64,000 nt of DNA from Eledone cirrhosa (GCA_964016885.1 OZ024745.1:12648001-12712000), one strand, 5' to 3'; positions 1 to 64,000 are shown, counted from the first letter of the stretch. Notes: a model not told the origin generated them from the letters alone. A program made the numbers and translations.

Positions 1-500
1 ACAGCAAACCATAAACAAACTGTAAGAGAAACTAGGCATAAGAGGAATCAAATGTGCAGTAGAGGAGATTATGTTGGTATGGACATGTGATTCGTATGAA
101 GGATGACAGCTACATAAAGTCCCAGAAAGACTTGAGATGAAGTGATAAAAGCCGACCTTGCCCAATTGCATCTCTGAAAGGCAATGACACAGGACCAAGA
201 TCTCTGGCGTTATGAGGTAATACAGAAACCCCAACTTCCCACAGGCCAAGGCTGAAACATACATACAGTATGCACCACTCCATCCCACATGCCAATATAT
301 CTTTCATGAGAACAGGCCGAAACACTGTAAAGTGGTCGTGATGGTGACACGGTAAAAAACACCCAGTCCACACTGTAAAGTAGTCGTGGAGGAATCACAA
401 CAAAAAAAACCCAGTACTCACTGTAAATGAACTTGGCATTAGGAAGGGCATCCAGCTGTAGAAACCAAGCCAAAATCAGTTCTTTATGAGCAAGACATGG
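1..500 (+). mobile_element. RTE-clade LINE, decayed 3' end plus 3' tail
   Basis: Encodes a WYGHVIRMKDDSYIK-like C-terminus matching the RTE copies at 42.2 and 44.5 kb, followed by the shared tail motif ggcattaggaagggcatccagctgtagaaa. Confidence 0.8.
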
Positions 501-510
501 TCACCTGACC

Positions 511-842
511 GCACATGGCTCAGTGGTTAGAGCATTGGGCTTGCAATTGAAAGGTTGTGAGTTTAATTCTCGGACTGAGTGATGTGTTGTTTCCTTGAGC
601 AAGACACTTTATTTCACATTGCTCCAGTTTACTCAGCTGTAGAAATGAGATGATAGGACTGGGGTCCCTATCATTCCACGGCAAAAAAAAAACAGCCAGC
701 ACTCACTGTAAATTAAGTTGGTGTTAGGAAGGGCATCCAGCTGTAGAAATCAAGACAAGGTCAGCCGACCGGACACTGCCCACAACAGGACAACCCATGC
801 TAGCGTAGAAGAACTGACATAAATGATGATGATGATGATGAA
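511..842 (+). mobile_element. tRNA-derived SINE, family A (octopus OK-like, CORE-type centre)
   Basis: Head cacatggctcagtggttagagc (A box) and a gagtttaattc B-box-like motif; centre ttccttgagcaagacactttatttcacattgctccagtttactcagctg; RTE-like tail ending in (gat)n. Further copies at 1.2, 24.6-25.2, 35.9 and 47.0 kb. Confidence 0.85.
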
Positions 843-1232
843 ATATAATAGAGTTTTATAGCTTGCTTGAAGCATTGATGAATAGGAAACACAAATTAAA
901 ATTTTGAAAACCAAGTTGAGGGCCTTTGAACCCCAGGCTGCTCCTGATTCTAGATGTGGAAGACGGGACCTTTGGTACCACACAGTGACGTCCTGTTCGA
1001 GAATTGGTCCAGCCCTCAATGCGAAAGTTTGGTCTTAGTCCCGGCAGGATTTTCCATATGTATATCATTGCATATCTCTCCCGTCTTCATTCCGAAGGGT
1101 AGAGTTTCAGTTCTTTTAGCCTCTCCCAGTAGCTCATCTCCTTCATTGTGCAATCCTCTTGGTGTAGCTTCGTTGGATTTTCTCAAGTTCCGTGGTTAGT
1201 TTGATACTATGGCGTGACCACAGCTGGGAGCA

Positions 1233-1575
1233 TTCATCATCATTTCATTTTATGTCCACTTTTTCCCTGCTTGCAAGGGTGGGACGGGAACTGATTCTGG
1301 CTTGATTTCTACAGCTGGATGCTGTTCCTAACACCAACCTCATTTACAGTGAGTGCTGGGTGCTTTTTTCCCCGTGGCAACTCCACATCCACTTTACAGT
1401 GTGGGCTGGGTGCTTTTTTGTCATGGCACCTCCACGACTGCCAGTCCTATCATCTCATTTCTACAGCTGAGTAAACTGGAGCAATGTGAAATAAAGTGTC
1501 TTGCTCAAGGAAACAACACATCACCCGGTGTGAGAATTGAACTCACAACCTTTCGATTGCAAAGCCAATGCTCTC
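1233..1575 (-). mobile_element. tRNA-derived SINE, family A
   Basis: Reverse complement of 511-842 (ctgagtaaactggagcaatgtgaaataaagtgtcttgctcaagg), with a (cat)n tail at ~1235. Confidence 0.85.
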
Positions 1576-1701
1576 AATATGTACACACACAGTAATAATA
1601 ATACATATGAAGACTAAAATCCAAAGAGGGCTCGATAGGGATAAATATATATCAAATATATAAGAACCGTAGAGCAAATATTTATTAAAATAACAGATTA
1701 A

Positions 1702-1753
1702 AGTTTAAGCAAAGAATCGGCTGCTTTCACCCTTAATGGGATCTTCTGAAACT
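1702..1753 (-). ncRNA. Hammerhead-ribozyme-like motif (type I, U4A core variant)
   Basis: Minus strand: agttt CAGAAGA t-ccc-attaa-ggg-t GAAA gca-gccgattctt-tgc T T aaact. Stems I, II and III all pair. Confidence 0.55.
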
Positions 1754-2076
1754 AAAAAAGAAAAAAAAAAATCAATCTGTGAATGCAGAAGTAAATATTT
1801 CGAAAAACGTTGCAACCGAAAGAAGACAGGAAGGCGATACTTTGGTTCGTGGAGACGTAGTTTTAGGTATTTCTTCTTGCTTGGTACGGGTATGTTCTTT
1901 GTAGAAATATTCAGATGTTTCTGCATTATGAATATAAGTCAATAGAGTACTCAATCAAGGGAGCCAAATAGTAATAATAATAAATTTGAAGACATCCAAA
2001 GAGGGCTCGATAAGGATAAATATATATCAAATATATAAGAACCGTAGAGCAAATATTTATTAAAATAACAAATTAA

Positions 2077-2128
2077 AGTTTAAGCAAAGAATCGGCTGCT
2101 TTCACCCTTAATGGGATCTTCTGAAACT
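2077..2128 (-). ncRNA. Hammerhead-ribozyme-like motif, second copy
   Basis: Identical to 1702-1753, 375 bp away. Confidence 0.55.
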
Positions 2129-2269
2129 AAAAAAAAAAAAAATCAATCTGTGAACGCAGAAGTAAATATTTCTAAGCCGAGCTTTCCCAATTGCACCTCT
2201 CAAGGGCAATGACACACGACCATGACCTCTGGCGTCACACAGAAAACCCGACTTTCCACAGGAACATAT

Positions 2270-5200
2270 AGACAATTTTTGTTTTCCTTTGTTGTTTTTA
2301 TGTCCTATCAACTAATCCGACCTCCAAAATGCTTGCAATTGACTATTATTTTAGCATATTAACAACAAATATGATTTCCACTGCAATTAAAAATGACTAG
2401 CTTTGTGAATGGTTTTTCCACCCACTTTCTGCCTTCATTTTTCTACAAAGCTAATCATTGACGATAGGTTTCAAAGTTATATTCATTCATAATATGTGAA
2501 AAAAATAGTCAACTGTGAGCATTGGTGTGATGAAAATGGTAGGAGTAGGTGTTCTGTAATAAATTTACCATATAGTGAAGTATGGGGTAGATTAATGTAC
2601 TGTGGTGTGCTTTGTTATAAGTGAGGATTTAAATTTCCACTTTGATCTATGTTATAAAAAAAATTTTTCATTCATTTTTGCATGCGTTATCAACTTCAAG
2701 AAGCTCGCAGTGAACTATGCTTTTAGCATATTAACAAAAAATATGACTTCCGCTGCAATAAAAAATGACTAGCTTTGTAAATGGTATTTCCACCCACATC
2801 CTCCCTCTTTTTTCTACAAAGCTAGTCATTTTCATCAGGTTTCCATGTCATAGCCATTGATAATATGTGCATAAAATAGTAATTTGCGAGCACCTTTTAT
2901 GTCAAATTGGGTGGAAAGCACAAAAAAAAAAAAAAAAAAAATGCCACATGAAAATTTGTCACACCTAAATCAATATCTTGGTGTGATGTAGTATGGTGTG
3001 GTTTGGTGAAGTTTCTACAGGTTTCCATGTCATATTTATTGATAAGTGGAAAAAAAAATCGTCAATTGGGAGCACCTTTAATGTCAGATTGGGTGGTAAG
3101 CACACACAAAAAAAAAAAAAGGAAATGGGAAGAAAATTTTTCACACCAAGATCAATAGCTTGGTGTGATGTAGTATGGTGTAACTTGGTATGGTGTGGTT
3201 TGTTTTGTTGAAGTTATGAAATGGAAACCAATTGTAAACGATAGATTCCCATGTCATATTCATTGATAATGTGTGGGAAAATAGTCATTTGCAAGCACCT
3301 TTGATGTTAGTTTGAGGTGGTAACCACAAAAAAAAAAAAAATGCAAGTAGCAAATTTGTCACAATGTCCAAGTGGTGTAAATGATAGGAGTATGTGTTCT
3401 GTAATAAATTACCATATAGTGAAGTATGGTTATGGTGTGGATTGAGGTAGATTAATGTGCTGTGGTGTGCTTTGTTATAAGTGAGGATTTAAATTTCCAC
3501 TTTGATTTATGTTAGAAAAAAAATTTTTCATTCATTTTTGCACGTGTTATCAACTTCCAAGAAGCTCGCAGTGAACTATGCTTTTAGCATATTAACAAAA
3601 AATATGACTTCCGCTGCAATAAAAAATGACTAGCTTTGTAAATGGTATTTCCACCCACATCCTCCCTCTTTTTTCTACAAAGCTAGTCATTTTCATCAGG
3701 TTTCCATGTCATAACCATTGATAATATGTGCATAAAATAGTAATTTGCGAGCATCTTTTATGTCAAATTGGGCGGTAAACACAAAAAAAAAAAAAAAAAA
3801 AAAAATGCCAGATGAAAATTTGTCACACCAAAATTAATATCTTGGTGTGATTTGGTGAAGTTTCTACAAAGATAGTCATTTTCGACAGGTTTCCATGTCA
3901 TATTTATTGATAAGTGGAAAAAAAAATAGTCAATTGGGAGGTAAGCACACACAAAAAAAAAAAAAGGAAATGGGAAGAAAATTTTTCACACCAAGATCAA
4001 TAGCTTGGTGTGATGTAGTATGGTGTAACTTGGTATGGTGTGGTTTGGTTTGGTGAAGTTATGAAATGGAAACCAATTGTAAACGATAGATTCCCATGTC
4101 ATATTCATTGATAATGTGTGGGAAAATAGTCATTTGCAAGCACCTTTGATGTTAGTTTGAGGTGGTAACCACAAAAAAAAAAAAAATGCAAGTAGCAAAT
4201 TTGTCACATTAATGTCCAAGTGATGTAAATGATAGGAGTATGTGTTCTGTAATAAATTACCATATAGTGAAGTATGGTTATGGTGTGGATTGAGGTAGAT
4301 TAATGTTCTGTGGTGTGCTTTGTTATAAGTGAGGATTTAAATTTCCACTTTGATTTATGTTATAAAAAAAATTTTTCATTCATTTTTGCACGTGTTATCA
4401 ACTTCCAAGAAGCTCGCAGTGAACTATGCTTTTAGCATATTAACAAAAAATATGACTTCCGCTGCAATAAAAAATGACTAGCTTTGTAAATGGTATTTCC
4501 ACCCACATCCTCCCTCTTTTTTCTACAAAGCTAGTCATTTTCATCAGGTTTCCATGTCATAGCCATTGATAATATGTGCATAAAATAGTAATTTGCGAGC
4601 ACCTTTTATGTCAAATTGGGTGGTAAGCACAAAAAAAAAAAAAAAAATGCCAGATGAAAATTTGTCACACCTAAATCAATATCTTGGTGTGATGTAGTAT
4701 GGTGTGGTTTGGTGAAGTTTCTACAGGTTTCCATGTCATATTTATTGATAAGTGGAAAAAAAAAATAGTCAATTGGGAGCACCTTTAATGTCAGATTGGG
4801 TGGTAAGCACACACAAAAAAAAAAAAAAGGAAATGGGAAGAAAATTTTTCACACCAAGATCAATATCTTGGTGTGATTTGGTGAAGTTTCTACAAAGATA
4901 GTCATTTTCGACAGGTTTCCATGTCATATTTATTGATAAGTGGAAAAAAAAATAGTCAATTGGGAGGTAAGCACACACAAAAAAAAAAAAAGGAAATGGT
5001 AAGAAAATTTTTCACACCAAGATCAATAGCTTGGTGTGATGTAGTATGGTGTAACTTGGTATGGTGTGGTTTGGTTTGGTGAAATTATGAAATGGAAACC
5101 AATTGTAAACGATAGATTCCCATGTCATATTCATTGATAATGTGTGGGAAAATAGTCATTTGCAAGCACCTTTGATGTTAGTTTGAGGTGGTAACCACAC

Positions 5201-7850
5201 AAAAAAAAAAAAATGCAAGTAGCAAATTTGTCACAATGTCCAAGTGGTGTAAATGATAGGAGTATGTGTTCTGTAATAAATTACCATATAGTGAAGTATG
5301 GTTATGGTGTGGATTGAGGTAGATTAATGTGCTGTGGTGTGCTTTGTTATAAGTGAGGATTTAAATTTCCACTTTGATTTATGTTAGAAAAAAAATTTTT
5401 CATTCATTTTTGCACGTGTTATCAACTTCCAAGAAGCTCGCAGTGAACTATGCTTTTAGCATATTAACAAAAAATATGACTTCCGCTGCAATAAAAAATG
5501 ACTAGCTTTGTAAATGGTATTTCCACCCACATCCTCCCTCTTTTTTCTACAAAGCTAGTCATTTTCATCAGTTTTCCCTGTCATAACCATTGATAATATG
5601 TGCATAAAATAGTAATTTGCGAGCATCTTTTATGCCAAATTGGGTGGTAAACACAAAAAAAAAAAAAAAAATGCCAGATGAAAATTTGTCACACCAAAAT
5701 CAATATCTTGGTGTGATTTGGTGAAGTTTCTACAAAGATAGTCATTTTCGACAGGTTTCCATGTCATATTTATTGATAAGTGGAAAAAAAATAGTCAATT
5801 GGGAGGTAAGCACACACAAAAAAAAAAAAAAGGAAATGGGAAGAAAATTTTTCACACCAAGATCAATAGCTTGGTGTGATGTAGTATGGTGTAACTTGGT
5901 ATGGTGTGGTTTGGTTTGGTGAAGTTATGAAATGGAAACCAATTGTAAACGATAGATTCCCATGTCATATTCATTGATAATGTGTGGGAAAATAGTCATT
6001 TGCAAGCACCTTTGATGTTAGTTTGAGGTGGTAACCACAAAAAAAAAAAAAAATGCAAGTAGCAAATTTATCACATTAATGTCCAAGTGATGTAAATGAT
6101 AGGAGTATGTGTTCTGTAATAAATTACCATATAGTGAAGTATGGTTATGGTGTGGATTGAGGTAGATTAATGTGCTGTGGTGTGCTTTGTTATAAGTGAG
6201 GATTTAAATTTCCACTTTGATTTATGTTAGAAAAAAAATTTTTCATTCATTTTTGCACGTGTTATCAACTTCCAAGAAGCTCGCAGTGAACTATGCTTTT
6301 AGCATATTAACAAAAAAATATGACTTCCGCTGCAATAAAAAATGACTAGCTTTGTAAATGGTATTTCCACCCACATCCTCCCTCTTTTTTCTACAAAGCT
6401 AGTCATTTTCATCAGGTTTCCATGTCATAGCCATTGATAATATGTGCATAAAATAGTAATTTGCGAGCACCTTTTATGTCAAATTGGGTGGTAAGCACAA
6501 AAAAAAAAAAAAAAAAATGCCAGATGAAAATTTGTCACACCTAAATCAATATCTTGGTGTGATGTAGTATGGTGTGGTTTGGTGAAGTTTCTACAGGTTT
6601 CCATGTCATAATTATTGATAAGTGGAAAAAAAAATAGTCAATTGGGAGCACCTTTAATGTCAGATTGGGTGGTAAGCACACACACAAAAAAAAAAAAGGA
6701 AACAGGAAAAAAATTTTTCACACCAAGATCAATAGCTTGGTGTGATGTAGTATGGTGTAACTTGGTATGGTGTGGTTTTGTTTTGTTGAAGTTATGAAAT
6801 GGAAACCAATTGTAAACGATAGATTCCCATGTCATATTCATTGATAATGTGTGGGAAAATAGTCATTTGCAAGCACCTTTGATGTTAGTTTGAGGTGGTA
6901 ACCACAAAAAAAAAAAAAAAATGCAAGTAGCAAATTTGTCACGTTAATGTCCAAGTGGTGTAAATGATAGGAGTATGTGTTCTGTAATAAATTACCATAT
7001 AGTGAAGTATGGTTATGGTGAAGTATATGGTGTGGATTGAGGTAGATTAATGTGCTTTGTTATAAGTGAGGATTTAATTTTCCACTTCTATTTATGTTAG
7101 AAAAAAAATTTTTCATTCATTTTTGCATGTGTTATCAACTTCCAAGAAGCCCGCAGTGGACTATGCTCTTAGCATATTAACAAAAAATATGACTTCCGCT
7201 GCAATAAAAAATGACTAGCTTTGTAAATGGTATTTCCACCCACATCCTCCCTCTTTTTTCTACAAAGCTAGTCATTTTCGACAGTTTTCCATGTCATAAT
7301 TATTGATAATATGTGCAAAAAATAGTCAATTGCAGCACCTTTGATTGTCAGATTGGGTGGTAAGAGCACACACAAAAGAAAAAAAAGAAACAGGAAGAAA
7401 ATTTTTCACACTGAGATCAAAAGCATGGTGTGGTGTAGAATGGTGCAGTTTGTTTTGGTGTGGTTTGGATTGTTATAGTTATGACATGGGAACCTATTGC
7501 AAATGATAGGTTTCCTTGTTATATACATTGATAATGTGTAAAAAAATAATCATTTGTGAGCACCTTTGATATCAGATTGGGTGGTAAGCACACACACACA
7601 GAAAAAAAAAAAAACAGGAAGAAAAATGTTCTCACTGAGATTAATAGCATGGTGTGATGTAGTATGGTGTAGTTTGTTATGGTGAGGTTTGGTGTAGTTT
7701 GGTTTGGTGTAGTTTGGTTTGGTGTAGTTTGGTGTAGTTATAACATGGAAGCCTATCATAAATTTACCAAGGTATGGTATAATCTGGTTTGGTGTAGTGT
7801 AGGTTAGTGTAGTGTGGTGTGTTATTGTGTTGCATTGCATCATATAGCGT
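2270..7850. repeat. Higher-order satellite: about six ~850-bp units built from diverged ~180-220-bp monomers
   Basis: tttctacaaagctagtcattttc recurs at ~2811, 3672, 4520, 5545, 6389 and 7257. The internal monomer ggtttccatgtcat...gcacctt..atgtcagattgggtggtaa-polyA recurs several times per unit. Confidence 0.92.
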
Positions 7851-7899
7851 GTTTCTCTTTAAATTAAAATCATTAAAATGTAATGCCTATCTTCTATAT

Positions 7900-10260
7900 C
7901 TTAAAGAGTGAGCTTAAATGTGATTGCAAATGACTTTTTTCTCTGGGTTCATGTTAGATTTAGGGTAAGTTTTACTGTTAATGGTAAGTTTATTGTTAGT
8001 GACTGTGTTACTGTTAGCATTACTGTCACTGTTTGCGTTACTGTCTGCGTTAGCATTTGCATAAGCGTCTATGTAAGCTTTTGTGTTAGTGTCTATGTAA
8101 ACTGGTGTTAGTGTTTGCATAAGTGTCAGCATTTGCGTCAGCGTCTGCACTGGTGATAGTGATTGTGTCAGCATTTCCCTTAGTGTCTAAGTCAACATTA
8201 GTGTTAGCATTAGTGTTTGTTTCAGTGCCTGCGTCTACGTCAGCTTCTGAGTCAGCATTATCATTAGCGTCCGCGTCAGCATCAGTGTGCACGTCAGTAT
8301 TTGCATTAGTGTTTGAGTCAGTGTTAGCATCAGCGTTTGCATTTGTGTAGGGGTTAGCATTTGTGTCAGCATCTGCATCAGCATTCACATTAGTCTTTGT
8401 CAGCATTTCCGTTAGCGTCTGTGTCAGTGTGTATATTAGCTTCTACGTCAGCGTTTTCGTCTGTGTCAGTATCAGTATTTACATCTACATCAGCGTCAGC
8501 GTTTCAGTTAACGTCAGTGTTTATGTTAGCGTCTGTGTCAGCGTTTACGTTAGAGTCTGTGCCAGCGTTTACGTTAGCTTCTACGTCAGCGTTTCCGTAA
8601 CGTGTACGTCAGCGTTTTCCGTTAGCATTAGCGTTTCCATTAACCTTTCCTGTGGCGTCCGCATCATTGCAGCGTCTGCATATCCCATGTAAGCGTTAAC
8701 TTCAACATTTGCGTCAGCCCTAGCGTCCGCATCAGCATTTGCGTTAGCGTCAGCATACACGTCAGCGCCGGCAATACTGCCTCAACATTTGCGTCAGCGT
8801 TAGCTTGGCTTTGGCTTCAGCAATCCGCATCAGCAATTGCGTTTTGGAGATCAGCTTCGGCGGTAAGGGTAAACGCTAACTTCTACGCCTGCTTCTACGT
8901 AACAACTACGTCAGCGTTTTGTTAGCTTCTACGTCAGCGTTTACGTTTGCTTCTACATCAGCATCTACGTTAGCTTCTACGTCAGTGTCTACGTTAACAT
9001 CTACGTCATCGTTTACGTTAGCTTCTATGTCAGCATCTACATTAGCTTCTACGTCAGCGCTTACATTAGTGTCTGTGTCAGCATTTGTGTTAGCTTTTAC
9101 GTCAGCGTCTGTGTCTGTATTTACATCTACATCAGCGTCAGTGTTTACGTTAGCGTCTGTGTCAGCGTTTACGTTAGAGTCTGTGCCAGCGTTTACGTTA
9201 GCTTCTACGTCAGCGTTTCCGTAACGTGTACGTCAGCGTTTTCCGTTAGCATTAGCGTTTCCATTAACCTTTCCTGTGGCGTCCGCATCATTGCAGCGTC
9301 TGCATATCCCATGTAAGCGTTAACTTCAGCATTTGCATCAGCGTTAGCGTTAGCCTTAGCCCTAGCGTCCGCATCAGCATTTGCGTTAGCGTCAGCATAC
9401 ACGTCAGCGCCTGGCAATACTGCCTCAACATTTGCGTCAGCGTTAGCTTGGCTTTGGCTTCAGCAATCCGCATCAGCAATTGCGTTTTGGAGATCAGCTT
9501 CGGCGGTAAGGGTAAACGCTAACTTCTACGCCTGCTTCTACGTAACAACTACGTCAGCGTTTTGTTAGCTTCTACGTCAGCGTTTACGTTTGCTTCTACA
9601 TCAGCATCTACGTCAGCTTCTACGTCAGTGTCTACGTCATCGTTTACGTTAGCTTCTATGTCAGCATCTACATTAGCTTCTATGTCAGCGCTTACATTAG
9701 TGTCTGTGTCAGCGTTTGTGTTAGCTTCTACGTCTATGTCAGTGTCTGTATTCACATCTACATCAGCGTTAGCGTTTATGTTAGCATCTGTTTCAGCGTT
9801 TATATTAGCTCTGCGTCAGTTTTTACGTTAGCATCTGTGTTAACGTGTGTTAGTGTCTGTGTCAGCGTCAGCGTCTGCGTCAGCATTTTCATTAGTGTTT
9901 CCTTTAGCTTCTACGTCAATGTTTACGCCTGCATTAAGGTTCACATTAGCATCGCTGTCATCGTTTTCGTTTGCTTTAACATCTGGATCAACATTTGCGT
10001 CTGTTTGCATTAGTGTCTGCATTTGCTTTTTTTATATCAGTGTCAGCGTTAGAGTCTGGGTAGCATTTACATCAGCGTGTACGTCAGAGTCTTTGTCAGC
10101 ATTCGCCTTTGCACCTGCATTAGTATTCACGTTAGTGTTTGTGTCAGCGTAAGCGATTGTGTCAACATTTGCACTAGCGTTTGTGCCAGCATAGCCATCT
10201 TCGTCAGTGTCAGCGTTGGCGTTGGCGTTGGCGTTAGTGTTTGATTTTGTATTAGTGTTA
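7900..10260. repeat. Degenerate hexamer-period satellite (GTCAGC/GTTAGC/TCTACG); Asp/Ala/Asn/Thr-rich reading on the minus strand
   Basis: Continuous gcgtca/gcgtta/gtgtta variants, with an internal ~650-bp near-exact duplication (~8520-9180 vs ~9140-9800). Confidence 0.85.
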
Positions 10261-12150
10261 GCATTTTTGTTAGTGTTAGTGTTCAGGTTAATGTTGACTT
10301 AGTTTTCAGGTTAGGGCTCGTGTTACTTTTAATGTTAGTGCTCAGGTTAGTGGTTTATGGTAGTGTTAGTTTTAGTGTTCAGGTTAATGTTCGTGTTAAT
10401 GTCAGTGCTCAGGTTAGTGTTAGTGTTTACTGTAGTGTTAGTTTTAGTGTTGAGGTTAATGTTAGCTTAGTTTTCTGGTTAGTGTTAGTGTTAGTGTTAG
10501 TTTTTATGGTAGTGTTAGTGTTACTGTTAGTGCTCAGATCAGTGTTAGTGTTTGTGTTACTGTTTATGGTAGTGTTAGTTTAAGTGTTAATGTTAGTTTT
10601 AGTGTTAAGGTTAGTGTTTGTTTTTGTGTTAATAATTTTGTTAGTATCTCTGTTAGCATTAGTGATTGATGTTTCCATTAGTGTTAGTGATTGTGTTAGC
10701 GTTAGTCTTTGTTTTTGTGTTAATGTTAGCATTAGTATTTCTGTTAGTGTTAGCATGAGTGTTTGTGTTAGTTTTCAGGTTAGTGTTAGTGTTCAAGTTA
10801 GTGTTAGAGATTGTGTTAGTGTTAGTATTTGTTTTTGTGTTAGTATCTATGTTAGCATTAGTATTTCTGTTAGTGTTAGCATTAGTGTTTATGTTAGTGT
10901 TCAAGTTAATGTTAGTGTGAGAGATTGCGTTAGTGTTTGTTTTTGTGTCAATATTTGTGTTAGTATCTCTGTTAGCGTTAGTGTTTATTTTAGTGTTGAA
11001 GTTAATGTTAGCTTAGTTTTCTGGTTAGTATCAGTTTTCAGATTAGTGTTTGTGTTAGTGTTACTTTTAGTGTTAGTGCTCAGGTTAGTGTTTGTGGTAG
11101 TGTTAGTTTTAGTGTAAGTGTTCAGGTTAGTGTTAGTGTTCAAGTTAGTGTTAGAGATTGTGTTAGTGTTAGTATTTGTTTTTGTGTTAGTATCTATGTT
11201 AGCATTAGTATTTCTGTTAGTGTTAGCATTAGTGTTTATGTTAGTGTTCAAGTTAATGTTAGTGTGAGAGATTGCGTTAGTGTTTGTTTTTGTGTTAATA
11301 TTTGTGTTAGTATCTCTGTTAGCGTTAGTGTTTATTTTAGTGTTGAAGTTAATGTTAGCTTAGTTTTCTGGTTAGTATCAGTTTTCAGATTAGTGTTTGT
11401 GTTAGTGTTACTTTTAGTGTTAGTGCTCAGGTTAGTGTTTGTGGTAGTGTTAGTTTTAGTGTAAGTGTTCAGGTTAGTGTTAGTGTTCAAGTTAATGTTA
11501 GTTTTAGTGTTAAGGTTAATGTTAGTTTTAGTGTTAAGGTTAGTGTTAGAGATTGTGTTAGTGTTAGTATTTGTTTTTGTGTTAATATTTGTGTTAGCAT
11601 CTCTGTTAGCATTAGTGTTTGATGTTTCCATTAGTGTTAGTGATTGTGTTAGCGTTAGTCTTTGTTTTTGTGTTAAGGTTAGCGTTAATGTTAGCATTAG
11701 TATTTCTGTTAGTGTTAGCATTAGTATTTCTGTTAGTGTTAGCATTAGTATTTCTGTTAGTGTTAGCATTAGTGTTTATGTTAGTGTTCAAGTTAATGTT
11801 AGTTTTAGTGTTGAGGTTAGTGTTAGAGATTGCGTTAGTGTTTGTTTTTGTGTTAATATTTGTGTTAGTGTTGAAGTTAATGTTAGCTTAGTTTTCTGGT
11901 TAGTATCAGTTTTCAGATTAGTGTTTGTGTTAGTGTTACTTTTAGTGTTAGTGCTCAGGTCAGTGTTAGTGTTTATGGTAGTGTTAGTTTTAGTGCTAGT
12001 GTTCGTGCTAATGTTAGTTTTAGTGTAAGTGTTCAGGTTAGTGTTAGTGTTTACGGTAGTGTTAGTTTTAGTGCTGCTGTTCAGGTTAGTGTTCGTGTCA
12101 GTTTTAGTGTTAGTGTTCAGGTTAGTGTTTGTGTTAGTTTTCATGTTAGC
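10260..12150. repeat. (GTTAGT)n-based degenerate satellite with a ~350-bp internal duplication
   Basis: gtgttagtgttag runs; block ~10780-11130 is repeated at ~11130-11480. Confidence 0.9.
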
Positions 12151-12439
12151 ACTAAGTTCACTGTTAGAGCATGTGTGAGTGCAAGTGTTATTTTTAAAGT
12201 TCGGTTTTAGCTTAAAGTTAGGTTTTCTACTTTCCAGGAAAAAAGTTGATCCTCTCTAACTTGAGTGGTGTGATATAGTGTGGTAAAGTATAGTGTTTCG
12301 TAGTGTGGTGTTGGATAATGTGGTATGGTTATAATGTTTGTCAGTGTGGTGTGGTATGGTATAGGTTGATGTAGTGTGGCTTAGTTTGATTATAATAATT
12401 CAAATAATAATAACAATAATAATAGTAATAATAATTGTT

Positions 12440-13415
12440 CTTGTTCATTTTCTTTGTCTTCTTCTGTGCCTTTGACTGCTTCTGTGCCTTTGACTGCTTC
12501 TGTGCCTTTGACTGCTTCTGTGCCTTTGACTTCTTCTGTGCCTTTGACTTCTTCTGTGCCATCTAAATACCAAAAACAAAGAATGTAAAACATATATGTT
12601 GCCTATCTCTCAGACTTTACAAAGTGGTGAGGAGATAAAGTTAATTTAAAGAGCAGTGTGCTCCTGCACTGTGATCCTATAATGTAGCTTATAAGCTATT
12701 TCATAACTAAAAAACAATGTCAAACATCAACAAAAGTATATACAAATATCTTTGAATGTTTAAGTTAAACCTAAATAGATCGTATCTAAAGGTCATTAAG
12801 TTAAGACTGAACTAAGATCATATCTATAAATCATTAGGTTTAGACTGAACTGAGATCATACTTCTTTTCGTCATCTTCGTTTCCCGTGTCTTCTTTGTCT
12901 TTGTTGTCATTTTCATTTTCATTTTAGTCATCTGCTTCGTCGTCTTTTTCTTCTTTTCCATCTAAATATAAAAAAAAATTGTAAACAAATATATAGCTGA
13001 TCTCTCAGACTTTCACGAAACACCGAGGAGATAGAGTTAATATAACGAGTGGGGAGCTCATATATATATATATATATATGGTATAGCATGGTGTTATGTG
13101 GTCTGGTGTGGTACAACATGGTGTGATGTGGTGTGGTATGATATGGTGAGGCGGGGGAGGGGGACAACGTTAGATTAATGTTAACAATACACATGTAGCA
13201 TCCACATGTGATGAGAAGGGGGAAACAGTGTTTAACTAATTTTAACATTACATGTAGCATCCATCTACAGGTGGTTAAGTTAAGACTGAGGTGTAATCAT
13301 ATGAAAAGGTCAATTTAAAACTACACAGATTCTGCTTAAAATGATGGTCAATGAAGTGTTTACTTACTCAGATCCTTTGAAATAACTTTCTTTCTCTTAC
13401 TGTAACTGGACATAC
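12440..13415 (-). pseudogene. Putative decayed multi-exon gene fragment: 48-nt basic micro-exon plus acidic exons starting with DG
   Basis: Micro-exon 13415-13368 (tttcgtag|GTATG...CTGA|gtaagt; GMSSYSKRKKVISKDL). Exon 12961-12862 (tttag|ATGG...|gtatga; acidic, in-frame TAA). Exon from 12562 (DGTEEVKGTEEVK...). Splice-like signals are conserved in the right arm. Confidence 0.4.
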
Positions 13416-13439
13416 CTACGAAATAGAAAACAGTCGAAT

Positions 13440-13750
13440 AGAGAGTGGTGTGGTGTGGTGTGGTGTAGTGTAGTGTGGTGTGCGGTTTAGTGTAGTGGAC
13501 AGTGGTGTGGTGTAGTGTAGTGGAGTGTGGTTTAGTGTAGTCGACAGTGGTGTGGTGTAGTGTGGTTCAATGTAGGGTGGGGATATGGTGTAGTGGAGTG
13601 TGGTGGGATGTAGTGTGGTAGCATGTGGTGTGTTGGCATGTGATGTGATGTGGCGTGGCGTGGTGAAATGTGATGTGATGTGGTGAAATGTGGCATGGTG
13701 TGGTGAAATGAGACGAGACGAGATGTGATGTGGTGTGATGTGATGTGAAA
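13440..13750. repeat. (GTGGT/GTAGT/GTGAT)n pentamer satellite
   Basis: Visible pentamer periodicity; a similar tract lies at 14825-15040. Confidence 0.9.
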
Positions 13751-13764
13751 TTTTGTCCTCCTAT

Positions 13765-14805
13765 TTTTCATGTGCTATCAACTAATCCAATCTCCAAGAT
13801 GCTTGAAACCAACTTTCTCCCCCCAGGAAAACGGCGGGGTGAGGTGGTTCCCCCTTCACCCGGATAACCCCTGCTTACTCGGAATTTTCTCTTTGATTCT
13901 ATTTTCATGCGTTATCAGTGAATATGACTTCCAAACCAGTCAAAAACAACTAGCTTTGGAGAAAGAGGAGAGGGAGAGGGGAAGAGTTTTGCAGATCTAC
14001 ACCCCACTCACATGTTGTGGGACTTAATCATTTTCGGTATATTTCCTGTGCTATTAATTTCCTGTGCTATTTCCTATGCTATTTCCTATGCTATTTCCTA
14101 TGCTATTTCCTATGCTATTTCCTGTGCTATTAATTAATCTGACCTCCTAGATGCTTCCAATCAACTTATTTCCCTGGGTTAGGTTTAGGGTCGGGTAATG
14201 TTTAGGGTTTAGTTTTAGGGTTGGGGTAAAGTTTAGGGTTTAGCTTTAGGTTTGGGGTAAAGTTTAGGGTTTAGCTTTAGGTTTGGGGTAAAGTTTAGGG
14301 TTTAGTTTTAGGGTTGGGGTAAAGTTTAGGGTTTAGCTTTAGGTTTGGGGTAAAGTTTAGGGTTTAGTTTTAGGGTTGGGGTAATGTTTAGGGTTTAGTT
14401 TTATGGTTGGGGTAATGTTTAGGGTTTAGATTTAGCTTGGTTTGGTTTAGATTTAGGGTTGGGGCTAGATTTAATTTTATGTTTAATTTAGTTTCCAAAT
14501 CCCAGAAAAAAAAAATTGATTCAGAGCAACTAAAAGGTCAGATTAGTTGATAGCACTGAAAAGGAGACCGAAGAAAAATCATTAGGGTATATATCTACAA
14601 AACGACAATGGCTTTTCCACCTGCTTTACCCCTCCTTTTTCCTAGAACAACTAATCATTTCCAACTGGTTTGGAGGTCATATTCGTTGATAACATGAGAA
14701 AACTCTGGGGTTAAATGAGAGAAGTGCATCCACCTAAGTTTTCCATGAAGAGAGAGTCAATAACAAACATCTTGGAGTTCGGATTAGTTGATAACACATG
14801 AAAAA
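13765..14805. mobile_element. Foldback-like element: nested inverted arms around a 31-bp telomere-like array
   Basis: catgtgctatcaactaatccaatctccaagatg (13769) is inverted at ~14769-14800. An inner pair lies at 14125-14168 and 14512-14555. The centre, 14177-14465, is (tttagggttggggtaaagtttagggtttagc) x ~8. Confidence 0.65.
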
Positions 14806-15262
14806 AAGATGAGGAAAAAATTTTGGGTGTTATGTGGTGTGTGTGGAGTGGTGTGTTGTGGTGTGTTTTTATGTGGAGTGGAGTAGTGTGGTGTGTTGTG
14901 GTGTGTTTTTATGTGGAGTGGAGTAGTGTGGTGTAGTGTTGTATTATTTTTATGGGGTGTGGTGTGATGTGGTGCGGTGCACTGTGGTGTTGTGCAGTGT
15001 GGTGTTGTGCAGTGCGGTGTTGTGCAGTGCGGTGCAGTGAGGTTCTTCATCTTTATCTTCATCTTTGTATTCATCTTTGTATTCATCTTCTTTGTTTTGT
15101 CTTCCATCTAAACAAACAAAAATATATATATAAAACATATGTAGCCAATCTCTCAGACTTTTACAACTTTGTCTGATTTACTCGTTTTATTTACAATCCA
15201 TTAAAATTATAATGGTATTAGAATGAAATAGTATGGTAGAATATTAAGTGTTAAGTGTTAAT

Positions 15263-15301
15263 TGAACAAGTAATTTCATGCTTTCGCAATCTTCAGGTTC
15301 A
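15263..15301 (-). ncRNA. Minimal hammerhead ribozyme, inverted copy with stem III mutated
   Basis: tgaac CTGAAGA ttgc-gaaa-gcat GAAA ttac TT gttca. Confidence 0.5.
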
Positions 15302-15607
15302 TATTCTGTGGTGACAGTCAAGTTTACAATTTTCAACTGTAATGAGATGGGTAAATTTTGTGCCTTATATACAGTGAAAAGCGGCTACATGTGTAGTTTC
15401 ACTGGATTACTGAAGCTGATTGGTTTAGGCATCACGGTTGGTTGGGCATGTCTAACGACTTCTATTTAGCATCTATTCAAAGCATCAATTGTTTTGCTAT
15501 TTTTAGAAATGATGAAAATAGCATTTTCTAGGGTTTTATACCCCTAAGAATTATTATTGTTCATTTAGTTTGGGTTGGAATTTTGAAAAATATTCCCAAA
15601 TGCAAAT

Positions 15608-15898
15608 ATGAACTGCAAAAGCAGAAATCTAATTTACTGCATTAAATGCCCGAATTGTGAAGAACTATATGTCGGTCAAACTGGAAATGCACTATCGGAA
15701 CGTGCACGGGTGCACCGACAGCAAATCAGAGACCCAAATGTCCGTCAGATACCCCTGAGTAACCATCTAGCAGCATGTGGTCAGAAAATATTTATATTTC
15801 CATTCTACAAATTACACAGGCCAAGTGAAATCAAGAGAAAAATCACAGAAAAGAATTTTATTGATAAATTCCAACCCAAGCTAAATGAACAATTATAA
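15608..15898 (+). pseudogene. GIY-YIG endonuclease C-terminal fragment of a Penelope-like element
   Basis: MNCKSRNLIYCIKCPNCEELYVGQTGNALSERARVHRQQI...HLAAC...EKNFIDKFQPKLN has the LIY...CxxC...YVGQT signature. Confidence 0.9.
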
Positions 15899-16185
15899 TT
15901 CTTAGGGGTATAAAAACCCTAGAAAATGCTATTTACATCATTTCTAAAAATAGCAAAACAATTGATGCTTTGGATAGAGCCAAATAGAAGTCGTTAGACA
16001 TGCTCAACCAACCATGACGCCTAAACCAATCAGCTTCAGTAATCCAGTGAAACTACACACCAATTGGTCGAAATATAGTTTGCAAAATATAGCATTCTGT
16101 AGCCGCTTTTCTCTGTATATAAGGCACAAAATTTACCCATCTCATTACAGTTGAAAATTGCAAACTTGACTGTCACCACAGAATA

Positions 16186-16224
16186 TGAACCTGAAGATTG
16201 CGAAAGCATGAAAGTACTTGTTCA
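16186..16224 (+). ncRNA. Minimal type I hammerhead ribozyme in a Penelope pLTR
   Basis: tgaac CTGAAGA t-tgc-gaaa-gca-t GAAA gtac T T gttca. Stem I is tgaac/gttca; stem III is palindromic. Confidence 0.7.
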
Positions 16225-16269
16225 ATTAACACTTAACACTTAATATTCTAACATACTATTCAGATTACA

Positions 16270-16645
16270 TCTATATATATATACACATGCATATATATAT
16301 ACATACATACATACACATATACATATATACAAATACATATATACATGCATATATATATATATACATATACAATATGTATAGGATTCCTTTCCCTTTGAGC
16401 ACATAATTTACAGGGAATAACGCGACTCTATGGCTCCGTTAATTTATCTTCATATATACATATATATACATACACACACACATATATATACATACACACA
16501 TATGCATACACACACATGCATACACACATATATACATACACACACATATACATACACACACATATACATACACACATATATACATACACACACATATATA
16601 TAGATTCATACATACATACACACACACATATATATATATATGTAT
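16270..16645. repeat. Compound (AT)n/(AC)n/(ATAC)n microsatellite
   Basis: Direct inspection. Confidence 0.9.
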
Positions 16646-17309
16646 AAAGTACTTGACGATGAGCATTCTAGTTGTTCAATAAACTGATTGAATAATACAA
16701 ACGATGTTTTAATATACAGATTCATTATTTGCGTATATATAATATATTTACAGTAGAATAACAGCAAATATGTTTTAAATATATACATAAATAATTACCA
16801 ATGCTTAAAAAACATTATAAATTGCTCGCGATTCTTTCAGAAGGATATATTCCTTTAATGTTGCAATATTAAAGAAAATATACGTCTATATATACATACA
16901 TATATTTATTCAACTAAGGAAAGTTGGTTGATTGAAAATTTGCCGACTCTTTCATAAGTTTAATATCAACAGTTTATGTTTATCCGGAGTTTTATTATAA
17001 TAATTGTTTCTACTTTGGCACAAGGCCAGCAATTACCCAGTGTATTACTGCTACTTTATTTTATCGACCCCATAAGGATGAAAGGCAAAGTTAACCTCGG
17101 TGGGTTATAATAATAAACAAGAAAGACGGTATCATTTGCCCATTTCATTTGTATAACATCTGCCCTACGTGTTCTCATATCAATGGATATCAACGAATAT
17201 CTCATATCAACGGATATTTACATCTTGCATGGATTTTTTGTCGGAAGAAAACACGTAAGGCAGATATTATACAAATGACATATGTCTTCGAAATAAGTAT
17301 AATAAAATA

Positions 17310-17352
<43 letters not shown>

Positions 17353-17471
17353 AGGTGAGTTTTATTGTAGTACAATAAAGAGCAATGCAGATATCGGATA
17401 AGTACCACTCTACAGTTTGTAGGACTGGAGTATAAATAATAAGATCAAAAGATGGTTAAAAGAGTTCCATG

Positions 17472-17539
17472 TATTTTATTATGCGCATTTCAAAAACAAA
17501 TATCATGCGATGACATTTGCGTTTTCGTCAGATAAAATA
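17472..17539 (-). ncRNA. Type I hammerhead ribozyme
   Basis: tattttat CTGACGA [long stem II] GAAA tgcgca TA ataaaata on the minus strand. Confidence 0.8.
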
Positions 17540-18280
17540 GGGAGACATGATATGAAGGTTAAAAAACACTTGTGAATAGTGCAGTTTTAAATCAACTTAT
17601 GAAAAGTAATTCAAGATTGATATGTGATATTGGGAAAAAAATGAGGGTGGGTGGGTGGGGTGGAAAGGATGAAAAAGAGGAGGAGATGAGAGTAAAGAAT
17701 GGAGGGGGAGGAGTATAATAAGGAAGGATGAGATAGGAGGAGAGATGGGTGATAGAAAGAGAGAGATAGCCTTTATAACTGAGAAAAATATATTGTTTTA
17801 CAGAGAGAGGTTAAAAAGCCGTTGGAAGATAATATATAAATTAAAAGAATTTGAAAATTAATGAAAAGAAAAAAATTAAGAATAATGTTAAATTAAGGTT
17901 TGTATATTGAAGAGTTTAATAATATGTGCGATGAAAAGAAATTGTTAATATATATTAAGAATAATGTTAAATTAAGGTTTGTATATTGAAGGGTTTAATA
18001 ATGTGTTAAACCTTAATTTAACATTATTCTTAATATATATTAACAATTTCTTTTCATCGCACATATTATTAAACCCTTCAATATACAAACCTTAATTTAA
18101 CATTATTCTTAATTTTTTCTTTTCATTAATTTTCAAATTCTTTTAATTTATATATTATCTTCCAACGGCTTTTTAACCTCTCTCTCTCTGTAAAACAATA
18201 TATTTTTCTCAGTTATAAAAGCTATCTCTCTCTCTCTATCACCCATCTCTCCTATCTCATCCTTCCTTATTATACTCCTC

Positions 18281-19665
18281 CAGTGGCGGATTTAACAGGT
18301 GGTGAAGGTGGAAAATGCCGACTGGGCCCCTGCCGACTGGGCGCTTGCAAAAAAAAAAAATTGTAATTTGGGCGATATCCAAAAATACCTCCCCCATGCC
18401 TAGGGCTAAATAACTTCGCTGTTCGCTGCTGATATGAGGCTAAATAACTTCGCTGCTGGCTGCTGAAATGAGGCTATTCCAACAAATTTACATTCCCTTT
18501 TTTTTAGCCGTTAAAAGAAATATAGATTTATTTATTTATTTGAAACGTTTTTGTTAGTTTCATTGTTTTGTTTTTTTGGCGATAATTTTGTTAGTTTCTT
18601 GTTGTTTTTTTTTAGTTTCTTTTTGATTTATTCCTTGTGACAGTGCTTTGAACGTTCAACAGATAAATTGGAAGAACTCAGATGCGATCACAAATTTGAA
18701 CAATTTGTGGACCAGACAAAGAAAGCCTGGAATGACGTGGGATTTGATGCATCTGAAACTAATTTTAAAATAACACGAGTAAGGAGAAGAAAGATTATGG
18801 ATGGTGAAGTTTGTGGTGTTGAAAGACTAGCTACTGCTTCAGATAGATATCGCACTGCAATTTATTTTCAATCACTGGATAGTATGATTGGGGAGATGAG
18901 AGCCCGAACTGAAGGAATAAAAAAAATATCTTCAATCTTTGGATTTTTGAGTCCAAATCGACTGGCTAAATGCTCAGATGATGAACTAAAAACACATGTA
19001 GCAACATTGGTAGATAACTTTCCAAATGAATTCACACTGGAACTCAGAAATGAACTCTTTTCTTTCATTGGCCTCTACTTTTCACAGCCAAACGCAGCTT
19101 TAAAACAAAGTGGGGTTATGCCATATCTGAAATTTTTACTGAACAATGACTTGTGTGATGTCTTTCCCGAGTTTGAAATTCTGGTAAGGCTATTTCTCAC
19201 TTTACCAATTGGCATAGCAAGTGCGGAACGCTCTTTCAGTGTTCTACGAAGAATTAAAAATTATCTTCGTTCAACGATGGGCCAGGAGAGGCTATCCAGT
19301 TTTGCCCTGCTGGCAATTGAAAACAAAATTACTAAATCAGTAAACTTGGACCACGCTATAACTCATTTTTCAACTGTTAAAGCTCGCAGAGGTCTGCGCA
19401 TGTAAAAGCAATTTGTGTAAAAGACTAACATATATACAACTTTATTACTTTATTATTTGTTTACAGTACAGCACATCTGTTTGTTTGTTTCAAATAAAGT
19501 ATACTTGTAATTTAATTGTCTTCTTAATGATTATTGGTAGCTAAATGGGAAATAAAAAAAAAAACTTTTTCAATACTCGCTCGAAAAGATGGTACTTTAA
19601 TTTTCACTCTGGGACCTCCTTACTGACCAATGCCGACTGGGCCCTATTCCTTAAATCCGCCACTG
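18281..19665 (+). mobile_element. Internally deleted hAT DNA transposon
   Basis: Perfect 15-bp TIRs CAGTGGCGGATTTAA/TTAAATCCGCCACTG; 8-bp TSD TACTCCTC (18273-18280, 19666-19673); subterminal aatgccgactgggccc near both ends. Confidence 0.96.
18668..19405 (+). CDS. hAT transposase C-terminal part with dimerisation domain (N-terminus missing)
   Basis: FPEFEILVRLFLTLPIGIASAERSFSVLRRIKNYLRSTMGQERLSSFALLAIE is the hAT dimerisation motif; the ORF lies inside the TIRs. Confidence 0.85.
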   Translation: MEELRCDHKFEQFVDQTKKAWNDVGFDASETNFKITRVRRRKIMDGEVCGVERLATASDRYRTAIYFQSLDSMIGEMRARTEGIKKISSIFGFLSPNRLAKCSDDELKTHVATLVDNFPNEFTLELRNELFSFIGLYFSQPNAALKQSGVMPYLKFLLNNDLCDVFPEFEILVRLFLTLPIGIASAERSFSVLRRIKNYLRSTMGQERLSSFALLAIENKITKSVNLDHAITHFSTVKARRGLRM

Positions 19666-19832
19666 TACTCCTCCCCTACCATTCTTTACTTTCATCTCCT
19701 CTTTTTCATCCTTTCCACCCCCCCCCCTCATTTTTGCCCCAATATCACATATCAATCTTAAATTACTTTTCATATGTTGATTTAAAACTGCACTATTCAC
19801 AAGTGTTTTTTAACCTTCATATCATGTCTCCC

Positions 19833-19903
19833 TATTTTATCTGACGAAAACGCAAATGTCATCGCATGATGATATTTGTTTTTGAAATGCGCATAATAAA
19901 ATA
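19833..19903 (+). ncRNA. Type I hammerhead ribozyme
   Basis: tattttat CTGACGA aaacgcaaatgtcatc-gcat-gatgatatttgttttt GAAA tgcgca TA ataaaata: 8-bp stem I, ~15-bp stem II, palindromic stem III. Confidence 0.85.
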
Positions 19904-20251
19904 CATGGAACTCTTTTAACCACCTTTTGATCTTATATTATATATATACATATACATACATAGTAATAATAATTGTTTCTACTTTAGGCACAAGGCCAGC
20001 AATTACCCAGTGCATTACTGAATAATAATAATATTTATACTTATATATGATTATAAATATGGATGGTAGTACTAAGTACTAGCCGGAAGGAGAAAAGGCT
20101 CAATGTAAATTTTCAAATGTATTACAGAAGTTTAATACATTTAATTGGTGATAATTTTTTTTTTACATACATACATACATACATATATATATACAATATA
20201 TTAATAAATGGAAACTATATTTATCATGGGCCACCGCTTTCATCAGATAAA

Positions 20252-20290
<39 letters not shown>

Positions 20291-20410
20291 AAACTTAATT
20301 ATTCGTGTAACGTTTTTAATAATTATTTGATATTACTTACCGTTTTCTTATCTTTTGATTTACTGTTTCTTCATTTCTCCTGCGTTTGTTGAAATTCCCG
20401 CTATTCTCTG

Positions 20411-20687
20411 GAGAAAAATTGCGCCAAACGTTTCCTTTTGAAAGAATAATGTGATTTGTCACGAGATATTACCTCTAAATATGTGTATACGTATACACAT
20501 TACCTCTAAATATGTGTATACGTATATACGTATACACATTACCTCTAAATATGTGTATACGTATATACGTATACACATTACCTCTAAATATGTGTATACG
20601 TATATACGTATACACATATTTAGAAGTACTATCACGTGACAAATCACATTATTCTTTCAAAAGGAAAAGTTTGGCGCCATTTTTCTC
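20411..20687. mobile_element. MITE-like palindrome with an internal 42-bp tandem expansion
   Basis: ~85-bp inverted arms (gagaaaaattgcgccaaac...gtcacg / cgtgac...gtttggcgccatttttctc); the centre repeats ttacctctaaatatgtgtatacgtatatacgtatacaca. Confidence 0.7.
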
Positions 20688-20760
20688 GTATATACGTATT
20701 TTTTCATTGTAAGTTCGGAAAAATGATAAATTGGAATAATTCTAAAATCGGGAAAATTTT

Positions 20761-20910
20761 TTATATCACTCAAATGATGTTATTGCATTAAGCATCCTTT
20801 TCACACTTCCAGTATCGATGGAAAATGGTGAGAGTAGTTTCTCAAAGCTGAAGCTTATAAAATTTTACATTCACTCTACAATGTTGCAAGGGAGTTTTGT
20901 TGACTTGCAT
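20761..20910 (+). pseudogene. Old hAT transposase remnant (dimerisation motif)
   Basis: Manual translation gives IALSILFTLPVSMENGESSFSKLKLIKFYIHSTMLQ. Confidence 0.7.
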
Positions 20911-21239
20911 TTTTAACGATAATAAACCGATTATTAATCATTGAAAGACTCAAAATAATAATACTATGGAATATTTTTACTGAGTCCGGTTAAGAGTATA
21001 CTATTTTCCATTCCCGAGGGTATACTCTTAAGCAGACTCGACTGTACCTGCGGGGCTAGACCGAGGGGGCGGGGAAAAGTCGGGTCCCATCACAATATTC
21101 CCGTTCCATGATAGTAAGGCCCCTTCACCTGAGAGGCAAAGGTAAAACCTGCAACGATACATTTTCTCAAACAAGAACCTGGTTAATTTCGTGCTCGACA
21201 AGTCTGTTATCATAATTCAATACACATCAGCAACCAACA

Positions 21240-21297
<58 letters not shown>

Positions 21298-22002
21298 CCC
21301 TGTTGTATATCAATACTAGCTGCTTCCTACCTCTTTATCAGATAAATATTTTTTTTTACAAGCTGTTTTTTAGTCTGTTTATAGATTCTGCATGGGATTA
21401 CGTTATTGTTGTTGTTTAGCCCTAGGTCAACCTTGACTAAACCACAGAATTCCATTATGATCAACGGTATTCCAGCCACGACCATCCCGTCGTTTTAGGT
21501 GTATCTAATACGTACATTATCAGACATCGTGTTCTTTCTTAATATTTTTTTTAAGGTGGGTGGAAAGAATTGGCTGTTATTTCTAGCAAACTGAGTGCCC
21601 ACATAGTATGTGTATATGGGGGAGGGGTATGTTAAAGTAAGGGAGTACAAGTGTTTGTGAAACATTTAACCATTTACATTATAAATTCAAATGTGTGGGT
21701 AGTTCTTGGTGATCGAACGAAAGGAACCGATACGAGATCCATTGATTCTGTATAAGCCTATCAGAGGTTCATCGATATACCAACCATTGGTAAATATTCT
21801 CCTCACGAAGGGCGAGAGTGGCGATCGCAAACATATATACATATACACACAAACACATACACACCACATATATATATATATACGCAGAAACACACACATA
21901 CAATAACGACTAGTACTACGATTCTGGAGGAGCGAATGATGGAGAAGATGAAGCTCTCTGTCGCAGAATAAATGGTATTTAATTTTAATAATAATACTAA
22001 TA

Positions 22003-22078
<76 letters not shown>

Positions 22079-22590
22079 TTCTCAATTGAATTGATTATCA
22101 TTATCGTTTTTATGGCAAAAGATAGACAGAGAGGGAAAGAGATAGATAGAGGGAAAGATTTTGACATATATATATATATATATGTATTTTGTTTTTTTAT
22201 ATATATATATATGATAGAAAGAAGAGAAAAAAACGAAACCCTTAGAAACGAATAAGAGTCATCAAAGCGATCATATGTATTGCTTTAAACTGTAATGCGA
22301 AGGGATACACTAGTATTTGAAGTACCATCATTTGGGATTTTAACCCTCGGACTTTCCCCTCCTGGTTTTGAAATTTAGGGAAAATTTAGGGGTGACTGGG
22401 AATATTACATAATGTAGGGATTTTCTTTTCCTTTTCTATCATTTCTTATTTATGTATTTATATATTTATTTATCTACTCTCGTGATTGATATTCCGACAA
22501 ATGTTAGGGGTGTATTTTGGTTTTTTATTATGTCAGGTATAGCATCCAAAAATTTCTCCCTTCCCCCAATATATATATATATATATATAT

Positions 22591-22673
22591 ACAAACAGTG
22601 TCCCAAAAAATGTATACACACTTCAACAGCAAAGTAATCAAAGTGTGTATATATTTTTGAGGGGACACCGTGT
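22591..22673. mobile_element. Tiny Tc1/mariner-like MITE
   Basis: Imperfect inverted repeat gtgtcccaaaaaatgtatacacactt / aagtgtgtatatatttttgaggggacac, set within (TA)n. Confidence 0.5.
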
Positions 22674-23142
22674 GTATATATATATATATATGTGTGTGTA
22701 TGTGTAACTAGTAAAACTGTTAAAACGCAGCGGTATATTCTAATTTGGCCCTTTTAAGGGCCACCTATATTTTCATTTAAGTAACTCCACTTACATCTAT
22801 ATGCTTTAATTAAAAAAATAATAAAAAAACGCGTGAAAATTTTTTTTTTATTTAAGTAACTCCACTTACGCGTGGTAGTAATACGGAAATAAACGCTGTT
22901 TTGCATTCATCGGCTGCTTCAACTGACAGCTAATAGCGTTGTAGTGCCAAGAAACTTGTTGATACTTTATAAAACAAATGAAATAGTAAAATATTATTAT
23001 GCAGTGGAGTTTTGAAACAATCAAAATATTAAAACATCATAGAAATACTCTCGTGGGAAATTACGAAACCACATCTAAACATCATCATCATCATATGTTA
23101 ACTGCCACGGCTTGTATAATATATATATATATATATAATTGT

Positions 23143-23270
23143 CTCTACTTTAGGCACAAGGCCAGCAATTACCCAGTGCATTACTGGTACTTTATTTTAT
23201 CGACCCCGTAAGGATGAAAGGCAAAGTCAACCTCGGCGGGATTTGAACTCAGATCGTAAAGGGACGTAAC
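23143..23270 (-). mobile_element. tRNA-derived SINE, family B (octopus OR-like), partial
   Basis: Reverse complement of gagttcaaatcccgccgaggttgactttgcctttcatccttacggggtcgataaaataaagtacc; partial copies also at ~17010-17105 and ~19975-20020. Confidence 0.8.
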
Positions 23271-23789
23271 AATGAAAGCTATACCCATTTTCACAAGAGA
23301 AGGCATCTCTCACCTGACGGACGGGCAGAGTTTACAGGTCTGCCCTTCATAGAAAGCATCACACACACATACATACACATGTTGGTGACTCAATAGAGCC
23401 AAGTCATCCACTCCATTACATGGCTGAAGATTCTCAGCTACTGAGCAAACATCGTTTCATGTCATGCTGCCCTTTCTCTTGTCACACAGAAAAGCTGCAA
23501 TACTCAAATTTCAATATGCTTCAGACGTGGATAGCTGGCAACAGATATAATGACCCAACAGAGCTCTCTATGACGACAACCCTTATACGGGAGACGTTTG
23601 TACAAGGACGAGATTCGACGTTTGATCCCATTGTATGTCACTTTAGATCAGAGGTTCTCAAACTTTTGGGGCCACCTCCCCACTCACGGCCCCATTATAC
23701 CCTCAGCGCCCCCACCCCTATTTCCGGAGAGACTTGCTAACACGCAAATTATAAATGATACATAATAGATAAAATCATTAATTTATATA

Positions 23790-23975
23790 TGGATTGGCAG
23801 TATCGGTAGAGGGTTTGACGCCATGCTTTGCAGCAAAGAGTTACGGCCCTTTATGGTCTGAGTTCAAATCCCGCCGAGGTTAACTTTGCCTTTCATCCTT
23901 ACAGGGTCGGTAAAATAAAGTACCAGTAATACACTGAGATAATTGCTGGCCTTATGCCAAAAGTAGAAACAATTA
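23790..23975 (+). mobile_element. tRNA-derived SINE, family B
   Basis: A box tggcagtatcggtaga, B box gagttcaaatccc, conserved centre gcctttcatccttacagggtcgg. Confidence 0.85.
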
Positions 23976-23979
23976 ATTT

Positions 23980-24638
23980 ATGGAAGCTGAACATGTCCCT
24001 ACCGGCAAGTAAAGCTTACAGGAACCGGATTAGTACGTTAGTTAAGGAGTGGTTGACTGAAGCGATCGTCAACAGCAGGTGGTGGGTATCTCTAAAGAGA
24101 GAGATTAGATTAGTCTCGATAGAATTTAGTAAGGTTTTAGCTGCGGATAGGAATAGGAAGGAAAGGGAGCTGATAGACAGAGTAGTAGCGGCGACGTGGC
24201 CTCAGAACGGCTTTGAACCAGTTTTTCGACGCGAAGCACAAAGGCTGCGTTTTCCGAAGTAAAATACGTGCTCTAGGAAACGAGGGGACCAAAGCTGTTA
24301 GCTGGGCCCGCGTGACAGAAGCCAAGAGTGGAATTAAATCCACCATCCGGTCTTTGCGAGACCAGGATGGACGAGCGATCCTTGAACCTAAGCAGATGTG
24401 TGAGGCCTTTCAAAGGCACTTTGCCCGATTGTTCAAAAAGGGCGGGGAGCTGGTTGGGGAAGTGGACTTCGGTCCATACCTCGACGGCCTGCCGCGTCTT
24501 TCGGACGAGGAGGCGAAGTCCTGTGAGGAACCGATTTCAGCCGCTGAGATAGAGGATGTGCTGAGCCAATGCGGCAAACGCAAATCCCCGGTCTCGATGG
24601 TCTTCCATACGAACTATATCTAGCTATGCCGGACTTGT
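23980..24638 (+). mobile_element. L1/Tx1-clade LINE ORF2 internal fragment
   Basis: WKLNMSL...WWVSLKREIR...LPRLSDEEAKSCEEPISAAEI...PGLDGLPYELY (linker between endonuclease and RT), frameshifted. Confidence 0.8.
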
Positions 24639-24639
24639 T

Positions 24640-25180
24640 GCCCTTCCTAACACCAACCTCATTTGCAGAGAGTGCTGGGTGCTTTTTTGCCGTGGCACCT
24701 CCACGACCACTTTGCAGTGGAATGATAGGGACCCCAGTCCCTATCATCTCATTTCTTCAGCTGAGTAAACTGGAGCAATGTGAAATAAAGTGTCTTGCTC
24801 AAGGAAACAACACATCACCACGTCTGAGAATTTTTCATGGAGGCACATGGCTTAGTGGTTAGAGCATTGGCCTTGCAATAGAAAGGTTGTGAGTTCAATT
24901 CTCAGACCGGGTGATGTGTTGTTTCCTTGAGCAAGACACTTTATTTCACATTGCTCCAGTTTACTCAGCTGAAGAAATGAGATGATAGGGATTGGGGTCC
25001 CTATCATTCCACTGCAAAGTGGTCATGGAGGTGCCACGGCAAAAAAGCAGCCAGCACTCACAGAAAATGAGGTTGGTGTTAGGAAGGGCATCCAGCTGTA
25101 GAAATCAAGCCAGAATCAGTTCCCGTCCCACCCTTGCAAGCAGGGAAAAGCGAACGTAAAATGAAATGATGATGATGAAA
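24640..25180. mobile_element. Head-to-head pair of family A SINEs (minus 24640-24832; plus 24838-25180)
   Basis: 24640-24832 is the near-exact reverse complement of ~24897-25090. Confidence 0.85.
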
Positions 25181-25219
<39 letters not shown>

Positions 25220-25266
25220 AAGTAAAAGCGAAGTAGTTTCAGATGTTCAAGTCCTTTAATAATAAT

Positions 25267-25340
25267 GGTGTGATATATATTTCAATGACGACACTGGCCA
25301 CACTGTTCTGTGTGCGAGTGTCGTGACATCATCAGACAGC
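25267..25340 (-). ncRNA. Type I hammerhead ribozyme with extended stem II
   Basis: gctgt CTGATGA tgtc-acgacact-cg-cacac-agaaca-gtgtg-gcc-agtgtcgt-catt GAAA tatata TC acacc. Confidence 0.7.
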
Positions 25341-26156
25341 TTGTTACATAATAATGTTATGTTTCCGAGGCAATCTAAGTTAAATCGACATGGGAACGGA
25401 CGAAGTGTGTGCTTTTGGGTTCTTCATCCGTTCCCCTGTGAGTACCAATTCACCCCCACCGGTCTGCGCAGGCGCATGTCCGAAGGAAGTTGACCATTAG
25501 CTACCGCCGATTTCAACGAAATTCGCTTAGTCAGTTCACTCTCTCAGCCAAACAATGACCCATTTAGGCCTGTACCATAGTTTACTGCTACCCGTCCCTT
25601 CTGTGGCAGTCAGCCGAAAGCCAGAGGGGATGGGAGAGTGTTAGTTTTTACAGGTCCCAATACTATACCTCTCACCTTGCATGGGTTTGGACGGGCGTTT
25701 TCCCACTTGAGGCAAGAGTGGTTGTCTTGCTCGCATAGGACTGTCTGGCGGGTTTTCTACGGCTGGATGCCCTTCCTAACACCAACCACGTTTACAGTGT
25801 GGACTGGGAGGTTTTTACCGTGTTACCTACACGGCCACATTACAGCGTGGACTGTGTGTTTTTTGTCGTGACACCTACACGACCTCATTTGTTTCGGACT
25901 GGATGTTGTGGTACCAACATAACTTTACATTGAAAGGGGTGGTGTGGATGGGGTGGGGGTAGTGGGACGGGGTGTATTTTTGTTATATATATATATATAT
26001 AGTGTTAGTAAATTCTGTACCATACAGTTTTGTCAGCACAAGTCTAGGTCACAATTTATGCAAATAAAATTAAAGGAGAATAACTTCAGAATAGACAAGT
26101 TTTATTTAAAACATTTATAACATTGGTGGCACTATTTTGGGTGAGTGATAGGGTCT

Positions 26157-26644
<488 letters not shown>

Positions 26645-26645
<1 letters not shown>

Positions 26646-27305
26646 AGTAGATGTGTGTGTATGTAACACAGTAGATGTGTGTGTGTGTAATCCAGTAGAT
26701 GTGTGTGTGTAATCCAGTAGATGTGTGTGTATGTAACAGTAGATGTGTGTATGCAACTCAGTAGATGTGTGTGTAACACAGTAGATGTGTGTGTGTAACA
26801 CAGTAGATGTGTGTAACACAGATGTGTGTGTATGTATCTCAGATGTGTGTGTAACACAGTAGATGTGTGCATGTACCACAGTAGATGTGTGTATGTAACT
26901 CAGTATATGTGTGTGTATGTAACTCAGTAGATCTGTGTGTATGTAACACAGTAGATGTGTGTGTGTATGTTGCACAGTAGATGTGTGTGTGTATGTTGCA
27001 CAGTAGATGTGTGTGTATGTTGCACAATAGATGTGTGTGTAACACAGTAGATGTGTGTATGTAACACAGTAGATATGTGTATGTAACACAGTAGATATGT
27101 GTGTATGTAACACAGTAGATGTGTGTGTGTATGTTGCACAGTAGATGTGTGTGTGTATGTTGCACAGTAGATGTGTGTGTATGTTGCACAATAGATGTGT
27201 GTGTAACACAGTAGATGTGTGTATGTAACACAGTAGATATGTGTATGTAACACAGTAGATATGTGTGTATGTAACACAGTAGATGTGTGTGTATGTAACT
27301 CACAT
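26645..27305. repeat. Minisatellite, ~20-26-bp unit cacagtagatgtgtgtgtatgtaa
   Basis: About 28 variable copies. Confidence 0.92.
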
Positions 27306-27363
27306 GTAACAGTGGAATCTGCTAAGTTTAAAATATCACGTCAACATTTCAGTTTGGAAGTTT

Positions 27364-27900
27364 TTTTTCTATATATAAAAGTGGAGAAATATATTTTTCC
27401 AATGTTATATATATTTTCACTTGTATATAATTACTGGATCGTTGTAGGGTTCACATAATTATATTATTTACAAACATTAATATAGACATTAAGTAAATCT
27501 TTGTTAACTTACCTCCTTCAGATATAATCAATGTGATTAATGACATTAACGTTGGTGTATCTTCTTTATCTTTAGTCATAAATTGATATCTTGTTAGAAT
27601 GAAGTAGTGAGGCTGACTTTATGTCTTTAGCTACAGATTTGATAGGAAATATATATATATATTAGGTTGATATGTGGTCTAAAATATATATATATATATT
27701 GTCTATAAACGACTGATAGCAGATGTTCTGGTGAAATAGTAGGTTTACTACTACAGATTGTAATGGAACTCTTAGTAGACACAATTGTAAAGTAAGAATA
27801 GATATGACAGTGTAAGACTGATGTCGGGGAGAGAAAATTGTGTGTATATATATATATATAATTGTTACACAAGATATAATTAGATTAATTAAAGTTATAA
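27364..27900 (-). other. Duplicated non-coding block, putative 5' exon/promoter of ZNF unit A
   Basis: Near-identical to 47424-48264; minus-strand donor GAG|gtaagt at 27513/27512. Confidence 0.55.
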
Positions 27901-27902
27901 TT

Positions 27903-28090
27903 ATTTCTACTATTGGCACAAGGCCAGCAATTACCCAGTACATTACTGGTACTTTATTTTATCGACCCCGTAAGGATGAAAGGCAAAGTTAACCTCGGCA
28001 GGATTTGAACTCAGACCATAAAGGGCCGTAACTCTTTGCTGCAAAGCATGGCGTCCGACCCTCTACCGATACTGCCAATCCACCGCCCTT
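27903..28090 (-). mobile_element. tRNA-derived SINE, family B, full length
   Basis: Reverse complement of the 23790-23975 type. Confidence 0.85.
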
Positions 28091-28169
28091 AAATAATTGT
28101 TTCTACTTTTTGGCACAAGGCCAGCAATTTACCAGTGCATTACTGGTACTTTATTTTCCATCAATTTCA

Positions 28170-28690
28170 AGCGGTCAACCTTTTACACAGCATCTCTACC
28201 TTCATACACATCACATGTCCATACCACAGCAATCTTCTCTCCTGCATAATGTATCTTATCCCTCTTATGCCCAGGTTCTCTCTCAGTTTATTTACACTTT
28301 GTTCTTCATGTATATTAATATTACACATCCATTGGAGAATTCAAGCTTCATTTCTATCCAATCTTCGGAGGTCCTCTGCACACACACCGCCCACATCTCA
28401 CTGCAATGCAGCATTGCTGTTCATATGCAGACATCACTTTGATGAAACAACCTTTTGTAGCTAGCAGCAGTAGTAGCAACCTAAACCTTTGCCATCTTGT
28501 TCTTACTCTGGTTACTGTACTTTCAGAACACCTACCTCCACTGCATATTTGGTCACCTAGGTAACAGAAACTGTCAACTGCTTCTATGGAATCTTTTAAA
28601 TATTTGATAGAGCTTGTTTCCTAAAAGCGATTGCTTCTTACTGCTCCAGTGCAATGACCCCATGTAAAATCTACTTTCTTAGCTAACTCA
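28170..28690 (-). mobile_element. Decayed RTE 3' fragment
   Basis: The minus strand resembles FCYLGD..SGG..SES, LLWYGHVM. Confidence 0.7.
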
Positions 28691-28829
28691 CCTTGGGCAT
28701 GCTGACATATATTAAAAGGAAGTTCTTTCCTCCAACAATTTTCACCCCAAACAGACGAGTTTCATATTGTCAAAAAGGGAGGTAAATCTTTAGTGGTGGA
28801 ATTGTCAGACTTAATTATATATGTAATTA

Positions 28830-29465
28830 GATACACATAGAAGTGGTTGATAGCTTTTGCAATCTAGGTGACTTAATTAGCAGTGGAGTGGGCTGCTCTG
28901 AAAGATGAATAGCTAGAATAAGGATAGGATGGAAAAAGTTTAGAGAGCTACTGCAACAGTTGACCACAAAAGGTTTCTCTCTGTATAAAAGGAGGACTGT
29001 ATGACACATGTGGGTGATGTGCAATGATGCATGGTAACGAAACAAGGGCTGTGATGGCAGAGGATATGTAGACTGGAGAGAAATGCAACAACCATGCTTT
29101 GTAGGATATGTTGTGTAAGTGTGAGAGAAAGGCAGAGCTTGGACAAGTTCAAGAAGAAGCTGGGTTTAAGAGTGATCCGAAGTGGTGTGTAAGAGAGAAG
29201 ACTGTGTTTGTACGGACATGTGATGCACATGGATAATGACTACTGGGTGAAGAAGTGCCAGGAAATCCCAGTGGAAGGAAGCCATAGTAGAGGTAGACCA
29301 AGAAAGACCTGGACAGAGGCTGTGTGAACTGACTTCTAATCACTGACTCTCACAGAGGAGATGACAAAGGAACACGACGAGTTCAAAGATGCCATGTTGA
29401 GAAGGACCTGTGCAACCCAAGCAAGCATGGAAAAATGGACATAAAAACAGTGATGATATTGATGA
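28830..29465 (+). mobile_element. Decayed RTE 3' fragment with tail
   Basis: IEVVDSFCNLGDLISSGVGCSE...RIRIGWKKFRELL...GRPRKTW, ending in a (gat)n-like tail. Confidence 0.75.
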
Positions 29466-29749
29466 AAATGACGTACATATACACACATACATACACAAAT
29501 AAATCAAACACAGATATGCACATACTTATATACAAACATATACATGAACACAAATTTTTACACACATACATTCACATATATATATAACGTATGTAAATTC
29601 TGAACAATACAGTTTTGTCAGCACAAGTCTTGGTTACAACTTCTACAAATAAAATGAAAGGAGAAGAATTTCGTAGTAAAACAGTTTTATTCAAAATATT
29701 AACATTGGTGGCACTATTTTGGGTGAGTGATATGGTTTTTATCTTGTCT

Positions 29750-30494
29750 CATTGTGTTGCATTAAGTAATCTTTACAAGAGAACGATTTATCACAGACAT
29801 CACAGTGATATAGTTCCTCTCCTGTAGATGTTAGTGTGTAGTGAAGCCACAACATTTAGACAATGATTTACCACAGACATCACAGTGATATGGTTCCTCT
29901 CCTGTATATGTTAGTGTCTAGTGAAGCTACAACATTCAGAGAAGCATTTACCACAGACATCACAGTGATATGGTTCCTCTCCTGTATGTATATGTTAGTG
30001 TCTAGTGAAGCCACAACATTTAGAGAATGATTTACCAAATATATCAAAGTGATATGGCTTCCCAACTGTATGTTTGTGTGTAGTTAATGTAACATTGAAA
30101 GAGAATGATTTCCTTCAGATGTTACAATGATAAGTATTTGTATTCTCATTAATTCACAATTTTGAGGGAATGATTATCACTGATGTCATGATGCGATATG
30201 ATTTCTCCTCTGCATGTATAAGTTTGTGAGTAGTTATGCTACTTTTCCCAGAGAATGATTTACCACAGATCTCACAGTGATATGATTTCTCTCCAGAATG
30301 GGTACGTTTGTGACTAGTTAAACTACCCAATTGAGAGAAGGATTTACTACAGATATCACAGTGATATGGCTTGTCTCCTGTATGTATATGTTTGCGTTGT
30401 AGTTAAGCTACTACTTTGAGAGAATGATTAACCACAGATATCACAGTGATATGGTGTGCCTCCTGTATGTATACGTTTATGGCTAGTTAAGGAA
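29750..30494 (-). pseudogene. Out-of-frame degenerate C2H2 fingers downstream of the ZNF ORF
   Basis: Repeated gagaatgatttaccacagatatcacagtgatatgg units with indels. Confidence 0.8.
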
Positions 30495-31178
<684 letters not shown>

Positions 31179-31719
31179 TCAACTGTGATTTCATTTAATA
31201 TCTGAAGATAATACAAACTTATATTTCATCCAAGTTTAGTTAAAATACAAAATCATCTCATAGTGAAGAAAATAAACTCAGTTTTGAGGAAATACTTCAC
31301 AGTAATTCAATGACAGATTTATATAAACGGTGTTATATGAGTTCTGTATAAAACGTTTTAGTCTTCAAATGATTTTAAATAGAGGTGATGTATCCAAGAT
31401 TGAAAATAATAATTTATCCCAATGTCATCTGATATTCTGAAATAAGAAAGAAACAGTATGAGATAATAGAGAATACTTAAAAAGCAGAGATAGATTTAAC
31501 AGTGGAAATTTTATATTTCTATATTGGTAAACTGTAGATATCAACTTTCCTGTCCAGAGCAATTCTCTCCAATGTAAGCAGTGGTATTTCAGCATGCTAT
31601 ATAAATGTTATCCTTCTATCTCTTCAGAGGTCTGCTCTATGGCAGTTTAGCATAAAATTCATTCTTATAGGACTTATAAGAAAGAAACAGTATGAGATAA
31701 TAGAGAATACTTAAAATAC

Positions 31720-34700
31720 AGGGAGGATCCCAGACCAAAAAAAGAGACATCATAATGCTATGATGGATGGAATCTGGGAGATGGTCCAGCTAAAATCCTG
31801 GTCCTTTCAGTGCCTGGCCTGTGTGCCTGCCTCCACTAATGTTATTGAAAAACAACAACAACAACAAAAACCAATGACTGTATCTTCCTCTACCATTGTT
31901 ACTGAACAATGGCAAAAACCTATGACACTAGCTTCTACTGCTATTCCTGTGGGAGAACATCAGAAACAACAACAACCCATGTCTTCCGCTCCCAGTACAT
32001 CTCGACACAAACAACCTGCGCTGTGTCTTCCCCTATCATTCCTGTGGAGGAACATCATCATCACCAACAACAACAACAACAGCAACAACCTGCGACTGTG
32101 TCTTCCCCTACCATTCCCGTGGAGGAACATCATCATCACCAACAACAACAATAGCAACAGCAACAGCAGCAACAACAACAACAACAACCGACCAGTACAG
32201 ATTTTGCAGAATTGCAACTAATGATTTCTGCTTTAAGAAGGGAAGTACCAGGAATAAAGGCAAGCATTCAGGTAGGACCCCACAATGAGGGGTCTTATCG
32301 GAATGCCTTGCTAAAGAATCTCCCTGTACCTCTTGCCGTATCTGGCCACACTGAAAAGACTGCGGAATCTGCTACCCATGAAGTAATTGCCATTGGGGTA
32401 CCAGAGGACAAGGCTGATCTTCAGGCATTTGCTGCCAGCTCAGCCAAAGACCTAGGCTGTGTTCCCCCAAAGGGTGCTCTCCGCCTTGGTTGACGTGGTC
32501 CAAAACCCAGACTCATCAGGCTGTCTTTTTCGGACCCCGCTGAGGCAACCTCATACCATCTGGCCTCTGTTAAAGCTGGGCGTGAAAATCGGATTACCTT
32601 CCGAACACGCCCAGGCCTACCACCCCATGTACGTCCAAAGCTCCGTGCTGCAGCTTCCTTGAATCGGAACTCAGCACAACATGAAAGTTTTAGTCTGCGT
32701 GATGATGGGCAGATCTGGAGGTTTGTCAAGGCTGGTGAAACGTGGAAGAGAGATACCAGCTGGTCTGAGTGTGATCTACCCACAATAACTGGCTATGTAA
32801 AAACTGCTACAACTCTGAGAAACTAAACCAGAACAACCTGCCACCCTCTACACACCATCATAAACTGCGAGCAGGGTACAAATTGTTGTCCTTAAATGCT
32901 CGCAGTTTATGCAACAAGATACATCTGTTTGAATCCTACGTCAGAAGCATCGACCCTGACTTCATCACAGTCACAGAAACATGGGCACATTCCTTACTCT
33001 GTGATGGGGTTTTCAGCATTACTGGATACAACCTTTTCAGCAAGGACCGCATTAATCGCCGTGGTGGTGGTGTGATGGTCTACGTTCGTTCAAACTTTTC
33101 GGTAATTCCTTGCGTTGATTTGAACGAATCACAGGAAGAAGTTTTTTTCTGTGACATATGTATGACCATGTCATCACTTCTGCTTGGTGTTGTTTATCGC
33201 CCCCCCAAACTACCATCAGGACACACAGCTTTGCGATATCCTCAGAGTTGCTGCCAAGAAACAGCCACTTATGTGTTTATTGCAGGTGACTTCAATCATC
33301 CTGAGATCGATTGGGAAACTTTTCGTTGGCCACAAGGTGCAAACGATTTCCTTGAACTAGTGCTGGACTCAAACTGGTCACCTCTCCAACAAGAGGTGAC
33401 AACACTTTGGACCTGATCTTCACCACTACTCCTGAAGTGGTTATCAGTTGTACTACTGAGGAACCTCTAGGCGACTCTGATCATGCTATGATCATTGCCA
33501 ATCTGGCACTTGAGGGCAGCAACAAAAACCAGAGCCATCTCCAATCTGCTTGCTTTGATTGGAAGAGGGCGGATTGGAACTTGTACTGCACTGAGCTACA
33601 GCGCCCAAACTGGCATGAGATGTATAACTCTGGAGATGTGAACACTATACTCCAGAGCATCCTGGACTCAATATGGATAGCGTGTGCAGCATCGGTGCCA
33701 TGTAAGCGGAAAAATAACCACCCCAAAAGTGCAATTTGGGAAACTTCAGCGGTCCGACTTGCCAGGAAAGAACGTCGGAACGCTGAACGGGAATATAAAC
33801 TGCATAAATCAGATGCCAACAGAAAAAAGCGGAATAAATCTTCTAACCATCTCAAGCAAGTGACAAAGAAGGCAGTGCTTGAATTTGAACAGTGCATAGC
33901 AACCAATCCTGACGGTAAGGTGTTCTGGAAATATGTTCATTCAAAGCAGAGACCTCACTCTCCAGTTGGTCCTCTTCGCAATCCCCACACAAGCCAGATC
34001 ACTGACGATCCCAAAGAATGCGCAGAACTCATTGCTGAGTGCTATGCAAGTATTTTTACTGTTGAAAACCAGAATGTACCATCTCCACCATCTCTAACAT
34101 CAAATTCCATAACAACTATGGAATTTACACCTGCAATATTGCGACGTCACCTTAAGAATAAGCGCAACTATGCCTCCCCTGGTCTTGATGGTGTGACATA
34201 CCTGCTTCTCAAACGTGGCGGGTATTTCCTTTTGCGCCAGCTTTCTTTCAATACTGTCTCAACAATGGTGCTACTCCGGAGCAGTGGAAAACTGCCAGTG
34301 TCATTCGCCTGTTCAAAAAGGGCAACCGCATGTCACCTGTCAACTATCGTGCAGTCAGTCTTACTAGCTGTATGGCCAAACTGATGGAATCCTGTGTCAG
34401 AGAAACACTTTTGAACTTCTGGAGCTCTCACAGCCTCATCCGGCCCTCACAGTTTGGATTTATCCCTAACTCCAGCTGCTGTGATCAGCTTATCGAGTTC
34501 CTTGAAGACATCACTCAGATCACTGACAGCGGCTCATGGGTGGATGTTGTTTACCTTGACTTTGCTAAGGCTTTTAATTCTGTGCCACACAAAAGACTTA
34601 TGGCAAAACTCTCTGCAATGGGTGTGAGGGATGATCTTTTCGACTGGTTGAAATCCTTCATTCTCAGCCGAAAGAAGTAGTCACGGTTCTAGGACAGCAT

Positions 34701-35917
34701 TCTTCACCATATGAGATGTCATCTGGTGTACCACAGGGATCTGTTCTTGGTCCCCTTTTGTTTGTGGCATATATTAATGACATAGATGCCAACTTACAGA
34801 ATGCCACGGTACTGAAATATGCAGATGACATCAAGCTGTACCTTGAAATCAAAAGGACTGATCCTGAAATTTACAACTCTTTCCTACAATCAGACCTGGA
34901 CACAATGCAGCAATGGATCACAGACTGGCAACTGAAGCTGGCTGTGGACAAGTGTACCACCATGCATTTTGGAAGGAAAAATCCAGCGTCCACATACTCC
35001 CTCCACAACACTGATATCAAGAAGTCCTCTTGTGAACGTGACCTGGGCATTACTGTCAGCAGCGATTTGTGTTGGACAAAGCATGTCTCTAAGATTGTCA
35101 AGAAGGCCGAGGGTGTCTTGGCATCACTCAGCAAGACCTTTGTTAGCCGCTCTCCAGCCATCTATTTAAAACTGTATGCAGCTATGGTACGACCACACTT
35201 GGAATTCGCATCATCAGTCTGGAACCCTTATCTTGCTCAGAACATTGACCTCCTGGAAACTGTTCAGAGACGTGCAACCAAGCGCATACCCTCCATCAGA
35301 CACCTACCATACTCTGAACGCCTTACTTCTCTGGGCATGGATTCATTGAAGCTCCGACGTCTGGCAATGGACTTGGTGAATACCCACAAAGTTATTAACC
35401 ATCTCGCCAATTGCAACTCTGAGCACCTTTTTGATCTCCATGTGTCTAACACACGAGGACATGCCTACAAGATCAGAAAACAGCACAGCTCCCATGACTT
35501 TCGTAGACATTTTTTCACGCTCGGAGTTGCTGAAGCATGGAACAAACTGCCTGCGTCAGTTGTTAGCTGCCGAGACACTGCATCCTTTAAGACACTCATG
35601 CTTCCCGAAATACGCCAAGGCTACACCTGATGTACCCCTTCCATACACATGCACACATGTGTGTATCATGACTCGTGCACTGTTCATTTTACTGATGTTT
35701 GTGCATTGCCCTATGTACTGTACATGCACTTTTTGATGAGCTGTGGTGCACCTGGGCACTGTACACAATATTTCATTATTATTATTATTATATCATGACT
35801 CATACACTGTTCATTTTCCTGACATTTGTACATTATTCTATGTACTATACATGCACCTTTGATGAGTTGTAGTGCACCTGAGCACTGTACACAATAATTT
35901 CATTATTATATTATTAT
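31720..35917 (+). mobile_element. Near-full-length CR1-clade LINE (frameshifted), with 3' UTR duplicated in tandem
   Basis: APE domain (LSLNARSL, VTETW, VYRPP, GDFNHP, SDH); RT (YLDFAKAF, GVPQGSVLGPLLF, KYADD); CR1-type C-terminus (VQRRATK, NTRGH, WNKLP); (ATT)n tail at ~35775 and again at ~35905. Confidence 0.9.
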
Positions 35918-36825
35918 AACGGAGCCATCCATTTCCACACTGTAAACGTGAAGGCACATGGCTTAGTGGTGAGTTCAATTCTCGGACCGGGTGATGTGTT
36001 GTTTCCTTGAGCAAGACACTTTATTTCACGTTGCTCCAGTTTACTCAACTGTAGAAATGAGATGATAGGACTGGGGTCCCTATCATTAAATTACCCAAGA
36101 CACCTCCAACGAGATATACCTTGGAGGAGACCAGCTAAACCTGCATAGGTGTGAGCTGTCACACACACACAATGTAAACGTGGTTGGTGTCAGGAAGGGC
36201 ATCCAGCTGTAAAATACCCAGCCAAATTTACAGTCTCACCGGAGAAGATACGACACATGGCGAACCATGGCCAAACTTGCCTCCTGGCATGGACAACCTG
36301 TCTAACCCATGCAAAAATGGAAAAATGGATGCTAAATGGTGATGATACATATATATATATATATATATCCCTCCCACATCCCAGCACACACTGGATGTGT
36401 AAAAGACACACCAAAAAACACCCGGCCTACACTGGACTTGTAAAAGACACAGCAAAAAGCACCCAGCCTACACTGTAAATGTGGTTGGCATTAGGATGGG
36501 CATCCAGCAGTAGAAAAGCAGCCAGAAACACCCCTATATGAGCGAGACACGGTCACCAGACCCAATTTGCGTCTAAATGGGACCTGGCTAATCCATGCTA
36601 GCGTGGAAGATGGATGTTAATCGATGATGATGATGATGATATATAATAAAATGTTGTAGTTTGTTTGAAGCATTCTATATAATATATAACGTTGAAAGAA
36701 TGCAAAATGGACTGTAAGATGAGGGAAGGAAAAGTAAAAGTTACCTGGTAACTTTTGTTTCATTTTTTTTTTTTCTTTTTTTATCTGTCCAATATTTTGG
36801 GACCTAAAAGTCCCTTCCTTGGTGT

Positions 36826-37752
36826 TTAACACATTAGCATTTACATTACTCTATATATACTATTGTATTTTCATGGTAAAGGCTTTACCTCACATAACAT
36901 TTACATTACTCTATATTTACTATTATATTTCCATGGTAAAGTATTTACCTTACATAGCATTTAGATTACTCTATATATACTATTATATTTCCATGGTAAA
37001 GTCTTTATAACATTTACATTACTCTATATACACTATTATATTTTCACAGTAAAGCCTTTACCTCACATAATATCTCACATAACATTTAGATTACTCTATA
37101 TATACTATTATATTTCCATGGTAAAGTCTTTACCTCACATAACATTTACATTACTCTATATACACTATTATATTTTCACAGTAAAGCCTTTACCTCACAT
37201 AATATCTCACATAACATTTAGATTACTCTATATATACTATTATATTTCCATGGTAAAGTCTTTACCTCACATAACATTTACATTACTGTATATACACTAT
37301 TATATTTTCACAGTAAAGTCTTTACCTCACATAATATCTCACATAACATTTACATTACTCTATATATACTATTATATTTCCATGGTAAAGTCTTTACCTC
37401 ACATAACATTTACATTACTCTATATACACTATTATATTTTCACAGTAAAGTCTTTACCTCACATAATATCTCACATAACATTTACATTACTCTATATATA
37501 CTATTGTATTTTCACAGTAAAGTCTTTACCTCACATAACATTTACATTAATTTATATATATACTATTATATTTCCATGGTAAAGCCTTTACCTCACATAT
37601 GTCACAATATCGAATCTATGAGATTTTGATATTATTTATATTGAGAACAATATCTTTAATATCAATAAGAGTGGCCAGTTACAGCCAGTTTGAACAGAAA
37701 AAGGGGACAGAATTCTGGCCAGTTATGACCAGTTTAAATGTTAAAGGGTTAA
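36826..37752. mobile_element. Probable piggyBac-type MITE containing a 60/72-bp minisatellite
   Basis: TTAA-cacattagcattta...taaatgttaaaggg-TTAA (imperfect TIR, 12/16 match); about 12 units of taacatttacattactctatatatactattatatttccatggtaaagtctttacctcaca. Confidence 0.55.
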
Positions 37753-39099
37753 GCAACTTTCAGTGGATAATGTTCCAATTTCCTCTCTTTGGGATTAAAT
37801 TTTGCTTTTGATTAAAATTTTTTCTAAATCATTTTCAAGCATTTTATAAAACTGATGGAAGCTGTGGAGTAAGAAGACATAGGATGAGGTGATAAAAGCT
37901 GACCTCACATGTTTGATGGAAGCTATGAAGTAGGAAGACCTAATTTGAGGTTATAAAAGCTGACCTCACACAATTGTTCTTCTCAAATACAATGACACAG
38001 GATCGAGATCTTTGGTGTTATACAGTAATATAGAAGACCAGCCTTCCCTAGCATTGGTATCAATGACTCCAGCATGGACATCAATACACATCTATATATA
38101 CACACCTAACATATAAAAGACCCCCATCAGTCACGAATGACCATGTGATTTGCAACTAGAAAGTTCCCCTCTGAGGCACAAGTCTGGTTGTTTGAGGAAG
38201 ATCAGCAGTCACCCAAGTATACCAGTCTACCCTCTCCACGCCACTGATGTTGTCCAAGGGAAAGATAATGGCTGATACAGCTTGGCAGCAGTGACATCAC
38301 AACATACACTATATATATTATATATACACTGTGTACAGTATATATACACTATATATATATTATATATACAGTGTACAATATATATATACACTATATATGA
38401 TGTCCAAGAGAAAGGTAATGGCTGTTGTAGCTTGGCACCAGTGACATCACAACATATAAATACACTATATATATATTATATATACACTTCGGTTCATTCA
38501 TCTATATATCTTACAGTCCCCCAGAATCAAAAATTGTATTCATAATTGTCTTTCTATAATTCTGTCTCACTGTTGTTCTAAAAAATAAGTCTGCTCCTCG
38601 GTTCTTTCATCTATATATCTTACAATCCCCCAGTATCAAAAACCGTATTCATAATTGTCTTTCTAAAAATCTTCCCCACATTGTGCTAAATAATATTCCT
38701 GCAACCATTTTGGCCGAAAAATTTTGCCAGGTTTTATTGGGATGGCCTCTCTCTCTCGGCCTGCTGAAATCGCCTCTCACCCTCTAACCCTCTCACTCTC
38801 ACTATCATATACGCTGCTCTCTCACTCCCTGCCAACCAAATATAAATAAGTCTTGTTACGGGGGACTAAACTCAGAATTTGTCAACTATTATTGATGGTC
38901 GCTCGCTCGTTCAGTCTACTTCTAAGAAATGTAACGTACATATCTCATTTTCTTCTCAACTCTCCACCCAACCCTTCGGTTCATTCATCTATATATCTTA
39001 CAGTCCCCCAGAATCAAAAATCGTATTCATAATTGTCTTTCTATAATTCTGTCTCACTGTTGTTCTAAAAAATAAGTCTGCTCCTCGCGAACTACCCAA

Positions 39100-42000
39100 T
39101 ACCCCTCCCTCCCGCCCCCACTCACCACCTTATTATTTGGACCAATCACAAGTAAACGACCTATGCTAGCACTTCTGGTTGCTTTTCGATATGATGGATG
39201 AACTAGGGAATTGCTGGAGAGTAAGAAGAATCTGGACACCCGAAGACAATGCAAAAGATAACGACAAATTCACCTCATGCTGCCGGACGAAAGGGCAAGG
39301 CCCCACCCTCTTTGTTGCGGCCGCGGATGGCCAACATAACCCCAACCCCATCCACCTCACCCCTCCCTGCACCCCACCCACCAAACGCAATCCAAAACTT
39401 CAGAGTTGGTACCATGAATGTAGGGACCTTAAAAGGCCGCTCTAACGAGGTTGTAGAAATGCTTGAACGTAAGGAGGTTGATGTCTGCTGTATCCAAGAG
39501 ACCAGGTGGAGGGACGGGTCTGCTAGATTCATTGTGGGTAAAAAACGATGCTATAAGCTTTTCTGGGTGGGGTAGGAATCATGTTAGCAGAAAAATGGGT
39601 GGATAAGATAATAGACGTAAATAGAGTAAACGACAGAATAATTAAAATAAGACTTGTTCTAAATAGAACTACTGTGACGATAATATCTGCATACGCGCCC
39701 CAATCCGGACTGCCTGGCGCTATAAAAGACACTTTCTATGAGACACTGATGCTCACTACCTCCCAAATAACCGACAGTGACTATATTATTATTGCTGGCG
39801 ACCTAAATGGTCACGTTGGACAACATTGTGATGGCTATGATGGAATCCACGGAGGCTATGGGTTTGGTACTAGAAATGAGGAAGGCTCCAGAATCCTGTG
39901 ACACAAATAACCTAACAATCTGTAACACTAACTTCAAAAAACGAGACAATCACTCGATCACCTACAGATCAGGGGAACATACCAGCCAGGTAGATTATAT
40001 CCTTACCAGAAGACGTGACAGAGTGTCTGTTGTAAACACCAAATCCCTCCCCCATGAAGAATGCACCTCCCAACACAGACTGATAATTAGCGACTTCATA
40101 GTCAGGACGAGACGTACCCGACAGCAGAAGAGGACTATCCTCAGGAGAAAAATATGGAAGCTAAAGGACCCTACAGCCAGAAATAAATTTCAAAGCATAT
40201 TACTTGATGCTTTCGACAGTAAGGAAGAGCATTTAGAGTCGTACAATATAGAGGAACAGTGGGAATTCCTGAAAGCAAACCTGCTGATGGCGGCAGACGA
40301 AGTCTGTGGCCGGAGCAGGCCTATAGGCAGGAGGAGAGTAACATGGTGGTGGAACAGTAAGGTGGAGGAGTCGATTAAGGCCAAAAAGCAGGCTTGGAAA
40401 GTATGGCGGGATGGGGGAAGTAGAGAAGACTATCAAGTGGCCAGGAGGGAAGCTAGGAGACAAGTGTACTTCGCAAGAAGGGAAGCAGAGGAAAGAAAGT
40501 TCAAGCATGTTCTACAACGCGAGGACCAAAAACGTGAGGTGTTCAGGATTGCTAGGCAATGTGTCAAGGAAAACCGTGATATTGTCGGGGAGAAGTGTGT
40601 ACTAAATGATGATGGCGTACTTGCCATCACTGACGCTGATAAGAAGGTAGCTTGGAAGTGTCATTACGAAAGGCTACTAAATGAGGAGAATAAATGGGAG
40701 AAGAATAGTCTCCCCCAGATCGATCCAATAGAGGGACCAGCAGTGTTAGTTGAAGGTAGTAAAATAAGTAAGGCAATCAAAGATATGAAGACGGGTAAGG
40801 CGGCTGGGCCTTCGGAAATAGTTGCTGAGATGCTGAAAGCCTCTGGAATGGTGGGACACACCATGGTCACCCAGATAGTAAACCAAGTCATACAGAATGG
40901 GTTTGTTCCGAAGGACTGGCGTAGCAGCATCATCATTAACTGTTACAAGGGTAAAGGAGACGCCCTAGATAGGAGTAACTATAGAGGCATTAAATTAATC
41001 GACCAGGTCATGAAGGTCACGGAAAAAGTAATAGTGCAACTAATCAGAGAGAGAATTGATCTAGATGAAATGCAGTTCGGGTTTGTGTCAGGCAAAAGTA
41101 CCACAGACGCTCTTTACATTGTACGACAACTACAGGAGAAGTACCTAGCTAAAAGTAAACCCCTATACTTAGCCTTTGTCGACTTGGAGACAGCGTTCGA
41201 CAGAGTCCCCCGTTCCATTATCTGGTGGGCTCTTAGAAAACTAGGTGTTGATGAATGGCTTGTGAGAGCTATACAAGCCATGTATAAAGAAACAGTCAAC
41301 AAGGTTAGAATTAACAACGAATATAGTGAAGAGTTTAGCGTAAAAGTTGGTGTTCATCAGGGCTCTGTTCTTAGCCCCCTACAATTTATTATTGCCCTAC
41401 AGGCTATAACAGTGGAGTTCAAGACCGGCTGCCCATGGGAACTCCTATACGCAGATGATCTAACGCTCATAGCTGAATCAATGGCCAAGCTAGAGAAGAA
41501 ATTCCAAACATGGAAGCACGGCCTAGAATCAAAAGGCCTTAAAATTAACCTGGCTAAGACTAAAGTTCTAGTTTGTAGGAAAGAAAATAAGGCGGCGGTC
41601 CCTTCCGGAAAATGGCCATGCTCAGTGTGTAGGAAAGGCGTAGGTAGAAACTCCATTTTATGTCCCAAATGCAAAGTATGGGTGCATAAAAGATGTAGTG
41701 GGATCACAGGTAAGCTAACTAAGAACATAGATTTTACATGTGGCCGGTGCTCTGGTGCAATAAGTAGCAGCAAGTGCCCACAAAATACTAGCTCTTTTAA
41801 TTGCGCAGAGGGTCCTATAGAAATAGTGGACAGCTTCCATTACCTGGGTGACAAAATCAGCAGTGGGGGTGGGTGCTCTGAAAGTACAGTAGCTAGAGTC
41901 AGAACTGGATGGAAATAGTTGAGAGAGCTTATACCAAATAGCCGCTAAAGGGTTCTCCCTAAAAATGAAAGGTAGGCTGTATGATGCCTGCATATGAACA

Positions 42001-42402
42001 GCAATGTTGCATGGCAGTGAGACCTGGGCATTGTGTGCAGAGGATATACGCAGACTAGAGAGGAACGAAGCTTGCATGCTCCACTGGATGTGTAATAGTA
42101 ATATACGCGAACGGCAAAGCATAAACGAACTAAGGGAAAAATTAGAAATAAGAGGGATCAGATGTTGTTTAGTCGAGAGAAGGCTACGTTGGTATGGTCA
42201 CGTGATGCGCATGAAAGACGACAGCTGTATAAAAAAGTGCAGGGCAATAAAGATAGACGGTAGCCACGGAGTAGGCAGACCCAGAAAAACCTGGGACGAC
42301 CTGATAAATTCCAACCTCACACACTTATACCTCTCCAAGACAATGTCACTGGACCGAGATCTTTGGCGGTACTCAGTAATAGAGAAGACCCGCCTTACCT
42401 GA
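39100..42402 (+). mobile_element. RTE-clade LINE, near full length (APE, RT, PHD-type insertion), few disablements
   Basis: FRVGTMNVGTL, IQETRW, SAYAPQ, GDLNGHVG, QVDYIL, QHRL; RT motifs AFVDLETAFD, VGVHQGSVLSP, LLYADD; C-terminus WYGHV...GRPRKTW. Confidence 0.93.
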
Positions 42403-42489
42403 AATACAAAGTAAAACCTACTACAGTCAGTAGGCATCTCTAACAACCCTGTGATGATATATGTCATGATGGCTACCTATCTCACGATT

Positions 42490-45400
42490 TCCCACTCACC
42501 ACCATTGGCTATTTGACCAATCAAACCTCAGCAACATGTCCTTACCCATTACCAGCCCCAACAAACTCTGCCATTACTCCTACTGTCCTTCTAGTCCTGC
42601 ACCAAAGAATTTTTGTTTACCGTTATCTATGGATAAATGCAACAACCCTGAACAAATAAATGAATATGAATCCACGGGTTACCAAGCACCCATGCGAAGC
42701 TTTAATTCAGAGACAGGAAGCATACACACTCCCCTGCAAAAATTCACCCTTTTTCACAAATGATGGGAAATGTCCAAAACTCTGAGTTGGAACCATCAAC
42801 GTAAGCACAATGAAAGGAAGAGCAGGAGAAATTGTAGAAATGCTAGAGTGAAAGGAAATTGACGTATGCTTGAGGTGTTCAAGATTGCGAGGCAGTGTGT
42901 CAGAGAGAATTGTGATGTCATTGGAGAGAAGTGTATCCGGAATGATAAAGGTGAGCTTGCCCTCACAAGTGCTGAAAAGAAAGATGCATGGAAGAGTCAT
43001 TATGATAGATTACTAAATGAGGAGAATACATGGGAAGAAGAGACCCTACCCCAAGTAGACCCTATAGAAGGGCCAGCAGTACAAGTCAGCAGCAGCGTAG
43101 TAAGTAAGGCAATTAAAGATATGAAGATGGGGAAGGCAACCGGTCCATCGGGTATAGCTGCCGAGATGCTGAAGGCATCTGGGTCTGTAGGCCACACTAT
43201 AACCACACATATTGTTAACCAGGTAATACTAGAAGGTGTCATACCAAAAGATTGGTGCAGTAGCATCATTGTCAACTGCTACAAAGGTAAAGGTGATGCA
43301 CTCGATAGAGGAAACTATAGAGGTATAAAGCTGATGGACCAGGTCATGAAAGTAACAGAAAGAGTTATAGCACAGTTGATTAGGGACCGGGTGTAACTAG
43401 ATGAGATGCAATTTGGGTTTGTACCAGGAAGAGGCACCACTGATGCCCTCTTCCTTGTGATGCAGTTACAGGAAAAAAAGTACCTAGCTAAAAGTAAGCA
43501 ACTCTACCTGGCATTCGTCGATCTCGAGAAAGCCTTTGACAGAGTTCCACATACTGTAATCTGGTGGGCTCTTAGAAAACTAGGAGTGGATGAATGGCTT
43601 GTGAAAGCTGTACAAGCCATGTATAGGGGAGCAGTCAGCAAAGTTAGGATTAGCAATGAGTATAGCGAGGAATTTAGCATACAGGTTGGGGTCCACCAGG
43701 GCTCTGTTCTTAGCCCTCTCCTGTTCATCATAGTCCTGCCGGCAATAACGGAGGAGTTTAAGACCGGATGCCCATGGGAACTCCTATATGCTGATGACCT
43801 CGCACTTATAGCTGAATCTATGATAGAACTAGAGAAGAAATTCCAAACTTGGAAGCAGGGACTAGAAAGAAAGGGTCTCAAAGTCAACATGACAAAGACT
43901 AAGGTTCTTGTAAGTAGACGAGAAAACAGAACCCAGATCCCCTCAGGGAAATGGCCTTGCTCAGTATGTAGGAAAGGTGTAGGTAGGAACTCCATTCTCT
44001 GCCCCAAATGCAAACAATGGGTACACAGGAGATGTAGCGGGATCTCAGGAAGCTTAATTAAGAATGTAGGCTTCACATGCAGCAGCTGTACTGGGACAGC
44101 AAGCAGCAAACAGCCACAGGAAACAAGTACCACCAATCTCTGGGAGGGCTCTGTAGAGACAGTAGACAGCTTCTGCTACCTAGGTGACCGAATTAGCAGC
44201 GGAGGTGGGTGTTCAGAAAGTACAATAACTAGGGTAAGAATGGGATGGAAGAAGTTCAGGGAACTACTACCACTGCTAGCTACAAAAGGCTTCTCCCTCA
44301 AAATGAAAGGCAGACTGTATGATGCGTGTATCTGAACAGCAATGTTACATGGTAGTGAGACCTGGGCGCTGAAGGTGGAAGACTTACGTAGATTAGAGAG
44401 AAACGAAGCCTGCATGCTCCGATGGATGTGTAATAGTAATATACGCGAACGACAAAGCATAAATGAATTGAGAGAGAGACTGAGCATAAGAGGAATCAAA
44501 TGCTGTGTGCAGGAGAGACGGTTGCGTTGGTATGGACATGTGATGCATGTGAAGGATGACAGCTGCATAAAAAGGTGCAGAGCACTAGAAGTCAATAGAA
44601 ACCGCGGAGTGGGGAGACCCAAGATGACCTGGGATGAGGTGATAAAAGCTGACCTTACCCAATTACACCTCTCAAAGGCGATGACACACGACCGTGACCT
44701 CTGGCATCACGCAGTAATACAGAGTACCCGACCTCTCATGGGTACAAGCTGAAGCATATAGACAATATTCCCCCACACCCTCCCACTGCAAGGTGGTCGT
44801 GGAGGTGCCACGGCACAAAAACACCCAGCCCACACTGTAAAGTGGACATGTAGGCGCCACGAAAAAGCATCCAGCACTCACTGTAAATGAGGTTGGTGTT
44901 AGGAAGGGCATCCAGCTGTAGAAATCAAGCCAAATGAGTTCCTGTATGAGCAAGGCATGGTCAGCCGACTAGACACTGCCCACAACAGGACAACCCGTCT
45001 AACCCATGCTAGCATGGAAGAACGGACGTAAAACGGTGATGATGATGATGATGTGTGCAAGAGACTAGATGGAAAGGAGAGTTTGCTAGAGTGTTTGTAG
45101 GCAAAAATCAGTGCTATAAATTTTTCTGGGTGGGAAATGACAATGGGATGGGCGGTGTAGGTATACTATTAGCTGACAAATGGGTAGATAAGGTAATCTC
45201 AGTGAACAGGGTGAACGCAAGAATCATTAAACTCAGCTTAGTCCTGAATAAAACAATTGCTACAATCATATCAGCTTACGCACCCCAATCGGGGTGCCAG
45301 ACAAACTTAAGAATAGGTGTTACGAGTCCTTAATGCACACTACTGGCCTAACAAGCAACAATGACTTCATAATTATTGCAGGGGACTTTAATGGACATGT

Positions 45401-46780
45401 TGGGAAACACCGTTACGGCTTCTATAGAGTCCATGGAGGCAATACAAGTCAGGAGCAGTATAGTAAATAAGGCAATTAAAGATATGAAGACTGGGAAGGC
45501 AAACGGTCCATCGGATATAGCTGCCAAGATGCTGAAAGCATCTGGGTCGGTAGGTCAAACCATAACCACACGTATTGTTAACCAGGTAATACTAGAGGGT
45601 GTCATACCAAAGGATTGGTGCAGCAGCATCATTGTCAACTGCTACAAGGGTAAAGGAGATGCACTAGATAGAAGAAACTATAGAGGTATAAAGCTGATGG
45701 ACCAGGTCATGAAAGTAATGGAAAGAGTTACAGCACAGTTGATCAGGGACTGGGTAAAATTGGATGAGATGCAGTTTGGGCTTGTGCCAGGAAAAAGCAC
45801 CACTGATGTTCTCTTCCTTCTGAGGCAGTTACAGGAAAAGTACCTAGCTAAAAGTAAGCCGCTCTACCTTATAGCTGAATCTATGGCAGAACTAAAGAAA
45901 CAAGCACCACCAAACTCTGGGAGAACTCTGTAGAAACAATAGACAGCTTTTGCTACCTAGGTGGCTGAATGAGCAGCAGAGGTGGGTGCTCTGAAAGTAC
46001 AGTAACCAGGGTAACAACGGGATTAAAGAAGTTCAGGGAGCTACTGCCACTGCTAGCTGCAAAAGGCTTTTCTCTCAAAATGAAAGGCAGACTGTATGAT
46101 GCATGCATACGAACAGCAATGTTACATGGTAGTGAGACCTGGGCGCTGTCTGTAGAAGACTTGCGTAGATTAGAAAGAAACAAAGCTTGCATGCTCCGAT
46201 GGATGTGTAATAGTAATATACGCAAACAGCAAAGCATAAACGAATTGAGAGAGAGACTGAGCATAACAGGAATCAAATGCTGTGTGCAGGAGAGGAGGTT
46301 GTGTTGGTATGGACATGTGACATGTGTATGAAGGATGAAAGCTACATAAAAAGGTGCAGAGCACTAGAAGTCAATGGAAGCCATGGAGTGGGGAGACCCA
46401 AGAAGACCTGGGATGAGGTGGTAAAAGCCAACCTTACTCAATTGCACCTCCCAAAAGTGATGACACTGGACCGTGACCTCTGGCTTCACACAGTAATACA
46501 GAAGACCCGACTTCCCCCGGGTACAAGCCGAAGGTGAAGCATATAGATAATATGCCCCCACCCCCTCCCACTGTAAAGTGGTCGTGGAGGTGTCACGACA
46601 AAAAAGCACCCAGCACTCACTGTGAGGTTGGTGTTAGGAAGGGCATCCAGCTGTAGAAATCAAGCCAAAATCGGTTCCCAACTTAGCAAGATAAGGTCAC
46701 CCGACCTGGCACTGCCCAAAACAGGACAACTCGTCTAACCCATACTACCGTGGAAGAATGGACGTAAAACGGTGATGATG
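42490..46780 (+). mobile_element. RTE LINE (internally deleted), split by a nested RTE: pieces 42490-42870 and 45052-46780
   Basis: The APE reading ...GIDVC | CVQETRWKG... resumes exactly across the insert; ends in a (gat)n tail. Confidence 0.8.
42871..45051 (+). mobile_element. 5'-truncated RTE LINE nested in another RTE
   Basis: Starts at EVFKIARQC; has RT (LLYADD), PHD-type finger and C-terminus; tail ends ggtgatgatgatgatga. Confidence 0.88.
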
Positions 46781-47423
46781 ATATACATATATATACTGTG
46801 TACAGTATATATACACTATATATTATACCCTATATATGATGTCCAAGAGAAAGGCAATGGCTCATACAGCTTGGCACCAGTGACGTCACAACGTATATAT
46901 ATATATATACACTATGTATATATTATATATACATTGTGTACAGTATATATACACTATATATATATGTCCAAGAGAAAGGCTATGACCGATACAGCTTGGC
47001 ACCAGTGACATCACAGCCGAGTAAACTGGAGCAACGTGAAATAAAGTGTCCTGCTCAAGGACACAACACATCACCCGGTCCGAGAATCGAACTCACCACC
47101 AATGCTTTAACCACTAAGCCATGATACGTTCCAGAACCAACCATGATAGAGAGAGACCATAAAGACAACCGTTGTTTTCATAGTTTAAGCCTTAAAATAC
47201 CTCTCCTACACGCTTTAAGTACATATAAACTCATTAAATCACACTTTGGGATTTAAACACCAAAAACAGCCAGTAACGATTGTATAGAAACAACCACCAA
47301 CTATCATACCACTAGTTAACAATGAGGACGATTGCCAGCCACGGTAGCCACTTGGTAATACGCTGCACATCTCCGGTCAATCTATGAAGGGTTTGTAGTA
47401 GATTAGAGCAAAACACAATCACA

Positions 47424-48264
47424 ATTTTCTATATATAAAAGAGGAGGAAGAAATATATTTTTCCAATGTTATATATATTTTCACTTGTATATAAATACTG
47501 GATCGTTGTAGGGTTCACATAATTATATTATTTACAAACATTAATATAAACATTAAGTATGGCAGGTGGATTGGCTATGGCAGGTGGATTGGCAGTATCG
47601 GTAGAGGGTCGGACGTCATGCTTTCCAGCATAGTTACGTCCCTTTACGATCTGAGTTCAAATCCAGCCGAGGTTAACTTTGCCTTTCATCCTTACGGGGT
47701 CGATAAAATAAAGTACCAGTAATGCACTGGGTAATTGCTGGCCTTGTGCCTAAAGTAGAAACAATTAATATAAACATTAAGTAAATCTTTGTTAACTTAC
47801 CTTCTTCAGATATAATCAATGTGTTGTGTTGTTAGTTTTTACTAAGCAACCAAAGAAATAATCTCTTTGTTATCAAATTAGAAGTTTCAAAGATGTTATC
47901 AGCTTTATTTCACGACATTAACGTTGGTGTATCTTCTTTATCTTTAGTCATAAATTGATATCTTGTTAGAATGAAGTAGTGAGGCTGACTTTATGTCTTT
48001 AGCTACAGATTTGATAGGAAATATATATATATATTAGGTTGATATGTGGTCTAAAATATATATATTGTCTATAAATGACTGATAGCAGATGTTCTGGTGA
48101 AATAGTAGGTTTACTACTACAGATTGTAATGGAACTCTTAGTAGACACAATTGTAAAGTAAGAATAGATATGACAGTGTAAGACTGATGTCGGGGAGAGA
48201 AAATTGTGTGTATATATATATATAATTGTTACACAAGATATAATTAGATTAATTAAAGTTATAA
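47424..48264 (-). other. Second copy of the duplicated block, putative 5' exon/promoter of ZNF unit B
   Basis: Matches 27364-27900; donor AAG|gtaagt at 47801/47800. Confidence 0.55.
47560..47763 (+). mobile_element. Family B SINE with a 20-bp TSD
   Basis: TSD attaatataaacattaagta at 47540-47559 and 47764-47783; the empty site is present in the paralog at ~27476. Confidence 0.92.
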
Positions 48265-48495
48265 TGAAGACAGCAGGTACGCGGTGTCGTCGGGAATGAT
48301 TCAACTTTCGTGTAGGTGTCATACGTTAAAAGTCCCTGATATAATTTAATACCTTCAGACACAGTTCCAATTATATTTAATTTATTGTAAATCAGAAAGT
48401 ATCACTTAGTAAAATATCAATTATATAACTATAAGAAAACCTGTACGTAGTCTCTCTAACTGCTAGAAATAGCGGCGATATTATCCATTACAACT

Positions 48496-48588
<93 letters not shown>

Positions 48589-49099
48589 TGCCCCCTCGTT
48601 ATCGAGTATGGCCATTGCACGAGACAAAACCCCAACAACAACAACAACAATAATAATAATATACATATATATATACACACACACGCACACACATAAACAT
48701 ATCTAAACACACATACACACACGATAGCAATTAACAGCGCTGCAATCGAATGTGGCCTTTTAGCCCAGCCAATGATCTAAAATGTCATGCACAGAGTCGG
48801 CAACAAAACATTCACTGGGAATAGCCGGCTGTGGTTGGAGTTCATATACTTTTACCTGTCGTTTGAGCCCTCCTGCTGATTTACATTCTCTACCACATGC
48901 TTGGCAAGCATGATGAGTAGCATCTCCAACAGCAGTCTGGTAGTTAACCACTGGTCTTACTTTATGACTGCGAATATGACTTTCGAGTCCAGCTTCGCCG
49001 TCTGGAAATGCAACAGCAATGCCCTTCCTCACATCCCGCTTTACTTTCTAGTATGCGATTCGAGATGCCTCAAAGGCAACTTTTCCCTCATATACAGTC

Positions 49100-52000
49100 T
49101 GTAGTGGCTGAGATGGTCGCTTGGTAGCTAGCAGTTGCCTCCCCTTAACAACCCTTCAGGGAAGGGAGGCAAAAATACAGCCGGACACAGCCACAGATTT
49201 TCTCCACCATTTTTCCTTGTTGGTGGACATTCGCAGACAACGCCTTGTTGATGCTGAAACAGGCCTTTCTTTCGAGGGTTCAGAGCCGGACGTCGCCACC
49301 GTCAGCCCTTCCTTTTTCTTGGCTGAAGTGGGCAACCAGTATCAAAGCCTGCTGCATTCATTCCCTCAGTTGACGCAGGGAAAGTTACGAATAACTAGCC
49401 CGGACCATGCGATTGAACACTTCATATCCACTACAGGTCCACCTGTTTTCTCACGTCCTCGAAGATTGTCTACAGAGAAGTTGAAAGCTGCACGTCTTGA
49501 ATTCGACCACATGCTGGAATTGGGAATAATTCGGCGCTCCACAAGTCCTTGGGCATCGCCTCTGCATATGGTACCTAGATCTTCTGGGGATTGGAGACCG
49601 ACGGGTGACTACCGACGCTTAAACGCGATTACTGTGCCTGACCGTTATCCAATCCCGCATTTGCAGGATTTTGCGTCGTCATTGCAGGGTTGCAGAATCT
49701 TTTCTAAGCTTGATTTGATCCGCGCTTATAACCAAATTCCGGTTAACGAGGAGGATATCCCAAAGACTGCTATTGCCACTCCTTTCGGATCGTTCGAGTT
49801 CCTCACTATGCCTTTCGGCCTTAGAAACGCTGCAAGTACCTTCCAACGATTTATGGATGATATTACTCGGGGCCTGGATTTTGTGTACACGTATATCGAC
49901 GACGTGTTGATTGCTAGTTCTTCCCCTCAGCAGCATTCAAAGCATCTGGATCTCGTATTTCGTCGTTTACAGATCTATAATGTTCGAATTAATGCTTCCA
50001 AGTGTGTTTTCGGCTCGACTTCACTAACATTTTTAGGCCATCTGATTGACGCCGATGGTATTCGACCTCTCCCTGAGAAGGTTAAGGCAGTATCGGATTT
50101 GCCTCCGCCAAGTTCACTGCGTCAATTGCGTCAATTCCTGGGCCTTGTAAATTTTTATAGGCGATTCGTACCTGGTTGTTCCAAATTGCTGTTCTCGTTG
50201 ACAGAGATTTTTAAGGGTTGCCCGCGTAAGAATATGGACATTTCCTTAAATGAAACGCAGCTTGATGATTTTAAAAAAGTGAAAAAGGCGTTAGCGAACG
50301 CGTCTTTGCTCGCCCACCCAGTACCCAACCCCGAGCTATCGCTCTGTGTTGATGCTTCGGACAGCGCCGTGGGCGCAGTCTTACAGCAGAAGGGTGATGG
50401 GGTACAGCAACCACTCGAGTTCTTTTCGAGGAAGTTAAAGCCTGCAGAAACTCGCTATAGCACCTTTGGAAGGGAGCTATTAGCAATTTATTTATCAGTG
50501 AAACATTTTGCTCATGTACTTGAAGGTAGAACATTCACCATTTTCACTGATCATAAACCCTTGACGTTTGCTCTTCGAACTAAGGCAGACAAATACTCGC
50601 CCAGAGAAACGAGACATCTGGACTTCATCTCACAGTTCACGAACGACATTCAACATATTCCGGGTTCTTTGAATACAGCGGCCGATGCGCTGTCTCGCCT
50701 GCCGATCGCATCGATTTCGTCTTCCGAGGAGATAGATTTACATCGAATGGCAGCTGCCCAACCCACTCTCGAATCGTTGGATGTTACATCGCCAGAGTTT
50801 GTACATTGCAAACTGAAATACATTCCGATCTCAACTGCTGACGGACAGATACTGTGTGATGTTTCGTTGGACTCACCACGACCTCTAGTCCCAGTGGAAC
50901 ATCGACGAACTGCGTTTCTCGCTTTACATGGCATTTCTCACCCAGGAGTATCAGCCTCAGTAAAACTCATAACAGCCAGATTTTTCTGGCCTGGTATGAG
51001 ACGTGACATTGCTGCTTGGTGTCGTTCCTGTGTCGCTTGCCAACAAGCGAAAGTTCATAGACATGTTAAGGCTTCTCTCGGAACCTTCACCTGCCCCGAT
51101 GCAAGATTTCGTCACATTCATGTGGACATCGTCGGCCCGTGGCCGGTTAGTCGTGGTTTTTCGTATCTTTTGACGATTGTTGACCGTTTTTCGCGTTGGC
51201 CTGAAGCCGTCCCTATAACAGATATCACCGCCGAAACCACAGCCCGTACCCTCGTATCTTCGTGGATCGCTCGTTTCGGTGTACCAACCACCATAACAAC
51301 AGATCGTGGTCGTCAATTCGAGTCTAACCTCTTCCGAGAGCTAACCCAAATCCTGGGGGCTACTCGAATAAGAACCACGGCTTACCACCCAGCCTCAAAC
51401 GGAATGGTGGAAAGATTCCACAGGCAGCTCAAAGCCTCCTTAAGGGCTTCCATGAACTCTTCACGTTGGAGCGAGTACCTACCCATTGTATTGTTGGGTA
51501 TTCGGTCGACGGTAAAGGTGGACCTTGGGTTCTCCTCTGCCGAATTAGTTTATGGTACGCCTCTGGCGTTACCGGGGCAAATGCTGGCCCCTTTTGACCT
51601 GACTTCGCAGGACCCCGCTTCCTACGTGTCCCGGCTTCACTCTTATTTCAAGGATCTACCACCGATGGGCACTAGGAAGCAGACTGTAAAAACTGCCGTC
51701 CCAAGGGATATTGCCTTGTGGACACATGTGTTCGTTAGAGACGACGCCGTGAGACCCCCTCTTCAACGGCCGTACTCTGGACCCTATCGTGTGCTTGCTC
51801 GCACAGACAAACATTTCACACTGGACATTCGGGGTTCCAGGGAAACGGTTTCTGTTGATCGTCTCAAACGAGCAAACCTGGACAATGACACAATGACACT
51901 TGAAACTCAAATGCCCCCCTCTTTTTCTTTGCCACACAGGCCTATTTCTTCCCCTCCCCCACCATCAACACACAGAACCACGACCCGTTCTGGGCGAAGG

Positions 52001-52767
52001 GTGCATTGGCCCCGTAAGCTATGCAGTAATATAAACTGAATTGTATTTTTTTTTTTTGTTTGTTTGTTTGTTTTGTTTTGTTATTTTTTTCCTTCCAATT
52101 GTTTTTGTTGTACATTGCATTTTGTTACCTTTGGATTCTTGACTGCCTACGGCAGTGTCAATATATTATATTTTGCGTAACATTACGACTGTTGTCAATT
52201 CTGACACAGTCCCTTTTTTTTTAGTGCATTTTTATAACTATGCTACATATGGCATTTTCATTGCCTAGCAAAACATTTTTTTTCTTGTTTATCGCATCCG
52301 GGGCCCCTTTATTGCGAAGAGTGTTATCTTTTCATGCATTTTGCATCTTTTACTGTACATTTTTGTTTTGTTTTGTCTGCGTTAATGCTATTTATTATTA
52401 TTTTTTTTAATTTTGAATTTGTTGATACATCCTTCTACATTTTGTAAACTACCTTCGCTTCATTGTTAACGATTTTGCGACAAAAAATCTGCTCCGAGGT
52501 GAATGTAGTGGCTGAGATGGTCGCTTGGTAGCTAGCAGTTGCCTCCCCTTAACAACCCTTCAGGGAAGGGAGGCAAAAATACACCCGGACACAGCCACAG
52601 GTTCACACACTCTTTTTGGACCACGGACATGAACAGACGTGGAAAGACCCGCTCCTCAAAATATTGACGTTGTAGGAAATTTACTAAATTATTGCATTAA
52701 ATAAAATGATTGTTAGACTTGATTGTGCATTTATTTATTCGACAAAGAGAAACATCACTTTTCTTTA
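49100..52767 (+). mobile_element. Gypsy/Ty3 LTR retrotransposon lacking gag; 5' LTR truncated
   Basis: LTR start tgtagtggctgagatgg at 49100 and 52504 (96 bp shared, 1 mismatch); 4-bp TSD AGTC at 49096-49099 and 52768-52771; the host RTE frame rejoins (KWRKT|VYEG). Confidence 0.93.
49121..52039 (+). CDS. Gypsy pol: protease tail, RT, RNase H, integrase (uninterrupted)
   Basis: [43 protein letters not shown]-x4-H...Cxx[26 protein letters not shown]; RT-RH-INT order. The N-terminal residues are LTR-derived. Confidence 0.93.
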
Positions 52768-55700
52768 AGTCTTTCTCCATTTATTACGATCAGCAGCAAC
52801 ATTTTCCCATGTATCAGCAGAGTTGTTAGCGTCTTTCAAAGAGACTTTCAAGGAATCCTTATACCTCTTCTTTGGTTTATGTGGCGGTCGTTTTCCTTTA
52901 ACTAACTCTCCATAAAAGAGTTGTTTTGGTATTCTAGAATCCTTCATTCTGGCAAGGTGACCACTCCAACGGAGTCGTTGCTTAAGCACAAGAGCTTCTA
53001 TACAGTCACACAGAGAGCTTTCCAAAATCTCGACACCACTGATGTGGTCCGTCCAGTGAATGCCATGGATCCGTCTGAGACACATCTGATGGAAACGCTC
53101 CAATTGCTTAAGGTGGTGTTGATATGTGACCCAGGTCTCGCAGGCATAAAGAAGAGAAGAGAGCACACATGCCTTGTACACTTTTACCTTTGTCTTCTTG
53201 CATATGTCTCGCCGACCCCAACGTCGCCTTTCTAGCTTTCCGAAAGCATCACTTGCTTTCCTAATCCTGAGTGGGATTTCATTATCAAGGTTGCTGTATC
53301 GATTGACAGTGCTTCCCAGGTAGACAAACTGATCAACCACTCCAAGTTGTTTACCATACACATAGATATTTGGTTCACTGTACTGCTTACCAGGGGCAGG
53401 TTGGTACATGACGACGGTTTTCTTGAGACTGACAGTCAATCCTAGGGTAGTGCAAGCATCAGAAAATACATTCAAAATGTGCTGCATATCACTCTCTGTG
53501 TGCTACAAGATCGCAATCATCTGCATACAAGGTCTCTCATGATTGATGTAAATACTTTTGTTTTTGCAGCAAAGCGCCTGATGTTAAATATGCTGCCTGA
53601 GGTTCGATATCGGATGTAAACACCATGCTCACAATTCCTGAATGCAATATAGAAAACCATTGCAAAGTATATGGCAAACAGGGTCGGTGCTGAAATATCC
53701 CCCTGTTTCACTCCATTTTTTTACTGAGATAGGCTCCGACACGTTACCTCCGACATTAACCCAAGCCTTCATGTCATTATGGAAAGACCTAACTAAAGCA
53801 AGGAACTTATCAGGGCAACCAAGTTTCTGGAGAACCTTCCATAATGCATTTCTGTTAACAGTATCGAAAGCTTTTGTCAGATCGACAAAAACCTGATTCA
53901 GATCCAAACCTTGTTCCATGCACTTCTCCAGGAGCTGTCTAGCTGAGAAGATCATATCAGTAGTGCCGCGTCCAGCATGAAAACCAGATTGACTTTCAGG
54001 AAGAACACAATCTGCAATGTGCGTCAGCAGAAGGTCCAGAAGCACCCTACATAAACATTATCCTACGACAGAAAGCAAGGTTATACCTCCGTAGTTTCCA
54101 CAATCATTCTTGTTACCCTTTAACTTGTACAAGACCACCACTACTTCATCTCTCCAGTCCTCAGGTACGAATTCACTAGCCCATATCCTTCCAAACAAAG
54201 AGTGAAGATGTTGCAGGGATCTCTCACCACCATATTGTAGGAGCTCAGCATGTGCCATCCATAACTGGAGACCTTCCACTGTTCAACTTCGAGATAGCCA
54301 CTGTAACCTCCACAAGCGTCGGAGGTTCTGCGAGAGCTACTTTCACAGGACTTTCTGGAATGAGATTGAGGAAATCTTCATTGATGACAGACGGCTGGTT
54401 CAAAAGCTTATGAAAGTGCTCTCGCCACCTTCGTAGAATTCCTTGTAAGTCACGAAGAATTTCTTTGCTGCGAAGCGGTGTCATCAGAGAAGAAGACGGT
54501 CCATAAACTTCACGCAAGAGACTACAACAGCTTTGTGTTATTGGAATCTGACGCAGTTTGGATCTCATCAACCTTCTCACTCCACCACTGATCCTTCATC
54601 TGAGAAAGACTCTGCCTAACACGTGATTTCACATCCTTGAGTACCTTATGCAACATATTCTTCTCCTGTGGTTTTGCCGTCAAGTAGCGTGACAGAGCAC
54701 GCCTCTTATCAGCCAACAAGTCTTCTATATGTTCATCACTCTCATTAAACGAGTCTTGATGTTTTCTCTGCACCAACCCCAGAACACGCCTGCCTACATC
54801 ATAAACCCACTTTTTAAGAGTCGGCCAATCCTCACCAAGATCTGCAACCTGCATCTCTTCTCGCAATGTCCTCTTTACATTTTTATCCCTAAGAGCAACA
54901 TTCAATATTCTGGGCAGGGCAAAACCAGTAGCCCGGATGTCACGTTTAGTGATTGTTTCACTTTTGCGCGTACCAGGCGGGGTCCGTCCAGCACTCAGCT
55001 CCACGAAGAGCACGAACACACGGCGCTTCCCGTCTGTCACGCGTCCTGACTAGGACGTAGTCCAAAAGATGCCATTCCTTAGATGCAGGATGCATCCATG
55101 TAGTCTTAAATTTGTTCTTTTGTTGGAACATGGTGTTGGTAACACACAGATCCAGCTCCTCACACATCTGCAGCAGGAGCATACCATTGTTGTTACACTT
55201 TCCCACCCCATGCCTTCCGATTACATTCCATATGTTAAAATCCCTACCTACTCTAGCATTAAAGTCACCAAGCACGATGATTTTGTCTGCCTGAGGGATA
55301 TTTCTTAAAACACCTTTCAAGGCATGGTAAAAGGACACTTTTTCTTCATCGACAGAATTCATAGTTGGAGCATACACACTCACCAGGGTCGCATATCTTC
55401 CTCTGTCCAGCGGAATTCTCATGGACATAAGACGCTCACTAATCCCTACTGGGAATTCTTCTAATTTATTCACAAGAACAGTCTTAACAGCAAATGCTAC
55501 CCCAGCCTCTCTTCTGGTTCCTTCATCTCTTCCTTTCCAGAAGAATGTATATTCTCCACAAAATTCTGTAAGATGACCATCTCCAGCTAACCTCGTCTCA
55601 GATAAAGCTACGATGTCAAGATCGTAACGTCGAAGCTCCTTTGCAACAAGAGTGGTCCTTCGTTCAGGACGTTCCAAGGAATCCCTGTCAAGCAGCGTCC

Positions 55701-55899
55701 GTACGTTCCAGCAGCCAAGACTAAATGCCTTGTTTGGCTCTATTACAGTGGTACGATGACGAGCGGACCCAGGCTGTGATAACCTGGGGCTCCTGCCCTT
55801 ATTGCCAATTATCTCTTTTGTTCCAGAACCCTTATTGCCAATTATCTCTTTTATATTGTTTTGGAACATCATTGAATTTGGAAAAAAAAAGTAATAATA

Positions 55900-56150
55900 A
55901 TTTTTGTAACACACAACACCACACCAACTGTATCACATGACATCACATGAACTGTACCACACTACATACACCAATTATACCACACCACACAGAAGAAGAC
56001 CACACCACACCAACTGTACCACATGAAACTACACTACAGTATATTATACCACTCTACATAACACTGCCTCACACTACAGTACACTACACCGCACTACAAT
56101 ACACTGCACCACCCTACACTACACTACACCATACCACTGTCCACTCTACT
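55900..56150. repeat. (ACCAC/ACTAC)n pentamer satellite, inner edge of the right inverted arm
   Basis: Reverse-complement counterpart of 13440-13750. Confidence 0.8.
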
Positions 56151-56172
56151 ACTGCTGTTTTCTATTTTGCAG

Positions 56173-58505
56173 GTATGTCCAATTACAGTAAAAGAAAGAA
56201 AGTTATTTCAATGGATCTGAGTAAGTAAACACTTCATTGACCATCATTTTAAGGCATGATCACAGTGTAGTTTTAAATTGACCTCTTGATATCATTACAC
56301 CTTAGACCTCTATATATGATTACACTTCAGTCTTAAATTAATGACCTCAATTCAGTTTTACATTAATGACCTATAGATATAATTTCAGTTCAGTCTTAAA
56401 TTAATGACATATAGATATGTTCTCAGTGCAGTTTTAAACTAATGACATATAGATGTGGCTACACCTGTCTTATATTAGTGACTTATAGATAAGATTACAC
56501 CTCTGACTTAACTTAGTGACCTATAGATATTACACCTCTCTCTTAACTTAATGACCTGTAGATGGATGCTACATGTAATGTTAAAATTAGTTGATCACTG
56601 TCTCCCCCCCTCCTCAACACATGTGGTTGCTACATGTTTATTGTTAATATTAATGTAATGATGTCTTCCCCCCCACCACTACAACATCATGCCACACCAC
56701 ATCAAACCATACTGTACCTCACCAGACCACTCACCACATGACACCATACTATACCAGAGTCCGAGAGATCAGCTATATATATATTTGTTTACATTTTTTT
56801 TTATATTTAGATGGAAGAGAAGAAAAAGACCACAACAAAATCAAAGACAACAAAAACAAAGAAGGCAAGAAAAATGAAGAAAACAATGAAACGAAGAAGT
56901 CAAAGACAATGTAGACGGTGATGACGACGAAAGTATGATTTCAGTTCAATCTTAACCTAATGATTTATAGATAAGATCTTAGTTCAGTCTTAACTGACTA
57001 CTCATATGAGCCGGGGACCTTCAGCTTGCTTACATAGATTTCAGCACTTTACAGTGTGTACTGGGTACATTTTATCGTGTTGCCACTGCCAGGGAGGTTG
57101 TCATGTACTTGACACAACTAAAGAGTCCTGCCAACCATGCCAAACAAAGAGTAGGGAGGACACTTCAGTTGTGTCATAGACATGACAACATTCCTAGTGC
57201 TAGTATCACATTAAAATGTTGCCAGTACACTTAGTAAAGCACTGGGATGTCTGATCATCATTGTCATCATATCATGTCCACCTACCATGCTAATATCAGT
57301 CAGATGAGTTATCATGGCCCATGATAACTTGCATATGTGTTCCATGTTTAGCATGGTTTCAATAGCTGGATGCCCTTCCTAATACCCTCGCAGAGTGTAC
57401 AAGGTGCAATTTATCATGATACCAGTACTACCAACTTACAAAAATGTACAGGATGCATTTTATTGTGACACGTGCACAAGAGAGTTTGTCCTCTCTACAT
57501 CATATTGTCTTTATTTCATTGCCAACCACTTTACAGAATGTATTAGGTGCAGTTTATCATGGCACCAGCACAAGAGATGTCGAATATCTGGCCAAACTGA
57601 AGAGTTTTCTCTGCACCATATAGTTTCCATTCAATTACCAACCACTTTACATAGGGTATTTTATCATGGTACCATCAACCACTTTACAGAGTGTACTGGG
57701 TGTGTTTTACATCACTATGTGGTAGTGTCTTAGGCAAGTGTCCTCTAGTGTAAACCCTAGATAACGAATGCCTTGTTGAGTGTTGTGAAGTTAGAAAGTG
57801 ATGGGATGTTGTGAGGCTGTGTTGTGGGGTTGCATTGTGAGGTTACATTGGGAGGTTGTGTTGTGAGGTTGCATTGTAAGGTTGTGTTATGATGTAGCAT
57901 TACGAGACTGTGTTGTGATTTGATAGATATCTGAGCAATGAAAATTACCTTTGGCCCCCAACTGTATTTTAGACAGTGTCACCTTAGCTGAGCAGTGGAA
58001 ACACACACATATGGCTTTCAGCAGTATGTTAGTCATTGTCACCTTAGCTGAGCAATGAAAACACACATCCGTCCCTCAACAGTCAGTTAGTCACTTTCAA
58101 CTAAAACTCATAGATGCGAGACTCCAGCATGGTCACAGTGCATTGTCTGATATCAGTAAAAGACGAGCATTGTAACTATAAATACATTATGACTGTTTTT
58201 ATTCATGTTAACAGTGAATTTAACATTCAAAGATATTTGTGTATATTTTGTTGATGTTTGACATTGCTTTTTTAGTTATGAAATAGCTTATAAACTACTT
58301 TATAGGATTACAGCATGAGCACACTGCTCTTTAAATTAACTTTATCTCCTCAGCACTTCGTAAAATCCAAGAAATAGGCAACATATATGTTTTACATTCT
58401 TTGTTATTGGTGTTTAGATGGAAGAGAAGACAAAGGCACAGAAGAAGACAAAAGTACAGAAGAAGAGAAAGGCACAGAAGAAGATAATGAAGATGAACAA
58501 AGACA
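56173..58505 (+). pseudogene. Right-arm copy of the putative multi-exon gene fragment
   Basis: Micro-exon 56173-56220 (ttttgcag|GTATG...CTGA|gtaagt; GMSNYSKRKKVISMDL); acidic exon 56811-56932; exon from 58418 (DGREDKGTEEDKSTEEEKGTEED). Confidence 0.4.
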
Positions 58506-58739
58506 ATTATTACTACTATTGTTATTGTTATTATTATTTGTATTATTATAATCAAACTATGCTACACCACCCCACGCTATACCACACCATCCTACACCAC
58601 AGCACACTAGTATAAACATTATACTATACCACACTATATGAGACCACACCACACTATGAAACAATATATGACACCACACCACACTATGAAACACTCTACT
58701 ATACCACACTATAACACACCACTTTAACCTGAATTCTAA

Positions 58740-60700
58740 CACTAGAAGTAAACACTAACACTAATGGTAAACACTAACACTAACCTGATAACTAACACTA
58801 ACCTGAATACTAACCCGAACACTATCACTAAAACTAACATTAATCCTAACATTAAGCTGAACACTAACACTAAAACTAACATTAACCAGAAAACTAAGCT
58901 AACATTAACCTGAACACTAACACAAACACTAACGCTAACACAAACAGAAATACTAACACAAACACTAACACTAAAATTAACACAAAAACAAACACTAATA
59001 CTAACACTAACCTTAACCTGAACACTAACACTAAAACTAACATTAACACTGACATTAATCTGAATACTAACACTAAAAGTAAACACTAACACTAAAAGTA
59101 AACACTAACACTAAAAGTAACACTAACACTAACTAGAAAACTAACACTAACCAGAACGCTAACACTAACACTAACACTAACACAAAAACTAACACTACCA
59201 TAAACACTAACACAAACACTAACACTAACCTGAGCACTAATAGAAAAAAGTAACACTAACATTAGCCTGAACAGTAATACTAAAACTAACACTAACCTGA
59301 AAACTAACACTAACCATAAAACTAAGTTAACATTAACCTGAACACTATCACAAACACTAACGCTAACATTAACAGAATTATTAGCACAAGCACTAACACA
59401 GAAACACTAATACTAACACAATCACTAACACTAACACTAAAACTAACATTAATACTAACATTAACCTGAAATCTAATACTAAAGGTAAACACTAACACTA
59501 ACCTGAACACTAACACTAAAACTAACATTAACCCTAACATTAACCTGAATGCTAACACTAACTAGAAAACTAACACTAACACTAAAACTATCATAAACAC
59601 TAACACAGACACTAACACTAACCTGAGCACTAATACAAAAAGTAACACTAACATTAACCTGAACAGTAATACTAAAACTAACACTAACCTGAAAACTAAC
59701 ACTAACCAGAAAACTAAGCTAACATTAACCTGAACACTATCACAAACACGAACGATAACATTAACAGAAATACTAACACAAACACTAACACAGAAACACT
59801 AATACTAACACAATCACTAAATCTAACATTAACCCTAACATTTACCTGAACACTAACACGAACTAGAAAACTAACCCTAACCCTAACCTGAGCACTAATA
59901 CAAAAAGAAACACTAACATTAACCTGAACAGTAATACAAAAACTAACACTAACCAGAAAAGTAAGCTAACATTAACCTGAACACTATAAAACACTAACGC
60001 TAACATTAACAGAAATACTAACACAAACACTAACACAAAAACTAACATTAACACTAAAACTAATATTAACACTAACATTAACCTGAAATCTAACACTAAA
60101 AGTAACATGAACACTAACCTGAAAACTAACACTAACACTAAAACTAACACTACCATAACACTAACACTAATCTGAGCACTAATACAAAATGTAACACTAA
60201 CATTAACCTGAACAGTAATACTAAAACTAACACTAACCTGAAAACTAACACTAACCAGAAAACTAAGTTAACATTAACCTGAACACTATCACAAACACTA
60301 ACGCTAACATTAACAGAATTATTATCACAAACACTAACACAGAAACACTAATACTAACACAATCACTAACACTAACACTAACATTAACACTAACTTTAAC
60401 CTAAACACTAACACTAACATGAACACTAACCAGAAGACTAAGCTAACATTAACCTGAACACTAATGCTAACATTAACACCAAATAAAAAAGACTAACACA
60501 ATCACTAACACTAATGGAAATACTAACACTAACACAAACACTAATACAAAATCAAACACTAATGGAAACACTAACACTGACCTTAACACTAACACTCATA
60601 ATAACCTGAACACTAACGCAAACACTAAAACAAACACTCACTAAAACAAACACTCACTAAAACAAACACCCAATAACACAAAGACAAACACTAAAACCCT
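58740..60700. repeat. (ACTAAC)n-based satellite, inverted counterpart of 10260-12150
   Basis: Shared diagnostic motifs such as aaccagaaaactaagctaacattaacc; ctaaccctaaccctaacc at ~59870. Confidence 0.9.
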
Positions 60701-62090
60701 CTAACACTAACAGAGAGCTCAATGCTGATACTGACGCAGATGCCTACGCTGACGCAAACGATTATGCTAACGCAAACGCTGACACAATTGCTAACACAAA
60801 TGCTGACACAAATGCTAATGTGAATATTGACGCAGGCCCAAACGCGAATGCTGACGTAGACGCTGACACAGACGTTAATGCAAACACGAACGCTGACACT
60901 AACACAAATGCTGACGAAGATGCTAACACAAATACTAACACTGATGCAGACTCTAAAACTGACGCAGAGGGTAACGCAAACGCTGACACAGACGCTAACA
61001 CGAACCCTAATGCTGACATTAACACAAATACTAATGCTGACACAGACGCTAATGCAAAAGCTAACGCTGCCACAAATGCAGATACAAACACAAATGCTGA
61101 CGTAGACGAGAACGCAGATGATGACAGCGATACTAACACGATCCCTTACGCAGACGTAAACTTTGACGCAGATGCTATAGGAAACGCTGACGCAAATGCT
61201 GATGCTATCGCAAAAGCTTATGCAGACGCTAAGGCAGACGCTAACGCAGACGCTGATAGCACCACCAGCGTTTACCCCGACGCCGAAGCCGATATGCAAC
61301 GCAATGCCGATGCGGACGCAAATGCAAACACAAATGCTAACGCTAACGCTGATGCATATGCTGAGACAGAGAGACATAACCGCCGACACTGATGTAAACA
61401 CTGATGCTAAGGCAAATGCTGACGCGGGCATGCCGCCAACGTTTACGCTGACGCAAATTTGCTGAGGCAAAGGCAAACGCTGATGTTGTTTAGGCTTCCC
61501 AGACGCGGACGCCAACGGAAAGGTTGACGGAACCGCTGAGCTAATGCAGACGCTGACGCACATGCTAACGCAAAAGCCAACGCTAACGCTGATGCAAATG
61601 CTGAGGCAGACGTATATGCTGATGCAAACGCTGACACAGTCGCTAAAGGGAAAGGTTGTTGCAAACGCTAACGCTGACACTAACGAAGACACTGATTCAA
61701 ACGTTAACGCAGACACTGATACAAACACTAATGCTGACACTAACGAAGACACTGACGCAAACACTAACGCAGATACTAACGCAAACACTAACGCGGATAC
61801 TGATAGAGACACTGACGCTAAGGCAAACGCTGATGCAATCGCTATCACAGACGCAAACGCTGACGTAGATGCTGACACTGACGCAAACGCTAAGGCTAAT
61901 GCAAACATTAACGCAGATGCTAACACAAACTCTATATAAACACTAGCTTACATAGACGCTTATGCAAATGCTAACATTGACGCAAAGAGTGGCGCTAACA
62001 ATAACACTAACAGTAACACAGTCATTAACAATAAACTTACCATTAACTGTAAAACTTACCTTAACACTAACCCTAAATCTAACATTAATC
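60700..62090. repeat. Hexamer-period satellite, inverted counterpart of 7900-10260
   Basis: gctgac/gctaac/gcagac variants; unique spacers are shared, e.g. aacaataaacttaccattaac vs ttaatggtaagtttattgtt. Confidence 0.88.
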
Positions 62091-62099
62091 CAGCTATAG

Positions 62100-64000
62100 A
62101 AGATAGGCATTATATTTTAAAGATTTTAAGTTAGAGAGAATCACGCTATACCATACAACACAATAACACAACACACCACACTAACCTACACAACACCAAA
62201 CCAGATGATACCATATCCTGGTAAATTTACGATAGGTTTCCATGTCATAACTTCACCAAACAAAAACCTCACCATACCAAACTACACCAAACCAAACCCC
62301 ACCATACCAAACAACACCATACTACATTACACCATGCTATTGATCTCAGTGTGAAAAATTTTCTTCCTGTTTTTTTTTTGTGTGTGTGCTTATCACCCGA
62401 TTTGACATGAAAGGTGCTCACAATTGACTATTTTTTTGCAAATTACCCCAAACTACCCCAAACCACAAGATACCAAACCACACCATACCAAACTACACCA
62501 TACAACATCATACTGTGGTAAATTTATTCAAGAACACCTACTCCTTGATCTCAGTATGAAACATTTTCTTTCGTTTATTTATTTATTTTTTTTTTTTTTG
62601 TGTGGTTACCACCCAATCTGACATCAAAGGTGCTCGCAAATGACTATTTTTTGCACATATTATCAATGAATATGACATAGAAACTTGTCAAAAATGACTA
62701 GCTTTGTAGAAAAAAGAGGGTGGAAGTGGGTGGAAATACCATTTACAAAGCTAGTCATTTTTGATTGCAGTTGAAGTCATATTTGTTGTTTAGTCAACTG
62801 CAAGCATCTTGGCAGTTGGATTGGTTAATAGCACATGGAAAAAACAGAGGAAAAATTTGTTTCTGATTTAAATCAAAGTGGAAATTAAAGTCCTTACTTT
62901 ATAGGGAAACACATTATAACAAAGCAGACCACACCACATTAAACTACCCCACACCATACCAAACTACATCATACTACATCACACCATGGTAAATTTATTG
63001 CAGATCACCTACTCCTACCATTCCCATCACACAATGGTATTTACATCAATGTGACAAATTTTCTTCCCTCTTTTTTTTTCCCTTTTTTTTTTGTGTGTGA
63101 TTACCACCCAATCTGACATCAAAGATGATGGCAATTGACTATTTTCTCACACATTATCAATGAATATGTCATGAAAACCTATCGTTTACTATTGGTTTCC
63201 ATGTCATAACTTCACCAAACCAAACCACACCATACCAAACTACACCAAACCATACCAAACTACACCAAGCCAAACCACAGAATACCAAACTACTACATCT
63301 CACCATACTATTGATCTGTGTGAAAAATTTTCTTCCTGTTTTTTTTTTTGTGTGCTTACCACCCAATTTGACATCAGAGGTGCTCACAATTGACTATTTT
63401 ATGCACATATCAATGAATTTGACATGGAAACTTGTCAAAAATGACTAGCTTTGTAGAAAAAAGAGGGTGGAAGTGGGTGGAAATACCATTTACAAAGCTA
63501 GTCATTTTTGATTGCAGTTGAAGTCATATCTGTTGTTTAGTCAACTGCAAGCATCTTGGCAGTTGGATTGGTTAATAGCACATGGAAAAAAACAGAAGAA
63601 AAATGTTTTTCTGACTTGATTCAAAGTGGTAATTAAAGTCCTTACTTTATAGGGAAACACATTATAATAAAGCAGACCACACCACATTAAACTATCCCAA
63701 ACTTTACCATACTACATCATATCATGGTAAATTTATTGGAGAACACCTACTCCTACCATTTACATCATACCATGGTCTTGACATAATTTTTTTTGTGTGG
63801 TTACCACCCAATCTGACATCAAAGGTGCTTGCAATTGACTATTTTCTCACACATTATCAATGAATATGTCATGAAAACCTATCGTTTACGATTGGTTTCC
63901 ATGTCATAACTTCACCAAACCAAACCACACCATACTAAACTACACCAAACCCAAACTATAACAAACTACACCAAGCCAAACCACAGAATACCAAACTACA
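62100..64000. repeat. Higher-order satellite (~750-bp unit), inverted counterpart of 2270-7850; runs off the window
   Basis: aaaaatgactagctttgtagaaaaaagaggg at ~62690 and ~63437; monomer ttaccacccaatctgacatcaaaggtgct. Confidence 0.9.

Follow-up and report, generated by a model that had tools for sequence, protein, structure and literature searches.

The 64,000-nucleotide stretch of the Eledone cirrhosa genome analysed here (the window) contains two long mirror-image arms, with C2H2 zinc-finger (ZNF) sequences between them. It is probable, in our judgement, that the arms are separately placed copies of one composite block: the left copy lies inside a 30.2-kb Merlin transposon with 27-bp TIRs and an 8-bp TSD, the right copy belongs to an older subtype that lacks such ends, and 37.7 kb of the window locus, a ZNF exon included, is also present in a sister Merlin on another chromosome, likely through template-switch gap repair. 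The mirror, though real, is incidental: a subtype-A block carried by a giant Merlin stands opposite a resident subtype-B block, and the pair was later duplicated.

A first-pass annotation had described an ordered series of satellites and exon-like modules that recurs in reverse-complement order, and both the colinear inverted matches (self-BLAST) and the matching order of the arrays (TRF) bear this out. The arms, at 2,278-13,700 and 55,900-64,385, show inverted homology at mostly about 70-76% identity, with colinear matches of 2,282-8,454 to 61,550-63,950 (70-79%), 9,920-12,763 to 58,219-61,024 (70%), and 12,799-13,652 to 55,934-56,995 (76-83%). Both carry one ordered series of arrays: a 12/24-bp GC-rich hexamer, a 6/12-bp AT-rich hexamer, and a pentamer. 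The three pairs of unique spacers that the annotation had matched between the arms align as well: 7790-8120 with 61930-62230 (74%, E 6e-57), 12560-12780 with 58200-58420 (91%, E 5e-80), and 13160-13440 with 56150-56680 (75-90%, E 1e-55). The mirror arms thus stand as described, except that the right one is 8.5 kb long and contains about 1.2 kb (57.0-58.2 kb) missing from the left. The left arm is present at the 2.3-13.8 kb first given for it, but its block runs on to about 15,170, the extension consisting of a fourth exon-like module, a pentamer array, a hairpin unit and a 31-bp repeat. Once the neighbouring stretch of the contig is added, the end of the right arm falls at about 64,385, the counterpart of the left-arm homology end at 2,278. 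The outer ends are unlike (a LINE fragment adjoins the left arm and (TA)n the right), the arms belong to different subtypes and have no common outer TIR or TSD, and a transposon encloses the left one only. The ZNF region (26.2-31.2 kb) is a small share of the 42 kb of inter-arm DNA, the remainder being mostly LINE, Ty3/gypsy and SINE-like.

The left arm is a subtype-A composite cargo block (2278..15170, minus strand) of exon-like modules, pentamer and hexamer arrays and a higher-order repeat, and is 87-98% identical to dispersed copies over the full spacer (BLAST, TRF). The higher-order repeat (2278..7760, minus strand; period 840-1,872 by TRF) arose by amplification of a hairpin-rich unit of about 330 bp. 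The hexamer arrays (8000..12150, minus strand) grade from GC-rich (GCTGAC/GCTAAC) into AT-rich (ACTAAC); their CpG o/e values are 1.26 and 0.46, respectively, their main differences fall at CpG positions, and the two probably represent a single repeat at different degrees of CpG loss. The exon-like modules (12430..13413, minus strand) comprise a 48-nt AG...GT exon and two acidic GAA-rich modules. These modules could be read to mean that the arms are relics of head-to-head host-gene paralogues, with small acidic exons and satellite-filled introns, one of which was captured by Merlin, an origin that we consider possible but rather unlikely. The modules do have canonical splice signals, and the 48-nt exon is open in most copies where it was recovered, but in most subtype-A copies a stop comes early in the module after it, the other modules are without donors, the hexamer ORF has no Pfam match, and no intact source gene was present at the diverged loci read. 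The splice-flanked modules of the block no longer give a long frame. This reading concerns the origin of the cargo alone and is compatible with separately placed copies of one block. Arms made of coding exons were rejected (the hexamer frames are broken and lack a Pfam match).

The element around the left arm is a non-autonomous giant Merlin of 30,209 bp (G000:C5:12,640,740-12,670,948, minus strand), recognised by its TIRs and exact TSD. It spans -7,260 to 22,948, such that its in-window part is 1..22948 and its other TIR lies 7,260 bases past the window's left edge. Dispersed subtype-A copies share homology well past the arm, from 22,948 to -7,260, and both limits are GG-starting, 27-bp perfect inverted repeats. 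The left TIR (22922..22948, minus strand) consists of 27 perfect bp (GGCACTAC...), followed by a repeat that is 80% alike to about 105 bp; the TSD is an exact 8 bp (AGTTTCTT), and its copy at 22949..22956 (minus strand) is also kept inside the sister element at C3:260.6 Mb. The available part of PMC8101967 characterises Merlin (IS1016/IS1595-related) by GG-terminal TIRs of 24-462 bp, an 8/9-bp TSD and a DDE_Tnp_IS1595 transposase, and the 27-bp perfect/~105-bp imperfect TIRs lie within that range. No transposase remnant was found in the window Merlin by tblastn. Nested inside it are a MITE-like long inverted repeat (15227..16260) and an inverted-repeat element (17431..19946, plus strand) with a hAT dimerisation-domain ORF fragment (18,641-19,405). 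As mobilisers of the giant element, hAT was rejected (the 18.6-19.4 kb ORF belongs to a separate inverted repeat nested in the Merlin, and ends of Merlin type bound the giant element), and so was MULE (the giant element's TIR within 1.5 kb of the match at 0 of 12 PF10551 loci).

Genome-wide, exact end patterns were found for 102 right and 75 left ends, and reversed controls gave 0. Places are known for 100 of the 102 right ends, and 19 left ends were added to the 75; 40 of the resulting 94 left ends are faced by a right end within 130 kb, at a median of 29.9 kb. The 31 end pairings, at 29 loci, include 17 with an exact 8-bp TSD, one with an exact 9-bp TSD, two with one mismatch and 11 with none; an exact TSD is present at 18 of the 29 loci, and verified sizes are 17.1-50.5 kb. 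Among mismatched end pairs serving as a control, 1 of 926 has an exact TSD, and that one is a retained donor TSD. Elements of 57-113 kb were represented by four candidate pairs, the largest, all of which failed the TSD test. A correctly oriented Merlin end lies within 60 kb at 47 of 54 subtype-A loci and a wrongly oriented one at none of the 54, while at 0 of 11 subtype-B/C loci was a Merlin end found within that distance in either orientation.

The genome contains at least 150 matches to PF12762 (DDE_Tnp_IS1595). At several of these loci a frame of 301-303 aa is open about 430 bp inside TIRs of the window Merlin's type, and the matches in sister copies that share this TIR and the cargo score over the cut-off (E 7e-19, 2e-19). 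The open translations contain candidate D, D and E residues of a putative triad, placed by motif blocks. Of five such loci extended by 40-50 kb, three have arm-A cargo upstream of the transposase ORF and none is a fully intact autonomous giant; within about 45 kb, an intact left TIR was present in 0 of the 3 transposase-plus-cargo copies. From these sequences we infer that the giant units are cut and pasted in trans by the 301-303-aa transposase of sister copies.

A one-off inverted duplication, for which exactly two copies would be expected, is at odds with the 1,283 candidates that the left spacer and the 668 that the right spacer found in the genome at first look. The best 40 candidates were scored from each list, so that the lists favour close relatives. 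Among the copies scored, those of subtype A are 87-98% identical over the full spacer and occur in both orientations on several large contigs. Right-type (B) copies group apart from them, at about 72% to A, and types of greater divergence are also present. The merged lists hold 65 loci (38 plus, 27 minus). Within 100 kb, 12 of these have a neighbour on the same strand and 8 have one on the opposite strand. These 8 are the arms of four tandem copies of the window locus with its neighbourhood, repeated at a 172-215 kb period and about 99% identity. Direct inspection outside the 65 revealed an older paralogue of the entire mirror-plus-ZNF layout at C3:335.6 Mb, as well as a rearranged, ZNF-free opposed pair at C1:421.2 Mb, which A-type Merlin pieces adjoin; at C4:84.0 Mb a paralogue has the ZNF and arm A only. 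The mirror-plus-ZNF layout hence recurs only as duplications of the window locus (four tandem copies and one older paralogue).

The right arm (55900..64000, plus strand, ending at about 64,385) is a subtype-B copy of the composite block with no Merlin end of its own: the 172-kb unit contains none beyond those of the left element, and none belonging to subtype-B/C copies was found at five solo loci (three B, two more diverged). A common mechanism for subtypes B and C was rejected, as four ends at three loci have a common 3' terminus before (TA)n and 5' ends that disagree. In subtype A this terminus is lost to a LINE junction, which suggests that subtype A may derive from the older B/C family.

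Among the origins that the annotation had offered for the mirror, the correct one is a composite element in two copies of opposite orientation, the copies being dispersed, on both strands and of differing subtypes. It had also proposed a single foldback-type unit, with the arms as its long inverted ends, that could move or invert the enclosed ZNF genes, and had named randomly oriented dispersed copies without ZNF association as evidence to the contrary; the copies are indeed dispersed in both orientations, and the pairs are not independent. We regard this proposal as very improbable. The arms are colinear mirror images, and an arm pair with a ZNF is found five times (four on C5, one at C3:335.6 Mb), but flanks beyond the arms are common to all five pairs, which marks them as duplications of one locus. 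Moreover, the arms are only about 72% alike, while relatives at 85-98% exist elsewhere for either of them; the left arm lies within another element, one bounded by a TSD; the outer ends differ; and the five solo subtype-B/C loci have no ZNF within 40-80 kb. The outer termini and TSD that paired arms were expected to share are likewise absent, the left arm being internal to the Merlin and the right one without those ends.

The ZNF sequences of the window consist of a C2H2 zinc-finger ORF of 227 aa with 6 fingers (30495..31178, minus strand), from which decayed fingers continue to 29.8 kb, and a second, decayed C2H2 finger array (26160..26552, minus strand). Both arrays are outside the Merlin, 3-8 kb past its left end. 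They belong to a host flank (22949..34140; SINE/LINE pieces, the ZNF exon and the 5' part of a LINE) that has been copied into the Merlin at C3:260.643-260.684 Mb. This sister element (C3:260,642,967-260,684,456) is 41.5 kb long, with its own TSD (GAAAATAG) and unrelated flanks. It matches the window from -7,260 to 34,140 and then continues through an ATAT/(TA)n junction into a second left end. Its 37.7-kb interior is about 99% identical to the window locus and its ends are foreign; the interior retains the donor left TIR, the donor TSD copy and 11.2 kb of flank with the C2H2-ZNF exon, and the presence of that TIR and TSD copy reveals the direction of transfer. The ZNF frame is longer in the sister (339 aa and 10 fingers, versus 227 aa and 6), and the ZNF segment is 100% identical to the window's over 551 bp, the sole 100% match outside C5 among 40 scored. 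The annotation's idea that ZNF DNA had been moved is accordingly upheld in one case, via the Merlin ends that bracket the left arm and not via the two arms.

Divergence between the sister and the window is 1.8-3.8% in the right 3.5 kb, 0-1.6% from about -3,600 to 34,140, and 2.4% at the outer left end: the ends differ by 2-4%, the interior by about 0.6%, and the step falls between -3,790 and -3,580. The right part is 1.9-4.5% from every copy compared, equally far from all, which indicates that the foreign end is C3's. A donor interior of 37.7 kb enclosed by two foreign ends agrees better with template-switch repair of a resident element, the gap-filling model of PMC8277862, than with plain end-bypass, and the sequence comparison makes capture of the interior by template-switch gap repair likely. 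The breakpoint joins ATAT to a (TA)n tract, and because these sequences are of low complexity the microhomology is weak. Composite or end-bypass transposition, in which a second Merlin end past the ZNF exon was used together with a right end, or a template-switch chimera jumping once (FoSTeST), could also have produced the sister, and we give this a smaller though appreciable chance. It would account for the perfect TSD and for the inner left TIR kept with the donor TSD; nested inner and outer ends are recurrent in the family (for example, C4:113.2 and C4:219.4), with the TSD at the outer end; and the transfer is interchromosomal, whereas the single-copy gap-filling cases in the available part of PMC8277862 are mostly in cis. 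Simple end-bypass, however, expects the donor's own right end, and the right 3.5 kb are foreign; the window has no Merlin end at 34,140; and only one such ZNF-bearing copy exists among 40 scored. The chimera may have formed first and then jumped once, the TSD being mute on whether the interior was swapped before or after insertion.

That the mirror layout or the C3 copy is an assembly artefact seems highly implausible: the region is satellite-rich and within 99%-identical tandem copies, yet the arms have diverged by 25-30%, the layout is repeated in an older paralogue, and substitutions, finger number and TSD are all particular to the C3 copy. Both the left TIR/flank junction of the window and the outer junction at C3 are crossed by contigs of reads, which reach only 25-28 letters into the TIR (below a bar of 31 letters). 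The reads of those contigs possibly come from the assembly's own sample.

We hypothesize the following history. An old block, with subtypes 25-30% apart, would have become dispersed through the genome as it is found today, and one copy of it, together with LINE debris, would have been taken up between Merlin ends. The resulting units, now 17-50 kb long at many sites and each with its own TSD, would have spread by cut-and-paste through a sister-encoded transposase. One of them may have inserted at about 8 kb from a ZNF gene and facing a subtype-B block that was already in place, forming the mirror by chance, and the neighbourhood would then have been copied into the present four tandem copies of 172-215 kb and two older paralogues. 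The interior at C3:260.6 Mb, which crosses the donor left TIR and TSD into 11.2 kb of flank, would have resulted when a broken resident Merlin was repaired from the window locus. Copying would have begun through homology some 3.5 kb in from the right end and stopped in a (TA)n tract, 0.7 kb short of the resident element's own left end.

The family resembles known Merlins in its GG TIRs of the expected range, 8/9-bp TSDs, DDE_Tnp_IS1595 transposase and internal tandem repeats, and differs in size: the TSD-verified copies are 17-50 kb, while Merlin repeat coordinates in the available part of the PMC8101967 table, where element lengths are absent, reach at most 13,661 (zebrafish Merlin-2_DR). Octopus Merlin proteins appear in the supplement of that paper. 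The cargo here consists of satellites, LINE debris, nested TEs and, once, a ZNF exon. A transposase of about 300 residues has apparently moved 17-50-kb units, well above the Merlin sizes given in that table part, and satellites and LINE debris have thereby spread as a package. The C3 element has the features of a Pack-TIR (host sequence between TIRs, a TSD and an identifiable parental copy) and resembles the animal Pack-TIR, gap-filling and FoSTeST cases in the available part of PMC8277862 in its host sequence within a TIR element, single copy, breakpoint microhomology and donor in place; unlike those, its tract is 37.7 kb long and interchromosomal, starts by long sister homology and crosses the donor TIR. 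Merlin is not named in the main text of PMC8277862. Ising TE/foldback composite units of Drosophila, as far as the available part of PMC6431247 describes them, also carry large host segments between transposon ends, whereas the mobile ends here are short Merlin TIRs and not the mirror arms. The coleoid C2H2-ZNF expansion similarly involves clustered recent ZNF duplicates in TE-rich DNA, but the available parts of PMC12513265 and PMC12988792 treat timing and TE silencing, not DNA-transposon carriage of ZNF exons. No published ZNF capture by Merlin, and no published giant Merlin, was found in a search whose scope excluded most subscription papers and the text of Repbase.

The C3 copy represents a dated-in-sequence case in which a DNA transposon gained an entire open ZNF coding exon whose donor is on a different chromosome; the donor, the breakpoints and the old TSD can all still be read. 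Since all copies share kilobases of homology, sister-templated repair would be possible for any of them, and giant Merlins might on this basis serve as genome-wide landing pads: a broken copy is repaired from a sister, copies tens of kilobases of the sister's neighbourhood and jumps again, seeding C2H2-ZNF genes on new chromosomes as one engine of the lineage's ZNF expansion. We offer this as a speculation that is more probably wrong than right by a wide margin. The C3 case makes the loose link between TEs and cephalopod-type ZNF expansion countable, as the share of ZNF genes that lie between Merlin ends. Fourteen cargo-bearing Merlin loci (the window, C5:19.3, C7:23.8, C1:326.1, C3:260.6, C2:233.6, C4:261.9, C1:140.4, C1:343.0, C3:105.5, C1:135.7, C3:15.9, C3:18.2 and C1:206.2) were scanned for fingers, and one has a ZNF inside the element; several of the 14 were covered in part (C1:135.7 less 20 kb), and the interiors of C2:386.0 and C2:309.6 lay outside the scan. 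At one in 14, a ZNF-moving role is a single instance and no rule. Two further candidates for Merlin-borne ZNF copies were rejected: C4:84.0 Mb has no left TIR (90 kb were covered, the right end lying beyond), and C3:335.6 Mb has no left TIR and a shared flank past its right end. The window ZNF has at least 33 further paralogues at 90-91% among 40 scored, many of them in tandem arrays. On present evidence the share of ZNF genes between Merlin ends looks small, with tandem duplication doing most of the copying. Three other ZNF genes lie 2-18 kb outside the left end of the C3:260.6 Mb element.

Several copies of the giant Merlin DNA transposon family, which has 27-bp GG-ended TIRs and an 8- or 9-bp TSD, have a doubled right end, in which a second TIR lies 650-1,100 bp outward of the first; this arrangement was found at L147 (C4:113.2 Mb), L154 (C4:219.4 Mb) and L157 (C3:42.0 Mb). 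Because a TSD is found on the outer end at two loci with doubled right ends, and the inner right end is followed by the same flank at four loci, the data suggest that Merlin elements grow through the addition of new ends. The cargo block (the composite repeat of the left arm) or its higher-order repeat is amplified inside some Merlin copies, either as tandem copies of 6.8-8.5 kb or as arrays of more than 20 kb, at C1:140.415-140.436 Mb, C1:326.127-326.136 Mb and C4:84.068-84.094 Mb. In the left arm of the window, a hairpin unit with inverted ends of ~60 bp (13,745-14,830) contains a 31-bp telomere-like repeat (14,179-14,435).

By raw counts, about 70 of the 100 right ends listed are on the four largest contigs, C1-C4, which constitute ~54% of the assembly. 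Merlin is also contained in large tandem duplications. A unit of 172-215 kb that contains the window (position -9,206, beyond the left edge, onward) is present in four tandem copies of ~99% identity at C5:12.47-13.1 Mb, and every one of the four carries Merlin, the ZNF and arm B, the right-hand copy of the composite block. Four similar repeats of 133-174 kb each are found on C211, where the left flank of Merlin is the same as that at C5:19.33 Mb.

Paralogues (90-91%) of the window's ZNF exon (30,495-31,178, minus strand) occur once per 100-200 kb in long arrays at C20:3.5-5.3 Mb and C27:13.1-15.3 Mb and on C16 and C28. The window also holds several young copies of a LINE whose reverse-transcriptase (RT) domain is directly followed by a PHD finger (Pfam PF00628), with RT frames at 39,807-41,918 and 42,863-44,752, and an uninterrupted Ty3/gypsy pol frame of 975 aa (49,112-52,039; RT, RNase H and integrase domains); a direct repeat of 100 bp lies at 49,100 and again at 52,504.
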